Part shown: positions 1 to 64,000 of the stretch, one piece after another
Numbering within the stretch: position 1 is the first letter of the stretch
Layout: each line of letters opens with the position of its first letter
Origin: a virus
IMG/VR virus record: IMGVR_UViG_2788500025_000001
Span: 36,163-100,162 of that record
Reading direction: 5' to 3' (one strand)
DNA length: 64,000 bases
Program-made: the position numbers and the translations under genes
The notes under the pieces: generated by a model
The model's input: only the letters and a program-made list of their open reading frames with translations
Told to the model about the DNA's origin: nothing
Databases searched by the model: none

Positions 1-1
1 C

Positions 2-817
2 GGCGGTGACTACTTCCACATCAAGTCGCCCGGTCGGAACAGCCATGCGCTCGTCAACCGGACGGCAGAGCACCACAGCACCTACCCGTGTCCGGTCTAC
101 TGCACTCCGGGGAACCACGACGCGGTGTACGGTGACTACTCGTTCCTGCCCCAGCAGCCGTTGGGCGTCCTGTTCAGCACGGGCGTGTTCAAGCGGCTCT
201 ACGACGAGCACGAGGTCGTGTTCACCCAGGACGGGATCACCGTCCGTGTGGTTGGCATCCCGTACCACGGGACCACCTACGACATGGAGCGGTTCACCCG
301 CATCGAGAAGGGCGACGAGGACATCTTGATCTGCGTGGCCCATGTGCTCGCCTCCCACAAGGGCGGCACCATGTTTGAGGGCGAGGACATCATCAAGTAC
401 GCCGACCTCGTGGACACCGCGCCCGACGTGTACTTGTTCGGCCACTGGCACAAGGACCAGGGCGTCGAGGAGATCGGCGGCAAGCAGTTTGTGAACATCG
501 GCAGCCTGACCCGTGGGTCACTTTCGCAGGACAACCTGGACCGGATCCCCTCTGCGGCTGTGCTCCGCTGCACCGAGCAGGGTGTTGAGATCGAGGTCAA
601 ACCACTCAACGTCCGCCCTGCCGAGGAGGTATTCGACGTGGAGGGCCGCGCTCGCCAGGTCAAGCGACAGGTGGAGATGGACTCGTTCGTCGAGGCTATC
701 CGTGAAGCCCTCCAGCCAGCCGAGGGTGAGCAGACGCTGGCTGATGCGGTGTCAGGCATGGACAACGTGCCTCACGAGGTCCGCGAGCGAGCGTTGGCGT
801 ATCTGGAGAGCGCATGA
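2..817 (+). CDS. SbcD/Mre11-like calcineurin-type DNA nuclease (5' partial)
   Basis: Frame is open from the window edge: GGDYFH, PGNHD, AHVLA, LFGHWH and NIGSL metallophosphoesterase motifs. Confidence 0.85.
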   Translation, partial: GGDYFHIKSPGRNSHALVNRTAEHHSTYPCPVYCTPGNHDAVYGDYSFLPQQPLGVLFSTGVFKRLYDEHEVVFTQDGITVRVVGIPYHGTTYDMERFTRIEKGDEDILICVAHVLASHKGGTMFEGEDIIKYADLVDTAPDVYLFGHWHKDQGVEEIGGKQFVNIGSLTRGSLSQDNLDRIPSAAVLRCTEQGVEIEVKPLNVRPAEEVFDVEGRARQVKRQVEMDSFVEAIREALQPAEGEQTLADAVSGMDNVPHEVRERALAYLESA

Positions 818-1761
818 AACCAGTAACTCTGGCCCCCGGCATCGGTGACAACGCGCCCACGGCTGCCCTCTACTACGGACAGGACGTTCGGGATTCCCTT
901 CGGCTTCTCTCCGATGCCTCTGTTCACACTGTGTGTACGAGTCCCCCCTACTTTGGGTTGCGGGACTACGGAAAGGACGGGCAGATCGGACTGGAGCCGA
1001 CTCCTGACGAGTTCGTTGAATCTCTGGTCGAGGTGTTTCGTGAGATCAAACGGGTGCTCCGTCCCGATGGGACATTGTGGGTCAACCTCGGTGACTCCTA
1101 CAACAACCGCTCTGTCGCTCGCCCTTCCTCCCACCAAGGTGGGCTGGGGTTCAAGAACGACAGCATCCAGACCTCATGGGCAGACCATACAAAGGGGGGT
1201 CGGACTCGTTTGAGCCTTCGGACAGAAGGGTTCAAGGAAAAGGACATTCTGGGTATCCCCTGGCGAATGGCCTTTGCCCTCCAGCAGGACGGCTGGTATC
1301 TCCGACAGGACATCGTTTGGCACAAGCCCTTTTGTATGCCCGAAAGCGTTCGCGACCGTTGTACGAAGTCCCACGAGTATGTGTTCCTGTTGGCGCATCC
1401 CGACAGTGGAGGCCGCTACTACTACGACGCAGATGCCATCCGTAGACCTACGGGAAACAAGCGTTCGGTGTGGTCGGTGAACCCGAAGCCCTACAGGGGC
1501 GCTCACTTCGCCTGCTGGCCTCCCGATCTGGTTCGTCCCATGATCCTCGCTGGGTGTCCCGTAGGAGGCACGGTCCTCGACCCCTTCTCTGGATCGGCCA
1601 CTACCGGCATGGTGGCTCTCCAGGAGGCTCGCAACTACGTTGGGATCGATCTCAACTCCGACTACCTCGGTCTGGCACAGGCTCGTATTGAAGGCCGCAA
1701 GGCTCCGCAGCCTGTGGAACCGGATTCGGAGCGAGACATCTTCGACTTGTTTGGGGGGTAG
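814..1761 (+). CDS. DNA methyltransferase, N4-C/N6-A beta class
   Basis: TSPPY catalytic motif precedes the VLDPFSGSATT SAM-binding motif. Confidence 0.92.
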   Translation: MKPVTLAPGIGDNAPTAALYYGQDVRDSLRLLSDASVHTVCTSPPYFGLRDYGKDGQIGLEPTPDEFVESLVEVFREIKRVLRPDGTLWVNLGDSYNNRSVARPSSHQGGLGFKNDSIQTSWADHTKGGRTRLSLRTEGFKEKDILGIPWRMAFALQQDGWYLRQDIVWHKPFCMPESVRDRCTKSHEYVFLLAHPDSGGRYYYDADAIRRPTGNKRSVWSVNPKPYRGAHFACWPPDLVRPMILAGCPVGGTVLDPFSGSATTGMVALQEARNYVGIDLNSDYLGLAQARIEGRKAPQPVEPDSERDIFDLFGG

Positions 1762-1783
1762 GAGGCCGCCTTTCTCTCGGGTG

Positions 1784-1798
1784 CGGTGGAGTGTCTAT
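1784..1798 (+). promoter_or_regulatory. Near-match to late motif (CGGTGG-N5-CTAT)
   Basis: One mismatch to consensus, 28 nt upstream of ORF 1826. Confidence 0.45.
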
Positions 1799-1825
1799 TG
1801 AGCCCACCCCTGATGAGAGAGCACT

Positions 1826-2617
1826 ATGGAGCCTTGCGACCTAAACCCTGACAGCATTTCACTTCTGGTGAAAGGCCACTTGCTTCCCAACAGCGAAGGA
1901 GAGGGCTGGCGGGAGACATGGGGCTCTGAGTGCCTGTTGCAGGAGGGGGTCACGTTGAGGATTCCCTATGACCCCAACGAGATCAACGCGACTGAGGTGT
2001 CTCCTCAATCGGAGGATGGTCCTCCACTCACAGAGGGTGATGACCCGGCTGCGGAAGTCCGCAGCCGGGAAGTGGACCCTTCAACCGACCCGGTAGCCGA
2101 TGCTCCCCCCGAGGATCAGGCACCGCCCCCAAACCAAGAGGAGGCTGACATGCCTGATGAAACCCCGTCCCCAGCAGAGACCCCAGCAGAGACCCCAGCA
2201 GAGTTGGCCGCCTACGAAGCAGTAGACCCGGCACCCAATCTTGCCGGTGATCTCAACGCCCTGGCCCAAACCACGGGAGGGGATTCACTCCTCACCGTCA
2301 TTCTGGCTCTCGTCGCGGTGCTCGGTGGTGGCGCTGCGTGGAAGTTTTACCGACAGCACTCCGAGCAGAAGCATGAACAGGAGATGCAGAAGATGAAGTT
2401 GGAGGCGAAAGCGAAGGGCATGGAAGGCCAATCCCCCGGTCCTTGTCAGCAGGTCCACGCACAGTTGAAGGCTGAAGTCGAAGAGATGAAGTCTCGTTTG
2501 GACAAGGTGGACAAGAAGATGTTGGTGAACGCGGACTTCGATGGGGATGACGCAGAGCGTCGGATCCGTAAGTTGGAGAAGTGGCGGAAAGCACTCGAAG
2601 AAGATGAGGATGAGTAG
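1826..2617 (+). CDS. Hypothetical single-pass membrane protein with coiled coil
   Basis: Acidic Pro-rich N-terminus, TM LLTVILALVAVLGGGAAW, charged coiled coil; alternative start 2150 with GAGGAGG RBS. Confidence 0.7.
   Translation: MEPCDLNPDSISLLVKGHLLPNSEGEGWRETWGSECLLQEGVTLRIPYDPNEINATEVSPQSEDGPPLTEGDDPAAEVRSREVDPSTDPVADAPPEDQAPPPNQEEADMPDETPSPAETPAETPAELAAYEAVDPAPNLAGDLNALAQTTGGDSLLTVILALVAVLGGGAAWKFYRQHSEQKHEQEMQKMKLEAKAKGMEGQSPGPCQQVHAQLKAEVEEMKSRLDKVDKKMLVNADFDGDDAERRIRKLEKWRKALEEDEDE
2169..2203 (+). repeat. Tandem 12-bp repeat CCCCAGCAGAGA x~3 (PAET)
   Basis: Read directly; in-frame coding repeat. Confidence 0.9.
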
Positions 2618-5600
2618 GCTTCTCGCCGTTGCCGCGATCTTGATCCCAACCTCCGCATGGGGGTTGGAGGTGGACTCGTCTGAGGTCACACTTCCTGCGA
2701 CCACTTCAGCCACAACCGAGTTGTGGGAGAGCATCACCTTCGGGACGGCCTTCACCGACGTTCCGGTGGTCATTACCTCGCCAGGTCCGAGCACGGGAGG
2801 GCAGCCCTTCACGATCCGCATCCAGAACGTCACCACGACGGGTTTTGAGGCTCAGATCGTAGAGGCCGAAGGCACGTCCGGCCCCACCCACTACGCGGTG
2901 GACATGACCTACATCGCGATGGAGGAGGGGGTCCACGGCCTTCCTGACGGGTCCTTGATCGTCGTGGGGACCACCTCGACAACGGCTGAACAGTACGCCC
3001 CGAATCACGGGCTGACGGGCTCATGGGAGACCGTTTCGTTTGGGGCTTCCTACGCCTCTGCTCCTGTTGTCCTCACACAAGTGCAGACCACGGTGAACGA
3101 AACAGGCGCTGTGCCCGTGGACTACTCCACGCCCTTCTACACCGTTGCCGTGGAAAGCGTGACCACCACCGGATTCGATGCGGCGCTGGAGAGGTCCGAG
3201 GCCACCACCGGCACTACCGCACTCGACGAGGACATCGGTTGGATCGCGATCACGCCCAACACCGATGGCTCCCTGACAGCCACAGACGGGTCAACGGTGC
3301 TGTGGGAAAGCCTGCTGATCCCTGCTGCCTCTACGTCCATCGGCAAGGACGACGGGTGTACCACTGAATCCCTCTCTGCCAGTTTCGCCTCGACTGCCCC
3401 GGCTGTTGTCTCCCTCAACTCTCGGAACGAGAGCGACGGGGGCTGGGCGATTGTGTGCTCACTCTCCACTACTCAGATCGGCTACGCCATTGACGAGGAC
3501 TGGTACTACGACAGCGAGCGGTCCCATGTGGGGGAAGAAATAGGGGCGCTCCTCTTTGAGAGTGGGATCATCGACCTCGACCTGGACGCTGACGACGACG
3601 GGATCGACGACACCGTTGAGGACTCTCTCGGCACCGACTCGGCTGATCCTGACTCCGATGGTGACGGGTGGTGCGATGGGGTTGTCGATGTCTCCCCTGA
3701 TTGTGTAGCGGGAGAGGACGCCGCGTCGGGCACCGACTCTGACGGAGATGGGGTGCTGGACGCCCTTGAGACCGACTCGGACAATGACGGGGTGTTGGAC
3801 TCAGCGGAGGACTTCACCACCGATGTAGATGGGGATGGTCTTCCCACCATTCAAGACCCCGACGACGATGGAGACACCGTCCTCGATGGGGTCGATGCGT
3901 GCCCCGGCTACGATGACACCGTGGACTCGGACTCCGATGGTGTGGCGGATGGTTGTGACCCATGCCCTCTCGACCCGTTGGACGACGCCGATGGGGACGG
4001 AGTGTGCGCCGACATCGATCCTTGCCCCCTGGACAACCCAGACGACTCGGATGGAGACAGTGTGTGTGACACCGACGACGTATGCCCCGGCTACGACGAC
4101 CTGGTGGACACCGACGCAGACGGCGTGCCTGATGGGTGTGATCCCTGCCCCCTCGATGATCCAGACGATTCCGATGGGGATGGGATCTGCGACACCGACG
4201 ATGTGTGCCCTGGATTCGACGACCTGACCGACACCGATGGCGACTCCGTCCCTGATGGCTGCGATGTATGCCCCCTGGACAACCCCGATGACTCGGACGG
4301 CGACGGGGTGTGTGACTCGGATGATCTCTGTCCGGGGTTCGATGACACCCTTGATGGCGACTCTGATGGGGTGGCTGATGGGTGTGACCCGTGCCCAGTG
4401 GACCCGCTCGATGACTCGGATGGCGACGGCTCCTGCGACTCCGACGATCTCTGTCCGGGCTTTGATGACACGGTTGATGTCGATGGGGACGCCCAGCCCG
4501 ATGCGTGTGATCCGTGTCCCCTGGACAACCCCGACGATTCTGATGGGGATAGCGTCTGCGACTCAGACGACATCTGCGAGGGTGGCAGCGACTTCGACGA
4601 CGAGGACGGTGATCTCGTCCCTGATTTCTGCGATGTGTGTTGGGGTCACGACTGGGCTGGCGACACGGATGGCGACGGGACGTGTGACGACCTTGACGTG
4701 TGCCCGAATGATCCGCTGGATGACGAGGACGAGGACGGGGTCTGTGGCGACGAGGATGCGTGCCCCGGCTACGACGACTCCATCGACGCCGATGGGGACG
4801 GCCAGCCGTGGGGTTGTGACCCGTGCCCCCTGGACAACCCTGATGACACGGATGGGGACGAGATCTGCGACTCCGACGACCTGTGTTGGTTGGACCCCCT
4901 CAATGACGAGGACGACGACGGCTACTGTGGGGACATCGACAACTGCCCCGAAACCCCCAACGAAGATCAAGCCGACCTGGACGAGGATGGGATCGGGGAT
5001 GCGTGTGACCCAGAAGATGACCGCCCTGACACAGGTGACCCAGAAGACACTGGAGACACGGGATCGGAAGACACGTCACTCCCTCGTGATCTCGCAGGTG
5101 GTTGGGATTGCTCTGGGTGCTCTACGGGTGGAGGGAACCCCCGCACCGCGCTCTACCTGCTGCCTTGTTTGGGGGTGATTCTCCTTCGACGCCGACGCCG
5201 AACTTCTCTGTGGGGGGTTGCGGGGGCACTCCTTCTCACCGCCCCTCTCTTGATGGGGGCAGACGGCCAGACCTATCGGGTGCCGCTCGGGGACACCTAC
5301 ACCCTGCTCGACTCACCCATGCGTGCCGAGCAGGGATCGTTTCGGGCTGTCGGAGGCTATGCGTGGGCACCGTTGGTCTTACGCGCAGAGGAGACAGGGC
5401 TCGCAGACGACATGCTTTTGGAGCACCTGGTCCATGGTGACTTCCGGTATCAGCGCCGCATCGGCACACCGAAGGCGGGACTGGTCCTGGGAGGGGACGT
5501 TCCAATCCGCTACGCGAAGGACTACATCGGCGGCATGGCCAATCCACGGCTATCTGTCGGCTTCACCGGACACACCCCGTGGGTTGGAGCGGTGATTCGC

Positions 5601-6269
5601 GGTTCGGGGATCCTCCCTACTGGAACGGAGGGCAGTCCGTGGGGGGTTGAGGGAGAGGCTACGGTTGGCCTCTACCGCCCTCAATGGGGAGTGGCTGTAG
5701 GGGTTGGCGGCATCTACCGTCCTGAGGAGCCCGCCTTCCGCACCAAGGCAGGCTTCTACCTCGGTCCTGAATCCGCACGCTTTACCTCGGAGTGGGTGGG
5801 CGAGTTCGGGGTCCACTCTCCTTCCGAAGTGATCGTAGGAGGACGGTTCCAGAAGGGTCTGGTGGTCGTGTCCCCGGCTCTGGGCATCGGGGTGAACGGA
5901 GAGGCTGGGACTCCGCGCCTCCGTGGGCTCCTTTCCCTGTCCATTCAGCAACCTGCCCCTGCACCCCCTCCACCCCCGGTAGAGCCCCTTCCCGTCCCCG
6001 AGGCGCAGGTGGTGTCCCTTCCCGACTCCGTGTTCGGCAACCTCAGTCAAGTGGCTGAGGTGCTCGTGGTTTCTCCTGACTTGAAGATCCGGGTGGAGAT
6101 CCACGCACAAAGCAAGTGGGAGCCCGCCGAGGCAGAGCAACGGATCTCTGCATTGGAGAGGACGGTGACGGAGTATCTTGTGGGAGAGGGCGTGGACCCG
6201 GCCCGGATCAGCGTGGAGGCTCGCGGAGTGACAGGTTCGGACTGGATCGACATCGTGGTGACCGAGTAG
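2610..6269 (+). CDS. Large secreted protein: lectin-like N-terminus, TSP type-3-like Ca-binding repeats, internal MYXO-CTERM-like segment, beta-barrel and degenerate OmpA-like C-terminus
   Basis: Signal peptide MSRLLAVAAILIPTSAWG; DxDxDGxxDxCDxCP repeats; GGWDCSGC..LLPCLGVILLRRRRR; C-terminal YLVGEGVDPARISVEARG. Confidence 0.8.
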   Translation: MSRLLAVAAILIPTSAWGLEVDSSEVTLPATTSATTELWESITFGTAFTDVPVVITSPGPSTGGQPFTIRIQNVTTTGFEAQIVEAEGTSGPTHYAVDMTYIAMEEGVHGLPDGSLIVVGTTSTTAEQYAPNHGLTGSWETVSFGASYASAPVVLTQVQTTVNETGAVPVDYSTPFYTVAVESVTTTGFDAALERSEATTGTTALDEDIGWIAITPNTDGSLTATDGSTVLWESLLIPAASTSIGKDDGCTTESLSASFASTAPAVVSLNSRNESDGGWAIVCSLSTTQIGYAIDEDWYYDSERSHVGEEIGALLFESGIIDLDLDADDDGIDDTVEDSLGTDSADPDSDGDGWCDGVVDVSPDCVAGEDAASGTDSDGDGVLDALETDSDNDGVLDSAEDFTTDVDGDGLPTIQDPDDDGDTVLDGVDACPGYDDTVDSDSDGVADGCDPCPLDPLDDADGDGVCADIDPCPLDNPDDSDGDSVCDTDDVCPGYDDLVDTDADGVPDGCDPCPLDDPDDSDGDGICDTDDVCPGFDDLTDTDGDSVPDGCDVCPLDNPDDSDGDGVCDSDDLCPGFDDTLDGDSDGVADGCDPCPVDPLDDSDGDGSCDSDDLCPGFDDTVDVDGDAQPDACDPCPLDNPDDSDGDSVCDSDDICEGGSDFDDEDGDLVPDFCDVCWGHDWAGDTDGDGTCDDLDVCPNDPLDDEDEDGVCGDEDACPGYDDSIDADGDGQPWGCDPCPLDNPDDTDGDEICDSDDLCWLDPLNDEDDDGYCGDIDNCPETPNEDQADLDEDGIGDACDPEDDRPDTGDPEDTGDTGSEDTSLPRDLAGGWDCSGCSTGGGNPRTALYLLPCLGVILLRRRRRTSLWGVAGALLLTAPLLMGADGQTYRVPLGDTYTLLDSPMRAEQGSFRAVGGYAWAPLVLRAEETGLADDMLLEHLVHGDFRYQRRIGTPKAGLVLGGDVPIRYAKDYIGGMANPRLSVGFTGHTPWVGAVIRGSGILPTGTEGSPWGVEGEATVGLYRPQWGVAVGVGGIYRPEEPAFRTKAGFYLGPESARFTSEWVGEFGVHSPSEVIVGGRFQKGLVVVSPALGIGVNGEAGTPRLRGLLSLSIQQPAPAPPPPPVEPLPVPEAQVVSLPDSVFGNLSQVAEVLVVSPDLKIRVEIHAQSKWEPAEAEQRISALERTVTEYLVGEGVDPARISVEARGVTGSDWIDIVVTE
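3580..5010 (+). repeat. Coding array of TSP3-like DxDGDGxCD repeats
   Basis: Degenerate Asp/Cys-rich units, roughly 21-aa half-period and 42-aa period. Confidence 0.85.
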
Positions 6270-6357
6270 ACCCCTACCCAGACGCCCTGGATGGGGGGCT
6301 TTGGTGTAGAGGGGGTGGGTAAAGTAAGGGAGTGTCACACGCTCACCTGAGGCCCAC

Positions 6358-7278
6358 ATGAACCTGCAATCGACTCTCTACTGGTCCACCCTCAAGATGT
6401 TTGAGGAGTGCCCACAGAAGTTTGTCTGGTCGAAGGGTTGGGATCAGTACGACTGCGGTCACGGCCCCGGAAACCGCAAACCGAAGCCTGAGCAACGGTC
6501 CCGACACCACGCTGTGTACGGCATCACGATCCAGCAGGCTGTCGAGGACATGTACAACCAGAAGTTGTACCGGGATCCGAAGACGATGGTCTCACGGATG
6601 CTGGAGATCGGGAAGAAGGAGTTTGACCGTCAGATCGACAAGCCGAAGAACAACATTTCCTACTCGGAGGCTCGCATGACCCGAGCCGAGATGTGGGACA
6701 TGTGCGCCAGTGGGATCACGGGATTCGTCCAGACCATGAAGGCCCACCGATTCCTCGGCACCTACGCCAAGGCCGAGGTGGACCTGGTGGGGTGGATCGA
6801 CAAGAAGAACCCCATCGGAGGCCGAGCAGACACCATCGTCAAGCGCAGCGACACCGGCATCACGATCATCGACGGCAAGAACACCAAGTACAAGATGAAG
6901 TACACCGACCCGGACCAGTTGAGGTGGTACGCCTTGCTCTACAAGTTGCTCTACAGGGTCCTTCCCGACCGTCTGGCCTACGTCTGGTACAGATTCCCCT
7001 ACGACCAGGCCACAGGAGAGGAGGGTGTCGAGTGGGTTGAGTTTGACGAGGCGGATCTCCAGGGTCTTGCCCAGCGGGCGCTCGACGCGAAGACGGCCAT
7101 GCGTGCCGAGAAGTTCGACCCCACCCCCTCCCCGAAGGTCTGCAACTTTTGTGACTTCCTGACGGTCTGCGATGCACGGCGCAAGCAGAAGGCCGCCAAC
7201 TCTGCGAAGCGGAACAAGAAGTCCCGCATCAAGGAGATCACCGAAGCGACAACCGGGTTCGTGGACCTGACCCTGTGA
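6358..7278 (+). CDS. PD-(D/E)XK Cas4/RecB-like exonuclease
   Basis: N-terminal ECP; GRADTIV..IIDGK catalytic motif; C-terminal CNFCDFLTVC cluster-type cysteines. Confidence 0.85.
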   Translation: MNLQSTLYWSTLKMFEECPQKFVWSKGWDQYDCGHGPGNRKPKPEQRSRHHAVYGITIQQAVEDMYNQKLYRDPKTMVSRMLEIGKKEFDRQIDKPKNNISYSEARMTRAEMWDMCASGITGFVQTMKAHRFLGTYAKAEVDLVGWIDKKNPIGGRADTIVKRSDTGITIIDGKNTKYKMKYTDPDQLRWYALLYKLLYRVLPDRLAYVWYRFPYDQATGEEGVEWVEFDEADLQGLAQRALDAKTAMRAEKFDPTPSPKVCNFCDFLTVCDARRKQKAANSAKRNKKSRIKEITEATTGFVDLTL

Positions 7279-7339
7279 GTCCGCGTAGGGGGGGTGCGTG
7301 CCGACCCGGTTGGGTATGTCCCCCCATAGGGAGAATGTG

Positions 7340-7612
7340 ATGTCTGATCTGGACGAACGATTGAAGAAGGCCATCGCTTTGCGTGATCGCCTGAGTGCTG
7401 AATCCCAGCGGATTCAAGGCCGCAAGGATGCAGCAGACAAGGCTCTGTCCGCCGTAGAGGACGAGATCCGCTCAAAGAACCTCAGCCCGGACACCCTGCA
7501 AGAAACCCTCGATACCCTCGGGGTCGCCTACGAAAAGGAGGTCGCCTCTTTTGAGGCTGCCCTGGCGACCGCACAAACCGCCCTGTCCCCTTACCTGGAG
7601 AATGACGCATGA
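7340..7612 (+). CDS. Small coiled-coil protein (possible SbcC arm segment)
   Basis: Heptad-like helical sequence; GGGAG RBS. Confidence 0.6.
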   Translation: MSDLDERLKKAIALRDRLSAESQRIQGRKDAADKALSAVEDEIRSKNLSPDTLQETLDTLGVAYEKEVASFEAALATAQTALSPYLENDA

Positions 7613-8760
7613 ACATCGAAGTCGCAAAGTCGGACCTTGAGGTCGCCCTCAAGAACGCATCCCTCACGGTCGGATCGGGATCCGACCTGTCCTCCCACTA
7701 CCTGTTCCGCCACCACGAAGGTCAGATGGAGGTGCTGTCCTACGACATGCGCGTCTTCAGCCGTGCTCCGTTCACCGCCACCGTCGAAGGTGGGGATGGG
7801 GATGCCTTCACGGTCGAAGCCTGGCGGCTCGACAAGTGGATCGCCTCGGTAGGTGATGGTGTGCTCACGTTGACTTGTGACGACCAGGGGCAGGTCACCG
7901 CAAAGGGACCCCGCTCCAAGATCAAGTTGCGGAGCCTGGATGCCAGCCGCTTCCCCTACTGGGATGGTCTCATGACGCAGGCCGAGGATGTGGGGGACGT
8001 TCCCCCCTCGACTCTCTACCGTGCCCTGAACCTGACCAAGCACTTCGTGTCCTCCGATGACACCAGCCGCCCTGAGATCTGTCAGGCGGAAGCCTCGGGA
8101 GGAGTCCTCAAGGCAACCAACCGTCGCGCTGTGTCGTGCGTGACGATGCGCGACCTGCCTGGCCTGGACCTACGGATTCCCGGCAAGGACCTCACGGTGG
8201 TCCTCAAGTTCCTCTCCGACAAGACCACCCAGGAGAATGACGTGGCCGTCAAGCAGGCCAGTCGTCCTGACGGATCAGGTGGGGGTGCAGCATCCATCTT
8301 CATGCGCCCTGACGGCTCCTACGTCGGGGTCAGCCGCCCCACGGTGGCGATGCCGAAACTTCCCGTGGAGGTCGAGGAGTCGGATGTCACCCTCTCCCTC
8401 TCCGTGGAAGAGTTCAACGGCGCGGTCGATGTGCTGCTCGCTGCGGCCCCGAAGGGTCATGCTGCGGTTTCCTTTTCGGCGAGCGACGAAGGCACTCTCT
8501 ACCTGTCGATGCCTTCCGAGGCAGGAGGCATTGACGAGTACCCGATGATCCAGTCCACGGCTACGGGGCTCAACGACACTTCCTTCAAGATGGACTACTC
8601 CTACGTCGGCCATATCGCGGACATGTTCGACCTCGATTTCGTCACCTTCGGGGTGCATGAGCGAGGTCGTGGTGGGTATGTCTCCTTTGCCTACGAGGAC
8701 GAGGGAGCCACTGAGGACTCGGGCAACCACTACTACACGGTGATCGTTTGGCACTCGTAG
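7609..8760 (+). CDS. DNA polymerase sliding clamp, DnaN/beta-clamp-like
   Basis: 383 aa, the size of a three-domain beta clamp; N-terminus MNIEVAKSDLEVALK and ATNRRAVS resemble DnaN; lies near DnaX. Confidence 0.7.
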   Translation: MNIEVAKSDLEVALKNASLTVGSGSDLSSHYLFRHHEGQMEVLSYDMRVFSRAPFTATVEGGDGDAFTVEAWRLDKWIASVGDGVLTLTCDDQGQVTAKGPRSKIKLRSLDASRFPYWDGLMTQAEDVGDVPPSTLYRALNLTKHFVSSDDTSRPEICQAEASGGVLKATNRRAVSCVTMRDLPGLDLRIPGKDLTVVLKFLSDKTTQENDVAVKQASRPDGSGGGAASIFMRPDGSYVGVSRPTVAMPKLPVEVEESDVTLSLSVEEFNGAVDVLLAAAPKGHAAVSFSASDEGTLYLSMPSEAGGIDEYPMIQSTATGLNDTSFKMDYSYVGHIADMFDLDFVTFGVHERGRGGYVSFAYEDEGATEDSGNHYYTVIVWHS

Positions 8761-9389
8761 AGCAATACAACCAACTCACGCGGTCTTTGGCCCGAGTCGA
8801 GGCGTTGCGGGATGCGTCCCTCAAGGCCCTCTCGGAGTCGCAGACCCAGGTGGCTGTGTTGGAGGCTGAGGAGGAAACCCTCAGCCGCGTGGCAGACCTG
8901 TTTCGTGTCTTGATCGACCGAGAGGTCATGGACAACGCGAAGACGGTCGAGAGCCTCCTCACCGAGGGCTTGCAGGCCATCTTCGACGACCTGGACCTCT
9001 CCGTGCGGACGGAGATCGAGGTTCAGCGGGGCAAGGTCGCCGTCGATCTGGTGACTGTCCAGAAGCAGTCGGACGGGACCACCATCGAAGGCAGCAGTAC
9101 CGACGCTTGTGGCGGCTCTGTCTCCACGGTTCAGTCAGTCCTGCTCCGCATCGTGGTCCTAAACCGGCGCGGCCTGCGCCCCCTCCTGTTGCTGGACGAG
9201 TCCCTGGGGGCTGTGGCAGAACACTACGTCCCCCGTGTCGGGCAGTTCCTTTCCGTCCTGGCTGACAGGATGGGGCTGGACGTGCTGGCTGTGAGCCACA
9301 ACCCGGCACTGGTCGAGGCCGCCAACACCGCCTACCGCATTCAGAAGAAGGACGGCAAGGCGACCTTCCGCAAGATCGGGAGGAAGTGA
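8748..9389 (+). CDS. SbcC/Rad50 C-terminal ATPase half
   Basis: Coiled coil, then ACGGS signature, LLLLDESLGAV Walker B/D-loop and AVSHN H-switch; no Walker A. Confidence 0.85.
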   Translation: MALVEQYNQLTRSLARVEALRDASLKALSESQTQVAVLEAEEETLSRVADLFRVLIDREVMDNAKTVESLLTEGLQAIFDDLDLSVRTEIEVQRGKVAVDLVTVQKQSDGTTIEGSSTDACGGSVSTVQSVLLRIVVLNRRGLRPLLLLDESLGAVAEHYVPRVGQFLSVLADRMGLDVLAVSHNPALVEAANTAYRIQKKDGKATFRKIGRK

Positions 9390-9799
9390 CCATGAAGGAC
9401 GCCAGCGAGATCCAGCAGAAACTCAAGCAGGCCAAGTACCGGCATGTGAAGCGGATCTTGCGTCGGCGGTTTCCTTCCGGCCAGGACTGGCCGAAGGACG
9501 AGGTCGAGGAGATCAAGGCCGAGTACCGGACCTTCTTCCAGGAGGCTCCGATCCACGAGATCGCCAGAGATTTCCCCGACGTTGCAGCCCTGATGTGGGT
9601 CCTGGAAGACCAGCCGGATCAACCCCTGGCCGTCAACGGCACAATGGTTGGTGCGATGGGTGGGGTCATGCTGTGGGCTGACTCAGACGACGAAGCCGAC
9701 GCGGCAAGGGCCATGATCGACAAGATCGTGGATGCTGCGGTTGTCTCCAACACCCCTGCACCTGTGAAGCAGTCGTGGTGGCAGAGGTTGTTTGGATGA
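9386..9799 (+). CDS. Hypothetical protein
   Basis: Overlap-coupled ORF with coding-like composition. Confidence 0.65.
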   Translation: MTMKDASEIQQKLKQAKYRHVKRILRRRFPSGQDWPKDEVEEIKAEYRTFFQEAPIHEIARDFPDVAALMWVLEDQPDQPLAVNGTMVGAMGGVMLWADSDDEADAARAMIDKIVDAAVVSNTPAPVKQSWWQRLFG

Positions 9800-10317
9800 A
9801 CTCGCACCTGCTTGCCTCGATTGAACACCCGTTCCAGAAGCGTCCCCTGATGCTCGATGGGGTTCCTGTTCCTCCAGATGCAGGGCCGTTCCTGATCACC
9901 GCCTCCCGCAAGTTGATGTGGGTGGAACGAGCATTCGGCACCGGGTTCCTACGCCTGGCCGTGCGGCAGCAGAAAACAGACGAGTTGTACCGTGACCTCG
10001 TCACCGAGATTGCCGAGGAGGGCGTCCGTCGAGAGTGGGGGAACGTCCAACCTCCGACTGCGGAGGGTGTCCTGGAAGGGATGAACCACCTCCACTACTA
10101 CGACCTCCCCGACGCCACGCTGTTGTATGGGTCGGAGTTTGACATCGGCATCGCCCCTGACATGGCGCGTGCCCCGGCGGACTGGCTTCCCCCTTCGTGG
10201 GCGGTACTTGTCCCTGACCGATCCTATGTGGGGACCGTCTACCTGTTTGGGGACGGCTACCTGGGTGCTGTCGTACACAACCCATCCCGAGGCGTTGTCG
10301 TACTGCGGGGGGTCTGA
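9796..10317 (+). CDS. Hypothetical protein
   Basis: ATGA overlap with the previous gene. Confidence 0.65.
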   Translation: MNSHLLASIEHPFQKRPLMLDGVPVPPDAGPFLITASRKLMWVERAFGTGFLRLAVRQQKTDELYRDLVTEIAEEGVRREWGNVQPPTAEGVLEGMNHLHYYDLPDATLLYGSEFDIGIAPDMARAPADWLPPSWAVLVPDRSYVGTVYLFGDGYLGAVVHNPSRGVVVLRGV

Positions 10318-10344
10318 TCCCTCCGTGAACGGGTAAGCCACTCC

Positions 10345-11067
10345 ATGCGAGAGTGGTTGACCAACGCCCTACTGGACTCAGCCGAGTCTGTCCCCGAAGA
10401 AGCCGAAGGCCACGTCCTCGGACGGGGGTTGCCGTACCGGCTCATGGAGGAGATGCGTGTAGGCACCTGGCGCTGGCCGGAAGCCCCGTGTCCAGACGAC
10501 ACCTTCGTCAAGCGTCATGGCGACAAAGGCTTCCAGGTAGATGGCTGGCTCTCGATCCCCTTGTGGTCACCACGAGGTCGGATCGTCGGTGCCGAGTTCC
10601 GCCGCTGGGACGGCGAGAAGTCGGTGTCGAAGTACTTCCTCCCCGACACGTCCTGGTCCCCGGTGTTCGCTGGCATGACCCCATCGACGCTCAACCGCAT
10701 CTGGAAGGGTGGGGACATCTGGCTCGTCGAGGGGGTGTTTGATCTCGCCTTGACCCATGCGGTGCCTCGGAAGGACGTGGTGCTCTCGTGTGGGGGTGCC
10801 AAGATCACGCCCAACCAGGTGGCCTTCATCCGCCGGTTCCTTGATCCTCGTGCGATGGTCCACGTCGCCTTCGACATGGACGAGACTGGTCGCAAGATGG
10901 CTCTCGGCTACCAGCACCCGGACACTGGACGACGGGTCTGGGGAGTGGTGGAGCGCCTGGAGCGTGAGGGCGTCCGTTGCCGCGATGTGCAGTACCGTGG
11001 CAAGGACCCTGGAGCCATCTGGGAAGCAGGAGGATCTCCGGGTCTGTGTCGTGCCTTCCGTCTTTAG
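10345..11067 (+). CDS. DnaG-like primase, TOPRIM core without Zn-binding domain
   Basis: IWLVEGVFD and VAFDMDETG TOPRIM motifs; KDP near C-terminus. Confidence 0.85.
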   Translation: MREWLTNALLDSAESVPEEAEGHVLGRGLPYRLMEEMRVGTWRWPEAPCPDDTFVKRHGDKGFQVDGWLSIPLWSPRGRIVGAEFRRWDGEKSVSKYFLPDTSWSPVFAGMTPSTLNRIWKGGDIWLVEGVFDLALTHAVPRKDVVLSCGGAKITPNQVAFIRRFLDPRAMVHVAFDMDETGRKMALGYQHPDTGRRVWGVVERLEREGVRCRDVQYRGKDPGAIWEAGGSPGLCRAFRL

Positions 11068-11133
11068 GGGGGTCAGGACTGGCTGCTGACGGGTAAGGAT
11101 GGGGGACTGAGAACACCTACACAGGAGGGCCAC

Positions 11134-11604
11134 ATGGCCGTAGACATCTGGAAAGCCAACGACGACGTTCACGACAAGATCAAGGAACTGATCGGACAGA
11201 ACCACCCTGACCTGGCCTTGATCTCCGACGAGATCGTCATCGTCTTCCGCGAGAAGGCAGGCAAGAGCGGAGGGCAGGTTGTCCTCGGCAACAGCAAGAA
11301 GGTGGCCGCGCTCGCCAACGCCATCGGCAACACGGACTTCAAGTTCGTCATCGAGATCGCCGCCGACCAGTGGGAGCACGAGTTGACCTCCCGCCAGCAG
11401 GAGGCCCTTCTGGATCACCTGCTCACCGCGTGCCGGTGCGACGAGGATCCCAAGTCCGGTGAGTTCAAGTGTACGGTCGCCAAGCCGGACATCATGGCCT
11501 TCCGCGAGAACGTGGAACGGTATGGCATGTGGTTCCCGGTCGAGGCGAAGGAAGACGAAGGTCCGTCGCCTGTCGAGGAGATGTTTGGCGTAGATACTGA
11601 GTGA
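11134..11604 (+). CDS. Putative phage metallopeptidase-family protein with degenerate HExxH
   Basis: ALLDHLLTAC..PDIMAFRENVERYGMW pattern recalled from this family. Confidence 0.6.
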   Translation: MAVDIWKANDDVHDKIKELIGQNHPDLALISDEIVIVFREKAGKSGGQVVLGNSKKVAALANAIGNTDFKFVIEIAADQWEHELTSRQQEALLDHLLTACRCDEDPKSGEFKCTVAKPDIMAFRENVERYGMWFPVEAKEDEGPSPVEEMFGVDTE

Positions 11605-11633
11605 TCAACACCGTCTGACGGTCTGGAGGGCGT

Positions 11634-13070
11634 GTGGCTCTTGATACGAAATACCGCCCCCGGACCTACGGGGATGTGCTCGGGCAGCAGGCCACGGTGT
11701 CTGTGCTCAAGCAGTTTGTGGTCGAGGGCCGGGGGTATCACCAGTCCTACGTCTTCTGTGGTCAGCACGGCTCAGGAAAGACCACGTTGGGGCGCATCCT
11801 TGCCCGTGCGTTGCTGTGCGAGGCTCCGGTTGAGGGGTCTCCCTGCGACGAGTGTTCGTCGTGCCGCACCCTGCTGGATGGGCACACACACGAGTGCTTT
11901 GTGGAACTCGACGCGGCAACGAAGTCGGGGAAACCCGACCTCGCCCGTATCCTGGAGGACATGCAGTACTCCACAGTGAGCGGCAAACGCCGCATCTACC
12001 TGTTCGATGAATCCCACCGTCTGTCGAAGCAGGCTCTGGACGCGCTCCTCAAGCCTATGGAAGACAACTCGCCGGGGTCGGAGGACAAGCGGCTCGTCTG
12101 TATCTTCTGCACCACCGAGCCTGAAAAGATGGTGGGGACGATCTTTAGCCGATGTGCGCCAGCGTTCGTGATCCGCTCTGCCCCGCAGGGTGAGATTGTG
12201 GAGAGGTTGAACGAGATCTGCGGCCAGGAGGGCATCGAAGCCGAAGCCGACGCTCTCGATCTCATTGTCGAGCAGTCTGAATCCCATATCCGGGACGCCT
12301 TGAAGATGGTTGAGGGTGTGTCGATGCTGGGCGCGATCACCAGCAAGACCGTCGCCTCCTACCTCCACCTCGACGCCAACGATGGGGTGTTGGATCTCCT
12401 GGAGGCTCTCGGTAAGGACCTGGCCACAGCAGTTGCACGAGCGACAGACCTGTCGATGGCCCTCAGCCCGTCCGCCGCCTACGAGCGGATGGCGGAAGCG
12501 TCCATGCTTGCCTACAAGGTCCACCTCGGTGTGGTCAAACGCATCCCGGCGAAGTGGGACACAGAAAGAACTCAGGCTTTGTCTTCACAGGGTCCGGCGT
12601 GGTTGAATGTGGCGACTCGTTTCGCGGCTCCCCCTCACCGCCCCACGAGGCAAACCCTTGTGCTGGATGTAGCCTCCGCGCATCACTTGTTTGGAGACTT
12701 GAGTGCGGTTGTTCAAGGGCACCCGGTTGTGGTCACCTCCCCACCTCCCTCAGAAGGGGTCGGCAAAGCCAGGATCAGGGAATCTCCAGCAACGTCAACA
12801 CCTTCACCTGCACCGGTGGGTAATGTCGGACATGCTTCCGACGATCCTTCAGCACATCTCACCACCACCAACGTCTGGGTTGACCCCAGGGCTGTCGGCG
12901 GTGGACCCTCAGATCGCGCTGATCCCTCACCCAACCCCGCTGCCACAGAGTCGCACGTCCTCAATCCGAACGTCTTCCGTGAGTTGGTCCAGCATCATTT
13001 ACGGGGGTTGAGGCGTGGACGAAAGGGATCAAGTCACATGGGTGGTACTGGAACTGAGCCACCACGGTGA
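11634..13070 (+). CDS. dnaX: DNA polymerase III gamma/tau clamp-loader subunit
   Basis: KYRPRTYGDVLGQ, GQHGSGKTT, CDECSSC Zn motif, IYLFDESH, SRC, IRDAL. Confidence 0.92.
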   Translation: MALDTKYRPRTYGDVLGQQATVSVLKQFVVEGRGYHQSYVFCGQHGSGKTTLGRILARALLCEAPVEGSPCDECSSCRTLLDGHTHECFVELDAATKSGKPDLARILEDMQYSTVSGKRRIYLFDESHRLSKQALDALLKPMEDNSPGSEDKRLVCIFCTTEPEKMVGTIFSRCAPAFVIRSAPQGEIVERLNEICGQEGIEAEADALDLIVEQSESHIRDALKMVEGVSMLGAITSKTVASYLHLDANDGVLDLLEALGKDLATAVARATDLSMALSPSAAYERMAEASMLAYKVHLGVVKRIPAKWDTERTQALSSQGPAWLNVATRFAAPPHRPTRQTLVLDVASAHHLFGDLSAVVQGHPVVVTSPPPSEGVGKARIRESPATSTPSPAPVGNVGHASDDPSAHLTTTNVWVDPRAVGGGPSDRADPSPNPAATESHVLNPNVFRELVQHHLRGLRRGRKGSSHMGGTGTEPPR

Positions 13071-13554
13071 ACGCGCCGCTGAGGAGGGGATCCTCGCAGA
13101 AATCCTCCGTGATCACGCGGACCTGGACCATGACCACCCCGTCTTCGTCCCATACCTCACCTACACCCACCAGGGAAAGACCACCCTTCTCTCAGTGATG
13201 GAGGGGTACGTTTTTCTCGCGTCGGGGTTCGACGACCAGAGCCGCTCCGACCTCTCACGCTCCCCCTACATCACGAAGATCCTGTGTCGCGGGAGCGATC
13301 CTCACGCCGCCTGTGAGACCGTATCCCAGGCTTCAGTGGACCAGTTGCGCCAGCGAATGCGTGAACTGGTCGCCGTCGAAATACAGGAGGGGATGGAGGT
13401 TCGTATCGTTGACGGGACCCTCAGTGGTATAAGGGGATCCGTTGTGGGTGTGTCCGGGGGACACGCGACCCTACTGGTCCAGATGCGCTCCATCCAGGCC
13501 ATTCAATATCTTCCGTGCTTCCTATTACGCCCTGTGAGTGACGAAGATGAGTAA
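13015..13554 (+). CDS. NusG/RfaH-like transcription factor
   Basis: NGN-like VFVP..MEGYVFL; KOW IQEGMEVRIVDGTLSGIRGSV. Confidence 0.8.
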   Translation: MDERDQVTWVVLELSHHGERAAEEGILAEILRDHADLDHDHPVFVPYLTYTHQGKTTLLSVMEGYVFLASGFDDQSRSDLSRSPYITKILCRGSDPHAACETVSQASVDQLRQRMRELVAVEIQEGMEVRIVDGTLSGIRGSVVGVSGGHATLLVQMRSIQAIQYLPCFLLRPVSDEDE

Positions 13555-14173
13555 CTATTGGTGCAGCCACATTGTCTTAGACCCCTCGGACATCGAGAGG
13601 ATGTTTTCCAACGAGGATGGCCTTTCCTCGTTCCCCAGCACGACCGAAGAACTCTCCGACGAGAGCAAGGTCGAACTGGATCTGGTCAAGAGTGTGCTGG
13701 ACCAGATCCCACCCCGCGAAGCCGACTTCGTGGAGTTGTACTTCTTCCAGCGGATTCGACAGACTACCATCGCCTCGCTGTTCAACATCAGCCAGCCGAC
13801 CGTCTGCTACCGTCTACAACGGGCCGCATCCCGAATCCGTTACCTCCTCGACATGCCTACCCACGATGCGTGGCTCATGGAACAGGACCTCCGAGGGGTG
13901 CTCACGGACCCGAAGGACATCCAGATCATGATGGGCATGGTCGCCACGACCTGCCAGAGCGAGGTCGCCAAAGAACTCGGGGTCACACAAGGCTTCGTGC
14001 GGCACAGGTACTTCCGCACCATCGAACGCCTCAAGAAGATGCGGGGGATGGAGCAGTACGTCCGGGTCTTTGAGCACGTCGCTGCGAACCTGAACATCCT
14101 CAAAGAGACCCACCGTTCAAAGTGGGCCGAGCCGGTGATCTACGTCGTCGCGGAGACCCCAGCCCAGGCGTGA
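13547..14173 (+). CDS. Tandem sigma70 region-4-like HTH protein
   Basis: LDQIPPREADFVELYFFQRIRQTTIASLFNISQPTV and CQSEVAKELGVTQGFV. Confidence 0.75.
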   Translation: MSNYWCSHIVLDPSDIERMFSNEDGLSSFPSTTEELSDESKVELDLVKSVLDQIPPREADFVELYFFQRIRQTTIASLFNISQPTVCYRLQRAASRIRYLLDMPTHDAWLMEQDLRGVLTDPKDIQIMMGMVATTCQSEVAKELGVTQGFVRHRYFRTIERLKKMRGMEQYVRVFEHVAANLNILKETHRSKWAEPVIYVVAETPAQA

Positions 14174-14175
14174 GT

Positions 14176-14190
14176 CGGTAGTCGCTCTAT
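14176..14190 (+). promoter_or_regulatory. Late motif CGGTAG-N5-CTAT
   Basis: Exact match; upstream of 14223. Confidence 0.85.
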
Positions 14191-14222
14191 TGGGGAGGAC
14201 TGGTAGTCCTGGAGTGACCGGC

Positions 14223-14540
14223 ATGAGAGATAAGACCCCATCAGTCCGTCGCGTTTTGATGGCGAAGCGCGTGGCCCGCAACTGGCTTCAGGACCACGCC
14301 GAGCCAGAGTACCGGTTGACTGTTTACCGGGGGGCCTCCCGAGAGTCGCGCAACCTGCCCGGCCTGCTCCGGTCCTTCCGGGACGGCAGGATCAAGTTTG
14401 GCAACACCGACCGTGTGCCTGACCTGGGCATCAAGGTGGCTTTCGACTCCATCACAGTCTGGTCGAAAGACAAGAGCCGCCTGCAAGGTCTGGAGGCAGC
14501 CCTTCAGAAGATGGGCTGCGAGACCACGGGAGTTTTCTGA
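14223..14540 (+). CDS. Hypothetical late protein (KRVARNW leader)
   Basis: Follows the motif; carries the RVA motif. Confidence 0.7.
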   Translation: MRDKTPSVRRVLMAKRVARNWLQDHAEPEYRLTVYRGASRESRNLPGLLRSFRDGRIKFGNTDRVPDLGIKVAFDSITVWSKDKSRLQGLEAALQKMGCETTGVF

Positions 14541-14968
14541 TGGCCGCCTCCCTCGCCCAGTCCGAGTTCGTCTACAGGTCGGGCACGAGCCCCGACATCT
14601 ACACGTTCACCATCACTTCCGATTCCCAGGGGAACCTGTCGGTGCGGGACATCGAAGACCCTTATGGGTTCGTGATCTCGCCGTACACCCAGATCCCCCA
14701 GAGCGTGACCGCCGACATCTCGTCCGCCATGTCAGCAGTGGAGACTATTTTGGCACTCACATCAGCCGTCAACGGCACCCTGACCTTCACCGCTGAAACA
14801 TCGAAGTCCGTGACCTTCGCCGAGGCGTTTGCCGACACCTCGTACCGGGTCCAGACGACCTCCGACATCTTTGCCCCCTTCCGTATCACAAACAAGACCG
14901 TCCTGGGGTTCACCATCCAGGCTGGTGCTACCGTCACAGCGAACGTCGGGTACGACGTCTTCGTGTGA
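14540..14968 (+). CDS. Putative structural protein; C-terminus paralogous to ORF 41032
   Basis: Beta-rich; NKTVLGFTIQ..VGYDV versus NKTATEFRIE..VGYSI. Confidence 0.65.
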   Translation: MAASLAQSEFVYRSGTSPDIYTFTITSDSQGNLSVRDIEDPYGFVISPYTQIPQSVTADISSAMSAVETILALTSAVNGTLTFTAETSKSVTFAEAFADTSYRVQTTSDIFAPFRITNKTVLGFTIQAGATVTANVGYDVFV

Positions 14969-14972
14969 TCCA

Positions 14973-14987
14973 CGGTAGCGAGCCTAT
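14973..14987 (+). promoter_or_regulatory. Late motif CGGTAG-N5-CTAT
   Basis: Exact match; upstream of 15016. Confidence 0.85.
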
Positions 14988-15015
14988 GCCCCCGTGGGGG
15001 TGACTGGAGATTTCA

Positions 15016-15864
15016 ATGACCACACTCCCCATCGAACGATTCGCATCCGAGCGCGAGGCCGAGAAGTTTGAAGCCGAGGCCGAAGCCGCCAACGCGCAGG
15101 CCGAAGCCGACCGCCAGAAGGCCGACGCCTCCCGCTTGAAGGAAGGAGCCGGTGGCCTCTACGGCTACACGAAGGGCACCCAGCGGGACGTGGAAGCGTC
15201 TGTCCGCAAGGCACAGCGCCGGGCCGCCTCCGTCGCGAAGGCTCTCTACGCGAAGGACGAGCGGAGCGTGGACTTCTTGAAGGCACATGTGAAGCGGGCC
15301 AACAGCAAGACTGCCCGCCTGATCCTGGCTGCCATGAAGAACCTCGGACCCCGCGTGGCATCCGAGATGCTTCCCAGCGAGCGTCACGTCGCCCGAGTGG
15401 CTGCCGAGGAGAAGGTCGCTGGTGGCCTCTACGGCTACCCTACGAAGACCGCCCGGCTCGCCCTGGTCGCTTGCTCCGATCTCCGTGCCTACGTTGGGGA
15501 GGTTGCCTACAACCTCCACAGCCGCCGCACCGCGAAGTACGCGAAGATGACCGGCTTCCTCAAGGAGCACGGCAAGACCGCCAAGTGCGCTTACTCCCGC
15601 ATGATCCTGGACTGCTACCCCGACGCCCCGGTGTCGAAGGAAGCGAAGGAGAAGTACCCCTGGCCCGAGTGCATCAAGGACCAGGAGAAGGAGTACGGCA
15701 GCAAGGAGATCGCCGAGAAGGTCTGCGGCAAGATCAAGTCACAGTCCCAAGGCAAGAGCGCAGCGGACCAGATGCTCCGCAAGGCTTTTGTGCCTGACTC
15801 GGTGGATGCCTGGCTGGAGTGGGAGGACGGCACCCGCACGGCTGCCACTCGCCGCCGTGCTTGA
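15016..15864 (+). CDS. Hypothetical virion protein with duplicated GGLYGY module
   Basis: Two GGLYGY units, RVA and KTA/KSA motifs, CI..C mini-domain. Confidence 0.75.
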   Translation: MTTLPIERFASEREAEKFEAEAEAANAQAEADRQKADASRLKEGAGGLYGYTKGTQRDVEASVRKAQRRAASVAKALYAKDERSVDFLKAHVKRANSKTARLILAAMKNLGPRVASEMLPSERHVARVAAEEKVAGGLYGYPTKTARLALVACSDLRAYVGEVAYNLHSRRTAKYAKMTGFLKEHGKTAKCAYSRMILDCYPDAPVSKEAKEKYPWPECIKDQEKEYGSKEIAEKVCGKIKSQSQGKSAADQMLRKAFVPDSVDAWLEWEDGTRTAATRRRA

Positions 15865-15953
15865 CAGGATGGCGAGGAGCGGTCGCTCCCTCACACCCAT
15901 CCCCACCCCGAAGACATTGACGAGTGGAACCCCGTGATCAACCAGGACGACAC

Positions 15954-17612
15954 ATGAGCCAGAACACCACAGACAAGCAGGCGTACCTGAACGCCACTCC
16001 CATGCAGAGGGAAGTGGTGCGTCGGCTGCTGTGCGATGTGTTGGGGTGTCTCCGAGCGCAGTATCTCTCGTACCAGACGAGCCATTGGCAGGTCGTTGGG
16101 CAGTCCTTCTACGGCAACCACCTCCTTTTCAACCGGCTCTACGAGTCTGTCATGCTCCAGATCGACTCTCTCGCCGAGAAGTTGGTGGGCTACCTCGGAC
16201 GTGAGGTCGTTGATCTCAACCACCAGATGCGGCACATCACGGGCTACACGATGGCCTGGTCCCAGATCGACTGCCACCACAAGCGAGGCATCCGGTCAGA
16301 ACAGGACCTCCAGGCTGCACTCCGGCGAGCCTACGATGGGATCAAGCAGGCACAAGCCATGACCCTGGGCCTCGATGACTGGATCATGGCTACAGCCAAC
16401 GCTCACGAGGAGAACGAGTACCTCCTCCAGCAGGCGCTGACCCCAGTGCCCGGACAGAAGCAGGCTGGAACCTACGACCGCTACCCTTCCATCCGCGTAC
16501 CACGAGGATGGCGTCCTTCCGCAGACCAGAGCGAGGGTTGCACCGAAGAGTACATGGACGAAGTCTCTGAGGACTTCACCAAAACCTCCGAGACCTTCAT
16601 CAAGCGGGCGATTCTCCCAGCCCTCAAAAAGCGCGGCTGGGGCGCGGAGTCCCATGGGGTCACGGAACCTCTCTACTCGGAGGACGGGGCCACTGTGGAG
16701 GTAGAAGTCTGGGGGAGAGCCGGACAGAAGATCGGTCTCGGAGGTCGGAAGTACATCGTCCTTGACCGGGATGTGTCCAGGGTCGTCGAGATCATGATGA
16801 TCCCGAAGTTGGCGGACGAGACCTTTGAAGGGTCCGAGCAGTTCGACGTAGACGAGTTCGCTGAATGGTCATGGGAGGCAGAGTGCCCCACGGACGAGAT
16901 CCGCGCACTGGGGTACTCCGGTTCCGAGTTTGCTCCCACGCCCAAAGGGGTCGAGGAGTTGCTGGGAGCCTTTGATCGCGACTGGATTCGCTCCAGCCGG
17001 GTCCGCTCCAAGATCCAGAAGCGGGCCAAGTTCAACCCGAGCAAGCGGGAAGACCTCATTGGCTACTTCTTTGCCCTGCATGACCAACTGGAGCGGGAGT
17101 TCACCGCTACCCCAGACGAGATCAAGGGCATGTCCAATGCCTTGCTCCGTCGTCGGACCATGCAGATGGCCGAGCAACTGGCCGACTCGCATGTCAGGGG
17201 GATGACGGGTGAGGAGGCCGTGGAGGCTGCCAAACGCGCTGCTCCAAAAGCCTACCGCTGGATGCTGCGCGTATTGGGAGAGCGGAAGTTGGCATCGACC
17301 GATGAAGCCTACTTCTACAAGGCCCCCGACCAGCGTGCCGTCCTGGAGTTTGCTCGGAGCAACGCCATCTCCAACGATGTGGCCGTTGCAGAAGACGCAG
17401 CCAAAGAGGACCACCTGGACATTCCCGAATCCCAGGCCATCGCTGAAGCCGAAGAAGCCCCGCCGCTCCCCACGGAGATCGCGAAGGAGCCTGGCGGTGC
17501 AGCGGTGTCCACACTGAACCAGTACGTCATAAAGTCAGAAGACCCCGTGGCTGAGGAAGCCGTTCCCATGAACGAGTCCCGCATGGCAGCCTGGCTCCAG
17601 GAGTTGACCTGA
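15954..17612 (+). CDS. Dps/ferritin-like domain fused to unknown modules
   Basis: SHWQVVGQSFYGNHLLFNRLY..IDSLAEKL ferroxidase pattern, flanked by KQA sites. Confidence 0.8.
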   Translation: MSQNTTDKQAYLNATPMQREVVRRLLCDVLGCLRAQYLSYQTSHWQVVGQSFYGNHLLFNRLYESVMLQIDSLAEKLVGYLGREVVDLNHQMRHITGYTMAWSQIDCHHKRGIRSEQDLQAALRRAYDGIKQAQAMTLGLDDWIMATANAHEENEYLLQQALTPVPGQKQAGTYDRYPSIRVPRGWRPSADQSEGCTEEYMDEVSEDFTKTSETFIKRAILPALKKRGWGAESHGVTEPLYSEDGATVEVEVWGRAGQKIGLGGRKYIVLDRDVSRVVEIMMIPKLADETFEGSEQFDVDEFAEWSWEAECPTDEIRALGYSGSEFAPTPKGVEELLGAFDRDWIRSSRVRSKIQKRAKFNPSKREDLIGYFFALHDQLEREFTATPDEIKGMSNALLRRRTMQMAEQLADSHVRGMTGEEAVEAAKRAAPKAYRWMLRVLGERKLASTDEAYFYKAPDQRAVLEFARSNAISNDVAVAEDAAKEDHLDIPESQAIAEAEEAPPLPTEIAKEPGGAAVSTLNQYVIKSEDPVAEEAVPMNESRMAAWLQELT

Positions 17613-20600
17613 TGCCTCCCCGTCCCTCCATGGCCACGATGGCTCTCTCTGATCGCGCCTTCACCCAGTACCTTCGGACGTTTGGGCGCAACCCGAAGAT
17701 CGTGGACATGGTTCAGATCTACAAGGACCTCAAGGATTCCTTCGATGGGGTCACCATCGAAGGAGAGGTTGAGACCGATGACGAGGAGGACAACGTCGCA
17801 CGCGACGACTGGTTCCGTCGTTTCCAACGCGCCCTGCTCCAGATGGAGATGGAGGTGGACAGTGAACCTTCGATCAACGCCATCGACGACAAAGGCAACG
17901 AGATCAAACCCCTCCTGCGCCGACTGGGGAGCCAAGGAAAACTCAGCCCGAACCTTTGGCGGCGACTGATCCCGGCCTACTCCGACCTGTTGCGGACCCT
18001 GGTTGCCGATAAGGACCTCTACTGGGCACCCCGAGCCATTCCCGGACGGGACGGTGTGCGGTGGGTTCAGTTGCGGAACGCCAGCCCGAAGCAACGGGTC
18101 GTCGAGCAAGTCCGCCGTGATGATCCTTCGTTGTTTGAGCGCCTTCAGGTGTCGAAAGAGCAGCGCAGCAGCATGGACGACAAGATCAACAAGCGCATCG
18201 GGAAGATGGGCCTGGAGACAGGCCGCCAGCGCATCCGTGGTCGTTTCATCCAGGTCGGAGTTGACCCTGCCTTGATCGACAACGAGGTCGTCGTCCGCGA
18301 GACCTACCGCGAGCCTGACCCCAGAAACCCCCGCAAGAAGATCCGCAAGTCCCGGACGTACACGCTCTCCCGAGAGGAGGCCCTGGAGCGTCTGGATGAC
18401 CCCAGTGTGGTCGCGTCCCTTCCGTCTGAGGCTGTCATGGTCTTCGACGATGACGGCTCCGTGGCCTCCCGTGAGGACTTCACGGTCAAAGTGGACCAGG
18501 TGAACGAAGCCTACAAGGGGTTGTCCAAGATCAACCAGTTGGTCCGCAAGAAGCGTGGCGGCAAAGGCTACGCCTACATTGACCCGGAAGAACTCCGCAG
18601 CGTCAGCCGCGCCGAGTTTGAGGAAGCCTTCGGGAACAACCCAAAGCCCGATGAGTACGTCGCCCTCACTGATGACCCTTACAAGAGCACCGCGCTCACG
18701 AAGATCTACCCGGTCAAGGAGTACCGGGGGAAGCAGATCATCACCGCCGGACGGTTCAAGGGCTACTACGTTTCGGACCTGGTGAACCGAGCAGGCCGCC
18801 TCATTGAGGGTTCCAGCACCTACTACAACCCCGCGACCGGCGAACTCGACCGCCGCGAGGTCGTCAACGATGATGGCTCCGTGAACGTCCGCAAGATCAC
18901 CGAGCCTTACGTCACCGTGGATCAGGGTAAACTTCTCCTCACTCTGGAGGGGGGCACAGGCAGCAGCGCCTTGCTGCGTCAGTCGGTGCGCCAACTCACG
19001 AAGGTGGTGCCGAGCATCACCTACGACGAGGGGACGAAGAATCGGGTCTTCCGCTTTGACCCCAAGGACTTCGCTGCCATCCGAGAAGCCATCGGTGCCA
19101 TGGCCCTGTCCAACGCCGCGTCCCGGATGCTCCAGAAGTACTTCGACAAGTTGGCGAAGGCCGAGCGGGCTACCTCCAAGCAGAGCATCAAGCGGTACAG
19201 CAAGGAGAAGTTGGGCCTGACGGTCAACCTCCGTGAGCAGCAGGCACAGGCTGTCGCCTGGCTGGACGCCAACGACAACACCGGCATCTGCGCCCTGGAC
19301 ACAGGTGTGGGCAAGACCGGCGTGGCTGTCGCCACCATGCAGAACCTCCGTCGCAAGCCTGACGTGATGAAGGAAGGCAACGGGCGCTTCCTGTTCGTCT
19401 GCAAGCGGGCGCTTGCAGGGAACCTCCCGAAGGAGATCTTCAAGTTTGTGGCTGGCGACGTGGAGGCGAAGGAGTTGGTCGATATGACCGACATCGTGAC
19501 CTACTTCGGGTTCAGCAAGAATCGAGACAAAGACGAGAAGTGGGGTGACGACTACGTCGCCATCTTCTTCGACGAGGCCCACGAGCGGTTGAAGAAGAAG
19601 GAGAGCGCCTTCTACAAGAAGATCAGCGCGTGCAAAGCGAAGCGCAAGATCCTCCTGACCGCCTCTCCGATGGTGCGGTCCCCGAAGGAGGTCTTCACCC
19701 TCGCATCCGTCGCCAACGGCGTGGACCTCAACACGAAGGAAGGCCGTTCCGCTCTGCGGAAGTTCAACAACCGCTTCTCCGAGACAGTCGGAGGTCGCGT
19801 GGTTGGGATCAAGCGAGTGGACGATAGCCTGTTCGCCTACAAGAACTACGTCAAGGCCGAAGAAGAAGCCGGGCGGGTCCCCCTCTCCCGAGATGAGTGG
19901 CCGGGTCAGGTTGACCCCATCGTGACGCGAGACTTCAACTCATGGGTCAAGTCCAACCTCTTCTACGCGGACAAGCGCGACGTGGCCGATGAAAAAGGCA
20001 AGAAGTTGGATGAGTTGAACGTCATGGAACCTGAGGCCGTCAACATGACCCCGGAGGTAGAGAAGATCTACCGCCGGACCATGAAGGACGTGATCAAGGC
20101 ACTCCGCGACGTCACAAAGAAGAAGTACAAGGGCGACCAAGCCCTCGCCATTGAGGCTGCGAAGGTCAAGTTGCGTCGGGAACTCGCGCTCCTTACCCGG
20201 TTGAGTGATGTCCCGAACCTGGTGATCCCAGGCCAGCCCAACCCGAAGATCGACCGGGCTGAGGAGATCCTTGACCAGGTGTCGGGCCGCACCATCCTGT
20301 TCACCGACTCCCCGGACATGGCGAAGTCCACCTTCGACCAGTTGGCAACGAAGCCAGGCAAAGGCACCGCCATGGCCCTGTCTGACGGCATCTTTATGAA
20401 GCCTGCTGTTGGGGACACCATTCGCTTCACCGCGAAGAAGTACCCCGACTTCGACAAGAAGGCGGGCCGGGGGCGTGGCTTCTTGCTCAAGTACGAGAAC
20501 GGGACGGCGAAGGTCTTCCGCAACGAGAACCCCCGAGTAGTTGGGTTCCACCGAGCCAAGAAGGACGCCTGGAAGGTCATCGTCCTCCAGAAGATCATCC

Positions 20601-21034
20601 AGCGTGACCCCACCATCAACACCCTGACCTTGACTGGCACCTATGCCGTGGGTCAGAACCTTCAGTCCTTCACCAACGTCATTCATCTCGACCGTGACGA
20701 CTGGTCCAACGAGACCATGAAGCAGCGGTCGGCTCGCGCCTGGCGTGCTGGTCAGAGTGAGATCGTCAACGAGTACACGCTTGACACGACGTACCCTGAC
20801 GCCGTGTCGAACGACGACGCGGACAAGACCCTCGACGAGATCCGCAGGATCATCCAAAGCATGGACGCCGATCTGTTCAACGAGGTTGTCCTGGAGTCAC
20901 AGACCGCCCGACTGGGTGAGGAGTGGGCCGAGGTCAAGAAGCAGCGGTCCATGCTCCACCAGGTTGACCGCAAGATGATGGAACGCGCTCTCTCGCCTTA
21001 CGCCAGCCAGATGGGCCGACAGGAGAAACCATGA
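17612..21034 (+). CDS. SF2 (SNF2-like) helicase with long N-terminal extension
   Basis: DTGVGKT, FFDEAH, LTASP, GQNLQ, QRSARAWRAGQ. Confidence 0.88.
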   Translation: MPPRPSMATMALSDRAFTQYLRTFGRNPKIVDMVQIYKDLKDSFDGVTIEGEVETDDEEDNVARDDWFRRFQRALLQMEMEVDSEPSINAIDDKGNEIKPLLRRLGSQGKLSPNLWRRLIPAYSDLLRTLVADKDLYWAPRAIPGRDGVRWVQLRNASPKQRVVEQVRRDDPSLFERLQVSKEQRSSMDDKINKRIGKMGLETGRQRIRGRFIQVGVDPALIDNEVVVRETYREPDPRNPRKKIRKSRTYTLSREEALERLDDPSVVASLPSEAVMVFDDDGSVASREDFTVKVDQVNEAYKGLSKINQLVRKKRGGKGYAYIDPEELRSVSRAEFEEAFGNNPKPDEYVALTDDPYKSTALTKIYPVKEYRGKQIITAGRFKGYYVSDLVNRAGRLIEGSSTYYNPATGELDRREVVNDDGSVNVRKITEPYVTVDQGKLLLTLEGGTGSSALLRQSVRQLTKVVPSITYDEGTKNRVFRFDPKDFAAIREAIGAMALSNAASRMLQKYFDKLAKAERATSKQSIKRYSKEKLGLTVNLREQQAQAVAWLDANDNTGICALDTGVGKTGVAVATMQNLRRKPDVMKEGNGRFLFVCKRALAGNLPKEIFKFVAGDVEAKELVDMTDIVTYFGFSKNRDKDEKWGDDYVAIFFDEAHERLKKKESAFYKKISACKAKRKILLTASPMVRSPKEVFTLASVANGVDLNTKEGRSALRKFNNRFSETVGGRVVGIKRVDDSLFAYKNYVKAEEEAGRVPLSRDEWPGQVDPIVTRDFNSWVKSNLFYADKRDVADEKGKKLDELNVMEPEAVNMTPEVEKIYRRTMKDVIKALRDVTKKKYKGDQALAIEAAKVKLRRELALLTRLSDVPNLVIPGQPNPKIDRAEEILDQVSGRTILFTDSPDMAKSTFDQLATKPGKGTAMALSDGIFMKPAVGDTIRFTAKKYPDFDKKAGRGRGFLLKYENGTAKVFRNENPRVVGFHRAKKDAWKVIVLQKIIQRDPTINTLTLTGTYAVGQNLQSFTNVIHLDRDDWSNETMKQRSARAWRAGQSEIVNEYTLDTTYPDAVSNDDADKTLDEIRRIIQSMDADLFNEVVLESQTARLGEEWAEVKKQRSMLHQVDRKMMERALSPYASQMGRQEKP

Positions 21035-21315
21035 ACATTACCGATCCGGTCACCGTCGAGGAATGGGGCCAGTACATCAGCAACCTGAGTGGGGCGAAGT
21101 TGTTTTCGCAAGCCATCGCAGCGAACACCCTCAACTTCGTGGGGATGCTTCAGAGCGAGGGTTTCAGCAGTGACGAGGTCACCGATGTCTTGCTGATGTT
21201 CGCCATGCGTTTCCGTGACACCAAACTCGACATGCCCAACGGTATCCCTGGCGAGTACATCTCCTACCCGGATCTTCTGGATTCGGTAGGCCGCCTATCG
21301 GACGCACAGGTATAG
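21031..21315 (+). CDS. Hypothetical protein
   Basis: ATGA overlap; GGAG RBS. Confidence 0.65.
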   Translation: MNITDPVTVEEWGQYISNLSGAKLFSQAIAANTLNFVGMLQSEGFSSDEVTDVLLMFAMRFRDTKLDMPNGIPGEYISYPDLLDSVGRLSDAQV

Positions 21316-21324
21316 GAGCCTCCC

Positions 21325-22017
21325 ATGTCTTTCAAAGCCCACCTACGTTCCATCCTTGCTTCCGAAGGGCTGCTTCCCTCAGATCGTGTTGCGGGCAGGT
21401 CCATGCCACGCCTCGACTGGATGATCCCGACCGCTGAGAAGGGAGGGGCGCGTGAGGAGAAGATGTCTGACGGGATGCTTCGCGTCTGGCGGTGGGACAC
21501 AGACCACGTCCACAAGCGCACCGGCAACCCCTACACTCGCTACCACCTGCTGGTGGGGTCAGCCTCCAAGCGGGCGAAGAACGCCCTGGCCTGGGAATAC
21601 CACACCTCAAAGGCCGCTCGGGACAAGGCAATCGACTCCTGGGTTTCCTACTACGACCGGAAGGCTCAAGAGAAGGCTGACCGGCAGGAGGCCGCCAAAA
21701 ACTTCCAGCATGGCCTCCAGGTCGGAGACATCCTCTCCGCGTCCTGGGGCTACAACCAGACCAACGTGAACTTCTACGAGGTCACGCGAGTCGTTGGGAA
21801 GGCAACCGTGGAGGTCCGAGAGGTTCAGTCGAAGGTCGTCCGCGAGTCCGGCCATGCCCTCTACGTCGTGCCTCGCAAAGGCAAGTGGACGGCTCGCAGC
21901 ACCACCATGAAGAAGCGCGTCAGCCCCAGCGGGCACGTCAAGATCAACAGTTCCATTTCCGCCTCCGAGTGGAGCGGCAAACCCATGTACGAAACGTCAC
22001 CCTACGCAGGCCATTAG
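21325..22017 (+). CDS. Leader-A protein with GDILSASWGYNQTNVNFYEV domain
   Basis: HLRSILASEGLL leader; RBS AGGAG. Confidence 0.75.
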   Translation: MSFKAHLRSILASEGLLPSDRVAGRSMPRLDWMIPTAEKGGAREEKMSDGMLRVWRWDTDHVHKRTGNPYTRYHLLVGSASKRAKNALAWEYHTSKAARDKAIDSWVSYYDRKAQEKADRQEAAKNFQHGLQVGDILSASWGYNQTNVNFYEVTRVVGKATVEVREVQSKVVRESGHALYVVPRKGKWTARSTTMKKRVSPSGHVKINSSISASEWSGKPMYETSPYAGH

Positions 22018-22026
22018 GAGAACCCC

Positions 22027-22356
22027 ATGAAGTCCCTGACAGCATCCGACCGCAAGACCCTCATTCGCCTGGCCTCATCCCTCCCCGTAGGTGACGAGAC
22101 CCGCAAGGCCCTTATCAACGGACTCGCCCAGACCCGTGAAGCGGGCCGCCCCTGGGGCGGCGACGGCTACGCGGCGAAGGCCGAGGACTACGACATCCCT
22201 CCCGCACAGGGGGGCAGCGGCTCCCCGCCGTGCCAGCCGAAGGGTGACGGACCCTGCTACCGCAAGCATCACGAGTACGGCGCGGCCAACAGCGGTGCCA
22301 ACGGCTCTGCCGCCCGGCGCAAGTACAACGAGTGGTATCGCGAAAACGCGATGTAG
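22027..22356 (+). CDS. Leader-B small protein
   Basis: LTASDRKTLIRLASSLPVGDETRKAL leader; AGGAG RBS. Confidence 0.75.
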   Translation: MKSLTASDRKTLIRLASSLPVGDETRKALINGLAQTREAGRPWGGDGYAAKAEDYDIPPAQGGSGSPPCQPKGDGPCYRKHHEYGAANSGANGSAARRKYNEWYRENAM

Positions 22357-22379
22357 TCGCCTGACGGTCCTGCCGTTGG

Positions 22380-22394
22380 CGGTATCTCGCCTAT
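22380..22394 (+). promoter_or_regulatory. Late motif variant CGGTAT-N5-CTAT
   Basis: One mismatch; upstream of 22448. Confidence 0.65.
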
Positions 22395-22447
22395 GGAGCC
22401 TCCCACGGTAGAGTGCATCTGCACCCTTCCACTGGGAGGCTTTCGCC

Positions 22448-23677
22448 TTGTTCGCTACCCTTACCGAAGCCCTCAAGCGGCGCATGATCGAGGAGATCCG
22501 GTACTACTGGGGCCAAGACCCCCAGTATCGGGACTCGCTTGTGCCCAACATTCAGGGTCGGTTTTCTTTCCAGGAGCGACCACAGCAGGCCATCATCCTC
22601 AAGAGTCAGTCGGCCAGCCCCTACCAGATGGCGGCGGACCACTACCAGGGAGCGATTGTCTCCTACTGCTACCTCACGAAGGTGTACGGGCAGCGAGGCA
22701 CGAGCATCGAGTGGGTGCGGGAGAACGCCGTCGCGATCCAGGCGAACAACGGGGTGTTCCCAACCCCTGCCGGGGTCTACTACATCGAGGTCCGCTCCGA
22801 AGTCATCGACGTTCGCGGTGTCCCGAAGGAAAAACTGGTCTTCTATGTGGACCCCCTCCTGGAGGTCATCGACCAGCGAGCCACGATGCTTGATCCCAGG
22901 CTCTACGAAGTAGGCGCGGGGTCGTTCCATCCAGGATCACTCCGGGTCTATGAGATGCCTGGCAGTGTCCCGTACTATGAGAACGTCAACTACACGGCTG
23001 ACTCCACCACAGGCAGGATCACACTCGCCAGCCCCCTCGCTCCCAACACCTACCTGTCGGTGGACTATCGCTACGCGGGCACCAGCAGCGGGCCGTTCCC
23101 CCTGCCCATGAACGGGGCCAACGTCGAAGCCATTCCAGGCGTCGTCCTGGCCTTCGGTCGTCAAGCCTACGATGGGGACATCATGGCAGTCGTGGTGGGC
23201 ACGACTCGGGAGACAGTGGCGAAGGAGTTCGGCGGGCGGTGGGAGATGAACATCGACTTCGACATCATGGCGCGGGACGTCTACGCCCAGGGTGAGATCA
23301 CCGACCGCACGTTGATGTACCTCTACACCGATGCGAGGGACCGGCTCTCTACGGAGGGCATTGAGATCACGATGGTCACCATGGGCGGCGAGGCTGAGGA
23401 GATCTACGACGATGTGGGCGATGACTACTTCTACACCGCCAACATCTCGATGACGATCATGACCGACTGGGCGATCCATGTGCCCATCGGACGCACGCTG
23501 ATCCGAGCCGAGGCGAACACGGTGTCTGAGACTGAGATGGTCGCCGGGCTCACGGACGACCAGTTGATCGAGATGGGGTCACCGACCGGCCTGCACTACG
23601 CGGAGACCCTGAACCTCATTGAGATCCGTGATCCCTACTTCCGGGGGCGCACGAAGACCTACGACCTGATCCGGTAG
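22448..23677 (+). CDS. Putative neck/tail-completion structural protein
   Basis: TTG start with GGAGG RBS; beta-rich with terminator-like C-terminal half; function inferred from context. Confidence 0.5.
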   Translation: MFATLTEALKRRMIEEIRYYWGQDPQYRDSLVPNIQGRFSFQERPQQAIILKSQSASPYQMAADHYQGAIVSYCYLTKVYGQRGTSIEWVRENAVAIQANNGVFPTPAGVYYIEVRSEVIDVRGVPKEKLVFYVDPLLEVIDQRATMLDPRLYEVGAGSFHPGSLRVYEMPGSVPYYENVNYTADSTTGRITLASPLAPNTYLSVDYRYAGTSSGPFPLPMNGANVEAIPGVVLAFGRQAYDGDIMAVVVGTTRETVAKEFGGRWEMNIDFDIMARDVYAQGEITDRTLMYLYTDARDRLSTEGIEITMVTMGGEAEEIYDDVGDDYFYTANISMTIMTDWAIHVPIGRTLIRAEANTVSETEMVAGLTDDQLIEMGSPTGLHYAETLNLIEIRDPYFRGRTKTYDLIR

Positions 23678-23686
23678 TGATCCTAT
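23672..23686 (+). promoter_or_regulatory. Late motif CGGTAG-N5-CTAT
   Basis: Exact match; its TAG is the stop of ORF 22448. Confidence 0.85.
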
Positions 23687-23722
23687 GGCCTCGACAGAGG
23701 TACTTCCCATTGGAGAGACGCT

Positions 23723-24187
23723 ATGCCCCGCAACCTTACTGCCGCCGACCGGTCCACCCTCATTCGTCTTGCCTCGACGCTTCCTGTGGGGAGCGAGGAG
23801 CGGAAGGCCATCCTCGCCGGGCTCGCTGCCGAAGGTCTGCTTTCCGACAAGCAAGCCTCTCGCCCCCCTCTGGACAAGGAGCAGATCGCCGAGATCGAGA
23901 AGGAGGGCTGGCCCGACATGATGTCGCAGGCTGAGGCGTCCGACTGGGCCGTGAACACGATCCGGCAGGCATGGCGGGAGCGAGGCATGGTCGGAAAGCC
24001 CGAACAGATGATGCGCGAGGAGTTCGACCGCATCCGTAAGGGGAACCTCGACTATCTCAAGTACCTCCGGGTGAGCCGTGCTGGGTCGAAGTTCCGTATC
24101 GACCGGGCGATGCGTCGTGCGATCTACATCCAGTACCTCGCCAAAAACAAGAAGGTGAAGTCCGAGTTGTGGCGCAGGCTCCGGTAG
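23723..24187 (+). CDS. Hybrid leader-B/A small protein
   Basis: LTAADRSTLIRLASTLPVGSEERKAILAGLAAEGLLSDKQA. Confidence 0.75.
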   Translation: MPRNLTAADRSTLIRLASTLPVGSEERKAILAGLAAEGLLSDKQASRPPLDKEQIAEIEKEGWPDMMSQAEASDWAVNTIRQAWRERGMVGKPEQMMREEFDRIRKGNLDYLKYLRVSRAGSKFRIDRAMRRAIYIQYLAKNKKVKSELWRRLR

Positions 24188-24196
24188 CGTGCCTAT
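24182..24196 (+). promoter_or_regulatory. Late motif CGGTAG-N5-CTAT
   Basis: Exact match; its TAG is the stop of ORF 23723. Confidence 0.85.
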
Positions 24197-24224
24197 GGGC
24201 CGCCTCCAGGCAAAGGAGTCCCCC

Positions 24225-24596
24225 ATGGGCAACCTACGCAACATCCTTTCCGAAGAGGGCCTGCTTTCCGACAGGTTGAAGACCGCTGGAGGCACCGGAT
24301 GGCCTCTCACCCCGAAGGACATCAAGGTCGGGCTGCGCCGCATCAAGAAGGTCTGCTACGACTCTGGGGCGTTCCGAGAGGCTTTCCTCGATGGAATGGA
24401 TTGGGGGAGGGTCGAGTTCGACAAGCCCGAGAAGAACCCCTACCGATCCAGCGGAACGCTTGTGTGGTGGCGGGTGTACCCAATGGGCAAGGTCGGAGAC
24501 AAGAAGAGTGACTACATCTACGGCTATGTGATGACCGAATGGGTCAGCGGACCCAAGGGCATCGAGATCTCTGGCACGGTGACCGTCAAGCACTGA
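24225..24596 (+). CDS. Leader-A small protein
   Basis: NLRNILSEEGLLSDRLKTA; AAGGAG RBS. Confidence 0.75.
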   Translation: MGNLRNILSEEGLLSDRLKTAGGTGWPLTPKDIKVGLRRIKKVCYDSGAFREAFLDGMDWGRVEFDKPEKNPYRSSGTLVWWRVYPMGKVGDKKSDYIYGYVMTEWVSGPKGIEISGTVTVKH

Positions 24597-24600
24597 TCTC

Positions 24601-24615
24601 CGGTAGCGTGCCTAT
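24601..24615 (+). promoter_or_regulatory. Late motif CGGTAG-N5-CTAT
   Basis: Exact match; upstream of the endolysin. Confidence 0.85.
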
Positions 24616-24654
24616 GGGTAGGGTCTGGCGAGCCTTTAGCCGGAGAAACCTCTC

Positions 24655-25479
24655 ATGCCATCAACCATCCGAAAGGGATCACGCGGAAGCGATGTGATCC
24701 TCTGCCAAGACAGCCTCACCAAGAAGGGCTACCCCTGCACCGCTGACGGGATCTTCGGGTCCGGCACCGAGTCGAAGGTCAAGCGGTTCCAGGCCGCCAA
24801 CGGCCTTGTGGCTGACGGCATCGTCGGCAACGGGACCTGGGGCAAGTTGCTCGCCGAGAACCCGGATGATGTGGGCATCGCTGCCCCCTCCCCTCTCCCT
24901 CCCGTGATCGCCCATGCTCAGAGCCTCGGCTACGAGACCTGGGGTGATCCCTGGCGTCTGTTCCTGTTTGGAGTCCGCTCCGCAGAGCGGAAGGCTGACG
25001 CCTTCGACGACATGCTGGGATGCGCCTACGTCAATGACGACGGCCTGTGGGAAGCCTTCTACTGGCCAGGAACCACGGACCCCGGTGCGTACTACCTGGA
25101 GCATCCGATGAACAGTGCGGGCTGCGCCATCCTCGTGAAGGGCCAGTACCTCGACACCTGGACCATCGACCTCCACGGCGGCAAGTATGAGGCTCTGTGC
25201 CAGAGGGCGGGCGAGGTGTCTGTTTTTCGTGATGATTCGATGGACGACAAGTTGGACCTCGACCCCAGCACCATCGCTACCGGCTACTTTGGGATCAACC
25301 TCCATGCCGCAACAAGGACCGAGCACCAGACTTCTACGGTCGTTGGCAAGTGGTCCGCAGGCTGCCAGGTCCATGCCTCGGCTGATGGGTTCGCCAAGAT
25401 GATGGAGTTGGCCCACCAGCAGCAGGACAAGACGGGCCGCAAGACCTTCTCGTACACCCTCATGGACAAGTGGTGGTGA
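24655..25479 (+). CDS. Endolysin-like protein: peptidoglycan-binding domain plus L,D-transpeptidase(YkuD)-like domain
   Basis: DGIFGSGTESKVKRFQAANGLVADGIVG PG_binding_1 pattern; GINLH..SAGCQV His/Cys motif. Confidence 0.8.
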   Translation: MPSTIRKGSRGSDVILCQDSLTKKGYPCTADGIFGSGTESKVKRFQAANGLVADGIVGNGTWGKLLAENPDDVGIAAPSPLPPVIAHAQSLGYETWGDPWRLFLFGVRSAERKADAFDDMLGCAYVNDDGLWEAFYWPGTTDPGAYYLEHPMNSAGCAILVKGQYLDTWTIDLHGGKYEALCQRAGEVSVFRDDSMDDKLDLDPSTIATGYFGINLHAATRTEHQTSTVVGKWSAGCQVHASADGFAKMMELAHQQQDKTGRKTFSYTLMDKWW

Positions 25480-25487
25480 GGTGAACC

Positions 25488-25664
25488 GTGCTGGATGCCT
25501 TCATCATCGAACGCATCCGTCGCAGGGAGAAGCGTGAGAAGAGGGAGCGAGAGCGCCCTCGTCTACGCATCCCCCCTCCTGATCCCCCTCGGCCTCCGAT
25601 CCCGGAGGTTCAGGAGGACAAGGACTCAGGACGTGGGGTCACCATCATCGACTTTGGGCTCTGA
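25488..25664 (+). CDS. 58-aa small protein MLDAFIIERIRRRE...RGVTIIDFGL (not in ORF track)
   Basis: GTG start with GAGGTG RBS; manual translation; stop TGA 25662-25664. Confidence 0.7.
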   Translation: MLDAFIIERIRRREKREKRERERPRLRIPPPDPPRPPIPEVQEDKDSGRGVTIIDFGL

Positions 25665-25859
25665 ACAGAGCCCTCGGCGGATCAGGTGCATCGCCTCCCG
25701 CCCGAACCAGCCCTGGAGACTCCACGCCAACCCGGTGTCGATCAACTCCTGCCAGGCGGCGTAGTACGCATCCATCTGCTCCTCCGGGGTGTCTCCAGGA
25801 GGGCGTTCCACCCCTTCGCAGATCAGGATGGTTTTGGAGGATGGCAGAGGCTTGCTCAT
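25626..25859 (-). CDS. Small hypothetical phage protein
   Basis: AWQELIDTGLAWSLQGWFGR pattern recalled from phage proteins. Confidence 0.7.
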   Translation of the reverse strand: MSKPLPSSKTILICEGVERPPGDTPEEQMDAYYAAWQELIDTGLAWSLQGWFGREAMHLIRRGLCSEPKVDDGDPTS

Positions 25860-25907
25860 GGGGGGACCTTACCCGCTGGGTAGGGTGAGCGCACAGAGAG
25901 GTCACCA

Positions 25908-26369
25908 ATGCCCATCTACGAGTTCACCTGTCAGTCCTGCGGCCTGCGCTTTGAGAAACTGTTCCGGCGCGTGTCGGACCAACCCACACACCCATGCCCC
26001 AACTGCGAGGGTGAAGGCATCAAGCAGGTCTCAGCGGCCAGTTTTGCGTTCAAGCACCCGGCCAGCCAACGCAACGGACCTCTCCCACCCAGCACCGGAA
26101 CGAGCGACGACTGGAACTTCGACAAGGCCATCGGCCATGACGCTGCTGAGAAGTGGGGCAAGATTCACGAGAACAACGCCCGCAAAGACAAGATGGTGGC
26201 CGAGGCGGCGAAGGAAGGCCGTGGGATCAGCCGTGACCACCTGGTCCGAAAGCGGGAGGGGGGCTACCGTGAGGTCACCGAGGGCGAGCGCAAGTACATC
26301 AACCAGAACCGCGAAGCCGCTCACGCTGTCTCCCAGGCAGCCACAAAGCAAGCCAAAGAGAAGAAGTAG
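25908..26369 (+). CDS. FmdB-like zinc-ribbon protein
   Basis: MPIYEFTCQSCG..CPNC..SAAS. Confidence 0.85.
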   Translation: MPIYEFTCQSCGLRFEKLFRRVSDQPTHPCPNCEGEGIKQVSAASFAFKHPASQRNGPLPPSTGTSDDWNFDKAIGHDAAEKWGKIHENNARKDKMVAEAAKEGRGISRDHLVRKREGGYREVTEGERKYINQNREAAHAVSQAATKQAKEKK

Positions 26370-26485
26370 AGCCCGGTTCGATACCCCGTCTATACTCGGC
26401 ACCAGGTGTAACACTGGCCTTCGTCGGTCGGGATCCCGCGCTTGCACCCTCTCAGCGCCGCTGAGTCAAGATCACGAGGTTCATC

Positions 26486-29400
26486 ATGTCCTTTCCAGGC
26501 TCCATTTACGCCCCTCCGGGCGTCTACACCCAGACTCTCTTTGAAGACCCCCTCCAGAGCATCGCGGGCAGCGTCCGCATCCCCCTGCTCATGGGTACGG
26601 GGTCCGAGATCCTGACCCAGAGCGGCCTGGAGTTGGTGCGCGGTTCGTCCTCGTCGGTTGACCAGCGCGTCGTCCAGGAAGACGAGACTGCTCGCGCTGT
26701 CGTGTCCATCACGGATGCTGGGGCTGTGACCCTGGGAGCCTTCGACGGCGTCTGGGACCGCATCCAGACGAAGCACTTCCCCATCGTGAACGGCAACGGC
26801 ACGGGCACCACGGCGACTGACTCCGCTTCGGTCAACGTCACCATCAACGGTGAGCCGGTTGTGGTCCTCGCCATTGACGGTGCGAAGGGCATCCTCACCC
26901 TGTCGAGCAGCCCCGATCTGGGCGACGAAGTGAAGGTGACCTACTACTTCAACCGCACCGACACCCTGATCACCGACACTCTCAGTGACCAGATTTCTCC
27001 CGACGCCCCCGAGATCATCGGTGCGGTCGGTGAGTCCTACGTCGTCATTGAAGGTGTCAACGACACGCTTTCCTTCACGGTGGACAGCGCGACCGTCGTG
27101 GACGTGACCATCACTCCTTCCGCCCCCGGCGGGTGGACCGCTGCACAGGTGGCCTCGTTCATCAACGCTGCGGCTGCTGGGACGAGCCTCACGGCTTCGA
27201 CCACGGTGGACAACCTCGGCAACACGGTCCTCTACATGACCGCTGACCGCGACATTGTGGTGGGCAACGGACTGGCGAACACCACCCTCGGTCTGAACCT
27301 CGGTGCCGACACGGGCCGAAACAAGACCTTCTACACCTTCCAGCGCCCCATCGTGGACGGCTCCAACGGTGGTGTGACTACCACTGACCCGGCTGACGTG
27401 ACGGTCAAGGTGGACGGCACCCAGGTGATCCCGACTGCTGTGGACGGGGCTTCCGGTGCTGTGGTCCTTCCCTTCGCGCCAGAAATCGGCGCTGTGGTCA
27501 CCTGCCAGTACTACTTCAACTCGTGGCAGGACACGTTCGACTACCTCCAGCACCGCTCCGTTGTCGAGATTACCCAGTGCGGGATCACCCCCGACCGGAA
27601 CGACTACATCGACGGCGCGGACTTCGTGCTCAAGGATGACAAGATCCTCTGGGGCACCGCAGCCACCGTCGAGGCAGGCGTCTACACCACAGGTGGGGTC
27701 TACCTCGATGACGTTCAGGTCTCCGAGACCCTGGTGGACACCCGCCAGTACCTCGCCGCCTGCTCTGCCGTGGTCAACACGAGCGTGAACCCGCCCGTCG
27801 AGAACCGCCTTGACTTCAAGTTGCCCCTCCAGCCAACCACCGGAAACGGTCGCTCCACCCCGCTGGGTGCCGAGACCTACGCCAAGGTGGCCAACGGACG
27901 GGTTGACCTTCCCACTGACCGTCCTGACCTCGTGTGGGCCTACTGGGGATACTCCCTGGAAGACGCTCTCGACCGTGGTCGCGTCGAGGTCACGAAGGTC
28001 GAATCTTCAACCAGCACCCTGACGCTGCGCGAGCCGGTTCCGGTCGGCGCAACTGTCTACGCTACCTTCTACTACAACACCCTCGTGGACCAGGCATACA
28101 GTGTTGCCTGTGACTCCGCTGGCGCAAGCGGCGTGGGCACCTACTCGGTGACCAACGAGGACGGCGTGGCACTCATGACCCCGCAGTTCGGCTCCAAGAG
28201 CGCCGCACTCGCTACGGTCACCGTCGAGTTCCCGAGCGGTTCCGAGCGCACGCCGGACTGCCGCTTTGAGGTCCCCTTCACCTCGACTTCCTTTGTCGGA
28301 CCTGTCGAGGAGGATGTGACCGTCACGTTCGCTTCCCAGGACGCAACCCTGGCGAAGTACGCGCTCCCCGGTGCTGGCCCCTACTACATGGTCCAGAACG
28401 CCAGTGACCAGTTGTCCATCAACATGCAGAACACTGGATTTCCGGGCGACATCGACCTGTCCACGGCCAGCCGTGCATGGGTTGTCGGTGACGAGGTTGT
28501 CTACAGCCCCGATGGCACCAACGAGTACGAGGACGGTGTGGCGACGACCAACAACGAGGTCGATCTGATGATCGACGGCGTGTTGATCCAGTCACGGGCC
28601 GACACGGGCGACCGTACTGCCGTCGTCGCAACGGACTTCCAGGACATCGGACGCTACGCGCAGTCCATCAACCGCGCAGCCTTCGGTGACTACGCCGATG
28701 CTGCGGGAGTCGCGCTCGCTCTGGCGGGGTCAACGGATGCGAACAACTTCCAACTGTCCGCCGAGGCTTCCAACATTGACGACTACTACGTCGGCTGGAC
28801 CGTCCGCATCACCAGTGGTGGTGAAGCAGGTAGCGAGGCCACCGTCACGTCCTACAACGGCACCACCAACGCGGTGGTCGTCGGTGCGGGGCTCGGTGGT
28901 GATCCTGGTTTGGCCGACTACGTCCTCTACAACCCGGACACGCTTCCGGTGTTGAAGGCGTCCACGCGCTTCCTGTCCACGACGACCATCGCAGCGGGCG
29001 AGTTCGACATCATCAACTTCCGAATCGTTGGTTCGGCTGTCAGCCTGGGCACTCTGACCACGCTGACCGGCGACCTCACGGGTGGTTCGCCCTACACTTC
29101 GGCTACCGATCTGGCTGCGGCTGTGCAGACCGCGATGCAGAACGCTATCGATCTGGTTGCGGGTGCAGTGCCTCAGCAGGTGCTCGTCACGGCGGACTCC
29201 GATGGGCGGCTCACCTTCAAGTTGGTCCCCGATGGGACTGACCTCACGGGTGCCTACCTGGAGTTCGTCGCCGATGCAGCCCCCGCCCAGGACTTCTGTG
29301 TCCTCGCCGGTCTGGACACCGACACGGCTGGCGGCACCCAGACTCAACTTCACAACAGTGCCATCGCCAGCACCTTTGAGTTCGCGGGTGCTACCACCAC

Positions 29401-31651
29401 CCTGCGCCTCAACGACCGCCTGTTCCTCCAGAACCGCATCCAGCCTGGTGCGGGAACGGCCAACATGGACACCCAGTTTGTGCTCGACCAGTGCCAGTTG
29501 AAGGTGATGGGAGGTACGGGCCTCGCCCAGGCCGCCCTGACCGCCAACGAGCAGGGTCAGGCTGCCATCCGGGCCACCATCATGCCCCCCACCGCCTACG
29601 GTGAGGTCGGCTTCGCGGATGGTCAGGACGCTGCTGGACAGCCTGTCGTGACCTTCTTCGCGGCTGGCGGCACCACCGACCAGAACAACGTCTTCCAGAT
29701 GACCTACGAAGGCACTCCGGTCACTGTCGAGTTCGTCCAGGCGGACGGCGTGACCCCGATTGCTGCTGGCGGTTCGGCAGATGTTCCGCTGGGACCGTTG
29801 ACCGACGCAGGGAGTATCCTGGGTCAGATCAACGCAGCCATGGCCACCGCTGGGGTCACGGGGATTTCTCAGGAGGGTGCGGGCATTCGCTTCCGTGGTT
29901 CCTCCTCGGCATCCTCGGCCAGCATCGTCATTGGCAGCGCCAGCGCCAACACCGACCTGGGCTTCGACGACGGCGACATCGTGTACCGCACGGCTGTCCC
30001 TGTGGAGTCCCTGGTCAGTGTCCTCAACTCCAGCGACCTTTGGGACGACGGTGCTGGACGCGGCTTCGCCAAGACCGTCCGGGACGACACCAACGCCGCC
30101 TTCCTGTTCCTTCAGGACACGGGTACGGCAGGTGCCGGTACGACCTCCTCCATCGCCATCGAGGATGCAGCAACGGACAACGCGCTGCGCCCCGGCAGCG
30201 GTCTGGGGGCTACGGACGGTGACGGCAACGTGGGTGAAGCAGCCATCGACGGCTACTACGTTACCTCGTCTGACCCTGTGTCCGGCTCTGGTACTGCCAA
30301 CACCTCCATCCTCAACTCGGGAACGGGTCAGGACGGAAACGTCGGTGAGACCTACCGTGACCTGGTGACCGGATTGACCTTCACCATCCTGCCTCGTGCG
30401 GGCGGTGCGGCCTACCCGGCTACCGCGACCCTGACCTTCACGGTTCGGGCGAGCGTCACGACGGATGCCAACCTCCCGGTCAATACCATCCCTGGTATTG
30501 AACTCTATGTCTCCAACACTTCTGGGGTCGTCGTTGGCGACACCGCTGTGGTGCAGACCTACGAGAAGGGTGGCAACCAGCCTTCCGTGGGCGACATCTA
30601 CTATGTCTCCTACGACTACCAGAAGCAGGACTACTCCACGGCGCTGTTCACGAAGCAGTCTGCTGTCGAGGCGACCTACGGCGCAGCCAGCCCCAACAAC
30701 CCGGTCTCGCTGGGCGGTTACCTGGCCATCCTCAATGGTGCGGTGCTCATCGCCATCAAGCAGGTGAAGAAGGACACTGACACCGACGCTGACGGTGCGA
30801 AGGACACGGCGTCCACGGATGCCTACCTCGCTGCCATCGACGAGGTGGAAGGCACCCTTCCAGGAGGTTCCTACCCGGACATGATCATTCCGCTGAAGGG
30901 TGATTCCCTGGAGTTGTTCCAGTACCTTGCACGGTCCTGCGACATCCAGTCGAGCATCCGCTACCGCGCCGAGCGCACTGCCATCTGTGGACTCTCCGCA
31001 GGTACGCAGCCGCGTGAAGCCGGTGAGACGGCGGAAGCCATCGCCCGGACCCGGATGCGCCTCGTGTACCCGGACATCTGCACCCTGAGCCTGTCACGGG
31101 CTGACGGGTCCACGGACTCCTACCTGCTCGACGGCACCTACATCGCCGCCGCGTGGTCCGGGAACCGTGCCTCGCCGACCATCGACGTGGCGACCCCGTG
31201 GACGCGGGGCCGTATCTTCGGGTTCGATGAGATCGCTCGGAAGTTGGATGCAGTCCAGGAGAACCAGGTCGCTACTCGTGGGGTCACGGTGTTCAGCCAG
31301 CGCCAGTCCATCATCGAGTGCCGCCAGGGTCTGTCCACCGACATGACCAACGTGCTGACCAAGACCCCGACCGTGATCACCATCGCGGACGAGGTCCAGC
31401 GCCAGGCTCGTGCCACCCTGGACAAGTTCATCGGGATCAAGTTCCTGTCGAACGTCACCACGACCATTGAGGGTCAGTTGTCCAAGACCCTCAAGCAGTT
31501 GGTCGCGGCTCAGATCATCAACGCCTTCACGGGCGTCACCGCCAACGTGTCGCCTGATGATCCGACCGCAGCCGAAGTGGAGGCGTACTACCAGCCCGTC
31601 TTCCCGCTGCTCTACATCGTCGTGACGTTCAACCTGCGTTCCAGTCTGTAG
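26486..31651 (+). CDS. Contractile tail sheath protein, very large (1721 aa)
   Basis: N-terminal PPGVYTQT; C-terminal IADEVQRQARATLDKFIG..YQPVFPLLYIVVTFNL sheath signature. Confidence 0.85.
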   Translation: MSFPGSIYAPPGVYTQTLFEDPLQSIAGSVRIPLLMGTGSEILTQSGLELVRGSSSSVDQRVVQEDETARAVVSITDAGAVTLGAFDGVWDRIQTKHFPIVNGNGTGTTATDSASVNVTINGEPVVVLAIDGAKGILTLSSSPDLGDEVKVTYYFNRTDTLITDTLSDQISPDAPEIIGAVGESYVVIEGVNDTLSFTVDSATVVDVTITPSAPGGWTAAQVASFINAAAAGTSLTASTTVDNLGNTVLYMTADRDIVVGNGLANTTLGLNLGADTGRNKTFYTFQRPIVDGSNGGVTTTDPADVTVKVDGTQVIPTAVDGASGAVVLPFAPEIGAVVTCQYYFNSWQDTFDYLQHRSVVEITQCGITPDRNDYIDGADFVLKDDKILWGTAATVEAGVYTTGGVYLDDVQVSETLVDTRQYLAACSAVVNTSVNPPVENRLDFKLPLQPTTGNGRSTPLGAETYAKVANGRVDLPTDRPDLVWAYWGYSLEDALDRGRVEVTKVESSTSTLTLREPVPVGATVYATFYYNTLVDQAYSVACDSAGASGVGTYSVTNEDGVALMTPQFGSKSAALATVTVEFPSGSERTPDCRFEVPFTSTSFVGPVEEDVTVTFASQDATLAKYALPGAGPYYMVQNASDQLSINMQNTGFPGDIDLSTASRAWVVGDEVVYSPDGTNEYEDGVATTNNEVDLMIDGVLIQSRADTGDRTAVVATDFQDIGRYAQSINRAAFGDYADAAGVALALAGSTDANNFQLSAEASNIDDYYVGWTVRITSGGEAGSEATVTSYNGTTNAVVVGAGLGGDPGLADYVLYNPDTLPVLKASTRFLSTTTIAAGEFDIINFRIVGSAVSLGTLTTLTGDLTGGSPYTSATDLAAAVQTAMQNAIDLVAGAVPQQVLVTADSDGRLTFKLVPDGTDLTGAYLEFVADAAPAQDFCVLAGLDTDTAGGTQTQLHNSAIASTFEFAGATTTLRLNDRLFLQNRIQPGAGTANMDTQFVLDQCQLKVMGGTGLAQAALTANEQGQAAIRATIMPPTAYGEVGFADGQDAAGQPVVTFFAAGGTTDQNNVFQMTYEGTPVTVEFVQADGVTPIAAGGSADVPLGPLTDAGSILGQINAAMATAGVTGISQEGAGIRFRGSSSASSASIVIGSASANTDLGFDDGDIVYRTAVPVESLVSVLNSSDLWDDGAGRGFAKTVRDDTNAAFLFLQDTGTAGAGTTSSIAIEDAATDNALRPGSGLGATDGDGNVGEAAIDGYYVTSSDPVSGSGTANTSILNSGTGQDGNVGETYRDLVTGLTFTILPRAGGAAYPATATLTFTVRASVTTDANLPVNTIPGIELYVSNTSGVVVGDTAVVQTYEKGGNQPSVGDIYYVSYDYQKQDYSTALFTKQSAVEATYGAASPNNPVSLGGYLAILNGAVLIAIKQVKKDTDTDADGAKDTASTDAYLAAIDEVEGTLPGGSYPDMIIPLKGDSLELFQYLARSCDIQSSIRYRAERTAICGLSAGTQPREAGETAEAIARTRMRLVYPDICTLSLSRADGSTDSYLLDGTYIAAAWSGNRASPTIDVATPWTRGRIFGFDEIARKLDAVQENQVATRGVTVFSQRQSIIECRQGLSTDMTNVLTKTPTVITIADEVQRQARATLDKFIGIKFLSNVTTTIEGQLSKTLKQLVAAQIINAFTGVTANVSPDDPTAAEVEAYYQPVFPLLYIVVTFNLRSSL

Positions 31652-31674
31652 CCCTCAGCGGCACACAGCAGGTA

Positions 31675-31715
31675 GAAGCCCCCAGTCCGAAGCCCTCGGC
31701 TGGGGGCTTCGTTCG
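31675..31715 (+). terminator. Intrinsic terminator-like hairpin
   Basis: GAAGCCCCCAG / CTGGGGGCTTC stem after the sheath gene; weak T tail. Confidence 0.7.
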
Positions 31716-31716
31716 T

Positions 31717-31731
31717 CGGTAGGTAACCTAT
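31717..31731 (+). promoter_or_regulatory. Late motif CGGTAG-N5-CTAT
   Basis: Exact match, directly after the terminator. Confidence 0.85.
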
Positions 31732-31768
31732 GGACTCACCACAGTATCATCGTAGGAGTGGTCCCATC

Positions 31769-32278
31769 ATGCCCCGCACCATCACCGCAGCCGACCGTAG
31801 TGCCCTGATTCGCCTTGCCTCCACCATGGAGAAGGGCTCCCCTGAGCGGAAGGCCATCCTCGCCGGACTGTCGAAGCAAGCCGAAGCCCCCATGCCAGAC
31901 GACGTGGGCGCGGAGGTTTGGCAGCAGTTCAGCGGGAAAGTAAACAAGTCGGTGGCCTTGCTGGAAAGGGCAGGAGCACGGCTGGTCAAGTACAACCCCC
32001 GCCGAGGGCCGTTTGACTACGCACACTTTACTGCGGGGCCGTACAAGTTTGCGCTTTCCGCAGAGGACTTAGCGAATGACTCTGCGGTGGCTTCGGCCAC
32101 CCGCCAGTGGCGCAAGATCATGGAGGTTGCTGATTCCTTCGACAATGTTTCCGATCCCTTCCACGACTCTATTTACTCCAAACTCAAGAACGCCATGGGC
32201 AGTAGCAAGGGGCGTTCCATCGCTTACCACATCGTCGCGGATGCGATCAAAAGCACCGGGAAAAAGGTGTGGTCGTGA
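31769..32278 (+). CDS. Leader-B small protein
   Basis: ITAADRSALIRLASTMEKGSPERKAILAGLSKQA. Confidence 0.75.
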   Translation: MPRTITAADRSALIRLASTMEKGSPERKAILAGLSKQAEAPMPDDVGAEVWQQFSGKVNKSVALLERAGARLVKYNPRRGPFDYAHFTAGPYKFALSAEDLANDSAVASATRQWRKIMEVADSFDNVSDPFHDSIYSKLKNAMGSSKGRSIAYHIVADAIKSTGKKVWS

Positions 32279-32511
32279 GCAAACTACGCAATATCCTCGC
32301 CTCCGAGGGCCTTGTCGCCGGACTGGAGAAGTCGGCCAGGGTCACCACGAAGAAGGTGACCTTCCAACACCACCGTGGCCGGGAGACTGTGACCATTTCG
32401 GGGGACGCCAAAGCCGTAGGTCTTGCAGAAACGTACCTGAAGAACTCCTGGCAGAACGCCATGGCGGCTGAGGAGTGCCAGTTGGAACTCTGGAAGTGCC
32501 AGGACGAGTGA
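32275..32511 (+). CDS. Leader-A small protein
   Basis: KLRNILASEGLVAGLEKSA; GTGA overlap. Confidence 0.7.
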   Translation: MSKLRNILASEGLVAGLEKSARVTTKKVTFQHHRGRETVTISGDAKAVGLAETYLKNSWQNAMAAEECQLELWKCQDE

Positions 32512-32522
32512 CGTTGGTGGCA

Positions 32523-32537
32523 CGGTAGCCTCTCTAT
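32523..32537 (+). promoter_or_regulatory. Late motif CGGTAG-N5-CTAT
   Basis: Exact match. Confidence 0.85.
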
Positions 32538-32562
32538 GGACTCCCTGTGAGCAGGAGAGCCC

Positions 32563-34242
32563 ATGTCTCGCAAGACCGCCAAAGCAGATGTGATCCCGGT
32601 TCGACAGCAGAACCAGTACAACTGCATGACTACCTCACTGGCCATGGCGCTTCGCGCCCTCGGCGTGCCGGACGAGGAGTGTGCGGTGCAACGGGTGAAC
32701 AAGGTCGTGGGTGCGATGCCTCTCCGTGGTGCTGCCTGGGAGCCGTTGCTCGCAGCAGCAAACCACTACGGGATGAGGGCTACCCTGACCCTGCCTTCCA
32801 CAGTGCGGCAGTTGAAGCAGTGGACCGATGCAGGCACCCCTGTCGTCATCGCATGGAACCCGGAGAACCGGGAGTGGTCCCATGCCTCACTGGTGTTCGA
32901 TGTGGACGACGACCTGAATGTCTACGTCGCTGACCCCAACATCCCGGACCCCGACGAGACTGTGCGAGTGGTTCCGAAGGCTGAGTTTTACGGCAAGTGG
33001 TACGAGAAGTCCCCCCAGGGGTTCCTGATCCGACGCCCGGCCTGTGCCATCCAGCGGGAGATCACCGCTGACGGGAGACAGGTCATGGCATCATCAAACA
33101 AACGCCCCAACCCGCCCATAGAGTTCCTGGACGGCGGCGATGACCTCATGGTCATGGTGGCCGCAGAGCCGGTTGAGGAGGACGTCAAGGACCGCGACCT
33201 CCCAGAGCCCCCCGACGAGGAGATGCTGGCTGACGGTATTCCCCACCTGGTGGACGCCTACTACAGGGATATGGAGTTGTGGGAGAAGTGGCAGCGCCAG
33301 GGATGGTGGCCGCGACCTGTCAAGGTGTGGAAGTGGAAGGTTGTCGTCCTCCACCGCCCTACGAACAAGCACTTTGAGAGCGATCCCTTCGACACGAAAA
33401 GGGAGGCCACTCGCATGGCCATGGCGGCTATCCCCAAAGTGTTGGCCCACCGCCGCCCGCGATGGCTGAAGCCTGCCAACCCCAACGAATACAAGGGCCA
33501 CCGGAGAACGGCATCTGCCAAGCGTGTGGCTTCTCGGAAGACCGCCCAGTGGAAGCCCCTGTTCGACGGAAAGGGCAAGAAGTACATCACCGATGATCTC
33601 CGGGTCTATGTGTCCCCAGAGGACGTTTGGGAAACCGTGAGGGACCGTGACGTCCCCGACCTCTACGAGGTTGCTGACCCAGAGATGCTGGCTGACGGTA
33701 TTCCCGAGTTGATGGATGCCTACGAGAACGCCGAACGCGACCACGCGAAGTGGGTCCGTCAAGGCTGGTGGCCGCGACCGGAGAAGGTCCAGAAGTGGCG
33801 GATCTACGTCACGCACCGTCCCACGAAGAAGAACTTTGAGAGCAAAGGGCTCTACGACTCCGAGCGCGAAGCCCTCCGCATGGCGGACATCGCCATCCCC
33901 AAGATTCAAGCACGTCGGCGTCCGCGCTGGCTCGTACCAGACTCCGACAATGAGGCGGCTACCATGAGATCAGCGAAGAAAACCAAACGCAAGGACCGCA
34001 CTACCGAGATCCGCGAGAAGAAGGACAAGAGCAAGGTCAAGGTCAAGTTCACCCCCGGTGGAGGTCGCAACCCTCACGCCGAGGACGCCTTGAGCCGTAA
34101 GCCGACTCGCGGCCACAAACGCAAGGAGCGTGCTCGCGCTGTCGGCAAGGGTCACAGTCGGAAGCAGAAGCACAAGGGGCAACGCGCCTACGCTTCTGCT
34201 GCTCGCGTGGCGACTATGTTCATGCTCAAGGACAAGGAGTAG
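32563..34242 (+). CDS. C39-like cysteine peptidase plus duplicated ~90-aa domain plus basic tail
   Basis: RQQNQYNC, SHASLV, VADP papain-like triad; EMLADGIP..RQGWWPRP x2. Confidence 0.8.
   Translation: MSRKTAKADVIPVRQQNQYNCMTTSLAMALRALGVPDEECAVQRVNKVVGAMPLRGAAWEPLLAAANHYGMRATLTLPSTVRQLKQWTDAGTPVVIAWNPENREWSHASLVFDVDDDLNVYVADPNIPDPDETVRVVPKAEFYGKWYEKSPQGFLIRRPACAIQREITADGRQVMASSNKRPNPPIEFLDGGDDLMVMVAAEPVEEDVKDRDLPEPPDEEMLADGIPHLVDAYYRDMELWEKWQRQGWWPRPVKVWKWKVVVLHRPTNKHFESDPFDTKREATRMAMAAIPKVLAHRRPRWLKPANPNEYKGHRRTASAKRVASRKTAQWKPLFDGKGKKYITDDLRVYVSPEDVWETVRDRDVPDLYEVADPEMLADGIPELMDAYENAERDHAKWVRQGWWPRPEKVQKWRIYVTHRPTKKNFESKGLYDSEREALRMADIAIPKIQARRRPRWLVPDSDNEAATMRSAKKTKRKDRTTEIREKKDKSKVKVKFTPGGGRNPHAEDALSRKPTRGHKRKERARAVGKGHSRKQKHKGQRAYASAARVATMFMLKDKE
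33220..33930 (+). repeat. Internal domain duplication
   Basis: Identical 24-mer GAGATGCTGGCTGACGGTATTCCC at 33220 and 33682; protein similarity continues to RRPRWL. Confidence 0.85.
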
Positions 34243-34245
34243 CCC

Positions 34246-34833
34246 ATGGCCAAAGTCATCTCAGCACAGCGCCCGTTCACGATGCTGTTGGGCACCTTGC
34301 GTCAAGGGAGTGATCCCAGCCTCGGACCCGCAGGGAACCCCGAGGTGACTCGTGCAACAGCCACCGTCCAGTACATGCCCGAAGTGGCTGTCAAGAATGG
34401 ACCTGACGCTGTCTCGCTCAACAACGATACTCGCGGCCTGACCACCTACCGGGGGAACCTCCTGGAGCCTTCGGGCCTGGGTCCTCAGAACGCTACTGGC
34501 ACGGTCACTGTAGGGTCGGCCATCTTCTCCGGGCCTACCAGCCTGATTCTGGGTCAGTACACGCTGACTACGGACCTCGACTTCGTCGTGGACCCGCTCA
34601 GTATCCCCAACACCACCGCAGCCCTCACGGCTGCCCTCGACGCGCTGCCTGGGTATTCAGCGGTGGATGACGGGGTGAGCGAGATCACCATCACCGGCCC
34701 TGTGGGTCTGATGGGTAATGTAGTTGAGTTCCGGGTCGGCGGCGTGACCCCCAACAACTTCACGTTGGATCCGGCTGATGGATCACTCGACGGTGCCGAG
34801 CCGACGATTGGACCCTGGACCTTCACCTCGTAG
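34246..34833 (+). CDS. Putative structural protein
   Basis: Gly/Thr/Val-rich beta composition; AAGGAG RBS. Confidence 0.6.
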   Translation: MAKVISAQRPFTMLLGTLRQGSDPSLGPAGNPEVTRATATVQYMPEVAVKNGPDAVSLNNDTRGLTTYRGNLLEPSGLGPQNATGTVTVGSAIFSGPTSLILGQYTLTTDLDFVVDPLSIPNTTAALTAALDALPGYSAVDDGVSEITITGPVGLMGNVVEFRVGGVTPNNFTLDPADGSLDGAEPTIGPWTFTS

Positions 34834-34841
34834 GAGAGAAC

Positions 34842-35531
34842 ATGTCCGCACCGAAGCGTCAGTCGAAGGAGGACCGGGAGTACATCCTCGCCAACCTTCC
34901 AGGCGGGGTGAGGCGTGTACAGGTCATTGAGCCCAGCGGAAAGCAGACGTACAAGCGCCCGGACGACGTGGACGTGGTCCGGGATCAGATCATGCTTGCC
35001 CGCGACGGCACCCCCATCTGCATGAGGGGCAAGCCTGGCCGCAAGGCGAAGGCTCAGTTGAACGCTGTGACCCCCCAGATCGCAGAAGTCGAACAGGCTC
35101 GTCAGGACCACATCAGTCAGGACTCTCTACGCAACGCTGCAAGGCAGGACGCCGAAAGCGATTCGGTGCTCAACGGCATCATCGCTGCGATGGCGGACGA
35201 AGCCGCTGCCATCGAGTTTGAGCGGTCTGAGGCCGCACGGCACGGGCAAGACACCACCAACCATTCCTCCAAGAGGGCACGGGTCCTCAAAGGCATGGCC
35301 GATACCTGGCTCAAGCGGAAGCAGCAGTTGGACGGTGGGATCATCGACCTTGACTCCCCAGCGTTCGCCGCCTTGTTCAGCATGATCCTGGAGACCTTCA
35401 AGGGAGCGATGGCCGACGCCGGTACTCGCCCGGAGCACATCGAGACCATCTTCGCCAAACTGGTGAAGGAACTCGACGAGGAATCGTGGCGTGAGGAGGC
35501 GAAGGCCCGCATGAAGGAAAAGGTGCGCTGA
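34842..35531 (+). CDS. Hypothetical protein, terminase small subunit candidate
   Basis: Helical; two genes upstream of TerL; positional inference only. Confidence 0.45.
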   Translation: MSAPKRQSKEDREYILANLPGGVRRVQVIEPSGKQTYKRPDDVDVVRDQIMLARDGTPICMRGKPGRKAKAQLNAVTPQIAEVEQARQDHISQDSLRNAARQDAESDSVLNGIIAAMADEAAAIEFERSEAARHGQDTTNHSSKRARVLKGMADTWLKRKQQLDGGIIDLDSPAFAALFSMILETFKGAMADAGTRPEHIETIFAKLVKELDEESWREEAKARMKEKVR

Positions 35532-35719
35532 TGCCTACGAACGTGGTCAAGACCCCCGAAGACGAACGCCTGTGGCAGAAAGCCAAGACCCGAGCGAAGG
35601 AGCAGGGTAAGGCCGACAACTACGGCTACATCATGGGCATCTACAAGCAGATGAACCCAGACCGCTTCAAGAAGTCTGCTCGACGGGTCGCGCAGCGGTA
35701 CGCCGCCAAGGCTGGGTGA
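35531..35719 (+). CDS. 62-aa protein (WQKAK..YGYIMGIYKQM; RRVAQRY)
   Basis: Stop/start overlap; RVA motif. Confidence 0.7.
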   Translation: MPTNVVKTPEDERLWQKAKTRAKEQGKADNYGYIMGIYKQMNPDRFKKSARRVAQRYAAKAG

Positions 35720-35722
35720 CCA

Positions 35723-37678
35723 ATGGGTCTTGCCGACATCGCCGCCGCAGTCGGGCGGCGGTCGTCCACCAGTGCGGTCGATGTGGTGGATGTCATCACC
35801 TTCATCGAGTCGGCGTGGGGGCTACACCTACGCCTGTACCCTGTTCAACGGATCATCCTCAAGGCCCACTACGGCATGGCGCTGGATGACAACCCGCTGG
35901 ACATCCCCCTGGACATCCCGATTGACCAGACACACCCCCAGTGGAACGACTCGTGGGCCGAGCACCTGGACGACGAGGGCTTCTACAAGTGGCGCATCGT
36001 GGTCACCGACTTCCGCCGCGAGAACGTCCAGTACACGACAGAGGCGGGCTACCTCCGCTTCCTCCACGACGAGGGCCGGTGCAACATCCGGGAAGTCGTC
36101 CCTGGCAAGCAGCGTCGGGAAATGGTCCTGTCTGTGGGGCGTCGTTCGGGCAAGACCCTCATAACGTCCTGCATCGTGGCTTATGAGAACTACAAACTGC
36201 TGCTGCTGGGCAATCCCCAGAAGCACTACGGGTCTTCTCAGTCCAACGTGATCCAGTTGATCTCGGTGGCAACCGACCGAGATCAGGCCGGGCTCCTGTA
36301 CCGGGAAGCCTCAGGCCACTTTACGAAGTGCGACTTCTTCAAACCCTACGCCGCCAACGCCACCCAATCCTTCGCGACGTTCCAGACCCCGTTCGACATC
36401 GAGCGGTACGGCTCCTACGCCGACAACCAGAAGGCCCGGTTCAGCATCAACGTGACCTTCCGGTCCTGTGTGGCGAAGGGGCTTCGCGGTGGTGCCAACA
36501 TCCTTGTGGCTCTGGACGAGGTTGCCCACTTCGGCGACAAGGGTCAGGCGTCTGCTGACGAGGTGTACCAGGCAGTCGAGCCGAGTACCCGTACCTTCAG
36601 CCCCAAAGACCCAAGAAACCCAACCCGCCCCATTGGGGAGAACGAGGGTCGGATCATCCTGATCTCATCGCCCCTGGGCAAGCAGGGGTTGTTTTTCAAG
36701 CAGTACCGACTGGGCTTCGGGAGCAACAAAGCAGCCGACAATCTGCTGTGCATCCAGGCTCCGACCTGGGAGGTCAACCCGACTGTTCCCGCCGAGACGT
36801 TCGTGGCGTCGTACCTCAAAGACCCCAACGTCTTCTTCACTGAGTTCGGGGCCGAGTTTTCCGACCGGACCCGTGGCTGGATCACCGACAAGGCCGACCT
36901 CATGGCTTGTGTGGACCCCAACCTGCGCCCGAAGCCTCGCGCCCCCTCCCGGATGCCGCACTTCATGGGCCTCGATGTCGCGTTGGTAGGCGACTACACT
37001 TCCGTTGCCATCGGCCACAACGACGCCAACGGCAACGTGGTCCTCGACTACATCGACAGGATCAAGGCGGGTGAAGGGGACTACGAGCACCTGGACCGGC
37101 TGGAGTTCGACGACGTGGCCGACTGGGTCTATGACCTCAGCCGCAGGTTTTACATCAGCGAGGGCATGTTCGACCAATGGTCCGGCATCCCCATGGAGCA
37201 GGCGTTGAAGAAGCGGGGTCTGTCTACGCTCAAGTCGGTCCACCACACCCGGAACCTGTCGAGCCAGATGTTCCAGAACTTCAAGAACCTGATGCTCGAC
37301 AAGAAGATGACCCTGTTCGACTGGCCCATCCCGGACGGGGACGACCACTCAGCCCACATCACGGAGTTGCTGGAACTCCAGGGTGAGTTCATCAGCAAGT
37401 ACATCATCAAGGTTGAGGCTCCTAAGATCGAAGGCAAACACGACGACCTCTCCGATGCGTTGATCCGCATGGTCTGGACCGCCACGAACAACTCAGCGAA
37501 GCGGGTGATCCTGTCAGGACACCGGGCAGGCGGGGCGCGTCCTTCTGTAGGGGGCGCGGGATCACGGTTCGGACGGGTCCCCACATCGCTCAAAGGGCGC
37601 ACTGGCTCCCACCCTTCCCGGCAGATTCCGAAGAAGGGTCGCGGTGGTGGTGGCGGTCGCGGTGGTGGGCGGCGGTAG
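35723..37678 (+). CDS. terL: Terminase large subunit
   Basis: GRRSGKT Walker A, VALDEVAH Walker B, LISS motif C, MGLDVA and KHDDLSDAL nuclease motifs. Confidence 0.92.
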   Translation: MGLADIAAAVGRRSSTSAVDVVDVITFIESAWGLHLRLYPVQRIILKAHYGMALDDNPLDIPLDIPIDQTHPQWNDSWAEHLDDEGFYKWRIVVTDFRRENVQYTTEAGYLRFLHDEGRCNIREVVPGKQRREMVLSVGRRSGKTLITSCIVAYENYKLLLLGNPQKHYGSSQSNVIQLISVATDRDQAGLLYREASGHFTKCDFFKPYAANATQSFATFQTPFDIERYGSYADNQKARFSINVTFRSCVAKGLRGGANILVALDEVAHFGDKGQASADEVYQAVEPSTRTFSPKDPRNPTRPIGENEGRIILISSPLGKQGLFFKQYRLGFGSNKAADNLLCIQAPTWEVNPTVPAETFVASYLKDPNVFFTEFGAEFSDRTRGWITDKADLMACVDPNLRPKPRAPSRMPHFMGLDVALVGDYTSVAIGHNDANGNVVLDYIDRIKAGEGDYEHLDRLEFDDVADWVYDLSRRFYISEGMFDQWSGIPMEQALKKRGLSTLKSVHHTRNLSSQMFQNFKNLMLDKKMTLFDWPIPDGDDHSAHITELLELQGEFISKYIIKVEAPKIEGKHDDLSDALIRMVWTATNNSAKRVILSGHRAGGARPSVGGAGSRFGRVPTSLKGRTGSHPSRQIPKKGRGGGGGRGGGRR

Positions 37679-37687
37679 CGTGCCTAT
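37673..37687 (+). promoter_or_regulatory. Late motif CGGTAG-N5-CTAT
   Basis: Exact match; its TAG is the TerL stop. Confidence 0.85.
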
Positions 37688-37712
37688 CCTTCCGGGCGGT
37701 TAGGAGACACAC

Positions 37713-38288
37713 ATGGCCACCTTCATTCAGAACTCAAACGAAGACGACGCTGGCGACGTCCAGTTGATGTTCCCCGGCGACCGTTTTCCGGTGATCGCCG
37801 GGCCTACCCTCCGTACCAACGGTTGGAGAGGAGGCATCTGGGTGCAATACGTCGCGGCCAATGATGACTTCACTGTGGAGATCAGCGACGGCAACGACTC
37901 ATGTGGGTTCATCTTGTTCCAGGCTGAGGATTACGACCTCAGCCCGCCCACGGGAACAGGGCCAGGGTCACCCCAGAACTTTTTGGCGGCTCAGTACCGC
38001 AACCCTGTAGGGGGGAACAACGTCGTCACCATGATCAACGGAGGCACCCGCGCCTACTTCCGCATGTTTGAGACTGTGGCACTCGACGCGCTGGGGAACA
38101 GGGCTGGCGGTGCGATCACCTACACCCTGAACGAAGACCTCAAAATCAGCGAGAATGGCCTCCTGTGCAACGACACGGATGTAAACCTGGCTGCGGCTGG
38201 AGTCACAACACCCATCGTCGTCGGTATTGTGTCGGCAGTGCCCTCGGCTGCCAACAGCAACCGGCTGTGCATCGACATGAAGTACTGA
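37713..38288 (+). CDS. Capsid decoration-like protein, paralog of ORF 57648
   Basis: GAITYTLNEDLKISENGLL versus GAVTYTTGDSLAASINGYL. Confidence 0.6.
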   Translation: MATFIQNSNEDDAGDVQLMFPGDRFPVIAGPTLRTNGWRGGIWVQYVAANDDFTVEISDGNDSCGFILFQAEDYDLSPPTGTGPGSPQNFLAAQYRNPVGGNNVVTMINGGTRAYFRMFETVALDALGNRAGGAITYTLNEDLKISENGLLCNDTDVNLAAAGVTTPIVVGIVSAVPSAANSNRLCIDMKY

Positions 38289-38295
38289 GGTTCCT

Positions 38296-38604
38296 TTGTC
38301 CCGTCTGCGTGCCACATTGTCTCCCACCGAGACAGACCGAGAGATTCAACTGGCCCTTGACCGAGCGGCCCGTGAGATTGAGTCTGCGTTGCGCGTGGTT
38401 GCGGCTTCACCGCTGGATAGGTATCGCAAGCGCGGGACGGTGGGCGATCTCCAGGGAGCATTGGACCAGGTCACGCGGGTTCGATACCTTGCCCCACCTC
38501 GTCGCGAGCAGGAGTCCTATGAGGACTGGAAGGCTCGACAGGACAAGCGGGATCAAGAGCGCCGTGAGCGCCGTGCGTTGAGGGAGCAGGCCGATGTCGG
38601 ATAA
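38296..38604 (+). CDS. Hypothetical protein
   Basis: Lies between the decoration-like gene and the portal; start uncertain. Confidence 0.55.
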   Translation: MSRLRATLSPTETDREIQLALDRAAREIESALRVVAASPLDRYRKRGTVGDLQGALDQVTRVRYLAPPRREQESYEDWKARQDKRDQERRERRALREQADVG

Positions 38605-40297
38605 GAACGAAGGCAAGCCCGTCAGCAAGGTCCGTAACGGTGACGGGAAGAAGAAGGCGAAGACAGGCAAGCCCCGTAAGATCACGTCCAGCAGTATGCG
38701 GGCGAAGACCGCCAACTTTGGGTCCATCGGCAACGGTGGGTCCTCGGAAGGCATCGGCGGAAACTTCTACTCACCGGAGTTGTCCACCGACTTCCTGGAG
38801 TTGCCTCAGAGCCTCCACGAACAGTGGAACTACTACCGATTCTTCTACCGCACCGAACCATTCGTCGGCCAGGCCATCGATCTCCACACCGAGTTGCCGA
38901 TCAGCAAGGTCCGCATCGGCATGGCGAAGGCGAAGAGCCGCGACCTTGCGGTCAAGGCGACTCGATTCTGCGAGCGTTGGGCGCAGCGCATCAACCTCCT
39001 CGACCGGCTGCTGTGCATCACCCACGAACGCAACCTGATTGGGGTGGTGAACATCTGGTGCGAGGACGCCAACGAGGAGATGCCCCGCGACGTCCGGGAA
39101 GAAGAGGTCCGCATCCTCAAGGAGGACGGCGAGGCCATTGAGGAATGGCAACTCCGTGGGGACGCCGACGAACGCGCCGTGGCATGGCTGAAGAAGAACT
39201 ACAAGGGCTGGACCAGCGTGCGTGTGCTTCCGCCCGAGCAGATCAAGATGCAGTCGTTCAACTTCACGGACGAGCGCATCTTTGAGTTGATCCCGGACAG
39301 CAAGACGAAGGCCATCATCGAGAAGTACCAGGCCGGGGACAAGGACGCGAAGCGCATCGTGGAGTCCATGCCTCCTGCTGTGGTCAAGGCGGTCGTCGAG
39401 GGGTCCAACATCCCGCTCAACACTGACCCCATGGCCGGGTCATACATCTACTGCCTGGTGAACCGGAAGTCCGACTACGACCCGGAGGGTCGCTCCATCC
39501 TGGGTCGGTGCATGAGGATCCTGGTGTACCGGGACAAGTTGCGCCAGGCGCAGACAAGCATCGCCTCCCGGCACATGACACCGATCCGCATCGTCTACGG
39601 GGAAGACCTCGACATCGCGGACGTGGAAGCCTTGCGCGAGCAGGTGGACATGGCGTTGCAGGACCCTGACTACAGCATCATCGCCAACTTCCAGGTCAAC
39701 TGGGACGAGATGGGGGCCGACCAGCGGCTCCTGGACCTAAATGGCGAGTACGACCTCACCGACCGTCAGTTGTACGCTGGCCTCGGGGTCACCGAAGGTC
39801 TGCTCTCGGGCGAGTCCTCCTACAGCGGAGACAGGATCAACCTGGAGGTCATCAACACCCGGTACATGCTGCTGCGCGAGCAGTTGCAGGACTTCGTGGA
39901 GAATCACTTGTTTGAGCCGATGTGCCGCCGGATGGGCTTCATCGAGGAAGACGAGGACGGCGAGGAACGGGTCATCGTGCCTACGCTGTCGTTCACTCGA
40001 CTGGCTCTGCGGGACAACCGAGACACCTTCGACGCCCTGTACAACCTGTACCAGAAGGGCAGCCTGGACGTGGACACCATCCTTGAACTGCTCAACCTCG
40101 ACCCTGTTGCGGTGCGGGAGCGCATCGAGCGTGATCTCTTCACGGTCAATGACCCCACGTTCAACGAGGTCCTTCGGGGCATCTACGGTGACACGGGCCG
40201 GGCGATTGCCGAGAACTCCGATGCAGCCGAGAAGATTGCGAAGGTCCTGGGCCTCAAGTTTGAGAAGCCTGCCGAAGAGGGAGGGGGCCGCTTCTGA
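38594..40297 (+). CDS. Portal protein
   Basis: 567 aa, follows TerL; FFYRTEPFVGQAIDLHTELP, GRSILGR, KLRQAQ..IASRHMTP patterns. Confidence 0.8.
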   Translation: MSDKNEGKPVSKVRNGDGKKKAKTGKPRKITSSSMRAKTANFGSIGNGGSSEGIGGNFYSPELSTDFLELPQSLHEQWNYYRFFYRTEPFVGQAIDLHTELPISKVRIGMAKAKSRDLAVKATRFCERWAQRINLLDRLLCITHERNLIGVVNIWCEDANEEMPRDVREEEVRILKEDGEAIEEWQLRGDADERAVAWLKKNYKGWTSVRVLPPEQIKMQSFNFTDERIFELIPDSKTKAIIEKYQAGDKDAKRIVESMPPAVVKAVVEGSNIPLNTDPMAGSYIYCLVNRKSDYDPEGRSILGRCMRILVYRDKLRQAQTSIASRHMTPIRIVYGEDLDIADVEALREQVDMALQDPDYSIIANFQVNWDEMGADQRLLDLNGEYDLTDRQLYAGLGVTEGLLSGESSYSGDRINLEVINTRYMLLREQLQDFVENHLFEPMCRRMGFIEEDEDGEERVIVPTLSFTRLALRDNRDTFDALYNLYQKGSLDVDTILELLNLDPVAVRERIERDLFTVNDPTFNEVLRGIYGDTGRAIAENSDAAEKIAKVLGLKFEKPAEEGGGRF

Positions 40298-40300
40298 TCT

Positions 40301-40315
40301 CGGTAGCGTGCCTAT
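40301..40315 (+). promoter_or_regulatory. Late motif CGGTAG-N5-CTAT
   Basis: Exact match. Confidence 0.85.
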
Positions 40316-40342
40316 CCCCCCGACCCCTCCAAGGAGACCCCC

Positions 40343-40780
40343 ATGTTCAAGACAAGCACACTTCGCCGCATCCTTGCCTCCGAGGGCCTGCTCAAGACAG
40401 CATACGCCAACACCCTGTCCTACAAGGTGCAGTTGGGAAGTGATGCCGCGAACTACGGTGCGATCACGCGAAGTGAGGACGACCTACCCAACTACCGCGA
40501 CACTGCCATGCAGGTCGAGCGTCTTCTGCGGAAGGCAGTCCGCAACATTGAGGACATCACCTTCGAGCCCCGGAAGGGGCACTTCCGGGTGTACTTGACG
40601 TTCGATTCTGGGGCCGACGAGGAGAAGTCCTTGTACAAGGCCGAGGCCGATCTGGAGAGGGCCTTCAAGGGGATCGGCAAGGGGCACGACCATCACCGCT
40701 ACTTCCTCTACGGGAGCATCGACGGCGATTACTCCGACTTCAAGATCGAGGACGGTGAAGTCGAGTCCTGGTCTGATTGA
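40343..40780 (+). CDS. Leader-A small protein
   Basis: TLRRILASEGLLKTA; AAGGAG RBS. Confidence 0.75.
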   Translation: MFKTSTLRRILASEGLLKTAYANTLSYKVQLGSDAANYGAITRSEDDLPNYRDTAMQVERLLRKAVRNIEDITFEPRKGHFRVYLTFDSGADEEKSLYKAEADLERAFKGIGKGHDHHRYFLYGSIDGDYSDFKIEDGEVESWSD

Positions 40781-40782
40781 CG

Positions 40783-40926
40783 TTAGGCGTGCGCCCGAGC
40801 CTTTGAGTGGGTGGGGTACACCCCGATCCATTCACCAGCACGGTTCCACACATGGAACCCGTCAAGCATCAGCCCGGTCGGTGAAGGCCACGTTCCGATC
40901 CAGATCAATGGGGTGGGGTACTGCAT
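40783..40926 (-). CDS. 47-aa ORF MQYPTPLIWIG...ARAHA (not in ORF track)
   Basis: AAGGAG RBS 7 nt upstream of ATG; fills the intergenic gap. Confidence 0.5.
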   Translation of the reverse strand: MQYPTPLIWIGTWPSPTGLMLDGFHVWNRAGEWIGVYPTHSKARAHA

Positions 40927-40975
40927 AGCGACATCTCCTTCACTACGACGCTTCCATAGACACAGTAGGGAGGGT

Positions 40976-40990
40976 CGGTAGTGACGCTAT
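40976..40990 (+). promoter_or_regulatory. Late motif CGGTAG-N5-CTAT
   Basis: Exact match. Confidence 0.85.
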
Positions 40991-41031
40991 ACCCCTGGGG
41001 GCTGTAGACACTCACCGGGAGAAATCAGCAC

Positions 41032-42594
41032 ATGGCCCAGCCTCCCTTCCTTGTAGACGAACTCCAGATCGAACCTGGCAGCGGTGACACCATCACTCTG
41101 TCGCGGGACTCGACAGACGGGGCGATGAAGTTCGTCGATGCCGTGCTCACCTCTGGCGTGCTGCTCCCTGACCTCGTTGGCCTACGGAATGTCACCGGGG
41201 TCTACGTCGTGGGTCGGGCTGGCGATGGCGCGGCCTACACGAGCATCCAGGATGCTCTCGACGCTGTGCCCGACTCGTCCAGCGCAGCGGCCCCCTCACT
41301 GATCATGATCCTGCCGGGCGTCTACACGGAGAACGTGACCATCCAGAAGGACGGCGCGTATCTCGTAGGTCTCGGTGGGGTCACACTCACCAACAACGGC
41401 GTGAGCGACACTGTCGAGATCAGCGCCGCCATCACCACGACCCCACAGGACGTCCTGCTCCGAGGGCTCAAGATCCAGAACACCTCTGGAGGACGGTCCT
41501 GCGTGAGGATCCTCGGTGCGGATTCGTTCGCTTCCGGGACGGTCACGGTGAACGCTGCCCCCCTGGCTACCGGGGACACCATCACCATCAACGGCACAGC
41601 CCTCACGGGAACCGCTGGGGTCAGGACATCCGGGAGCAACGACTTTTCGGTCAGCAGCATGACCTCGGACGGCATCGCTGCCGAGATTGTCGCGGCCATC
41701 AACGACACAGCCAACTCGTTCGCCACCCTGGTCGAAGCAGAAGCCGCGTTCAACGTGGTCACCCTCACCGCTGTCACAGCAGGGTCAGCAGGCAACGCCA
41801 TCACGCTCGTGTCTGCCACAACCCCACCTGGGGGCATGACGGCTCCCGTAAGCGGTCTGCTCGCGGGAGGTGGTTCAGCAGGATCACTCGTCGGGAATGG
41901 CGTCATCACCATTGACGACTGCGAACTTCTCGCTGCTGGAGCCGCTGGCTACCAGGTCCGGGCAGACACGTCGGGCCACATTCGGGTCCGAGGCGGCACC
42001 TGGCGCGGTGGCGACAACGCCAGCCTCTCCACAGCCTCCAACTGCGCTCTCTTCTCCGTGGCAGGGGTCGAGTGGGCCAACGACTTTGAGGTCGCTTACG
42101 ACACCACTCTCGACCGCCCAGCCGACACTACCTGCGAGTACGAGATCCTGAGCGTGGGTCGCATCAACGGAGTCCTGTCCAACCTCTCGGGTGCAGGATC
42201 ACTGGCCATCAAGAACTGCCCTGTGATGGCGACCATGAGCCAGGACGGCGACCAGGCGTTCAACGCCTACCTCTCCAACCTGGGAGCACTGACCCTCAAC
42301 GGCACGACCGCCGCTACGCTCTACGGCAGCACGCGGACTACCGCGACCCAGGCTGGCGGCAGCCCTACGCTGGCCGAGCCGCACATCCGAAGCGAGGTCG
42401 TGTTCACCGCCTCAACTTCCGAGACCATCACTTTCGACGTTCCAGGACCGGACGTCAACTACACGGTGCTGGTGGAGAACCCATCACCCACTGGCACCCT
42501 GGCGATTCGGAACAAGACAGCCACGGAGTTTCGCATTGAGGCCACCCCGGCTCTCACGGAAACCGTTGGCTACTCTATTGTCCGCAGCCTGTAG
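41032..42594 (+). CDS. Fiber/appendage-like structural protein with beta-helix-like segment
   Basis: YTSIQDALDA..ILPGVYTENVTI pectin-lyase-type start; C-terminal domain shared with ORF 14540. Confidence 0.65.
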   Translation: MAQPPFLVDELQIEPGSGDTITLSRDSTDGAMKFVDAVLTSGVLLPDLVGLRNVTGVYVVGRAGDGAAYTSIQDALDAVPDSSSAAAPSLIMILPGVYTENVTIQKDGAYLVGLGGVTLTNNGVSDTVEISAAITTTPQDVLLRGLKIQNTSGGRSCVRILGADSFASGTVTVNAAPLATGDTITINGTALTGTAGVRTSGSNDFSVSSMTSDGIAAEIVAAINDTANSFATLVEAEAAFNVVTLTAVTAGSAGNAITLVSATTPPGGMTAPVSGLLAGGGSAGSLVGNGVITIDDCELLAAGAAGYQVRADTSGHIRVRGGTWRGGDNASLSTASNCALFSVAGVEWANDFEVAYDTTLDRPADTTCEYEILSVGRINGVLSNLSGAGSLAIKNCPVMATMSQDGDQAFNAYLSNLGALTLNGTTAATLYGSTRTTATQAGGSPTLAEPHIRSEVVFTASTSETITFDVPGPDVNYTVLVENPSPTGTLAIRNKTATEFRIEATPALTETVGYSIVRSL

Positions 42595-42602
42595 GAGATC
42601 AC

Positions 42603-44042
42603 ATGAGCAACGACGACTTCTGGACCAGCCTCGCTACGAGCCACACCAACACGGTGCTGGCTGGAGCGATGGACTCTCACCTGTCAGGCAAGAGCATTGA
42701 CGAGTCGTTCGGCTCCGTTCGGACCCTGACCGACATTCACCGACAGGCCAACGCGCTCTCCCTCCCTGTGGAGGCTGGTACGAAGGTCGTGTTCGCTGGC
42801 GGCCTGGGTGCAGTCATGTCCTACGACGACGTGCCTGCTGATGGGATCACTGGCGAGGTCGTCACGGTCAAGTCTGCCACGGGTGAGATCACTCACCACG
42901 ATGGCAAGGTCTTCGTGAAGTGGGCAGACGGCAAGTTCCGTCCCACCCACGCCGAGCATCTGCGGCTCGCTTCTGGCAAGACCGCCAGCGGTGAGATGGC
43001 CGTCAAGCAGGTGGCCGGTAAGTTGCTCAACGACCGCACCGTCAAGAAGCACCTCAACTTTTCCAAGGACCTGGAAGGCGGGAAGGTCAAGAAGATCCGC
43101 CTGGATGATGGGATGCGTATGCTTGTCATCACCCTTGCCGATCAGTACCCCGGCATCAGTTTCTTCGTCGAGGGTAACAAAGGTGGCAGGAGGAACCAGA
43201 TCCTCGCGCAGAGCCGAGGGGGCATCCCTGCACATGGATCCATCAGCAAGGTCTTCTCGCCCATCATGAAGGCTGTGGAGGAATGGCTTGAAGAAGGCGA
43301 GACCGACCTGCTCAAGGCCGCTTCCGTGCCTCGCAAGAAGATGGAGAACGCCATCGCTGGGAAGATGCCACCTGACTCCAAGAGGGGTCGCGGTGCGAAC
43401 CGGGTGATCATGCTGACCGGAAACGCTGCCAAAGCCATTGGCAAAGACAACTATTCGACGCACAAGATGGCCGACCTGTCCGACGAGGACATCACCACCC
43501 TCTACAACCTCCTCGTGCTTCGCAAGCGGGCCTCTGACATCAAGGCGCAGTTTGAGAAGATCAAGGCCATGGCCGAGAAGCGCCCGGACAGCAAGTTCCT
43601 CAAGTCGCTCTTGAAGCAGATGGCCGACAAGGGCTTCGCCCCGACCGAGAAGCAGATGGCTGTGGTCAAGAAGATCGAGGAAGAGATCAAGCAGCAGTCC
43701 GAGATGAAGAAGGAGTTGAAGGGCCTCGACAAGGGCGCTGGCTTCGACGCGAGCACCATCGGTGAACGCAAGGGCAAGCCGGTCCAGATGGACGACGAAG
43801 ACAAGGACACCGTAGGCAACTTCGGCCAGGGTGAGCACCACGACATGACTGATGCAGCCCGAGGCAAGAAGGCAACCTTCCGGGTCGCCAGCCTCGGTGA
43901 TCTCAGTGAGTTCCTGAAGGTCGCCAACGGCGCTCTGGTTCACAAGAGCACGAAGGACCTGTGGTCCTACAGCAAGGACGCGGACGGCAACTTCCTGGTC
44001 TCCCGGCTGTTCGACGACGAGGGTGAGCCCCTGAAGGTGTGA
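42603..44042 (+). CDS. Mosaic late protein segmented by KxA sites
   Basis: GKTA, LKAA, RKRA and GKKA delimit apparent modules. Confidence 0.7.
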   Translation: MSNDDFWTSLATSHTNTVLAGAMDSHLSGKSIDESFGSVRTLTDIHRQANALSLPVEAGTKVVFAGGLGAVMSYDDVPADGITGEVVTVKSATGEITHHDGKVFVKWADGKFRPTHAEHLRLASGKTASGEMAVKQVAGKLLNDRTVKKHLNFSKDLEGGKVKKIRLDDGMRMLVITLADQYPGISFFVEGNKGGRRNQILAQSRGGIPAHGSISKVFSPIMKAVEEWLEEGETDLLKAASVPRKKMENAIAGKMPPDSKRGRGANRVIMLTGNAAKAIGKDNYSTHKMADLSDEDITTLYNLLVLRKRASDIKAQFEKIKAMAEKRPDSKFLKSLLKQMADKGFAPTEKQMAVVKKIEEEIKQQSEMKKELKGLDKGAGFDASTIGERKGKPVQMDDEDKDTVGNFGQGEHHDMTDAARGKKATFRVASLGDLSEFLKVANGALVHKSTKDLWSYSKDADGNFLVSRLFDDEGEPLKV

Positions 44043-44968
44043 CCTTGCTTGCTTCGTCCCCATCACCGCTACGGGTGGCTTCTCTTTTCTCCGACCAGCA
44101 CGAGTTGGCGAGTCGGGTTGCTGCCAGGCACCAGGTTCGGCGGGTGGCTCGCCAGGCCGCTTCGGATCTGGGTTTGGCTACGACAACGAAAACTGCCGCC
44201 GTTGACGGACATAGCCCCTGTCGTGGGATCACGGCTGAGGCATTGTCAGCGTTTGCCGAGGCTTTCTGGCTGCCACAACAGAGTGGGATCAGACGAGCCT
44301 CACTCAGGGGGCTGGCCAAGCGGCTCAAGCAACTCGGCCAGTTGTTCAAGAAGGCCCCCCGCCTCTGGGAGCAGTTCAAACGCCTGGTGGGTGTAGAGTC
44401 CATGACCGACCTTCCTCGACGGCTCAAGGATCTGGCCGCACAAGGGAAGAAGACCCTGGCCCGTTTTCTCGGTAAGGCGTTCAACACCTTCCCTCTCCAG
44501 ATCTTCACCATCAAGGGGGCCAACCTCAACGCTTTCCTCGGTCAACTGACCCAGCAGGTCCCAGGGCTCGACAAGGCCCTGGCTCGTGTCCGGGCGGGGG
44601 CCGACGTGCTGGGTGACTGGCTCAGGAAGCACGCACCCCGCTTGTCGAAGGTGCTGATCGTCGCCACGTTCATCTTCATCTGGATGAACGTGGTCGAGTT
44701 TGAGTGGAACCTCTCGGACCTGGCCGACGCCCTGGTGGGGAACATCGGTTTCGGTGATCTCCTGGCAAGCCTGCCGGGCAGCGCACTCGGATTCCTGATG
44801 AACGGTCTGGGTCTGGGCACCTTTACCTTGCTTCCCGCTGCTCTCGTTGCCCGTGTTGTGTGGTTGATGCACAAGGGCTACGTCGTTTGGGACGGTCGTT
44901 GGTTCGATCTGAACCGGACGGCCCTCCTGCGTGACGGCTACGAGGTGGCTCCTGCTGGGGTTCGGTAG
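44039..44968 (+). CDS. Hypothetical membrane-associated protein with RVA leader
   Basis: LRVASLF..SRVAARH..KTA, then C-terminal hydrophobic helices. Confidence 0.7.
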   Translation: MTLLASSPSPLRVASLFSDQHELASRVAARHQVRRVARQAASDLGLATTTKTAAVDGHSPCRGITAEALSAFAEAFWLPQQSGIRRASLRGLAKRLKQLGQLFKKAPRLWEQFKRLVGVESMTDLPRRLKDLAAQGKKTLARFLGKAFNTFPLQIFTIKGANLNAFLGQLTQQVPGLDKALARVRAGADVLGDWLRKHAPRLSKVLIVATFIFIWMNVVEFEWNLSDLADALVGNIGFGDLLASLPGSALGFLMNGLGLGTFTLLPAALVARVVWLMHKGYVVWDGRWFDLNRTALLRDGYEVAPAGVR

Positions 44969-44977
44969 ACCGCCTAT
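44963..44977 (+). promoter_or_regulatory. Late motif CGGTAG-N5-CTAT
   Basis: Exact match; its TAG is the stop of ORF 44039. Confidence 0.85.
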
Positions 44978-45005
44978 CGCCCCCCACCCCGTAGGAGAGA
45001 CATCC

Positions 45006-45626
45006 ATGCGTCCTGATCCCACCCGCGTTGCTGCCCGATACGCTTCGCAGTCGAAGACTGCGGGCATGGTCCGTACTGCGGGCGAGGTTCGCTTCATCAA
45101 GGACCGTAGCGGTGACGCTGGGGAGTGGGCTTTCGGTCCTCCTGGTCCCAACGAGCGGGACATTGAGCAGGACTTCGTGTTCAACGCGAAGTACCTCAAG
45201 CCCCTGGCAGCCACTCTCCGGTCTGCCCTCATGGCTCTCGGTCACACAACCAGCGCCTACAACCGCTTCGTCAAGATCAAGAGCCGCAACGTGTCCCCGG
45301 ACGGGTCACTGGGCGGCAAGGGGTACATTCAGAAGATCCCTGACATGCGGAGGCAACTGATGAACTGTGTGGAAGCCCTCTCTGCCCTGACCGATACGGT
45401 CTACGACGAGATGAAGGCCCCGCACTGGAACCCCACCGAGGACACTCTCGACCCCCGCGACCGTGAAGAGGTCAAGGAGATCATCGAGGACGCGGAGGAG
45501 ATCAAGGACGATCCCGAAGCATGGGCGTCCGGCCAGGAAGAAGAAATGGACGCGGAGAACGAGGAGGCGATGGGCAAGACTGCCCGCCGCGTGATGTTCC
45601 GCTACGCGAACAGGAGGCTCGCATGA
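45006..45626 (+). CDS. Hypothetical virion protein (TRVAARY..SKTA leader)
   Basis: AGGAG RBS; leader motifs. Confidence 0.75.
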   Translation: MRPDPTRVAARYASQSKTAGMVRTAGEVRFIKDRSGDAGEWAFGPPGPNERDIEQDFVFNAKYLKPLAATLRSALMALGHTTSAYNRFVKIKSRNVSPDGSLGGKGYIQKIPDMRRQLMNCVEALSALTDTVYDEMKAPHWNPTEDTLDPRDREEVKEIIEDAEEIKDDPEAWASGQEEEMDAENEEAMGKTARRVMFRYANRRLA

Positions 45627-47797
45627 GCAACGACAAGAACGCTGAACTCGACATCCTCGCAGAAGCCTTCCTACCCTCCGACCTTTTGACCCCTTCGCTG
45701 GGGTCCAACTACGGCATGGATGGTTACCCCGACATGGAGTACAACATGGGTGTGCTCGATGCCGTGGTGAACCCCGAGTACCATGAAGCCCCCGCTCTCC
45801 CCTCAGGCATTCGCATGACTGCCGCTGCGGAGTTGGATGTTCAGGACATCCTGGATGGGCAACCCCTCGCTGACCTGGATTGGCTCGACCCGAGCCAGAT
45901 GCAGGATGAGGACCGTCTTCCTGAAAACCCTGTGGATCTCGGAATCCCAGAACTCATTGAGGCATGGGGTGTGAACCGCCGTACTGACGGCACACACCTC
46001 ACAGCGCACCATCGAGACCTCACCCGTGCTCGCTACGAGCAGTCCCTTGAGGGGCAGGGTGAATCGAAGCGCGTCAACGCTCGCACCATGGAAAAGGTGA
46101 TCACACACGCTATGCGCCGGTCCATTGAGGGACAGCACATTGACCGTGTGGTGCGCGAAGCCGCCGAGAGTCTGGGAACCGAGTTCAAGCGCATCGTCCC
46201 CCACCTCCGTGCCGTCAAGGCGGATCACGGACTCGCAGGGAACGTCTTCATCCGAGCCTCTGCCTACCCCGGATGGGGTGCAGGCAAAGGCAAGGTACAC
46301 GCGAAGAAGCACGCCAAGCAGGCCCGCTACCTCATTGTCTCCGAGCGGGACATGGAGCAGGCTACCTGGATTCAGAACGGTCGCTGCGCCTACACGGGCA
46401 AGGTGGCTGTGACCCAGGTTCCCTGGAAGCAGGCTCTTGCTTTCTATGCGCCTCGGCTGGAAGCCACAGGCCGGAAGGTTGCATCGGGTGATCCGAAAGC
46501 AGCACTCCGGGCAGCCTTCCTGACCAACCAAGTCCAGCGTGTCGCCCACGGTGAGCATCTCCCTGTCTACAAGGCAGCGGGCGATGATCTCACTGCTGCG
46601 GAGGCACGCCTCGCCGTGGACCAGGCCGACACCACCCGCAAGGTGGTCGAGGTCACGGAAGCCCACGTCCGGCAGCGCCTTGCTGCCTGGCGTCAGGCCC
46701 ACATGCTCGACGACATGCAAGTGCGATCCATCATCGACAGCGCGGCCTCACCCAACGACAAGTTGGCCGCAGCGGTCGAGATGGTCACAGCAACCCGACA
46801 CGGCTCCTTCACCGGGGCCGTGAACCGTGGGGAGGATGCGGCGCAGGAGCGCCAAGAACGCACCCTCGCTGCGAAGCGGGAACGTCGCCAGGCCCACAGC
46901 GAGCGGTTGGCTGCTCTTTCCGAGCAGCGCCGTCAGGAAGACATCAAGGCCCGTGTGGCTACGGTGATCAAGCACATCGAGCGTGGTGCTCGTGGTTCAT
47001 ACCTGCGGAAGATCATCGCGAAGACGATCCCACAGGAGTACGCCGCCACCGCCACCTCGATGCTGCTGCCCACCCTCAAGAAGACGGGCGCTCTCCGCGA
47101 CTCCGTGGCAAAGGTCGCCTCCTACGACGGGCCGACCTTTGAGGCCGCCCAGCCAGAACGCGAGTCGGTCACGCTGACTGCCCACGAGAAGTCTCTCGTC
47201 AAGGCGGCGTCGGCTGGGGACACCAGTGTTGGGGTCATCCGAAACACCCTCCAGACCATCCGCAGGGCGATGTCCGAAGGTATGGCTGGCAAGGACTTGT
47301 CCGGGTTCATCAACCTGCGGTTTACCGAGCGGGTCCTGACTGCCTCCTCAGACCTCATCGCTGAGGTCCGGGGCCGCCATGAAGGGGCTTCCGGTCACCT
47401 GTATGTCGATGCCGAAGCATACGCCTCCCCCACGGGATCAGGCGGTTGCGAAAAGGCGGCGTCGAAGCACCGCGCCAATCAGGTCCCCTCGGTGGCTGCG
47501 ATGCCCCGATGTGGCTCCTGCACAAAGGCGCGTGCTCTGGAAGACGGCACCATGAAGTGTGGCGTCTACAACAAGGCACTCCTGGAGGACACCACAGGAG
47601 CCGAGATCGACCAGATCCGGGCAGCCAACATCAAGGGCGCGGACATGAACGATGCTGAGGTCACGGCTTCGATGTTCGCACCGACCTACGACCCCTCAGA
47701 GTTCAACCTTCACAACGCGAACCTGGAAGGCATCAGCACACCCCTCCCTGAGACCGAGAAGTTGTCTGAGATTCTGTTCGGTGGTTGGTCGCTGTAA
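45623..47797 (+). CDS. Large hypothetical virion protein with Cys-rich C-terminal region
   Basis: ATGA overlap; C..CGSC..CGVY; KAA sites. Confidence 0.7.
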   Translation: MSNDKNAELDILAEAFLPSDLLTPSLGSNYGMDGYPDMEYNMGVLDAVVNPEYHEAPALPSGIRMTAAAELDVQDILDGQPLADLDWLDPSQMQDEDRLPENPVDLGIPELIEAWGVNRRTDGTHLTAHHRDLTRARYEQSLEGQGESKRVNARTMEKVITHAMRRSIEGQHIDRVVREAAESLGTEFKRIVPHLRAVKADHGLAGNVFIRASAYPGWGAGKGKVHAKKHAKQARYLIVSERDMEQATWIQNGRCAYTGKVAVTQVPWKQALAFYAPRLEATGRKVASGDPKAALRAAFLTNQVQRVAHGEHLPVYKAAGDDLTAAEARLAVDQADTTRKVVEVTEAHVRQRLAAWRQAHMLDDMQVRSIIDSAASPNDKLAAAVEMVTATRHGSFTGAVNRGEDAAQERQERTLAAKRERRQAHSERLAALSEQRRQEDIKARVATVIKHIERGARGSYLRKIIAKTIPQEYAATATSMLLPTLKKTGALRDSVAKVASYDGPTFEAAQPERESVTLTAHEKSLVKAASAGDTSVGVIRNTLQTIRRAMSEGMAGKDLSGFINLRFTERVLTASSDLIAEVRGRHEGASGHLYVDAEAYASPTGSGGCEKAASKHRANQVPSVAAMPRCGSCTKARALEDGTMKCGVYNKALLEDTTGAEIDQIRAANIKGADMNDAEVTASMFAPTYDPSEFNLHNANLEGISTPLPETEKLSEILFGGWSL

Positions 47798-47807
47798 GGA
47801 GGGTGCT

Positions 47808-49175
47808 ATGGCTCTTTCCAGGGCATCAGTCCATAGGGTAGCCCGCCGCAAGCAGGCTGAGATGGAAACGGAGGGGGCCAAGGCACTGATGAAGTGGTTG
47901 GCTCGCCACGTCCGTGGGGCGAAGCATATCTATGTCGTGGGCGGCGCGGTTCGGAACTACAAGATCGACCAGCCCGTCAAGGACATCGACATGGTGGTGG
48001 ACTCGCTCAATCTGGGCAAGGACGCCGCCTGGGTAGCGGAACACATCGCTCACAAGATCCCTGCTCAGACGAGGATCGAAGGGCCTGACAACCTCCGGGT
48101 CACCAAAGTCCACATCAAGAGCCCCTGGAGCATCGACGGCTACGAGATGGAGGGTGAAACCCTCGACATCGTTGACGCTCGCACAGAGGAGTACGCCAGG
48201 GACCCGGAGACAGGGGACTACGTCGGCCACAAGCCGATCCGGGTGGACCCCACCACAATGGAAGACGACGTGACTCGACGGGAGTTCACGTTCAACACTC
48301 TGATGTGGCGACTCAGCGAACTCGCCAACGGCCCGGACAAGGCCGAGATCATCGACATCACCGGCTGCGGGGTCAAGGATCTGGAGAACCGTGAGATGCG
48401 GTGCCCAGGGGATCCCGACGAGGTGTTCGCGATTGACCCCACCCGCATCATCCGCATCATCAAGTTTGCCTTCAAGTACGGCTTCAAGTTGCCCCCCGAC
48501 GTGAAGGCGGCAGCGAAGCGCCAGGTGAAGGGGCTCAAGCGCATCCCGACGAAGGCGTTTGAGGCGATCAGGAAGATCGCGTTGGACAACCCGGACTACA
48601 AGAAGGCCATCGGTGTCATGGAAGACCTCGGCGTGATCGACGTCATGGCCGAGATGATGGAGTCCGATAAGCAGTTTCGGTCGTCCATGACCAACTACGC
48701 CGAGAAGCGGGGCATCGCCTACCTGTTTTACATGATGGACAAGGGCCTGCCGGTCGGGGCCTCGTTGAAGTTCCTGGACCGAGCGCAGCAGCAACGGTTT
48801 CGGGAGATCACCGCTCCCATGGACCGTGACGAGGCGTTGGACTTCCGTGCGGCTGTGAGCAATCCCGGCAACGTCTACGACAAGAAGTTCATCCCCACCC
48901 TCGCCGCGACCCTCGGTTTCAGCAAGAAGCAGATGCGGGACCTCATGCAGGTGGTCCTTCCGATTGGCCGAGAGGCCCTGTTGCGTGACCCCAGCCTCAA
49001 GGACAAGCCATCGGCGTTGATGCGCCAGGTCGAGCAGGCCGCAAAGCGAGCCATCCCTACTCGGGTAGCCATGCGCTGGGCTGCGACCGGTAAGGAATCC
49101 AGGCTCCAACGCATCCAGATGAAGCGGGAAGCCTCGGCACGTCTCCGTGCTGCGTGGCGGGGCGAAGATGGCTGA
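47808..49175 (+). CDS. Class II tRNA nucleotidyltransferase / poly(A) polymerase family enzyme
   Basis: YVVGGAVRN..KDIDMV, DARTE, RREFTFNTL, DPTRIIRIIKF. Confidence 0.88.
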   Translation: MALSRASVHRVARRKQAEMETEGAKALMKWLARHVRGAKHIYVVGGAVRNYKIDQPVKDIDMVVDSLNLGKDAAWVAEHIAHKIPAQTRIEGPDNLRVTKVHIKSPWSIDGYEMEGETLDIVDARTEEYARDPETGDYVGHKPIRVDPTTMEDDVTRREFTFNTLMWRLSELANGPDKAEIIDITGCGVKDLENREMRCPGDPDEVFAIDPTRIIRIIKFAFKYGFKLPPDVKAAAKRQVKGLKRIPTKAFEAIRKIALDNPDYKKAIGVMEDLGVIDVMAEMMESDKQFRSSMTNYAEKRGIAYLFYMMDKGLPVGASLKFLDRAQQQRFREITAPMDRDEALDFRAAVSNPGNVYDKKFIPTLAATLGFSKKQMRDLMQVVLPIGREALLRDPSLKDKPSALMRQVEQAAKRAIPTRVAMRWAATGKESRLQRIQMKREASARLRAAWRGEDG

Positions 49176-52100
49176 CCCGAAGCGCATCGCAGCCCTCCAC
49201 AAGCAGGGGGGCATCTACAAGCCTATGTCGGAGATCACTCCCGGCACTCAGGACTTGCTCGACTCGCCGACCCCAGCGTGGCTGGATCGCGACTACCCCT
49301 ACGTCGCACCCCCAGGAGAAGACCACACACTCCAGGAACTCGACTACCTGGTCTCGCTGATCCCCCTACGGGAGAAATGGGCCTCGTTCATCAAGGCAGC
49401 CGACGAGGACATGACCCCTCTGTTCGTCACGCTGTGTTCCGAGTTGGGCGCACCGTGCGATGTGGACGCCCTCAATGAGATGGCCTCCGAAGCGTCCATC
49501 CTGATCACGAAGTTGAAGTGGCTCTACAACAGGCCGCGCCCCTACCAGGTCGCCGCCAAGCATCTACGCCTGTCGGGTCAAGGAGGAGTCTTCAAGAAGG
49601 GGGACTTCTCGGTCATGGGCACCACGAGTGCCCACTCCCCGGCGTACCCGAGCGGCCACACCATTCAGGCTCACCTGATGGCCTCACGGTTGAGCGAGAC
49701 CTCTCCACAGCACCGTAGGGCGTTCATGGATCTCGCCGAGAAGGTGTCCTTCTCCCGAGCCGTTGCGGGCTACCACTGGCCGAGTGATCTCGCGTTCGGA
49801 CAGGACATCTTCCGCCACATCGTCATGCCCCTGATGCCCTCGGCTGTCCGTGTTGCCAAGACCTTCACGGTGAACAAAGGCGACCTGGTTTGGTATGGCA
49901 AGTACAAGAACCAGCGCGGCAAGGTCAAGAACTTCGGCATGAGCGACAAGGGTGATCCCACGGTCACCGTCGAGCAACTACCGAGCCCGTCCGCCCGGAA
50001 GCCGAAGAAGAAGTCTCCGAAGACCATGAACCTGTTCAAGATCCGCCCTCGCAAGAAGGACGAGCACGACGAGGCTGCGGACAAGACTGCTGGTGGATCA
50101 CGGACGCTCTACCACGTCGGCAAGCGCCCAGCGCAGCCTCAACCAAAGCGTGCCGAGTGGCGTCAGCGGGGACAACCGGAGCCTGACTGGGTGCGCCCAT
50201 GGCTCGATGCACCTGTGTCGAAGGGTGTCTTCCTGACCCCCAACCCGTTCCTGGTTGCTCCAAAGCACGGTGTGTTCGGTCACGTCTATGCCTACCAGGT
50301 GCCCAACTGGGTCATCAAGCAGGCCAAGGGCATCAACCGCAAGGATGGGGTCAGCGAGGTCTTGATCCCCGAGCCGTTGTGGGAGCATGTGAAGTTCAAG
50401 GGCAAGTCCATGGACCGAGAGGACTTCCTGAACCAGGTTTACAGGAGCGAGGACGCCGCCTTCACCGGATCACGGGCGAACAAGTACCGCACCAAGTCGG
50501 ACTGGGAGGCGCTTCGCAGCACCAGGCTGGCCGCATCGAAGGCTCTCTCCAAGAAGAAGGTCCCGAAGGCAGACGGGTCGGGCACCACGACCGTCTACGA
50601 GTACGGCCCGCGCCAGGTGGCTCAGAGAAATAAGGAGAAGGCTGTTCGCATCGAAACCCTCCGCAAGAAGATGGGGGACCTGCGCAAGAAGGCACAGAGT
50701 GACCTCACTGCAAGTGATCCTGAGACCAGGCTTGCGGCCCTGGCTGTGTGCTTGATGGACGAGACTTATGCACGGGTAGGAAACGAGAAGTCCGCCGAGG
50801 AGGGCCATCATGGGGTCACCAACTGGTTGGCCGACCATGTGACCCTGGGGGACAAGGCAGCGACCATCCGCTACACCGGCAAGTCCGGGGTCAAGCAGGA
50901 GAAGAAGATCACCAACTCCCGTGTCCTTGCGGCGCTCCGAAAGGCCCTGGAAGGCAAGGGCAAGGGCGACAAGGTGCTTTGTGACGGGGACGAGTGCTCG
51001 GTCCTGGCGAAGGACGTGAACGCCTACCTCAAGCCTTTCAGCATCACCGCGAAGGACATCAGAGGTCTACATGCCAACGAGGAAATGAAACGTCACCTCA
51101 GGGACCAACGCAAGGCTGGCCCGGACCTCCCTCGCTCCAGGAAGGAGAAGGACAAGATATTGAAGGCTGAGTTCAAGGCCGCGCTGGAACTCGCTTCCGA
51201 TGCCGTGGGGCACAAGGACTCCACGCTACGCAGTCAATACCTGGTCCCCAGCATGGAAGAAGCCTACGTCCACGACGGCACCGTGTTGGACCGCCTCGAC
51301 AAGAAGGCCACCCTTTCCGACTCCGAGAAGGAGGAGCGAGAGGCCGAGCGCCTGGTCCGCCAGTCTCCGAAGTTGAAGCCGCCCCGCCGCGACAAGGAGC
51401 GAGGCAGGATCAAAGACACTGATCCCGACACCGACCCAGACGAGAAGCAGGATCGGAAGGACCGGTCGAACAACTACAAGGATGCCGCAGTGGCGAAGGC
51501 CATGCGGAAGTACCTGGCCCTGACCGCAGGTACAGCGAGGTCGAAACGCCGCCGGAAGAGGCAACCATCATCCCGTGAAGTCGCTCGCCGGAAGCAGCAG
51601 TCCGACACTGCGAAAGGGTCGAAGCCTAAGGCCCCACCGAAACTCAAGGAGGCCCCCGCACCGGGCAGCGGGCGTAAGAAGCCGAATGTTGGGGATACCT
51701 GGAAACCCGAGGGTAGTGACAAGTGGTCCGCAAAGAGCAAGGATGGCACTGAGTCAGGCTTTGCTTCCCAGGAGGCCGCGAAGGCGTGGTTGACTGGAGG
51801 GCCTGGGCCTGGTGCGTCCGGTGACACTGCTACTGATTCCTCCCCCGCTGCCGACACGGCCCCGAAGCCTCCTGACAAGAAGCCTTCCGCAAAAGGGCGG
51901 CTGACTCGTAAGCAGAAGCGCGAGATGGTGGACGCCCTCGTTGCAGATCTGGCGAAGGGTGCAGCAGCCGTCCTGAGCAACCTCCCGGAAGACCTCCTCA
52001 AGGAAGTCGGGGACGCCCTCGGTGAACCCGCACGGGCCGTCGTGGACGCCCTGTTGGGTATTGGTACGGAGGCTCTTCAGGAACGGGCGACCTTCGCCAG

Positions 52101-53325
52101 AGCCACGTTGAAGCGTGTACCCACCAGCAAACGCCCGACCGCCGAGCAGGTTGCCGCTGCTGAGACCCTTGTGGAGGAGGATGAGGACGGCCTGGAGTCC
52201 CTACAAGATCAGTTGGATGATCTGGAGGGATCTGCTCCTGACAGTTCCAGTGAGGATTCCAAGGCACACAAGGCCAAGGTCACGGCCCTCAAGGCGAAGA
52301 TCAAGAAGATCGTAGCCGCCGAAAAGACCATCCAGGCCGCTGAGGAGTGGGCCAACGCACCCTCTCCCGCAGAAATCGCAGAGTCTCTCGTGGCTCTCAG
52401 GTCAGTCGAGGTCCGCAACGACCCTCTCTTGCTGGACCTTTCTAACCCCATCACCAATCTCTCCACGGACCCCCTGAACCTGGAGGGTGGTCCTCAAAAG
52501 CAGTTCATGGGCGAGATGGGCGACCTCACGGTGTCAACCGCCTCCGAGTACCGGGCGTTGTCCAAGAAGGACCGTGACTCACACAGGCAAGGGTTGGCCG
52601 ACCACATGCAGGCGTTGGAGGACAAGGGTCAGACTGACACGAAGCAGTACCATCACACCCTCGCTCAGATGCGGGGCCTCCAGATGGCATCCGCACTGGA
52701 AGATGGTGACGATGCCACTGGAGTCTCAGCGGAGTTTCAGACCTTCCTCAAGGCCGCCCAGTCTCAAGGCGCAGAGGTGCTGGACAAGTTCATCAAACTC
52801 AATGTCACCGGAGCCGCCGAAGGGGACGTAGATGCCCAACAGCAGTTTCGGGATGTCCTTCGCGGAGTACCTCCTGCGGAACTCAGGACGATGGTCCCCC
52901 AAGACAACCCGGCAGCCGAAACCCTCGACATGATCACGGGGGCGCACCTCACAGGCAAGAGGAAGGAACTGTGGTTGGGCAGCATGGACGATGAGACCCG
53001 ACAGTTGCTCCAGGAGCACGCCGAGGACATGATCATGGATGAGATCATGTTCACGGACATGGATCTCGTCCGGGCCGGGAAGTCGGTGGGCCAGCAGAAG
53101 AAGAAAAGCGGCAAGCAGAAGAAGCAGACCGCCGAGCGGGCAACGCGGAGAGGCAGGAGGCACAAGTCCGTCCTCGATGAACTACGCAAGAAGTGGGCGA
53201 AGATGCGTAACCAAACCCTCCACTCTCTTTCTTCGGCCCTCTTCGGCACACCCCCATCCACAGCAAAGACCTCTGACCTCAACGCCCTCCAGGCGTATGA
53301 CTTTCACCCCTGGGGGACCCTTTGA
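49168..53325 (+). CDS. Polyprotein: PAP2 phosphatase + SH3/KOW-like + ART-like + topoisomerase IB + unknown C-terminal domain
   Basis: KWLYNRPRP/PSGH/SRAVAGYHWPSD; LYH..GVFLT..EVLIP; RVGNE, GKSGV, KDIR, GH, SQYL. Confidence 0.88.
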   Translation: MADPKRIAALHKQGGIYKPMSEITPGTQDLLDSPTPAWLDRDYPYVAPPGEDHTLQELDYLVSLIPLREKWASFIKAADEDMTPLFVTLCSELGAPCDVDALNEMASEASILITKLKWLYNRPRPYQVAAKHLRLSGQGGVFKKGDFSVMGTTSAHSPAYPSGHTIQAHLMASRLSETSPQHRRAFMDLAEKVSFSRAVAGYHWPSDLAFGQDIFRHIVMPLMPSAVRVAKTFTVNKGDLVWYGKYKNQRGKVKNFGMSDKGDPTVTVEQLPSPSARKPKKKSPKTMNLFKIRPRKKDEHDEAADKTAGGSRTLYHVGKRPAQPQPKRAEWRQRGQPEPDWVRPWLDAPVSKGVFLTPNPFLVAPKHGVFGHVYAYQVPNWVIKQAKGINRKDGVSEVLIPEPLWEHVKFKGKSMDREDFLNQVYRSEDAAFTGSRANKYRTKSDWEALRSTRLAASKALSKKKVPKADGSGTTTVYEYGPRQVAQRNKEKAVRIETLRKKMGDLRKKAQSDLTASDPETRLAALAVCLMDETYARVGNEKSAEEGHHGVTNWLADHVTLGDKAATIRYTGKSGVKQEKKITNSRVLAALRKALEGKGKGDKVLCDGDECSVLAKDVNAYLKPFSITAKDIRGLHANEEMKRHLRDQRKAGPDLPRSRKEKDKILKAEFKAALELASDAVGHKDSTLRSQYLVPSMEEAYVHDGTVLDRLDKKATLSDSEKEEREAERLVRQSPKLKPPRRDKERGRIKDTDPDTDPDEKQDRKDRSNNYKDAAVAKAMRKYLALTAGTARSKRRRKRQPSSREVARRKQQSDTAKGSKPKAPPKLKEAPAPGSGRKKPNVGDTWKPEGSDKWSAKSKDGTESGFASQEAAKAWLTGGPGPGASGDTATDSSPAADTAPKPPDKKPSAKGRLTRKQKREMVDALVADLAKGAAAVLSNLPEDLLKEVGDALGEPARAVVDALLGIGTEALQERATFARATLKRVPTSKRPTAEQVAAAETLVEEDEDGLESLQDQLDDLEGSAPDSSSEDSKAHKAKVTALKAKIKKIVAAEKTIQAAEEWANAPSPAEIAESLVALRSVEVRNDPLLLDLSNPITNLSTDPLNLEGGPQKQFMGEMGDLTVSTASEYRALSKKDRDSHRQGLADHMQALEDKGQTDTKQYHHTLAQMRGLQMASALEDGDDATGVSAEFQTFLKAAQSQGAEVLDKFIKLNVTGAAEGDVDAQQQFRDVLRGVPPAELRTMVPQDNPAAETLDMITGAHLTGKRKELWLGSMDDETRQLLQEHAEDMIMDEIMFTDMDLVRAGKSVGQQKKKSGKQKKQTAERATRRGRRHKSVLDELRKKWAKMRNQTLHSLSSALFGTPPSTAKTSDLNALQAYDFHPWGTL

Positions 53326-53348
53326 CCCCTCAGAGTAGAAATCCTCCC

Positions 53349-53363
53349 CGGTAGGGTTTCTAT
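53349..53363 (+). promoter_or_regulatory. Late motif CGGTAG-N5-CTAT
   Basis: Exact match; heads the capsid assembly cluster. Confidence 0.85.
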
Positions 53364-53432
53364 AGTGCTGCCCTATGGGTAGGACTTGTTGTGCAAGCCC
53401 TTACCGGGAATCCACCTCTTTCGGAGAACACC

Positions 53433-53867
53433 ATGGCCAAACTGACCCGACAGGGAGCACGCAATCTGACTGCTACCCTCGACCGCATCGCTTCCGCAGT
53501 ACAGGAAAACCCTGCACTGCTCGGCATTGACATCAAAATCGCAAAGGACTTCGCGTACCGTTGTGATCTCATCTCGGACGCTGTTGAGCGTACCGCTGTC
53601 ACCAACTTTCCGAAGCAGGCTGACATCAACAGTGCTGTTCCCAGTGCAGGCGGCGAGTACGACACCGCGAAGCCTGGCATCGAGAAGGAAATCGGCGCTG
53701 AGGTCAAGGGTCCCATCTATGAGGAAGACCCCTCGGACGATCAGGACATCAAAGGCCACTTCACCCAGGCTGACTTTCACCAGTTGACCGAACTGGCCGA
53801 GAAGTTGAAGACCGCCGCCCGCAACGGCACGGTCGTCAGCGACCACGGATTCAACCTCACCAAGTAG
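53433..53867 (+). CDS. Hypothetical head protein
   Basis: GGAG RBS; KQA and KTA sites. Confidence 0.7.
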   Translation: MAKLTRQGARNLTATLDRIASAVQENPALLGIDIKIAKDFAYRCDLISDAVERTAVTNFPKQADINSAVPSAGGEYDTAKPGIEKEIGAEVKGPIYEEDPSDDQDIKGHFTQADFHQLTELAEKLKTAARNGTVVSDHGFNLTK

Positions 53868-53875
53868 GAGGCACC

Positions 53876-54451
53876 GTGCGTCGGTTTGCCGAAAACTACG
53901 TCAACTACCAAGAGCGGGCCACCGAGTTTTCTGTCGGAGACGTCGTGGTGCCGTTTGGCCTGTGGGATTCCCAGAGCGGTCGTGTCACGGCTGTGTGGCC
54001 TGCTATTGGTATGGTGGATGTAGAGTTCCCATCCGGCAACGCACGCTTCCCCGTCGAGGAACTTCAGCGCATGGGCGCTGATGGGCAGGCCGAACCGCCC
54101 AGAACGGACTCCGCTCCGGGCGGGGGTGGGTCTGTTTCTGTGCCGGGTGGTCCGTACCCAGACAAGAAGAAGGCAGCCAATCGTGTGGCGCGGGCGTTCG
54201 TCAAGCAGTCCCTTTACTGGGCGCAGAAGGACCGCCAGTACCGCATGACAGGACCAGAGAGCGTGGAGGGGAAACCCAACTGCCCAAAGTGTCCTGAGAT
54301 CCCTCTCCAGAAGGCGATCTACAAACGCCGCGACGGATCCAGCGAACGGCTCCAGGGCTGCCCTGGTTGCATGTTCCTCATCAAGGACGCGGACATTGTG
54401 AACTTCGGCCCTGTTAGTGCCGAGGAGATTGAGATCGAGGGGCAGGGCTGA
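53876..54451 (+). CDS. SH3-like plus Zn-ribbon head-associated protein
   Basis: VGDVV..GRVTAV..VDVEF; KKAANRVARAF; CPKC..CPGC. Confidence 0.7.
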   Translation: MRRFAENYVNYQERATEFSVGDVVVPFGLWDSQSGRVTAVWPAIGMVDVEFPSGNARFPVEELQRMGADGQAEPPRTDSAPGGGGSVSVPGGPYPDKKKAANRVARAFVKQSLYWAQKDRQYRMTGPESVEGKPNCPKCPEIPLQKAIYKRRDGSSERLQGCPGCMFLIKDADIVNFGPVSAEEIEIEGQG

Positions 54452-55890
54452 TGGCTTTCCTCAAACGTGCCAATGCTATGGTCGTCCATCCCCGCATCTC
54501 TGGACGCGGTTGGGGTGGGATCCGCAAAACGGCTTCGGCAGGGTCCTCCCGGAACCTGACTGACCAGGCGCGGGAAATCCTCGGAGGATCGCTGTCGTCC
54601 GACGACTACCTGGTCACGCACTGCACCATCGTGGCGTCTGTAGACACCGACAAGGCCCCCAACGTGAAGTTGGGCAACGTCAAGGTCGGCACCCAGACGG
54701 TCAACAGACAGTGGGACGACTACCTGATCAAGCCCTCGTCCTCCCAGTTTGTGAACAACAACGGCGACTCGTGGAGCCGCCCGGTGCTGAGGATGGCGTA
54801 CCCGACCTTTATTGGGGCGCACAACTTCCGTGAGCACGTCCAGATCGAGGACCAGTCGAAGGGCCGGATCATCGACGCCTGTGCTCGTGACATTGGTGAC
54901 TCCCTCTATGTGGACATCCTGGTTGCCACGAACAAGAAGCACGCGGCGCTCGTCCAGGACATCCAGTCAGGCAAGATGGCGACCCTCTCCATGGGTTGCA
55001 CAACTGACTTCACGACTTGCTCTAAGTGCGGTCACTTCGCTGTGGACGAGACCCAGTTGTGTGATCACATCAAGTACGCGAAACTCAACACCTTCATGGA
55101 CGATTCCGGCCAGAAGCGTGTGATCGCAGAACTCTGTGGACACCAGTCCTACGACGAGAACCCGGACGCCCCTGGTGGGGTCAGGTTCATCGAGGCTTCC
55201 TGGGTCGCGGTTCCTGCGTTCCCCGGTGCCGTGATGCGGAACATCCTTGATCCCAGCGCGGCGTCCGACGACCAGGTTCGCAAAGTGCTCGCCTCCCCTC
55301 CCCCTCAGTGGTCAGACCACGCGGTCGCAAAGGCCGCGTCCATGTCGGCCCTTGCCTTCGACTTCGGTGGTGGCGGGGATGATGAGGACGACGCCCCTGC
55401 AAAGGACGAGAAGCCATCGCCCCCGTTTCAGGGGATCGAAGATGCGGTGTACGAAGCCCTCAAGGTCCGAGTCAGGGAGCGCCTGGAGCGCGATCTCGCC
55501 CAGAAGGCTGTTGAGGATTCTGAGCCGGAACCTGATGGCACAATGGAGCCGAACGACTCCATCATCAAGGAAGGTCGAGCACACTCGACTTCAGTCAAAG
55601 CACTTGTTCGTGTAGCCTCCTCCGAGGTCGCTCTTGTAGACGGTATTGCTTCCGTTGACGCCGCGCATGGTGTCAAGGTTGCACGCCACCTCTACAGAGT
55701 CGCCCTGGCGGCGGGGGTTCCCACCGAACACCCTTCTCTTGACCGTTACCTGTTTGCCTGTAAGAAGGCGGCGGGACGGGATCTGAGTACTGCCGAAATC
55801 CGGGTTGTTGTCCGGGTCGGCACCCTGTTGGCCCAATGGGCTGACAATAACAACCCCAAACCCCACTATCCTATGAGGAGACTGCCATGA
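54451..55890 (+). CDS. Prohead (capsid maturation) protease, putative
   Basis: Lies before scaffold and MCP; HNFREH, LSMGC..CSKCG, FIEASWVAVPA. Confidence 0.7.
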   Translation: MAFLKRANAMVVHPRISGRGWGGIRKTASAGSSRNLTDQAREILGGSLSSDDYLVTHCTIVASVDTDKAPNVKLGNVKVGTQTVNRQWDDYLIKPSSSQFVNNNGDSWSRPVLRMAYPTFIGAHNFREHVQIEDQSKGRIIDACARDIGDSLYVDILVATNKKHAALVQDIQSGKMATLSMGCTTDFTTCSKCGHFAVDETQLCDHIKYAKLNTFMDDSGQKRVIAELCGHQSYDENPDAPGGVRFIEASWVAVPAFPGAVMRNILDPSAASDDQVRKVLASPPPQWSDHAVAKAASMSALAFDFGGGGDDEDDAPAKDEKPSPPFQGIEDAVYEALKVRVRERLERDLAQKAVEDSEPEPDGTMEPNDSIIKEGRAHSTSVKALVRVASSEVALVDGIASVDAAHGVKVARHLYRVALAAGVPTEHPSLDRYLFACKKAAGRDLSTAEIRVVVRVGTLLAQWADNNNPKPHYPMRRLP

Positions 55891-57407
55891 GCCGTCAACG
55901 AATGACTTGGACAGACGCTGGGGTGTCTCGGCACGCCTCCGAGCACCCTGCAACCCCCGACGAGGGACCCGCTTCCCCCGCCCACAAGGCCCAGCCCGGC
56001 CCCGACGCCTACAAGAGTGGAGACACTTCTTCCTGGGCTGAGGACGTGCATCCTGGCCCCTACGCGAACGGTGAGCATCCTGCCACCCCCGACGAGGGAC
56101 CTGCCAGCCCTGCCTACAAGGCTGCCGCCCTGGAACGCAAGGCTGCAAAGTGCATCCGTCTCGCTACCGCCATGCTCGGTGAGGGTGCTACCGTCGCCGC
56201 CATCGAGAACCAGGCCCTGGAACTGATGGACCTTCCTGACCGTTCGATCAAGGCCAGCCTCTCCCGGCTCGCTGAGGACGCCGACGAAGCCATCGACGAT
56301 GACGACGCCGCCGAAGCCGAGGCCGATCTCGCTGAGGAAGGCAAGAAGAAGGCTTCTGTCTCCGACCGCATCGCTCGTCTGGAGCGCGTGCTCATCAAGT
56401 TGGCTGAATCCGAAGACCCTGAAGGTGACGGCGACGACTCCGAGTCCGAAGACCCCGAGGGTGACGACGACGACGACGGCAGCGAAGACCCCGGCGAAGA
56501 CGAGGACATGAAGAAGTCCGCGTCCGACGACGAGGACGACGAGGACGACGACGAGTCCATGCAGAAGAAGTCGGCCCTTGAGCGCCGCATGGACCGCATC
56601 GAGCGCGTCCTGCATCGCCTGGCTGCTGGCAAGAAGGACGACGGTGAGTCGAAGGGCGACCAGTCCAAGACCCACATCGACTATGCCGACGCGAAGGACG
56701 GCGACAAGGAGACTGGCCACGGCGAGTCTGCTGGCGATCAGTCCAAGTCCCACGAGGACTACGAAGGCAAGAAGGCTTCCGACCACGACGACGACGAGTC
56801 CATGGATGACGAAGAGTCGAAGAAGAAGGCTGGCTGGGAGCCGGGTCACCGTGCTGAAGGTGGCTGGGACCCCGGTCACATGGAGTCCATGAGCGACGAG
56901 GAGTCCATGCTGGAAGAGATGATGCTGGAAGAGATGCTTGCCGAGGAGAGCATGGATCAGAATGATCCCGAGGCTTTCTACGGTGATGATCCTTCCGGTG
57001 ATGGTGTTCCTGAGGTCATCGAGGCCGAAGGCGTCGTTGAGTCCATGATGGACCCCATGGGTCTGGACGACGAGATCGTGGAGGAGGATGACATGATGAT
57101 CCTCGCTTCCCTTTTCGGCAAGGAAGCCGACCTCAAGGATGAGGACAAGAAGGAGAAGGAAGACCACGACAAGGGTGCCATCGCCGACGACAAGGACCAC
57201 ATCGAGAAGTTGGAGAAGGACGAAGACGAGGACGCTGAGGATCTGGAGAAGGAGGAGTCGAAGAAGAAGGCTTCCCTCCGTCCCCAGCCGAAGCGTGCCA
57301 GCAAGGGTGCAAAGACCCTCGGTGGTGTGTCGAAGGAAGCGGCTTCTGAGGTCGGTGATCTCAGCAAGTTGTGGGACTCGGCTCCTGACGTGTCTCGCTT
57401 CTTCTAA
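55887..57407 (+). CDS. Capsid scaffold/core protein
   Basis: Extremely acidic, low complexity; many KKA/KSA/KEA sites; EHPATPDEGPASPA x2, EDP(E/G) x3. Confidence 0.75.
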   Translation: MSRQRMTWTDAGVSRHASEHPATPDEGPASPAHKAQPGPDAYKSGDTSSWAEDVHPGPYANGEHPATPDEGPASPAYKAAALERKAAKCIRLATAMLGEGATVAAIENQALELMDLPDRSIKASLSRLAEDADEAIDDDDAAEAEADLAEEGKKKASVSDRIARLERVLIKLAESEDPEGDGDDSESEDPEGDDDDDGSEDPGEDEDMKKSASDDEDDEDDDESMQKKSALERRMDRIERVLHRLAAGKKDDGESKGDQSKTHIDYADAKDGDKETGHGESAGDQSKSHEDYEGKKASDHDDDESMDDEESKKKAGWEPGHRAEGGWDPGHMESMSDEESMLEEMMLEEMLAEESMDQNDPEAFYGDDPSGDGVPEVIEAEGVVESMMDPMGLDDEIVEEDDMMILASLFGKEADLKDEDKKEKEDHDKGAIADDKDHIEKLEKDEDEDAEDLEKEESKKKASLRPQPKRASKGAKTLGGVSKEAASEVGDLSKLWDSAPDVSRFF

Positions 57408-57427
57408 GAAGTACGGCCAACAGGCCA

Positions 57428-57463
57428 AAACGCCCTGCCGGGATCCCTCCCGGCAGGGCGTTT
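57428..57463. terminator. Bidirectional intrinsic terminator
   Basis: AAACGCCCTGCCGGGA / TCCCGGCAGGGCGTTT perfect 16-bp stem. Confidence 0.85.
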
Positions 57464-57519
57464 GCTCGTTCCGGTCCTGACTTTGCATCACAGGGGGTCA
57501 GACTTTTCGCCCTGGGTTT

Positions 57520-57534
57520 CAATAGCCCTCCTAT
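57520..57534 (+). promoter_or_regulatory. Late motif variant CAATAG-N5-CTAT
   Basis: Follows the terminator, upstream of the decoration/MCP operon. Confidence 0.55.
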
Positions 57535-57647
57535 ATCAACCCGTAAGGGTAGGACGTTCGCGTTCTACTGCTTCGGAAGCACCCTGCTCTCGGAGCGTTG
57601 AAACAACCCCGCCCCTGTAAACAGGGAGCATAGGCCCGGAGATAATC

Positions 57648-58259
57648 ATGGCTTTGCTTGGACAGGCGAGTGGTGGATGGACTGAAAGTTCCTCGGCCCT
57701 GCGTCTTTTGCACGTTGGGATTCGGAACACGGTCGGAATCCTCACCACCGATGCTTTCACCCAGACCAACCCCCCCGACGCGGCGACGTTCACGACCAGC
57801 ACCAGTGCTGGCATGGACACCGCAACCCTCGGAGTCCTCAGCGGCTCTGTGGCGTTCACCCGTGGCGATGCCGCTGGTGGTTCCAACGAGATTGGCGGCC
57901 CCGGTGCTGTTGCTCCCGGAACCGCTGGAGTCGTCGAACTGGGCGTCTTCATCAACACCGCAGTCGGAAACGCCTACGAGAACACCCCCGGCCCCGCAAG
58001 TGGCAAGGGTCCGTACATGTCCGGCCAGGGCACCTACGCGAACAGCCTCTATGAGACCAGCAACACTGCTGGAGCCGTCACCTACACGACTGGTGATTCT
58101 CTGGCTGCCTCGATCAACGGCTACCTGATCTCGTCCAGCGCGACCTCCGGGTCGGCTGTTGGTGACTACTTCTGTGGTGCGACCGCAGTGCTCATGGGCA
58201 TTCTCAAGATGCCTGCTGACGCTGTGCAGCCCGAAATCGTCTACGACCAGCGCATCTGA
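57648..58259 (+). CDS. Capsid decoration/cement protein
   Basis: Gly/Ala/Thr-rich, immediately before the MCP. Confidence 0.7.
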   Translation: MALLGQASGGWTESSSALRLLHVGIRNTVGILTTDAFTQTNPPDAATFTTSTSAGMDTATLGVLSGSVAFTRGDAAGGSNEIGGPGAVAPGTAGVVELGVFINTAVGNAYENTPGPASGKGPYMSGQGTYANSLYETSNTAGAVTYTTGDSLAASINGYLISSSATSGSAVGDYFCGATAVLMGILKMPADAVQPEIVYDQRI

Positions 58260-58299
58260 CGCTGATTCAACAACCCCTTCAACTCTTAGGAGACATCCC

Positions 58300-59172
58300 A
58301 TGTCTGTGAACAACAGCGTAAAGGCGAAGTTGATCAGCGAGTACATCGGCACTGCTGCCGGTCGTGCGAAGTTGGCTGCTTCAATGACTCAACCCCTGCG
58401 ACTCCGTCGCGATTACATGGCCGTAGGCCGAAAGACATTTCTCGTCGAACAGTTGCCTGATGGGGCACTTCCGATTTACGACAAGGATGCGGACGTCACC
58501 GCTTACGTCGTTGGTGAAGAAGGTGAGAACATCATCGCCGTCACCAAGCCTCGTCGTGTGATCTTCCCGCTCTTTGAGATCGCGTCGAACCCCGAGATCC
58601 CGCTCACGCAGATCAAGGAACGTCGTTTCGACCTCATCGAGCGTGCCCAGGACCTGGCTCGTGCCCAGATCCAGGCTGCGGAAGACGAGCGTGTCTTCGC
58701 CGTCCTCGATGCCATCGCCACCAACGGCTTCGACAGCGTGGGAGCCGTCAACGCGGACATCCCCGTCGTCGCTCCCCTCAGTGGTGATGTCCTGGCCGAC
58801 GCATTCAGCCTGATCGAACGTCATGACCTGCGAGTTGCTCGCGTGTTCATGAACGCTCGTGACTACGCTGACCTGCGTAAGTTCGGACGCGACATCCTGG
58901 ACATCGAGACCCAGCGTGACCTGCTCAAGACTGGTCTGATGGCTACCCTTTGGGGCGCTCAGATCATCGTCAGCCGCCTGGTCCCTGTCGGAACCGTCTA
59001 CGTCTGCTGCGAGCCCGAGATGTTTGGCCGGATGCCTGTCCGCACCGAACTGACCGTCCTCAGCGCCGACGATCCGAAGGCCCGCACCATCGGCTTCTCG
59101 TGCTTTGAGAACCTGGGTATCGGCGCGTTCAACCCTCGCGGTCTGGCCCGTCTGACCATCACTCGTCCGTAG
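58300..59172 (+). CDS. Major capsid protein (HK97-fold, inferred)
   Basis: LAASMTQPLRLRRDYMAVGRKTFLVEQLPDGALPIYDKD; follows scaffold; strong RBS; followed by a terminator. Confidence 0.85.
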   Translation: MSVNNSVKAKLISEYIGTAAGRAKLAASMTQPLRLRRDYMAVGRKTFLVEQLPDGALPIYDKDADVTAYVVGEEGENIIAVTKPRRVIFPLFEIASNPEIPLTQIKERRFDLIERAQDLARAQIQAAEDERVFAVLDAIATNGFDSVGAVNADIPVVAPLSGDVLADAFSLIERHDLRVARVFMNARDYADLRKFGRDILDIETQRDLLKTGLMATLWGAQIIVSRLVPVGTVYVCCEPEMFGRMPVRTELTVLSADDPKARTIGFSCFENLGIGAFNPRGLARLTITRP

Positions 59173-59205
59173 TCTCTGACTCCTGACGGGGGTCGATGAT
59201 CCCTT

Positions 59206-59245
59206 GAAGCCCTCCGATCTTCGGATCGGGGGGCTTCTTCGTTTT
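59206..59245 (+). terminator. Intrinsic terminator
   Basis: GAAGCCCTCCGATC-TTCG-GATCGGGGGGCTTC plus TTCGTTTT. Confidence 0.9.
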
Positions 59246-59249
59246 GGGA

Positions 59250-59278
59250 TTGACGGGTCTCCGTCATCCTCGTAGCCT
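59250..59278 (+). promoter_or_regulatory. Sigma70-like promoter TTGACG-N17-TAGCCT
   Basis: Direct count of the 17-bp spacer. Confidence 0.6.
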
Positions 59279-59283
59279 GCATG

Positions 59284-59470
59284 GGCCGCTGCCCCTTCCC
59301 CCCACTCCGCAGCGGCACCCCGAGACCCTTCGACCCGCGAGCAGTCTGCCGTAGTAGCGCCGTGAGACGAAGGGGGGACCGCTGGGCCGATCCCCCGGCG
59401 GTCCCTCTCTCGTGGGCACCGCCCGCTATGACAGTGAACAACCATGAGAGGGGGGTGCCGCTTCTTCTTC
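59284..59470 (+). ncRNA. Candidate structured RNA, four-way junction, unknown class
   Basis: Nested stems 59311-21/59452-62, 59326-32/59368-74, 59375-86/59394-405, 59407-15/59442-50; G-U pairs valid on the + strand. Confidence 0.55.
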
Positions 59471-59608
59471 TGAAATGGTCCATAGTGACCTCCTTCAGTA
59501 AGCAAGACGGCGTGATCCTTCGTCGGCGGACAGATCCGGCGCAAAAAAACTTCAAGCCCACCTGACAGCACCCCTTCGATGGGTACTGTCACGGGTGTAG
59601 GAGTTGCC

Positions 59609-60208
59609 GTGCGAATCGCTGTCTCAGGAACCATTGGAGCAGGGAAGTCCACCCTGTGTGCCCATCTCTCAACTGCCCTCAAGTACGAGGTCTTTGAGGA
59701 ACCTGTGGCGGACAATCCGTACCTGGAGGACTTCTACGCCGACCCTCACCGCTGGGCCTTCGACGCCCAGGTGTTCATGATCTCGCATCGGTTCCGGCGG
59801 CAGATGGAGGCTGTTCATGCAGCCGAGAACAAGGGCTTCCTGCTGGATCGCTGCTTCCACGAGGACCGGGTGTTCGCAGAGGTCAACCACGAGATCGGTC
59901 ACATCAGCGACCGTGATTGGAACACCTACCTGCACTTGTACGAGTCCTTCTGCCGGATCGTCCCACCCCCGGAGGTCATCGTCTACCTCCAGACTGACCC
60001 CACGGTCGCCATGGGGCGCATCCAAAGCCGGGGTCGGGGATCAGAGCAGGAGATCCCCATGGACTACATGGCTCGGCTTCACGCGGCCTACGAACGCTGG
60101 GCTGAGGATATGGACAGCAAGACGAAGGTGATCTCGGTCCCTTGGAACGACTACAGCACACCAGGGTGGCAAGGCGTCTACGACCGGCTGGTCACTCCAG
60201 CGTCTTGA
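59609..60208 (+). CDS. Deoxynucleoside kinase (dNK family)
   Basis: IAVSGTIGAGKST P-loop, FEEPV, LLDRC, RIQSRGRGSE lid. Confidence 0.9.
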   Translation: MRIAVSGTIGAGKSTLCAHLSTALKYEVFEEPVADNPYLEDFYADPHRWAFDAQVFMISHRFRRQMEAVHAAENKGFLLDRCFHEDRVFAEVNHEIGHISDRDWNTYLHLYESFCRIVPPPEVIVYLQTDPTVAMGRIQSRGRGSEQEIPMDYMARLHAAYERWAEDMDSKTKVISVPWNDYSTPGWQGVYDRLVTPAS

Positions 60209-60566
60209 GGCGTTCGTAGACCTGGTAGAAGTCCATGTAGTGCTCTGGGGTCGCCTCCCCGCAGAAGGGGCAGTGGATGGACGCAGGGATGTCGTCCTCG
60301 CCCAGGTACGCCGCCCATATCGCATCGCAGTTGGGGCATTGGGGCGCGAGCCAGGGCTGGACCAAACCCTCCTGGACCAAAACCTCTACTATAGCCTCGG
60401 CTTGGACAACCTCGATACCGACCTCTTTGGCCAGGCTGGCGGTCGTGAAGAAGTACTCCCCTGACATGCGCTTCAACGCCTGAGGCCAGATCGGCTCCCC
60501 GACTGTGTCGTCTGGCGTTGGCATTTCATCCTCATCCTCGACTCCCATGAAGGATAGGAAAGCCAC
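60192..60566 (-). CDS. Hypothetical Zn-ribbon protein
   Basis: CPNC..CPFC; GGAGG RBS. Confidence 0.7.
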   Translation of the reverse strand: MAFLSFMGVEDEDEMPTPDDTVGEPIWPQALKRMSGEYFFTTASLAKEVGIEVVQAEAIVEVLVQEGLVQPWLAPQCPNCDAIWAAYLGEDDIPASIHCPFCGEATPEHYMDFYQVYERLKTLE

Positions 60567-60569
60567 CGC

Positions 60570-61250
60570 CTATCCTCCAGTAGCGCGGGTGCGTGCGAGC
60601 ATCGCTGTTGCGCGTTGGAGGTCCTCCGGGGTGGCCGTACCCTCTTCGATGCGAGACTCAATCTCGGCCAACTCGATGTCGTCCAGATCACTGTCTTCTG
60701 GACCGGGCTCGTCCAGATCATCATCCACCGAAAGAAGGTCTCCCTCGTCGGCTTCGGTGAGGGAGGCAAACCAATGCCCCTTTTCTACTGGGAGGGGTTC
60801 CTTGTCGTCTACCACAGCATCGACGGCTTCGGTGGTCCAGTTGTCGCCCCAGTCGGGATCACCCCCGAGAGCAGTGATCATCTCTTTCCAGTCGTCGGCC
60901 TCTTGCCCGTGCATGACCTTGAGGCGGGTCTCGGGGTCGATGGAGGCCAACTCGATCCCGTACTGGTGGGTCACACCTTCGGGGATGGGGGCCAGGTGGA
61001 ACTGCTTGTGGATCTCTTCCAGCATGTTGATCCGGCCTGACAGTAGATCGGCCTGCTGCTGGATCTGCTTCTGGATCACAATCAAGGCGTCCCGCTCTCC
61101 CTGGACCGCACCCATGATCCCAGCCTGCTCGCACAACGCATCGATCTTTCGGTCACTTGCCCGCTGGGCTGCCGCAAACTGGTCCGGGAGCGTGTTCAGG
61201 GATTCGCGGTACTGCTTCAAAGCAGCCGTGATGAAATCGGCTTCGGTCAT
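60570..61250 (-). CDS. Hypothetical coiled-coil, acidic protein
   Basis: AAGGAG RBS before MTEADF. Confidence 0.7.
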   Translation of the reverse strand: MTEADFITAALKQYRESLNTLPDQFAAAQRASDRKIDALCEQAGIMGAVQGERDALIVIQKQIQQQADLLSGRINMLEEIHKQFHLAPIPEGVTHQYGIELASIDPETRLKVMHGQEADDWKEMITALGGDPDWGDNWTTEAVDAVVDDKEPLPVEKGHWFASLTEADEGDLLSVDDDLDEPGPEDSDLDDIELAEIESRIEEGTATPEDLQRATAMLARTRATGG

Positions 61251-61364
61251 GGGAAGTCTCCTTTCGGGGACTGTACCCACAAAAACGAAAAAACTTCGCC
61301 TGATGCTGTCCGCCAACCGGGGTGGGGTGCGTCTGTACTGGTGTGACCACAAGGAGAGTCCCCC

Positions 61365-61835
61365 ATGCACGTTTCCATCCGCCCCCTCACCCGCCAGGAC
61401 GTAGAGTCCGTCCTCTCTGCTCGCCGCGCTGACCGCGTCCGCACGCTCGCATTCGCTCGACGGGTGGGGATTACGCAAGTGATCAGGTGGCACGACTCTG
61501 GCCGCGCAGCAAAGGTCCACGCCCGCAAGGACAACATCTTGGTGGACCTGCTCTCATCGCCTCCTGAGGGCCGCCTTCGGGATGCTCTCGCCTTCTACAT
61601 CCCCATCGAGAAGGCCGAAAAGCAGGCGGGAGGCCCCGACTACTCCTCCGAGTACAGCCTGTTGCCCTGGCTGCTGCGTGTCGAGGCTCACCTGGAAGAG
61701 GGCCGCCTGGACCTTGCTTTCCTGGAACTGCACACCATGACCACGACGTTGGGTGATGCGGTCGTTCCAGACGGCTTGAACCCGGCCAGTGACGAGTACA
61801 TCGACGTGGAGGTCACGGCCAGCCCTTCGGCTTGA
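61365..61835 (+). CDS. Hypothetical protein
   Basis: AAGGAG RBS; divergent from ORF 61250. Confidence 0.6.
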   Translation: MHVSIRPLTRQDVESVLSARRADRVRTLAFARRVGITQVIRWHDSGRAAKVHARKDNILVDLLSSPPEGRLRDALAFYIPIEKAEKQAGGPDYSSEYSLLPWLLRVEAHLEEGRLDLAFLELHTMTTTLGDAVVPDGLNPASDEYIDVEVTASPSA

Positions 61836-62712
61836 TGAACGTGGCCCGGAGCCGGGCGGTGCCACTTGATCCCGACTCGGCCTCGATGATGCGTCCTTGC
61901 TCGTCCACAGTGATGGTGGCGTTGGTGTATGTCGCCGCTGTGACCCCGGTGTCCGTGAGTTTGACCTCCACCGTTGCGCCTGCACCACCGTCGTCGATCT
62001 CAATGCCCGTGCCTGCCTCCAGCGTCCGGGCATTGGGGAGGCTCGCGTCCGCCGACAAGGTGACGTACTCGGCGGTGTCTGGCGCACCCGCCCCATCCCC
62101 AGCCGTCTTGCCGATGTACCGGAAGCCGACGATCCAGGGATCAAAGGCCGCCGCGACGAGGCCCGTCACGGTGTAGAAGTCCGACGAGATCAGCAGCAGT
62201 CCGTTGGCGTAGTTGAACGTCCACCCCACCGTCTTGTTCGCCCCTGTGCCAGTCTGGCCTTCGGTCGTCGTGACCAGGATGCCTCCTGCATTGGGGTCAC
62301 CGTTGTACAACTGGACGGCGTATCCGTTGCTCGGAGCGCCCGACGCCTGAGGGATCAACTGCGGCAGGAGCCAGTTTTTCATCTGGTCCGAGGAGGTGTC
62401 CCCTGGGGTCTCGTAGGTGGCATAGGTCGAGAAGTTCGTGCCGGGCACCAGGGTCATCTGGGTCGCCGCCGCTGTGTCGGAGAGGTCCTGGATCAGCGTC
62501 GGGTTCGCAGCGGCGTTGCTCCGGGCGGTGGCCAGGTTGGAGGCAGGTAGCCCACGGAGGGTCGCCATCTCCGTCCATACCTGCTCGGAAGACAAGATGA
62601 AGGTGAACGGGAAGAAGACCTCGTACCAGACGCTGTTCGGGTTGGCGTCAACGACACCTGCCTGGAGGGCCTTCGCCGCGATGTTGATCCGTTCCAGTTG
62701 CGAGAAACCCAT
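61813..62712 (-). CDS. Fiber-like structural protein
   Basis: LPNARTLEAGTGIEI..TYTNATITVDEQGRI fiber-type motifs. Confidence 0.7.
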   Translation of the reverse strand: MGFSQLERINIAAKALQAGVVDANPNSVWYEVFFPFTFILSSEQVWTEMATLRGLPASNLATARSNAAANPTLIQDLSDTAAATQMTLVPGTNFSTYATYETPGDTSSDQMKNWLLPQLIPQASGAPSNGYAVQLYNGDPNAGGILVTTTEGQTGTGANKTVGWTFNYANGLLLISSDFYTVTGLVAAAFDPWIVGFRYIGKTAGDGAGAPDTAEYVTLSADASLPNARTLEAGTGIEIDDGGAGATVEVKLTDTGVTAATYTNATITVDEQGRIIEAESGSSGTARLRATFIKPKGWP

Positions 62713-63032
62713 CACTCACCCCCTGTTTCGGCCATGTACTGCCCGAGGACAGGCATGACCTCATGCTCCGCGAGCCGGTAGACGCTGCGGGTGTGCATCC
62801 CGGTCTGGACGGAAAGGGAGAAGAACCCTCCCGATGCCTTGAACCTGGCTCGCATGGTCATGCACCCGGCGTACTCAGGCACCTTCTCCCACATGGCTTC
62901 AGCGACGTACCTGAAGTCGTGATCCGACAGGGTGATCTCGTCCACCCGCCCCTCGGAGGTGGCAATCGAGAGCCGGACGGTCTGGACTTCTGTGTCTCTG
63001 GAAATGTGAAGGGTCTGGGTGAAGCGGGACAT
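62712..63032 (-). CDS. Hypothetical protein
   Basis: GAGG RBS; coupled to the next gene. Confidence 0.6.
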   Translation of the reverse strand: MSRFTQTLHISRDTEVQTVRLSIATSEGRVDEITLSDHDFRYVAEAMWEKVPEYAGCMTMRARFKASGGFFSLSVQTGMHTRSVYRLAEHEVMPVLGQYMAETGGE

Positions 63033-63041
63033 GGGGACCTC

Positions 63042-63998
63042 TCAGATGAACGAAACGACGATGGAGTCAACTTGAATGGCGGGGTTCGCGATCTCAATCT
63101 CCATGAAGATACCGTCCTCGCAAGAGAAGCCTCCGAAGGTGATGTTGACGGTGTTGCCACTGCTTGTGGCTTCCCGGATGTAGGACCCCGCCACGGTCGC
63201 GCCGTCATCGAACACAGCGAAGTTGTAGAGCCCCCCGTGAACCCGGAGAGGGTTCGCCCCTGGTCCGGTGCTTCCACCTGTGGCTGAGGCCACACGACGG
63301 ACGTAGACCCGAAGGTCTTCGGCTGCCAGGTCGGTGGTGGCCGTCCCCAGGAAGGACCCTGCGAAGTTCAAGGTCATGGAGGAACGGTTCAACCCGCTCG
63401 TGTCCACGAAGGCCCGGTAGTAGGACACCGTGCCGCCCAGGGCCGTGTAGTCAGGCCCCCCTGCGGGGTTGTAGGTGGTCCAATCCACTACGGGAGCCTG
63501 GTTGGGCACACATAGTTTCCCGTCGCAGACCATCGCCTCGCCGGGCACCAGGGTCGTGACACTGTTCCAGTTGCCTGTCGTGGTGCCTCCGTTGTAGCCA
63601 GAGTCTTGTCGTCGAGCCTCGTCGTTGAAGTACTCAGCGGTGTTTGTGCTGCTCGTCCCGTAGGTATCGGCCACCAGGGGGAACGCAGGGCTCGCGACTG
63701 AACCTCCCGAGGCCCAGGTGTCCCTGGCCTGGGCGGTCGCGACGAGGTTGTTCGCCAGAAGCCGGTAGTTGCTTCCGGTGAGTGCCCAGTCCGTCTTGGA
63801 GTAGGTGACCCCATCAACGGTGTTCACGTTCGTCCAGCCCGCGAAGTTGGCGGCCCCGGCCCCGAAGGGACATTGGTTCAATGTGGGGAGTCTGCCTCCA
63901 ACCCCGGACGGGGTGATGCTGAGGTTGTTCGACGTCCGGGCTGTGTTCCGCATCAACTGGTCGATGCCTGTGACCCCAGTCGTGAATCGGCTCGCGGT
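63042..63998 (-). CDS. Structural protein (5' partial, frame open to window edge)
   Basis: Thr/Gly/Asn-rich beta sequence; no stop upstream within the window. Confidence 0.7.
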   Translation of the reverse strand, partial: TASRFTTGVTGIDQLMRNTARTSNNLSITPSGVGGRLPTLNQCPFGAGAANFAGWTNVNTVDGVTYSKTDWALTGSNYRLLANNLVATAQARDTWASGGSVASPAFPLVADTYGTSSTNTAEYFNDEARRQDSGYNGGTTTGNWNSVTTLVPGEAMVCDGKLCVPNQAPVVDWTTYNPAGGPDYTALGGTVSYYRAFVDTSGLNRSSMTLNFAGSFLGTATTDLAAEDLRVYVRRVASATGGSTGPGANPLRVHGGLYNFAVFDDGATVAGSYIREATSSGNTVNITFGGFSCEDGIFMEIEIANPAIQVDSIVVSFI

Positions 63999-64000
63999 CT

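What the first reader, a model, noticed from the sequence alone, without database searches (positions are those of the whole stretch)
14176..57534. Novel late-promoter-like motif CGGTAG-N5-CTAT (12 exact copies)
Seen: exact copies at 14176, 14973, 23672, 24182, 24601, 31717, 32523, 37673, 40301, 40976, 44963 and 53349. Variants lie at 1784, 22380, 26379 (CGATAC) and 57520 (CAATAG). All are on the + strand at gene boundaries, ~25-115 nt before starts; two follow terminators. I noticed no exact copy in the replication module. The half-sites are quasi-inverted (GTAG/CTAT). It is unlike sigma70 -35/-10 or the T4 TATAAATA.
Basis: seen in the sequence. Interest (0 to 1): 0.8.

Follow-up and report, generated by a model that had tools for sequence, protein, structure and literature searches.

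The report
Giant-phage late promoter-like signal
A short DNA signal, CGGTAG-5 bases-CTAT, sits just in front of about one gene in five of an uncultured marine giant phage and its relatives; it is most likely the phage's own switch for turning on its virion genes, probably read by a two-gene transcription cassette encoded right beside the first copy.

Summary
The 141-kb contig holds 22, each facing the gene downstream, 25-41 nt before its start codon in 19 of 22.

The 15-mer is part of a three-box element: A (CGGTAG), N5, B (CTAT), N12-13, C (GTAG-like). It is conserved in related giant phages (5-25 exact copies per record; reversed-pattern controls 0). Of 16 G002 orthologues, 11 keep it while the spacer varies. 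AT-rich relatives carry TAATAG-N5-TTAT.

A separate two-box promoter class covers the replication module, where this motif is absent. No phage RNA polymerase, gp55-type sigma or sigma-54 was found. A conserved gene pair ends 3 nt before the first window copy: a NusG-family protein and a protein with two sigma region-4 HTH domains.

Best reading (about 0.6): a phage-specific promoter class for host RNA polymerase, with boxes A and B read by the double-HTH protein. Main rival (about 0.2): box A equals the core of the RfaH ops site, so it may load the phage NusG paralogue. No transcript data exist.

This scan already found the motif and the gene pair on related phage DNA.

The parts
14176..14190 (+). 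Exact copy CGGTAGTCGCTCTAT. It starts 3 nt after the stop of the double-HTH gene. GTAG box 12 nt after CTAT; ATG at 14223.
14973..14987 (+). Exact copy, 7 nt after the upstream TGA; ATG at 15016.
21284..21298 (+).
23672..23686 (+). Exact copy. Its TAG is the stop codon of gene 22448-23677. Drives 23723-24187, a small gene with a shared N-terminal leader.
24182..24196 (+). Exact copy with spacer CGTGC. Its TAG is the stop of 23723-24187. ATG at 24225.
24601..24615 (+). Exact copy with spacer CGTGC. Drives 24655-25479, a peptidoglycan-binding, endolysin-like protein.
31717..31731 (+). Exact copy just after a hairpin that follows the giant tail-sheath gene; ATG at 31769.
32523..32537 (+). Exact copy. 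Drives 32563-34242, a protein with a C39-like peptidase domain.
37673..37687 (+). Exact copy. Its TAG is the stop of the large terminase gene. With the two preceding G it spells the full 12-nt ops sequence GGCGGTAGCGTG.
40301..40315 (+). Exact copy 6 nt after the portal stop codon. This junction carries the element across much of the phage family.
40976..40990 (+). Exact copy with a GTAGAC box 13 nt after CTAT. Drives 41032-42594.
44963..44977 (+). Exact copy. Its TAG is the stop of 44039-44968. GTAGGAG box 13 nt after CTAT; ATG at 45006.
53349..53363 (+). Exact copy after the 1392-aa PAP2/topoisomerase-IB gene; longest leader in the window (69 nt).
1784..1798 (+). One-mismatch copy CGGTGG..CTAT before gene 1826-2617.
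22380..22394 (+). One-mismatch copy CGGTAT..CTAT with a GTAGAG box 13 nt downstream, before gene 22448-23677. The G002 orthologue has an exact copy.
42564..42578 (+). Two-mismatch copy CGTTGG..CTAT with GTAGGAG 12 nt downstream; ATG at 42603.
26379..26393 (+). Two-mismatch variant CGATAC..CTAT upstream of the tail-sheath gene. A weak candidate.
57493..57560 (+). Hybrid site: a G-tract/-35-like box of the second promoter class (GGGGGTCAGACT), 15 nt, then CAATAG-N5-CTAT (57520-57534), 14 nt, then GTAGGA.
60554..60568 (-). One-mismatch copy CGGTGG..CTAT on the - strand, facing the - strand gene 60192-60566.
13015..13554 (+). NusG-family gene (NGN + KOW, 179 aa), the first gene of the conserved transcription cassette.
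   Evidence: Pfam NusG 25.3 bits (cut-off 22.2) and PHROG 'transcription antiterminator'. The predicted fold matches NusG/Spt5/RfaH, with 46 PDB hits at E<=1e-3. Found in 7 of 10 relatives by Pfam, plus G004 by tblastn.
13547..14173 (+). Gene for a 208-aa protein with two tandem sigma-70 region-4 HTH domains and no region 2. It is the candidate reader of boxes A and B and overlaps the NusG-like gene by 8 nt.
   Evidence: Pfam Sigma70_r4 48.6 bits in 2 stretches. Orthologues in all 6 genomes searched. The fold matches isolated sigma region-4 domains only. 895 metagenomic homologues.

Best explanation
The motif is the conserved upstream part of a phage-specific promoter class, which I call class 2. 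It drives the virion, packaging and lysis genes of an uncultured marine giant myovirus. The contig is 141 kb and about 31% complete; relatives reach 290-450 kb.

The full element has three boxes on the coding strand: A (T)CGGTAG, N5, B CTAT, N12-13, C GTAG(G/A). The start codon usually lies 25-41 nt after box B.

The phage family encodes no RNA polymerase that I could detect, so host RNA polymerase is used. Boxes A and B lie one helical turn apart and are strictly asymmetric. I infer that they are read on duplex DNA by the phage's double sigma-region-4 HTH protein (window 13547-14173), one HTH per box. This would replace normal -35 recognition, much as the T4 MotA box or a MarA-type monomer site does.

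Box C, or box B itself, supplies the -10-like or initiation region. The adjacent NusG-family protein (13015-13554) most likely modifies the polymerase that starts here, giving antitermination or coupling to translation.

The cassette lies at the end of an operon driven by the other promoter class (two boxes, sigma-70-like). That arrangement would give an early-to-late cascade.

Shown: the motif, its anatomy, placement and conservation, and the cassette. Inferred: initiation at the element, which protein reads it, and the timing.
For: 1. Non-random and directional. There are 13 copies against 0.03 expected. The contig holds 22, all co-oriented with the downstream gene. Enrichment in upstream zones has P about 6e-12, even with crude gene calls.

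2. Fixed geometry. The CTAT-to-ATG distance is 25-41 nt in 19 of 22 copies. GTA begins 12-13 nt after CTAT in 22 of 64 non-redundant sites and is near background at other offsets. CTAT-N12/13-GTAG is enriched about 2-fold in three genomes and lies mostly just upstream of starts, unlike the N8-9 and N16-17 controls. Sites found by boxes B and C alone recover box A at the right spacing, with T at position 4 in 31 of 32.

3. Heads of divergent units. There are three back-to-back pairs only 9, 18 and 20 bp apart, which leaves no room for separate upstream promoters.

4. Phylogenetic footprint. Five relatives hold 16, 25, 5, 15 and 5 exact copies, with controls at 0. Of 16 reciprocal-best orthologues in G002, 8 keep an exact copy and 3 a one-mismatch copy, with different N5 spacers. 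The junction after the portal gene carries the element across much of the family. AT-rich relatives have TAATAG-N5-TTAT, at 9, 7, 4 and 2 copies against 0-1 in controls.

5. A distinct second promoter class occupies the regions that lack the motif. In G000 it is G-tract + TTGAYC .. GGGTAAG, at window 10307 and 11067. In G002 it is TTCAAC-N17-TATAGG. In G005 it is GGKCTTAT-N17-TAGTCT, about 50 copies. No sigma-70 consensus sites exceed chance in the late region.

6. Candidate reader. The double Sigma70_r4 protein is conserved in all 6 genomes searched. It is always followed by a copy of the element plus a small gene. Both recognition helices differ between the CGGTAG/CTAT clade and the TAATAG/TTAT clade. 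The first HTH superposes on sigma region 4, including sigma-E region 4 bound to -35 DNA.

7. No alternative polymerase or sigma was found: no RNAP beta, no gp55-type sigma, no sigma-54 DNA-binding domain and no DxDGD signature. The canonical sigma hits in G004 and G006 are not conserved in the family.
Against: No transcript 5' end is available: no RNA run was listed, so initiation at the element is inferred from position alone. The transcription start cannot be placed. Box A, box B and box C each look -10-like in some respect, and the three placements give different leaders.

If box C is the -10, many transcripts would lose their clearly conserved Shine-Dalgarno sequence. Box C is present in only about a third to a half of the sites.

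Box A is identical to ops positions 3-8, and a NusG paralogue is encoded next door, which suits the rival. The motif is not confined to late modules: copies also lie next to the RNR gene and other genes in the left part of the contig.
Confidence: 0.6

Rival explanations
1. The motif is an ops-like loading and pause site, not a promoter. Box A, exposed on the non-template strand of a transcribing polymerase, recruits the phage NusG paralogue (13015-13554). This makes the polymerase resistant to pausing and termination across the long late gene arrays and may couple it to ribosomes, as RfaH does at ops. Transcription would start elsewhere.
For: Box A (CGGTAG) equals ops positions 3-8. That is the C3:G8 mini-hairpin with loop G4-A7 that RfaH reads, with T6 flipped into the protein (PMC5995543). 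The T stays invariant across all lineage variants. Four window copies extend the match to CGGTAGCGTG, and 37673 has the full 12-mer. YGYG spacers are enriched, 8 against 1.5 expected. A NusG-family NGN-KOW protein is encoded beside the first copy and is conserved with the motif. The strict coding-strand (non-template) orientation and the leader position fit ops.
Against: Back-to-back copies 9-20 bp apart at the heads of divergent units leave no room for upstream promoters. The ops flanks are not conserved: T, not GG, precedes box A (34 of 64), and CGTG occurs in only 4 of 64 sites. Box B at a fixed spacing has no counterpart in ops. Copies can be only 400-700 bp apart (23672, 24182, 24601), which is pointless for a factor that stays bound. 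The RfaH residues that read G5 and T6 (H20, R23, Q24, R73) are not conserved: the phage proteins have an acidic first helix and a NusG-like RTPYI in place of ATRGV (a low-confidence alignment). The C-terminal domain is predicted as a beta-barrel. No other promoter candidates were found in the 43-kb late region.
Confidence: 0.2
2. The motif acts at the RNA level: a small 5'-leader hairpin (GGUAG/CUAU with a 5-nt loop), or a switch in which CUAU pairs with either GUAG box. It would serve as a processing site, a stabiliser or a translational operator.
For: It lies 25-41 nt before start codons on the sense strand. RNA 21-mers fold slightly better than shuffles (-4.8 against -3.1 kcal/mol), and 14 of 22 minimum-energy folds pair G6 with C12. 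Box B can pair with box A or box C. The B-C segment is modestly more structured than controls, with 39% against 18-25% at or below -4 kcal/mol.
Against: The stem has only 4 pairs, one of them G-U. One-mismatch and lineage variants (CGGTGG, CGGTAT, CGTTAG, CGGTTC, CGGTCG..CGAT..CTCT) break pairs with no compensating change. Ten invariant bases are more than a 4-bp stem needs. The strict asymmetry is unexplained: G at position 3 on the left, A at the mirror position on the right, in 22 of 22 copies. The copies at the heads of divergent units still need a promoter.
Confidence: 0.07
3. The motif is an oriented DNA-binding site with a non-initiating role, for example a stoperator-like silencing site for a repressor, or a recombination hotspot that shuffles small gene cassettes.
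For: Asymmetric sites in short intergenic gaps, oriented with transcription, recall the stoperators of mycobacteriophage L5 (my own knowledge). Several motif-flanked small genes are paralogues with shared N-terminal leaders, as expected if repeats mediate duplication.
Against: The fixed spacing to box C and to start codons, and the presence at the heads of divergent units, are not features of stoperators. The flanks of the copies are unrelated, so the copies are not remnants of duplication. I did not specifically search for a repressor, integrase or other lysogeny genes.
Confidence: 0.06

Closest known systems
T4 middle promoters (MotA box plus sigma-70 -10, 'sigma appropriation' by MotA/AsiA)
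   Same: A phage-specified box replaces the -35 element. It sits 12 +/- 1 bp upstream of a -10-like element (my own knowledge of the T4 literature). Here box B ends 12-13 bp before box C. Host polymerase is redirected by small phage proteins.
   Different: The sequence is unrelated. The box here is bipartite and 15 bp long. The candidate reader is a double sigma-region-4 protein, not MotA. No AsiA or MotA search was made. Whether box C is a -10 is unproven.
T4-type late promoters (TATAAATA read by gp55 with gp33 and the sliding clamp)
   Same: Many compact promoters without a -35 element sit directly in front of individual late genes, often overlapping the end of the previous gene. A split set of small phage factors replaces sigma.
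   Different: There is no TATAAATA-like box. No gp55-family sigma was found in five genomes, two of them at least 94% complete. The element here is longer and has two or three parts.
RfaH / ops (NusG paralogue recruited by GGCGGTAGCGTG on the non-template strand)
   Same: Box A is identical to ops positions 3-8. It has the same strand and leader location. A NusG-family paralogue is encoded next to its presumed targets.
   Different: The ops flanks are not conserved. An extra box B lies at a fixed spacing. The sites are dense and stand at the heads of divergent units. The RfaH DNA-reading residues are not conserved. The C-terminal domain is predicted as a beta-barrel.
Lambda Q with the late promoter PR' and qut
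   Same: The regulator gene lies immediately upstream of the first site where it would act. There is a promoter plus a second -10-like box downstream, where a modifying factor could be loaded. The double-HTH protein gives weak Q-family hits (Pfam E 0.023; PHROG 5e-4).
   Different: Lambda has one late promoter, whereas here there are dozens of sites. The Q-family hits are below threshold, and the partner here is a NusG-family protein.
Sigma-54 promoters (-24 GG / -12 GC)
   Same: The architecture is the same: 6 + N5 + 4, two boxes one helical turn apart, with GG at the same place in the upstream box (TGGCAC-N5-TTGC against CGGTAG-N5-CTAT). Sigma-54 also uses two DNA-reading modules.
   Different: The -12 GC is replaced by AT. 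No sigma-54 DNA-binding domain is encoded by the phages. The candidate reader is built from sigma-70 region-4 folds.
MarA/SoxS/Rob-type monomeric activators
   Same: One polypeptide with two HTH units reads an asymmetric two-part box, and the orientation of that box relative to the promoter matters.
   Different: The HTH family is different (AraC type against sigma region 4), and there is no sequence relationship.

Membership tests
Sigma-70-type two-box promoter | Two hexamers (-35 and -10) separated by 16-19 bp | tested here: not met
   Boxes A and B are 5 bp apart, and B and C 12-13 bp apart. No information content lies upstream of box A apart from T at -1. Consensus scans find no excess in the late region.
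T4-type late promoter | A single extended -10 box, TATAAATA or a close variant | tested here: not met
   The conserved bases are CGGTAG and CTAT.
T4-type late promoter | A gp55-family late sigma encoded by the phage | tested here: not met
   phrog_234 (the family of T4 gp55) has no match in G000, G002, G004, G005 or G006. phrog_12791 also gave none, but its control was silent.
Sigma-54 promoter | Conserved GG at -24 and GC at -12, one helical turn apart | tested here: not met
   The spacing and GG are matched, but the downstream box is CTAT, with AT where GC is required.
Sigma-54 promoter | A sigma-54 factor available to read it | tested here: inconclusive
   No Sigma54_DBD is encoded in five phage genomes. 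The host is unknown, so host sigma-54 cannot be tested.
RfaH/ops system | The 12-nt ops element GGCGGTAGCGTG on the non-template strand | tested here: not met
   The core CGGTAG matches 6 of 6 and is on the coding strand. Across 64 sites, GG before it is not enriched (7 against 6.2 expected; T is preferred, 34 of 64) and CGTG follows in only 4. The ops sequence is from PMC5995543.
RfaH/ops system | A NusG-family NGN-KOW paralogue encoded with its targets | tested here: met
   Window 13015-13554: Pfam NusG above the cut-off, fold matches to NusG/Spt5/RfaH, and conservation in 8 of 10 relatives.
RfaH/ops system | RfaH residues that read G5 and flipped T6 (H20, R23, Q24, R73) | tested here: not met
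   The profile alignment to E. coli RfaH covers only residues 40-151, at 61.6% probability. RTPYI stands where RfaH has ATRGV, and the first helix is acidic. The alignment is low-confidence, so this is a weak negative.
RfaH/ops system | An alpha-helical autoinhibitory C-terminal domain | tested here: inconclusive
   The model gives a beta-barrel KOW. RfaH's domain is metamorphic, however, so a prediction cannot settle this.
RfaH/ops system | The site lies inside a transcript, downstream of a separate promoter | tested here: inconclusive
   This is possible for copies between co-oriented genes. It is hard to reconcile with back-to-back copies 9-20 bp apart. No RNA data exist.
T4 middle (MotA-dependent) promoter | An activator box centred near -30, 12 +/- 1 bp upstream of a -10 element | tested here: inconclusive
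   The geometry is matched if box C is a -10, but that is unproven. MotA and AsiA homologues were not searched.
N4-type hairpin promoter | A stable DNA hairpin (5-7 bp stem, 3-nt loop) read in single-stranded form | tested here: not met
   Only a 4-pair stem with a 5-nt loop is possible. The single-stranded DNA folding energy is -1.7 against -1.2 kcal/mol for shuffles, with the pair formed in 6 of 22. Variants break pairs without compensation.
T7-like single-subunit RNAP promoter | A phage-encoded single-subunit RNA polymerase | tested here: inconclusive
   No PF00940 match in five genomes, but the control genomes were silent too.
Mycobacteriophage stoperators | Asymmetric 13-14 bp repressor sites in short intergenic gaps, oriented with transcription, in a temperate phage | tested here: inconclusive
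   The orientation and intergenic placement are matched. The fixed spacing to starts and to box C is not typical. A repressor and lysogeny genes were not searched.

The most novel reading that the evidence does not exclude
The two cassette proteins together form a split, sigma-like initiation factor for host core RNA polymerase. The NGN domain of the NusG paralogue binds the beta' clamp helices, the site that sigma region 2 normally occupies. It reads box A (the ops-type CGGTAG, with its invariant T) on the melted non-template strand, in the role of a -10 reader. The double region-4 protein holds the beta flap and duplex DNA. A NusG-family protein acting in promoter recognition would be unprecedented.
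Probability: 0.08. Interest if true: 0.95.

Novelty: new variant of a known kind. Interest (0 to 1): 0.62.

Why it matters
Giant phages of this lineage are widespread in marine and other metagenomes: 76 related loci turned up, with contigs to 452 kb and GC from 32 to 67%. I could detect no RNA polymerase, no conserved canonical sigma factor and no gp55-type late sigma in them. How they time their gene expression is therefore unknown.

This element, together with the second promoter class and the conserved pair of a NusG paralogue and a double region-4 protein, gives a concrete and testable regulatory circuit for the group. It also allows operon and timing annotation of uncultured relatives from sequence alone.

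The identity of box A with the ops core also offers a natural test of whether phage NusG paralogues use RfaH-like read-out of the non-template strand.

Tried and rejected
1. Transcript evidence. No RNA holder was listed for window 21001-31000 or 23600-25500.

3. A megablast of 24 kb against annotated phages gave no match.

4. Literature searches for CGGTAG with promoter and phage, and for huge phages with sigma factor and promoter, found nothing on this motif. The phage G paper reports only generic predictor output.

5. The Sigma70_r2 hits in G004 and G006 have no homologue in G000, G002 or G005 by tblastn. The weak G005 hit is a DUF2325 protein.

6. Unrecognised polymerases. There is no RNAP beta domain and no DxDGD-type signature in conserved large ORFs. 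The one strict hit looks like a chaperonin-type motif. Several large ORFs (1196-1813 aa) have no family at all.

7. Hairpin reading of the quasi-palindrome: rejected because the energetics are weak and the variants are uncompensated.

8. A stem-loop between boxes B and C: only a modest tendency, and not universal.

9. TAG-N5-CTA counts in AT-rich loci are near chance and uninformative. The fuller AT-shifted pattern was needed.

10. Intrinsic terminators next to copies: none were listed by the scan.

Full report
**1. The observation**

CGGTAG-N5-CTAT occurs 13 times in the window, always on the + strand. The expectation is 0.03, and no shuffle out of 100 came near.

The window is part of a 141,282-bp IMG/VR viral contig with 61-62% GC. 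CheckV rates it 31% complete. The contig holds 22 exact copies, 20 on the + strand and 2 on the - strand, and none for the reversed-pattern control.

Every copy points the same way as the gene that follows it. The distance from CTAT to the start codon is 25-41 nt in 19 of 22 copies and at most 69.

In 7 copies the TAG of CGGTAG is itself the stop codon of the preceding gene. In 6 more a TGA lies 5-8 nt upstream. The element is therefore packed into minimal gaps between genes.

A weight-matrix scan adds about 11 one-mismatch copies in the same kind of place. Even with crude gene calls, the enrichment in upstream zones has P about 6e-12.

**2. What the genome is**

The window encodes a giant tail sheath (26486-31651), the large terminase (35723-37678), the portal (38594-40297), an SNF2-type helicase and a PAP2/topoisomerase-IB fusion. 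One motif-driven gene is an endolysin-like peptidoglycan-binding protein. Most of the others are unknowns.

The portal has 76 related loci in IMG/VR, on contigs up to 452 kb with GC from 32 to 67%. The nearest annotated phages are an uncultured 485-kb phage (65% portal identity), Tunturiibacter phage Tunturi_5 (36%) and Bacillus phage G (27%). DNA runs that hold the sequence are labelled as marine metagenomes.

**3. Anatomy: three boxes, not two**

About 12-13 nt after CTAT, many sites carry GTAG(G/A). GTA starts at offset 12 or 13 in 22 of 64 non-redundant sites and is near background elsewhere. This holds whether or not the box merges with the Shine-Dalgarno sequence.

CTAT-N12/13-GTAG is enriched about two-fold in G000, G002 and G005, and most of those copies lie just upstream of gene starts. 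The N8-9 and N16-17 control spacings are not enriched.

Sites retrieved by these two boxes alone bring back C-G-n-T-A-G at exactly the N5 spacing. T at position 4 is found in 31 of 32. The three boxes therefore belong together.

Over 64 sites, T is preferred just before box A (34 of 64). The spacer shows weak preferences (nSCGC). A C-rich run followed by a G-rich run lies between boxes B and C. That segment folds only modestly better than controls.

**4. Conservation**

Five relatives hold 16, 25, 5, 15 and 5 exact copies, with controls at 0.

I took the genes driven by the motif in G000 and looked at their reciprocal-best orthologues in G002. Eight of 16 have an exact copy and 3 a one-mismatch copy. 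The N5 spacer differs almost every time. This is a phylogenetic footprint on the ten specified bases.

The junction just after the portal stop codon carries the element across much of the family, with lineage-specific left halves. These are CGGTAG, CGGTAC, CGGTCG, CGTTAT and CGGTTC/CGTTTC, the last overlapping the portal's final codons.

G005 is a complete 435.8-kb genome. It keeps few exact copies but retains a degenerate box A with CTAT-N12/13-GTAG at several orthologues.

AT-richer relatives have TAATAG-N5-TTAT, at 9, 7, 4 and 2 copies against 0-1 in controls. Those copies sit ahead of genes.

The variants break the TAG/CTA symmetry without compensating changes. The possible hairpin is only 4 pairs long and energetically marginal. 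A hairpin is therefore not the conserved feature.

**5. A second promoter class**

Each of the three genomes I held whole also has a conventional two-box element.
- G005: GGKCTTAT-N17-TAGTCT(AGG), about 50 copies, often as divergent pairs.
- G002: GGGGGGTTCAAC-N17-TATAGG.
- G000: G-tract + TTGAYC .. YGGGTAAG at contig 28958, 30322, 31666, 46469 and 47229. The last two are window 10307 and 11067.

In the window this class lies in the replication part, where the CGGTAG element is absent. The 43-kb late region has no other promoter candidates above chance.

Two hybrid sites place a box-A-like sequence where the two-box class has its -10. They are at contig 2062 and window 57493.

**6. Who reads it**

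The following searches found nothing in the family:
- No T7-like polymerase, although the control was silent.
- No RNAP beta domain.
- No DxDGD signature.
- No gp55-type late sigma.
- No sigma-54 DNA-binding domain.

The canonical sigma hits in G004 and G006 are not shared by the family.

What is shared is a gene pair. Window 13015-13554 encodes a NusG-family NGN-KOW protein. Pfam NusG scores above its cut-off, and the predicted fold matches NusG, Spt5 and RfaH, with 46 PDB hits at E<=1e-3.

Window 13547-14173 overlaps it by 8 nt and encodes a 208-aa protein with two sigma-70 region-4 HTH domains and no region 2 (Sigma70_r4, 48.6 bits in two stretches). Its fold matches only isolated region-4 domains. 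Examples are SigF region 4 at 0.9 Å and sigma-E region 4 on -35 DNA. It has 895 metagenomic homologues.

The pair is present in G000, G001, G002, G004, G005, G006, G008 and G011. In G000, G001, G002, G004 and G005, where I read the downstream DNA, it is followed by a copy of the element and a small gene. In the window the first copy begins 3 nt after the stop of the double-HTH gene.

Both recognition helices differ between the two clades. The CGGTAG/CTAT clade has SQPTVCYRLQR and TQGFVRHRYFR. The TAATAG/TTAT clade has TQPNIHYRINR and SQGKVRYRYLK. This fits a co-evolving reader, but it is a single contrast.

**7. The ops resemblance**

The RfaH recruitment element is GGCGGTAGCGTG. On the non-template strand, C3:G8 close a loop G4-A7, T6 flips into RfaH, and G5 is read base-specifically (PMC5995543).

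Box A equals positions 3-8 of that element. Four window copies extend the match to CGGTAGCGTG, and 37673 has the full 12-mer. With a NusG paralogue encoded next door, this is unlikely to be pure coincidence.

Several observations count against a pure loading-site reading:
- The ops flanks are not conserved across 64 sites.
- Box B has no counterpart in ops.
- Copies can be only 400-700 bp apart.
- Three back-to-back pairs at the heads of divergent units are only 9-20 bp apart.
- The RfaH read-out residues are not conserved. The phage proteins have an acidic first helix, and RTPYI where RfaH has ATRGV (the alignment is weak).
- The C-terminal domain is predicted as a beta-barrel.

**8. Mechanism**

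I rate a promoter reading at about 0.6. This includes a compact promoter that also loads the NusG paralogue, in the manner of lambda PR'-qut.

In this model, host polymerase is recruited by the double region-4 protein, which binds boxes A and B one helical turn apart. Initiation follows somewhere between box B and a few nucleotides past box C. The NusG paralogue then modifies the elongating complex. The cassette lies at the end of an operon driven by the two-box class, which gives an early-to-late cascade.

The start site cannot be fixed from sequence. There are three possible placements:
- If box C is the -10, boxes A and B span about -40 to -26, a geometry like the T4 MotA box. Many leaders would then lose their Shine-Dalgarno sequence.
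- If box B is the -10, box A sits near -24, a sigma-54-like geometry, and box C opens the transcript.
- If box A is an extended -10, the start falls just after CTAT.

The pure ops-like site gets about 0.2, an RNA-level role about 0.07, and other DNA-level roles about 0.06.

**9. Novelty and standing**

I found no description in the searched literature. This scan had already flagged the same motif in related giant phages, where a follow-up called it a late promoter (e1-5362273, e1-5362324). It had also flagged the NusG and double region-4 pair (e1-5357394, e1-5366625). I treated those notes as leads and reached the cassette independently through family searches.

New here are the three-box anatomy, the second promoter class, the orthologue footprint, the AT-shifted form, the negative searches for known polymerases and sigmas, and the ops identity with its residue-level test.

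The element is a new variant of a known kind: a phage-specific promoter class with a phage-encoded reader.

Noticed in passing
window 10307-10341 and 11067-11101 (+); contig 28958, 30322, 31666 (outside the window): A second, two-box promoter-like class, G-tract + TTGAYC, about 13-15 nt, then YGGGTAAG, lies ahead of replication-module genes. Relatives have their own versions: G002 has GGGGGGTTCAAC-N17-TATAGG, and G005 has GGKCTTAT-N17-TAGTCTAGG (about 50 copies, often as divergent pairs).
   Followed up: partly
window 23723-24187 and 31769-32278 (plus contig 6183-6500); window 21325-22017, 24225-24596 and 40343-40780: Motif-driven small genes fall into two groups with shared N-terminal leaders, MP/ARxLTAxDRSxLIRLAS and LRxILAsEGLL, on otherwise unrelated bodies. 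They may be virion-targeted cargo proteins.
   Followed up: no
window 23675-23677, 24185-24187, 37676-37678, 44966-44968: The TAG inside box A doubles as the stop codon of the upstream gene. This happens at 7 of 22 copies in the contig, so the regulatory element overlaps coding sequence by design.
   Followed up: yes
G004 (record of L022) 51760-51812, - strand: Three identical copies, CGGTAGAGCTACTAT, stand in tandem with a 19-nt period. G000 has a tandem pair 34 nt apart at contig 20632 and 20666.
   Followed up: no
window 26486-31651 (+): An unusually large 1721-aa protein whose C-terminal 350 residues match tail sheath (PHROG 2839), with a weak DUF2460 hit near the N-terminus.
   Followed up: no
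window 49147-53325 (+): A 1392-aa fusion of a PAP2 phosphatase domain and a eukaryotic-type topoisomerase IB catalytic core, with a long unassigned C-terminal part.
   Followed up: no
window 59206-59237 (+): A strong 14-bp GC-rich hairpin followed by a T-rich tail, the best terminator-like site in the window.
   Followed up: no
L147:1492-3285 (G006): In the 452-kb relative, the NGN-KOW unit is the N-terminus of a 597-aa open frame. It is either fused to additional domains or the stop is missing.
   Followed up: no
contig 114014-123822, 129120-132710 (outside the window): Three very large ORFs (1455, 1813 and 1196 aa) have no Pfam or PHROG family at all. A 1970-aa neighbour has beta-helix repeats.
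   Followed up: partly

Follow-up and report, generated by a model that had tools for sequence, protein, structure and literature searches.

What do the late proteins of a huge phage mark when Lys or Arg is followed, two positions later, by Ala? The window, a stretch of 64,000 nucleotides, is a structural region of a huge, uncultured myophage of the Bacillus phage G clade (at least about 294 kb). The original prediction held that K/R-x-A sites stand after leaders and between domains of its late proteins, and that the protease encoded at 54451 cuts after Ala and thereby frees a cargo of injected effectors. The pattern itself is confirmed, every quoted example being found at the gene named for it, and the interpretation is partly supported: [KR]-x-A is probably the cutting code of the head-maturation protease and part of a capsid protein-loading system. 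This reading is based on how the protease folds and which genes surround it, on how strongly the motif is enriched and conserved and where it stands, and on the portability of tags and modules (Table 1).

The late set comprised the ORFs at 14190–57407, bounds that were taken over from the original prediction, and expectations came from within-protein shuffles that keep composition. K-x-A occurred 131 times in these ORFs against 88.7 expected (z 4.8) and ranked first among the 400 (i,i+2) residue pairs, while the early ORFs exhibited no excess (12 vs 13.6 expected), so that the enrichment check proposed with the prediction, against a composition-matched null, came out in its favour. In the same test of the late ORFs, KA, K-xx-A, K-xxx-A and A-x-K were flat or depleted, and L-x-E was absent from the top enriched pairs among the 400. 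The excess of R-x-A was weaker (z 2.9) and stems partly from the tag consensus and an RVA motif. In whole-contig gene sets K-x-A ranked only 9 to 93, and the signal is therefore limited to a head-associated subset, and it is the protease, the scaffold and other head-associated proteins that carry the excess. An artefact of composition or secondary structure, arising from Lys/Ala-rich helices, low-complexity tracts and examples picked by eye, could draw on the Lys- and Ala-rich late proteins, on the heptad-like repeats of the scaffold and on the modest genome-wide rank. We disfavour this explanation as highly unlikely, since the z score was obtained despite composition-preserving shuffles, the neighbouring spacings show no excess, the excess remains at 30–42% GC, and control motifs give no comparable signal in the junction and family tests below.

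The product of gene 54451, which had been called a protease, is a prohead protease of the gp21/assemblin fold. Its AF2 model (mean pLDDT 81.7) consists of a catalytic domain (aa 1–257), a disordered linker (aa 258–321) and a helical C-terminal domain (aa 327–467), and matched T4 gp21 (5jbl; Z 10.9, rmsd 3.0, 146 aa aligned), the VZV protease (1vzv; Z 7.1) and the herpes protease 8j3s (Z 5.2). The protease had no Pfam S77 match; His57, His129 and Ser180 are invariant in an alignment of 42 sequences. Summed over the 42 homologues, K-x-A occurs 244 times against 126 expected. The linker carries a KAA/S site (the slash marks the presumed bond) inside a stretch of pLDDT <50 (aa 290–321), with Lys or Arg in 39 of the 42 homologues, Ala in 38 and Ser at P1' in 22; judged from this conservation and the model, it looks like a self-processing site. 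The RKTA that had also been named in the protease is present, but it is not conserved in the 42-sequence alignment. The two small proteins encoded directly upstream contain three K-x-A each (1.4 expected in the 158-aa and 0.8 in the 191-aa protein), and most relatives have the same gene pair upstream of the protease, in most cases with a K-x-A excess.

The scaffold, for which about eight KKA/KSA/KEA sites had been claimed, has 14 K-x-A. In an alignment of 12 scaffold sequences, KKA/KxA islands persist amid hypervariable acidic sequence, and the 12 orthologues together contain 143 K-x-A against about 56 expected. The portal has a [KR]-x-A at the same N-terminal place, ahead of the conserved core, in relatives G003 (KTA), G001 (RTA) and G002 (RIA) and in phage G gp14 (KMA). 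The major capsid protein belongs to a family (PF25209) with 2070 relatives and is closer to the Tunturi_5 major head protein (50% identity) than to phage G gp27 (40.6%); its N-terminal KLA is retained in near relatives but is missing in phage G, and the site is therefore uncertain.

The [KR]-x-A excess in the protease, scaffold and head-associated proteins is conserved across the clade. At 13 related loci of 41–63% GC, protease and scaffold carry an excess of K-x-A. Bacillus phage G has 8 copies in gp19 (2.5 expected) and 7 in gp21 (2.8), Tunturiibacter phage Tunturi_5 has 16 in gp332 (5.6) and 19 in gp328 (8.8), and in gp94 of mycobacteriophage Rizal (Bxz1-type) K-x-A is the top pair (19 vs 8.3). 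Joint conservation of K-x-A in late proteins ranked 1/170 with G003 and 2/94 with G001, whereas in other proteins it ranked only 76–82; with G002, the most distant relative, positional conservation was not significant.

A processing or junction signal could also be read by a different protease, such as a C39-like papain-fold peptidase or a host protease, or be cut at another bond, for example after Lys. The late region encodes a Peptidase_C39_2 domain (ORF 32563–34242), which in relatives is joined to the Dps module, and the sequence data are compatible with more than one scissile bond. However, C39 leader peptidases require Gly at P2 (GG, GA or GS), and P2 of the motif is here mostly Q, T, K or A; the K-x-A excess tracks the assemblin-fold protease and the major capsid protein into phage G, Tunturi_5 and Rizal; and the conserved linker site of that protease resembles self-processing. 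We consider another enzyme or bond distinctly unlikely, and the assemblin-fold protease remains the preferred reader of the motif.

Two families of portable tags adjoin the motif. Leader A (LRxILASEGLL) spans ~20 aa and leader B (DRSxLIRLASTLPVGSxERKAILAGL, or DRxxLIRLASxLPVGxxxRKAxxxGL) about 35–45 aa, and the leader ends SDKQA, RLKTA, LSKQA, LEKSA, LLKTA and TREA were all present as described. A [KR]-x-A lies within 8 residues downstream of the tag in 23 of 31 cases (null 7.6%), comprising 9/11 for leader A and 14/20 for leader B, with 6/20 leader-B proteins lacking a site at this distance. Where the tag is C-terminal, [KR]xA stands before it. The diverged tag of a 42%-GC relative likewise ends in KEA, KKA or KQA, and the LLKTA leader is retained in the G003 orthologue. 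Leader B also occurs internally, with up to three copies in one protein, and may thus serve in structure or oligomerisation rather than as a cleaved leader.

[KR]-x-A sites also stand at breaks in homology between shuffled modules. The DKQA/Y and QKQA/G sites were found flanking the Dps domain (Pfam Ferritin/DUF5856) of the four-module protein, which has a K-x-A at each joint (nt 15975–15983, 16458–16466, 17019–17027 and 17286–17294), coinciding with its homology breakpoints against relatives. Across the Dps family (117 members) the domain ends in PGQKQA and is followed by unrelated modules, with [KR]xA at the joint in 91 of 118 rows against 5–15 for control motifs. RKQA follows the leader of the nucleotidyltransferase (PF01743 at 5e-14; PHROG tRNA nucleotidyltransferase) as predicted, and this domain is joined to different modules in G003 and G001. 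In the polyprotein, DKTA/GGSR (nt 50083–50091) and DKKA/T (nt 51301–51309) do stand at joints, but the protein as a whole exhibits no excess (16 K-x-A vs 15.5 expected). Relatives carry its modules rearranged or split up, with K-x-A retained at the joints, as in G001, where AKKA/GGSR follows topo IB; in the window as well as in G001 and G002 the topo module closes with L.K[KE]A. In the 479-aa modular protein, homology blocks end or start at aa 130, 309 and 422, and sites end at aa 128, 310 and 424 (nt 42978–42986, 43524–43532 and 43866–43874). The protein at 45623 has orthologues in G003, G001 and G002. Among the 51 homology breakpoints of the late proteins, 10 lay within 4 aa of a site (5.3 expected, p 0.03), and control motifs were flat in this test.

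Mapping onto AlphaFold models bore out the domain-border claim in part. In the AF2 model of the Dps protein the four junction sites lie in unstructured stretches, three of them at pLDDT <50 and the fourth, K169–A171, where the pLDDT drops from about 80 to 46. The remaining four K-x-A of this protein are placed within helices, at helix ends or in module X, which is unpredicted, and four more lie inside the folded topo IB domain; the motif alone therefore cannot suffice.

Any short linear motif, whatever its function, would be expected in disordered linkers, and together with the internal, repeated leader B such linkers fit a reading in which tags and [KR]-x-A linkers are uncleaved assembly or interaction modules of intact multidomain proteins, located in the head or the infected cell, with the motif as a flexible linker, docking or modification site (e.g. 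lysine modification). We regard this as unlikely, because site density and conservation are highest in the scaffold and protease, two classic protease substrates, the motif separates tag from body whichever terminus carries the tag, and a P3-x-P1 format fits the enzyme class.

Table 1 Features of the window (position 1 is its first letter; aa, amino acids; expected counts from within-protein shuffles).
Feature	Position	Strand	Details
282-aa protein	15016..15864	+	9 K-x-A (4.9 expected), 12 R-x-A (4.1 expected)
Four-module protein	15954..17612 (ORF from 15924)	+	10-aa leader, Dps/ferritin-like domain, modules X, Y, Z
Leader A of 230-aa protein 21325–22017	21325..21393	+	LRxILASEGLL ... RVA
Leader B of 109-aa protein 22027–22356	22027..22143	+	ends TREA
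Hybrid leader of 154-aa protein 23723–24187	23723..23857	+	B, then A-like AEGLL; ends SDKQA
Leader A of protein 24189–24596	24225..24287	+	ends RLKTA
Leader B of protein 31730/31769–32278	31769..31882	+	ends LSKQA
Leader A of 80-aa protein 32269–32511	32269..32337	+	ends LEKSA
Portal protein	38594..40297	+	N-terminal site RAKTA/N, nt 38705–38713
Leader A of 145-aa protein 40343–40780	40343..40402	+	ends LLKTA
479-aa modular protein	42603..44042	+	10 K-x-A (5.0 expected)
Head-region protein, roughly 724 aa	45623..47797	+	leader MSNDKNA; 13 K-x-A (4.8 expected)
Class II nucleotidyltransferase (PolyA_pol head domain)	47808..49175	+	17-aa leader; MALSRASVHRVARRKQA
Modular polyprotein	49147..53325	+	PAP2, GGSR module, topoisomerase IB, helical tail; Pfam PAP2, Topoisom_I
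Two small conserved proteins (158, 191 aa)	53391..54451	+	K-x-A excess
Prohead (head-maturation) protease, 479 aa	54451..55890	+	PHROG 18299, E 9e-13
Candidate self-processing site in protease linker	55330..55338	+	K294-A-A296, then Ser; conservation, low pLDDT
Acidic scaffold protein, 506 aa	55887..57407	+	14 K-x-A (5.1 expected), 6 R-x-A, some inside heptad-like RIAxLERVL repeats
Major capsid protein, 290 aa, HK97 type	58300..59172	+	possible N-terminal site GRAKLA/AS

In the mechanism that we propose, the 54451 protease would read Ala at P1 together with a basic P3 residue, more often Lys than Arg, and would cut after Ala, frequently ahead of Ser or Gly. Within the prohead it would cut up the acidic scaffold at some 14–20 positions, release its own C-terminal domain at K-A-A/S and trim the portal N-terminus. 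From a variable set of proteins it would strip short tags, namely leader A, leader B and perhaps an RVAxR-aromatic motif. It would also split multi-enzyme precursors containing Dps, PAP2, GGSR, topoisomerase IB and CCA/poly(A)-type nucleotidyltransferase modules and, in relatives, also modules for SAM lyase and for RNA repair (a HAD domain). The tags would draw these proteins into the head during its assembly, so that the cargo accompanies the DNA. We infer cleavage, its scissile bond, a prohead partner of the tags, packaging and delivery into the host; as to the predicted injected effectors, the products could instead be internal proteins of the head, and Dps or topo IB could handle DNA inside the capsid. 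The specificity had been held to be undescribed, and our literature search likewise found no paper describing [KR]-x-A specificity, and none with proteomic or biochemical proof of cleavage in the cultured relatives. T4, phiKZ/SPN3US and P1 already provide the principle; the novelty lies in the specificity, in the tags and in the set of cargo.

Proteases of the gp21/assemblin class read P3 and P1, with [LI]xE in T4, [SAG]xE in phiKZ gp175 and SPN3US gp245, and [VLI]xA/S at the M and R sites of herpesviruses. A close parallel is T4 gp21 with the capsid-targeting sequences of IPI-III and Alt, which shares the protease fold, the P3-x-P1 format, short N-terminal tags that are common to unrelated proteins and end in the motif, a scaffold dense with sites and the gene context of protease, scaffold and major capsid protein. 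Unlike T4, the phage here has [KR]-x-A instead of [LI]-x-E, longer tags of two or three families at either terminus or internally, and a cargo of large multi-enzyme precursors with shuffled modules. Herpesvirus assemblin (VZV, HCMV) has a related fold, Ala at P1, often Ser at P1' (KAA/S and KKA/S here) and linker self-release, which is predicted here, but its P3 is aliphatic where ours is basic, and the present system is that of a bacteriophage with a separate scaffold gene. Encapsulin cargo-loading peptides are likewise short and portable, and the enzymes that they bring into an HK97-fold shell include ferritin-like ones, much as is proposed here. TLPVGS of leader B loosely resembles the LTVGSL-type core of encapsulin peptides, which, however, are not known to be removed by a protease. 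In the giant phages phiKZ (gp175) and SPN3US (gp245), head proteins and propeptides are heavily processed at a short motif (PMC10052503), and protease self-processing is shared with the prediction made here, whereas lineage, major capsid protein and tags differ. In the P1 Dar system an N-terminal signal of ~30 aa loads large enzymes such as DarB into the head for delivery (PMC9024508), comparable to the loading proposed here, but Dar proteins have neither a common consensus tag nor a tag-linked protease motif. The general scheme of targeting tag, protease site and internal proteins is thus known, and [KR]-x-Ala, if true, would be a specificity variant of it.

Across the late ORFs of the window (14190-57407), K-x-A showed the strongest enrichment among the 400 i,i+2 residue pairs when residues were shuffled within each protein, with 131 occurrences against 88.7 expected (z 4.8), while the early ORFs showed no excess (12 seen against 13.6 expected). 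The original prediction had proposed that Lys/Arg-x-Ala ([KR]-x-A) sites border the domains of late proteins; every motif example that it quoted is present in the sequence, and the late-gene enrichment that it anticipated was borne out. The excess of R-x-A was weaker (z 2.9). Adjacent KA, K-xx-A, K-xxx-A and A-x-K were all flat or depleted in the late ORFs, which argues against an effect of composition or helix formation; we therefore rejected such an artefact and regard a compositional origin as highly improbable. Among single proteins, the excess was found in the scaffold, protease, portal and Dps protein (see table), as well as in the products of ORFs 42603 (10 seen, 5.0 expected), 45521 (13 and 4.8) and 15016 (9 and 4.9), and the same shuffle test gave none for the sheath, the terminase, the SNF2 helicase or the polyprotein taken whole. 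K-x-A ranked only 9 to 93 across all genes of five contigs, indicating that the signal belongs to a head-associated subset.

Annotated genes of the window (Pfam and PHROGs), with K-x-A counts for proteins showing an excess
Feature	Position	Strand	Annotation source	K-x-A seen	K-x-A expected
Ferritin/Dps-like fusion (Dps protein)	15924	+	Pfam/PHROGs	8	2.7
SNF2 helicase	17612	+	Pfam/PHROGs		
Tail sheath	26486	+	Pfam/PHROGs		
C39-like peptidase	32563-34242	+	Pfam/PHROGs		
Large terminase	35723	+	Pfam/PHROGs		
Portal	38594	+	Pfam/PHROGs	5	2.1
PolyA_pol/CCA-type nucleotidyltransferase	47808	+	Pfam/PHROGs		
PAP2 + topoisomerase IB protein, 1392 aa (polyprotein)	49147	+	Pfam/PHROGs		
Head-maturation protease	54451	+	Pfam/PHROGs	9	3.0
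Acidic scaffold	55887	+	Pfam/PHROGs	14	5.1
HK97-type major capsid protein (MCP), 290 aa	58300-59172	+	Pfam/PHROGs		

The late genes all lie on the plus strand at ~61% GC, and the relatives keep the gene order of protease, scaffold, a 203-aa protein and MCP. The longest-ORF starts at 47652, 45521, 15924 and 24189 are probably too far upstream; the true starts are likely 47808, 45623, 15954 and 24225, which would place the leaders at the very N-terminus. The window covers bases 36163-100162 of a 141-kb IMG/VR virus record with a CheckV completeness of 31%, whose last 60 bases recur at position 52996 of a 205-kb contig (G004) encoding a protease 100% identical to that of the window. The two IMG/VR contigs thus overlap and jointly cover at least ~294 kb of one phage, and the part of G004 beyond the overlap carries further tag-bearing genes, for example at 37402, 146761, 176038, 180410 and 189641. 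GenBank phages gave no Megablast match to the head region, and relatives were seen only in protein-level searches, in which the closest GenBank record was the 485-kb uncultured phage LR745208 (MCP 86% identical). The MCP is 50% identical to that of Tunturiibacter phage Tunturi_5, 40.6% to gp27 of Bacillus phage G and ~30% to those of cluster C (Bxz1-type) mycobacteriophages. Its family comprises 2070 relatives at E<=1e-10, the nearest 120 of which are 87-99% identical, and at E<=1e-3 the protease family has 1424 cluster representatives. Conservation of the MCP is unusually high, whereas the adjacent scaffold and the cargo genes diverge fast.

The protein encoded at 54451 matches PHROG 18299 'head maturation protease' (E 9e-13); it has no Pfam family at E<=0.01, and a PDB sequence search returned no match. 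Its AlphaFold2 model (mean pLDDT 81.7, above 90 in the catalytic domain) has its catalytic domain at aa 1-257, followed by a linker that is disordered (aa 258-321) and, at aa 327-467, by a helical C-domain. In a wide VIA-align search, the model exhibited an assemblin-like β-barrel fold that superimposed on T4 gp21 (5jbl_A; Z 10.9, rmsd 3.0, 146/165 residues aligned), on the VZV protease (1vzv_A; Z 7.1) and on the HCMV protease (Z 5.2); the best Foldseek match was likewise 5jbl (probability 0.96), at a borderline E of 1.4e-3. The predicted structure assigns the protease to the gp21/assemblin fold (MEROPS clan SH). The putative catalytic residues H57, H129 and S180, the last within an SMGC motif surrounded by four invariant cysteines, are invariant in the alignment of 42 homologues. 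The protease gene of the related contig G003 (L009:8093-10888) encodes 931 aa with a Hint/intein-splicing insert starting at about residue 210, near the SMGC motif; many family members are 900-1800 aa long, and their protease match is split around residues 185-205, suggesting that inteins are common in this gene.

The 42 protease homologues (35-57% identical) contain 244 K-x-A against 126 expected and keep [KR]-x-A at three positions, aa 5-7, 294-296 and 387-389. At aa 294-296, Lys or Arg occurs in 39 of the 42, Ala in 38 and a following Ser in 22; in the window this site reads KAA↓S (the arrow marks a presumed cut) and falls in a stretch of the linker with pLDDT<50. K-x-A inside the catalytic domain is not conserved among these homologues, and the RKTA site that the original prediction singled out in the protease, although present, is not conserved among them either. 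Around [KR]-x-A in general, a flank logo revealed weak preferences only, for Q, T or K at P2 and S or K at P1'; Ser is 2.0-fold enriched at P1', while Ala at P1 is fixed by the motif definition itself. That a different protease reads the motif, or that a different bond is scissile, appears quite improbable to us.

At 13 related loci, with GC ranging from 41 to 63%, protease and scaffold again have an excess of K-x-A. Phage G has 8 K-x-A in its protease, gp19 (2.5 expected), and 7 in gp21 (2.8 expected), and Tunturi_5 has 16 in gp332, at the scaffold position (5.6 expected), and 19 in gp328, annotated 'DNA ejection protein' (8.8 expected). In gp94 of mycobacteriophage Rizal, K-x-A is the top pair (19 seen, 8.3 expected). 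This protein (L062:5989-10101) carries a tape-measure annotation that looks incorrect; its gene is just upstream of that for the MCP, and it begins with a prohead-protease domain (..SVSMG..C..C..C.H) to which long further domains are joined. An alignment of 12 scaffold sequences displays KKA/KxA tripeptides as conserved islands amid hypervariable acidic sequence, and a [KR]-x-A ~40 residues from the portal's N-terminus is kept in all relatives and in phage G. In pairwise orthologue alignments of late proteins, joint conservation of K and A in K-x-A ranked first of 170 pair types against contig G003 and second of 94 against G001, compared with ranks of 76-82 in other proteins; against G002, the most distant contig, positional conservation was not significant.

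The motif also coincides with module borders. In the Dps protein, which is ordered as leader, Dps and modules X, Y and Z, K-x-A ends at aa 20, 181, 368 and 457, and homology to G003, G001 and G002 breaks at these positions, module X being a separate gene in G003. No homologue of this protein was detectable in phage G. Among 117 Dps fusions that form one family, the Dps domain closes with ..PGQKQA↓ and unrelated sequence follows, with [KR]xA within 8 columns of the domain end in 91 of 118 rows (controls: A-x-K 13, K-xx-A 15, E-x-A 5). The N-terminal [KR]-x-A↓Y of Dps is kept even where the domain is internal, as in the relatives' protein P0200 (..SRKA↓YLNA after a C39 domain), and another family member has Dps fused to SAM lyase behind R-Q-A. 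The blocks of homology in ORF 42603 end or start at aa 130, 309 and 422, with sites ending at aa 128, 310 and 424. Relatives have the modules of the polyprotein in another order or split up: G001 has HAD_SAK_1 first, then topoisomerase IB and the GGSR module, and in G002 topoisomerase IB and PAP2 are each encoded by a gene of their own. DKTA↓ stands before the GGSR module in the window and AKKA↓ does so in G001, and ..L.K[KE]A↓ closes the topoisomerase IB module of the window, of G001 and of G002. When the late proteins were taken together, 51 clustered BLAST breakpoints were obtained, and 10 of them fell no more than 4 residues from a K-x-A cut position (5.3 expected, p 0.03); control motifs were flat. 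The fusions in relatives thus include Dps with SAM lyase (PF23780), a C39-like peptidase with Dps and an RNA-repair HAD (HAD_SAK_1) with topoisomerase IB (P0252, P0200 and L028:14816-18583); the module set is highly combinatorial.

When mapped onto the AlphaFold2 model of the Dps protein, the four junction sites agreed with the expectation that such sites lie in unstructured stretches, three being inside segments with pLDDT<50 and K169-A171 where pLDDT drops from ~80 to 46. Of the four other K-x-A, two are in helices, one is where a Dps helix ends and one is in the unpredicted module X. The motif thus looks necessary but not sufficient, as is likewise the case for other prohead proteases. That [KR]-x-A is an uncleaved linker or docking motif is in our estimate unlikely.

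Leader A (LRxILASEGLL) and leader B (DRSxLIRLASTLPVGSxERKAILAGL), two families of portable tags, occur in the five contigs on dozens of proteins that are poorly conserved and otherwise unrelated. Among the matches, 9 of 11 for leader A and 14 of 20 for leader B have a [KR]xA that ends no more than 8 residues past the tag (null 7.6%), and C-terminal tags have [KR]xA directly before them, as in IQKKA↓DLRAILAEEGLLKQG. In a 42%-GC relative, a diverged tag (IRLAH..PELRK.LLPLL) again ends in KEA, KKA or KQA. C39-type processing at double-glycine sites, which needs Gly at P2 (GG, GA or GS), was rejected because the leaders here end with Q, T, S, E, V or K at P2. Leader B also occurs internally and in up to three copies per protein, which is more in line with a docking module than with a simple signal peptide. 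The scaffold segment RKAAKCIRLATAMLGEG (56130-56190, aa ~82-100) loosely resembles LIRLASTLPVGS, the core of leader B; in an HMM search, the similarity of leader B to the scaffold segment RKAAKCIRLATAML was not significant. The late proteins further contain 20 RVA, with V 2.3-fold enriched as the middle residue of R-x-A; an RVA-x-R-aromatic motif is frequent at protein termini and directly beside K-x-A (for example at 47808-47858, 44931-45626, 35531-35719 and 32563-34242) and, judged from sequence, may be a third targeting or docking tag.

The most economical reading, which we consider probable and which comparison supports well, is that [KR]-x-A is a specificity variant of the known scheme of prohead protease, capsid targeting and internal proteins. 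The protease would cut the scaffold into pieces of ~25-35 residues, release its own C-domain, trim the portal, remove the tags from tagged proteins and separate the multi-module precursors. The cargo could plausibly be injected and act as effectors, because the tagged genes vary and resemble accessory genes, SAM lyase and RNA-repair modules occur in relatives, and the 104 proteins reported for the phage G particle include enzymes (PMC12484599). Dps and topoisomerase IB could equally serve the packaged DNA. A bolder analogy, which we hold to be decidedly unlikely, is a clade-wide 'plug-and-play' delivery code spanning the MCP relatives at E<=1e-10, with phage G and Bxz1-type mycobacteriophages as more distant relatives. 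A basic-P3/Ala-P1 assemblin-type protease and tags at either end would load and release interchangeable modules (Dps, topoisomerase IB, PAP2, nucleotidyltransferase, SAM lyase and RNA-repair HAD), which would arrive together with the DNA as a first-wave kit for takeover or anti-defence, and tag B, a helix-turn-helix, would dock on the compact HK97-fold capsid protein at its lumenal face in the manner of encapsulin cargo peptides.

If [KR]-x-Ala is the cutting code of this protease family, mature virion proteins, scaffold fragments and head cargo would become predictable from sequence alone, both for huge phages of a very large, widespread group and for cluster C mycobacteriophages, which serve in teaching and therapy. 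The tag families would offer candidate handles with which large capsids might be loaded with foreign proteins, and the cargo (Dps, topoisomerase IB, PAP2 and CCA-type nucleotidyltransferase, with SAM lyase in relatives) would hint at what a megaphage brings in before any gene expression. Phage G, Tunturi 5 and Bxz1-type phages are cultured relatives in which such a code can be tested. The general principle of head protease, targeting and internal proteins is known from T4, phiKZ/SPN3US and P1 (PMC10052503, PMC9024508). A literature search on phage G, Bxz1-type and Tunturi phages found no description of K-x-A specificity, and we found no paper on the [KR]-x-A specificity, the leader tags or the cargo set, in keeping with the original claim of novelty.

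Assemblin-fold proteases read P3 and P1, as in the sites (L/I)-x-E of T4, (S/A/G)-x-E of phiKZ and (V/L/I)-x-A↓S of herpesviruses, and a cut after the Ala of [KR]-x-A would have the same P3-x-P1 format. As with the capsid-targeting sequence and internal proteins of T4, leaders A and B are short terminal peptides common to unrelated proteins, and, as in T4, the tag ends in a protease motif, here a putative one deduced from sequence. Unlike in T4, K-A is the leading i,i+2 pair here, and neither L-E nor I-E is one of the top pairs. P3 is aliphatic at the herpesvirus site, whereas it is Lys or Arg here, so that, if the reading is correct, assemblin-fold proteases would gain a basic-P3/Ala-P1 specificity that lies between the x-E enzymes of phages and the x-A↓S enzymes of herpesviruses.

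What the first reader, a model, noticed from the sequence alone, without database searches (positions are those of the whole stretch)
22027..32278. Leader family B (LTAxDRxxLIRLAS-x4-S/D-x-[ET]RKA[IL]xxGL) on three unrelated proteins
Seen: a ~35-aa near-identical helical-hairpin-like leader starts ORFs 22027, 23723 and 31769 and ends in REA or KQA. The mature parts share nothing visible. ORF 23723 joins leader B to the tail of leader A, which links the two families. Inference: this is a second addressing module.
Basis: partly seen in the sequence, partly recalled or inferred. Interest (0 to 1): 0.75.

Follow-up and report, generated by a model that had tools for sequence, protein, structure and literature searches.

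The report
Portable helical-hairpin tag on huge-phage proteins
Many unrelated late proteins of this uncultured huge phage and its relatives carry the same undescribed ~32-residue helix-loop-helix module, usually at the very N-terminus, which most likely docks variable cargo into the assembling phage head, although neither packaging nor cleavage has been shown.

Summary
ORFs 22027, 23723 and 31769 start with the same module ([LI]TAxDRxxLIRLASxLPxGSxER[KR]AILxGL, then [KR]-x-A). The 141-kb contig holds 8 copies. Related records hold 4-24 each. A profile finds 1,956 protein clusters in public data, yet Pfam, PHROGs, NCBIfam and the PDB have no match.

AlphaFold models give an autonomous helix(12)-loop(6)-helix(11) hairpin. 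Cargo parts are hypervariable (about 40 clusters among 63 proteins) and include an Alt-like ADP-ribosyltransferase.

The module is not only a leader. In single-copy proteins it is N-terminal. It is also internal or at the extreme C-terminus in multi-copy proteins, including a 777-aa three-copy "hub" and small two-copy proteins encoded next to the capsid gene in relatives.

Leader genes share a strand-specific promoter-like motif (CGGTAG-N5-CTAT) with the head protease/scaffold operon. A [KR]-x-A motif flanks the module on its cargo side and is repeated in the scaffold-like protein.

The scan has noted other shared tags in other huge phages, but not this sequence.

The parts
22027..22356 (+). 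Leader-B protein 1 (109 aa). Tag is residues 1-39 (nt 22027-22143): M-KS-LTASDRKTLIRLASSLPVGDETRKALINGL-AQTREA. Cargo is a Gly/Pro-rich 70-aa tail. Second gene of an operon that starts with leader-A gene 21325.
   Evidence: orthologues in L015 and L030
23723..24187 (+). Leader-B protein 2 (154 aa). Tag is residues 1-45 (nt 23723-23857), i.e. module plus leader-A-like tail AAEGLLSDKQA. Cargo is a basic helical 109-aa part.
31769..32278 (+). Leader-B protein 3 (169 aa). Tag is residues 1-38/40 (nt 31769-31888) ending SKQAEA. Cargo of 124 aa has no relatives found.
21284..21298 (+). Promoter-like motif CGGTAG-N5-CTAT ahead of operon 21325 (leader A) -> 22027 (leader B).
23672..23686 (+). Promoter-like motif CGGTAG-N5-CTAT, 37 nt upstream of the region of ATG 23723.
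31717..31731 (+). Promoter-like motif CGGTAG-N5-CTAT, about 50 nt upstream of ATG 31769. It overlaps the alternative ATG 31730, which argues that 31769 is the true start.
53349..53363 (+). The same promoter-like motif ahead of the head-assembly operon (53391, 53876, protease, scaffold-like).
54451..55890 (+). Head maturation protease candidate (479 aa). Candidate enzyme for [KR]-x-A cleavage.
   Evidence: phrog_18299, 9e-13
55887..57407 (+). Acidic scaffold-like protein (506 aa) with 7 [KR]-x-A-[SG] motifs and a conserved C-terminal 45 aa.
58300..59172 (+). Major capsid protein (290 aa, HK97 fold, phage-G type).
21325..22017 (+). Leader-A protein (MSFKAHLRSILASEGLL...), the companion tag family.
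24225..24596 (+). Leader-A protein (MGNLRNILSEEGLLSDRLKTA...). Its tail is shared with ORF 23723.
32269..32511 (+). Leader-A ORF whose tag continues with the leader-B tail AGLEKSAR (reciprocal hybrid).
32563..34242 (+). C39-like peptidase (559 aa). Alternative candidate processing enzyme, often close to leader-B genes.

Best explanation
Leader B is a self-folding module of about 32 residues: helix 1 (xDRxxLIRLAS), a 6-residue loop (xLP[VK]GS) and helix 2 (xER[RK]AILxGL). It works as a portable docking domain. Late in infection the phage makes 10-35 such modules per genome, mostly as the first 35-40 residues of small, fast-evolving cargo proteins. It also places them in multi-copy proteins (a three-copy 777-aa 'hub', and small two-copy proteins) that would act as multivalent organisers. 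I infer that the module binds a component of the assembling prohead interior. A scaffold- or core-associated component seems more likely than the highly conserved capsid protein itself. In this way cargo is built into the head, to be delivered with the DNA. The conserved [KR]-x-A that lies between module and cargo is probably a site for the head maturation protease, which would free the cargo after assembly. Shown here: the module, its fold prediction, its distribution and positions, the cargo diversity, the shared promoter-like motif and the motif statistics. Inferred: the binding partner, encapsidation and cleavage.
For: (1) The module is real, autonomous and portable. There are 8 copies in the contig and 46 loci in IMG/VR contigs. 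A profile finds 1,956 representative proteins at E<=1e-3 and 1,066 at E<=1e-10. Related records hold 4-24 copies each. AF2 gives helix-loop-helix for every copy, with pLDDT 80-96 in the two-module mini-protein, a disordered linker and pTM 0.38. (2) Cargo is hypervariable while the tag is conserved: 63 proteins fall into 40 cargo clusters. (3) In single-copy proteins the tag sits at residue 1: 66 of the 69 single-copy carriers among the 150 best hits, and the other 3 have a Met directly before the module. A GGAG lies 7-13 nt upstream of each start. (4) The tag genes are co-regulated with head assembly. CGGTAG-N5-CTAT occurs 13 times on the + strand of the window against 0.03 expected, and 25 times on + against 3 on - in the contig. 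It precedes leader-B and leader-A genes, the hub, and the operon holding the head protease and the scaffold-like protein. (5) Cargo types fit injected head proteins: an Alt-like RNA-polymerase ADP-ribosyltransferase, pentapeptide-repeat proteins, VP2-type and ParB-like DNA binders. From the literature, T4 Alt is packaged through a capsid-targeting sequence. (6) A putative processing site exists. [KR]-x-A starts within 12 residues after helix 2 in 154 of 247 modules (62% against 19% expected), peaking at +4/+5. It lies within 14 residues upstream of C-terminal modules in 23/41 and of internal modules in 45/81, against about 21% expected. So it tends to sit on the cargo side. [KR]-x-A-[SG] is enriched in the scaffold-like protein (7 against 1.2 expected, p=2e-4) and absent from the capsid protein. 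It is also enriched in scaffold homologues of three relatives. (7) In relatives L043-L049 a two-module protein is encoded directly after the capsid gene.
Against: There is no direct evidence of encapsidation, of a binding partner or of cleavage. No cultured phage carries the module, so no virion proteome can be consulted. The closest complete relative, LR745208.1, has an 86% identical capsid protein but neither leader B nor leader A. The tag is therefore dispensable for this capsid type and probably does not bind the capsid protein itself. The promoter-like motif also drives an endolysin-like gene and the C39-like peptidase, so it marks late genes in general rather than only virion genes. [KR]-x-A is low in information, and part of it may simply be the C-cap of helix 2. 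The hub is not universal among carriers. Earlier, analogous 'shared tag' findings of this scan were later priced low for the capsid-loading reading.
Confidence: 0.45

Rival explanations
1. Retained assembly or oligomerisation domain. The module is never removed. It links proteins to one another or to the hub in a multivalent network, which could be in the virion interior or elsewhere. On this view the [KR]-x-A motif is only part of the fold.
For: Modules occur internally and at the extreme C-terminus, and in 2-4 copies per protein. Some proteins consist of little more than two modules (P0038). Hub modules are conserved in each of their three positions.
Against: AF2 does not pack the two modules of P0038 together (pTM 0.38). 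The hub is missing or very diverged in some carriers. The cargo-side bias of [KR]-x-A and its repetition in scaffold homologues suggest processing.
Confidence: 0.2
2. Address for another destination. The module docks proteins to a tail or baseplate component, or to an intracellular site or compartment set up by the phage, rather than to the head interior.
For: Leader-B genes lie among tail-like genes as well: a 1,721-aa protein with a sheath-like C-terminus (26486-31651) and a pectinesterase-like protein (41032). The shared promoter-like motif is general to late genes.
Against: Typical cargo is small, basic or enzymatic (Alt-like ART, DNA binders), as in head-internal proteins. The two-module gene sits next to the capsid gene in relatives. 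The flanking motif is shared with the scaffold-like protein.
Confidence: 0.12
3. Recognition and cleavage leader for the C39-like peptidase, in the manner of double-glycine leaders. The peptidase would cut after the A-G that ends helix 2 and so activate or release the proteins.
For: A C39-like peptidase gene (32563-34242; Pfam Peptidase_C39_2, 3.8e-8) follows leader-B gene 31769 and lies near leader-B genes in L029, L017 and L012. In L033 a C39 homologue itself carries a module. Helix 2 ends in A-G in about 65% of copies.
Against: The peptidase is also present in LR745208.1, which lacks the leader. Most leader-B genes are not next to it. Modules at C-termini and in several copies do not fit a leader-peptide logic. 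No ABC exporter was seen. The -2/-1 pair is A-G rather than G-G/A/S.
Confidence: 0.08
4. DNA tether. The basic hairpin binds the phage genome, so that tagged proteins ride into the capsid, and into the host, on the DNA.
For: Arginines are invariant or nearly so in both helices (R15 and R27 in ORF 31769 numbering). Some cargo is DNA-binding (VP2-like, ParB-like). Multi-copy proteins would gain avidity.
Against: A two-helix hairpin with a Pro/Gly loop and net charge of about +2 is not a known DNA-binding fold. There is no match to HTH families in Pfam or the PDB.
Confidence: 0.07

Closest known systems
Capsid targeting sequence (CTS) of phage T4 internal proteins (IPI-III, Alt), removed by the gp21 prohead protease (reviewed in PMC3012670, PMC9026906)
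   Same: A short shared N-terminal tag sits on otherwise unrelated, fast-evolving late proteins. Cargo includes an Alt-like ADP-ribosyltransferase. A conserved putative protease motif lies between tag and cargo, and the same motif is repeated in the scaffold-like protein.
   Different: There is no sequence similarity. The tag is about 32 residues and folds as a helix-loop-helix, rather than about 10 residues. It also works at internal and C-terminal positions and in multiple copies. The putative site is [KR]-x-A, not L/I-x-E. There are 10-35 carriers per genome. Packaging is not shown.
C-terminal coat-binding helix-loop-helix of the phage P22 scaffolding protein (from my own knowledge; not recovered by any search here)
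   Same: It is a small autonomous helix-loop-helix with conserved basic residues. In the hub and the two-copy proteins it sits at the extreme C-terminus. Bivalent carriers resemble a scaffold dimer.
   Different: No sequence or Foldseek relationship was found. It is mostly N-terminal on non-scaffold cargo. The separate acidic scaffold-like protein of this phage lacks the module. Coat binding is untested and is made less likely by LR745208.1.
Cargo-loading peptides of encapsulins and encapsulation peptides of bacterial microcompartments (from my own knowledge)
   Same: These are terminal, position-flexible (N or C) short helical tags joined by a flexible linker to unrelated cargo, addressing it to the lumen of a protein shell. 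Encapsulin shells share the HK97 fold.
   Different: The sequence and length differ. Here the tags are often multi-copy and internal, and probably cleaved. The shell is a DNA-filled virus capsid.
Other shared N-terminal tags of huge phages noted by this scan (e1-370441, e1-5368238, e1-5379433, e1-5675126, e1-5340821)
   Same: The genomic logic is the same: one conserved tag, dozens of unrelated small late proteins, and absence from domain libraries.
   Different: The sequences are unrelated. Leader B is longer, folds as a hairpin, and is the only one of these for which I saw regular internal, C-terminal and multi-copy use and a dedicated multi-module hub.

Membership tests
T4-type capsid targeting sequence | Short N-terminal peptide shared by head-internal proteins | tested here: inconclusive
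   The tag is N-terminal in all single-copy carriers, but also internal or C-terminal in multi-copy proteins. Whether the carriers are head-internal is unknown.
T4-type capsid targeting sequence | Sequence related to the T4 CTS and an L/I-x-E cleavage site for a gp21-type protease | tested here: not met
   The consensus LTAxDRxxLIRLASxLPxGSxERRAILxGL-xKxA bears no resemblance. The flanking motif is [KR]-x-A.
T4-type capsid targeting sequence | Tag-dependent incorporation into proheads and removal during maturation | not testable with these tools
P22-type scaffolding coat-binding domain | Autonomous helix-loop-helix of about 30-40 residues with conserved basic residues | tested here: met
   AF2 gives H6-17/H24-34 and H57-68/H75-86 with pLDDT 80-96, and all three hub copies are helix-loop-helix. 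Arginines are invariant or nearly so.
P22-type scaffolding coat-binding domain | Homology to known scaffolding proteins; binds the capsid protein | tested here: not met
   The homology half is not met: the profile found no relative in the PDB and there was no Foldseek match. The binding half could not be tested.
Encapsulin / microcompartment encapsulation peptides | Terminal tag (N or C), flexible linker, unrelated cargo | tested here: met
   (disordered linker).
Encapsulin / microcompartment encapsulation peptides | Binds the shell protein's luminal face | not testable with these tools
   No complex prediction was available.
Double-glycine leader with C39 peptidase | N-terminal leader ending G-G/A/S, a dedicated C39 peptidase (usually on an ABC exporter), strict co-occurrence | tested here: not met
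   The leader ends A-G in about 65% of copies. The C39-like gene is nearby only in some loci and is present in LR745208.1, which has no leader. No exporter was seen.
Any curated domain family (Pfam-A, PHROGs v4, NCBIfam 20, PDB sequences) | Profile match to the module | tested here: not met
   No hit to the module.

The most novel reading that the evidence does not exclude
Leader B is a self-contained, position-independent encapsulation domain. Together with multi-module organiser proteins (the three-copy hub, and the two-copy proteins next to the capsid gene), it would build a multivalent protein network inside phage-G-type giant capsids. Through that network each virion would carry a changeable set of 10-35 effector proteins (ADP-ribosyltransferase, DNA mimics, DNA binders) that the head protease releases at [KR]-x-A. 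This would be a programmable protein-delivery system on a much larger scale than T4's three internal proteins.
Probability: 0.25. Interest if true: 0.8.

Novelty: new variant of a known kind. Interest (0 to 1): 0.62.

Why it matters
If the tag does load proteins into the head, it marks which proteins of a very abundant, uncultured clade of huge phages are injected into the host. More than 2,000 close capsid-protein relatives exist in public data. The tagged set would then be a ready catalogue of candidate take-over and counter-defence effectors. It would also show that capsid targeting can use a folded, position-independent, multi-copy domain rather than a short N-terminal peptide. Finally, it would offer a 32-residue handle for loading foreign proteins into large capsids. 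Whatever its function, the module is an undescribed domain family with about 2,000 member clusters and deserves a family model.

Tried and rejected
- tblastn of the module, the hub and a two-module protein against 50,697 GenBank phage records found no match.
- A profile search of LR745208.1, Tunturi_5 and phage G found none, while a control on the own contig found 7.
- Foldseek of the hub model and of the two-module model against the PDB gave nothing significant.
- A profile search against PDB sequences gave only a chance 14-residue match to Ndi1.
- An ESM Atlas search with the cargo of ORF 31769 gave no usable hit.
- I suspected a degenerate module in the scaffold-like protein ('CIRLATAM', 'LIKLAES'). 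HMM scores there are negative, so I rejected this.
- An internal translation start at the hub's second module (ATG plus AAGGAG in this phage) is not conserved in orthologues, so it is not a family feature.
- Pairing of two modules within one chain is not supported (pTM 0.38).
- Gene neighbours of P0038 carry no Pfam annotation.
- I could not identify which of the 150 carriers holds the ADP-ribosyltransferase domain; two guesses by regex followed by Pfam missed it.
- The genome-contig scan could only use exact 8-mers of one copy. It returned a single phage-like contig binned in an Actinomycetota MAG.
- Literature searches for capsid-targeting tags in huge or jumbo phages found no description of this module.
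Full report
**Context.** The window is part of a 141-kb IMG/VR virus record, about 31% complete by CheckV. The record comes from an uncultured huge phage.
- It encodes a large terminase (35723-37678), a portal (38594-40297), a head maturation protease candidate (54451-55890), an acidic scaffold-like protein (55887-57407) and a 290-aa HK97-fold capsid protein (58300-59172).
- The capsid protein is 86% identical to that of the 485-kb uncultured phage LR745208.1, 50% to Tunturiibacter phage Tunturi_5 and 41% to gp27 of Bacillus phage G.
- More than 2,000 close capsid-protein relatives exist in public data.

**The observation.** ORFs 22027, 23723 and 31769 start with M-x(2-3)-[LI]TAxDRxxLIRLASx[LM]xxGxxxRKA[IL][IL]xGL, followed by TREA, DKQA or SKQA.
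- The whole contig has 8 copies. A profile search of the contig scores 7 of them at E 1e-16 to 1e-24.
- DNA of the copies differs at synonymous positions (65% mean column identity). Each start has a GGAG 7-13 nt upstream.
- For the third gene, the family consensus, the Shine-Dalgarno and a promoter-like motif overlapping the alternative ATG 31730 all favour 31769.
- The mature parts are unrelated.
'AEGLLSDK' in ORF 23723 matches 'EEGLLSDR' of the adjacent leader-A gene at 17 of 21 nt, and a leader-A profile detects it.
- I also found the reciprocal hybrid. Leader-A ORF 32269 continues 'AGLEKSARV', the leader-B tail seen in contig gene 6183. The two tag families therefore share their distal, [KR]-x-A-bearing part.

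**How wide it goes.**
- A degenerate-pattern scan of IMG/VR found 46 loci. An HMM run on these loci gave 96 module copies.
- A profile of 75 copies searched against 1.84 billion representative proteins found 1,956 proteins at E<=1e-3 and 1,066 at E<=1e-10.
- Five larger related records hold 24, 12, 6, 7 and 4 copies.
- Pfam-A, PHROGs, NCBIfam and PDB sequences have no model or relative for the module.
- GenBank phages have no copy. LR745208.1, Tunturi_5 and phage G lack it, whereas the same search recovers 7 copies in the own contig.
- The only hit in GTDB genomes is a phage-like contig binned into an Actinomycetota MAG.

**Anatomy.**
- Invariant or near-invariant positions, in ORF 31769 numbering, are L13, R15, L16, A17, G23, R27 and L31.
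- AlphaFold2 predicts helix(12)-loop(6)-helix(11) for all three copies in the hub.
- It predicts the same, with pLDDT 80-96, for both copies of the 87-aa two-module protein P0038. There the linker is disordered and pTM is only 0.38, so the modules look autonomous and are not confidently paired.
- After helix 2 the consensus continues A-G-L-x-K-[TQ]-A-[AGS].

**It is not only a leader.**
- Among the 150 best carriers, 66 have one N-terminal copy. Three more have a single copy preceded by a Met, which are probably mis-called starts. The rest have 2-4 copies in N+internal, N+C, internal+C or N+internal+C arrangements.
- Only 30 of 81 internal copies have a Met nearby.
- A conserved 'hub' lies in the contig at 20717-23050 (777 aa), upstream of the window. 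Its order is: module, a 450-aa domain of unknown fold, a second module followed by GCEKLPxxxMRDNCEK, a Lys-rich linker, an EF-hand-like KKHQFTSEDNPNPKGNDKDGDG motif, and a third module as its last residues.
- Stand-alone versions of the hub's C-terminal half, with a module at each end, are encoded directly after the capsid gene in relatives L043-L049.
- The hub's N-domain is strongly present in one of five related records, weakly in one, and undetected in three.

**Cargo.**
- 63 tagged proteins from the loci fall into 40 clusters. Most have no family.
- Among the 150 representatives there are an ADP-ribosyltransferase (Pfam ADPrib_exo_Tox 7e-22; PHROG 'Alt-like RNA polymerase ADP-ribosyltransferase' 8.5e-11), pentapeptide-repeat and beta-solenoid proteins, DUF2958, fusellovirus-VP2-type DNA-binding domains and ParB-like proteins.
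- At syntenic positions between conserved late genes (a 409-aa protein, an endolysin-like protein, a 1,721-aa sheath-like protein, a C39-like peptidase), different relatives carry different tagged genes.
- This recalls, from my own knowledge, the polymorphic internal-protein locus of T-even phages.

**Regulation.**
- CGGTAG-N5-CTAT occurs 13 times on the + strand of the window against 0.03 expected.
- In the contig it occurs 25 times on + and 3 times on -, each 37-55 nt (occasionally more) upstream of an SD-ATG.
- It precedes leader-B genes (23723, 31769, contig 6183, the hub), the operon 21325 -> 22027, and leader-A genes.
- It also precedes the endolysin-like and C39-like genes, a pectinesterase-like gene, and the operon that contains the head protease and the scaffold-like protein.
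- Tagged genes therefore belong to the same, presumably late, regulon as head assembly.

**A candidate processing site.**
- [KR]-x-A starts within 12 residues after helix 2 in 154 of 247 modules (62% against 19% expected), concentrated at +4/+5.
- It lies within 14 residues upstream of 23 of 41 C-terminal and 45 of 81 internal modules (about 21% expected). So it tends to sit between module and cargo in either orientation.
- [KR]-x-A-[SG] occurs 7 times in the scaffold-like protein (1.2 expected, p=2e-4) and never in the capsid protein.
- It is likewise enriched in scaffold homologues of LR745208.1 (9 against 1.3), G001 and G002.
- It also occurs near the N-termini of the protease (IRKTAS) and the portal (RAKTAN).
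- Repetition in a scaffold is what one expects of a prohead-protease site. This is inference; no cleavage is shown.

**Mechanism proposed.** The module is a folded docking unit that incorporates late proteins into the prohead interior, and the head protease then severs it at [KR]-x-A.
- LR745208.1 has an almost identical capsid protein but neither leader. I therefore think the receptor is a less conserved internal component (the scaffold or core, the protease extensions, or the hub) rather than the capsid protein.
- Multi-module proteins would give multivalency.
- My confidence in the head-loading reading is about 0.45. I set it this low partly because analogous tags found earlier by this scan were later priced low for that reading, and in one case turned out to be linked to a modifying enzyme.

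**Rivals.**
- A retained assembly or oligomerisation domain (0.2).
- An address for another destination (0.12).
- A leader for the neighbouring C39-like peptidase (0.08). This is weakened because the peptidase also occurs in LR745208.1, which has no leader, and because C-terminal and multi-copy modules do not fit a leader logic.
- A DNA tether (0.07).

**Comparison with known systems.**
- In function it is closest to the T4 capsid targeting sequence (PMC3012670, PMC9026906). It fails the sequence and cleavage-motif criteria of that family and differs in being folded, longer, position-independent and multi-copy.
- In architecture it resembles the C-terminal helix-loop-helix of the P22 scaffolding protein, and in logic the encapsulation peptides of encapsulins and microcompartments. 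No homology to any of them was detected.
- Literature searches found no description of this module.

**Verdict.** This is a new domain family and a new variant of the capsid-targeting idea, with its function still to be shown.

Noticed in passing
window, 13 sites on the + strand: 14176, 14973, 21284, 23672, 24182, 24601, 31717, 32523, 37673, 40301, 40976, 44963, 53349: A strand-specific promoter-like motif CGGTAG-N5-CTAT (0.03 expected) lies 37-55 nt upstream of SD-ATG starts. It probably marks the late promoter class of this phage and defines a regulon of tagged genes, lysis-like genes and the head-assembly operon.
   Followed up: partly
contig 20717-23050 (L002:717-3047), upstream of the window: A 777-aa 'hub' protein carries three leader-B modules (N-terminal, internal, extreme C-terminal), a 450-aa domain with no PDB fold match, a GCEKLPxxxMRDNCEK motif and an EF-hand-like KKHQFTSEDNPNPKGNDKDGDGKxNEP motif. 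It is conserved in 17 or more database proteins.
   Followed up: partly
window 55887-57407: An acidic scaffold-like protein has repeated KK[KS]A[SG] motifs (5 KKxA against 0.44 expected) and a C-terminal 45 aa (…RPQPKRASKGAKTLGG…LSKLWDSAPDVSRFF) conserved at about 80% in relatives. The latter is a likely capsid-binding end.
   Followed up: partly
window 15016-15864 (residues about 205-245): This ORF shares the Cys-containing motif EKYPWPECIKDQEKEYGSKEIAEKVCGKIKSQSQGKSAA with hub orthologues and with the two-module proteins, where it directly precedes the C-terminal module. Here only a degenerate remnant of the module follows.
   Followed up: no
L007/L008:1981-2982 (IMG/VR relatives): A single 334-aa open frame holds two complete tag-plus-cargo units in tandem, the second starting with its own Met. 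This could be a fused pair or a polyprotein to be cut.
   Followed up: no
window 17612-21034: A 1,140-aa helicase-like protein (phrog_62, 4.9e-31) sits in an operon driven by the same late-type motifs (14176, 14973). It might be a virion-carried enzyme.
   Followed up: no
L058 (RFZO01000031.1, Actinomycetota MAG contig, 68% GC): A related phage fragment, with a leader-B gene and a homologue of the 1,721-aa protein, is binned in an Actinomycetota MAG. Together with distant capsid-protein similarity to Mycobacterium and Gordonia phages, this is a weak hint at an actinobacterial host.
   Followed up: partly
LR745208.1 (W02), whole record: The closest complete relative (capsid protein 86% identical, terminase 56%) lacks both leader A and leader B, yet keeps the C39-like peptidase and a scaffold rich in [KR]-x-A-[SG]. 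It may use other tags.
   Followed up: partly
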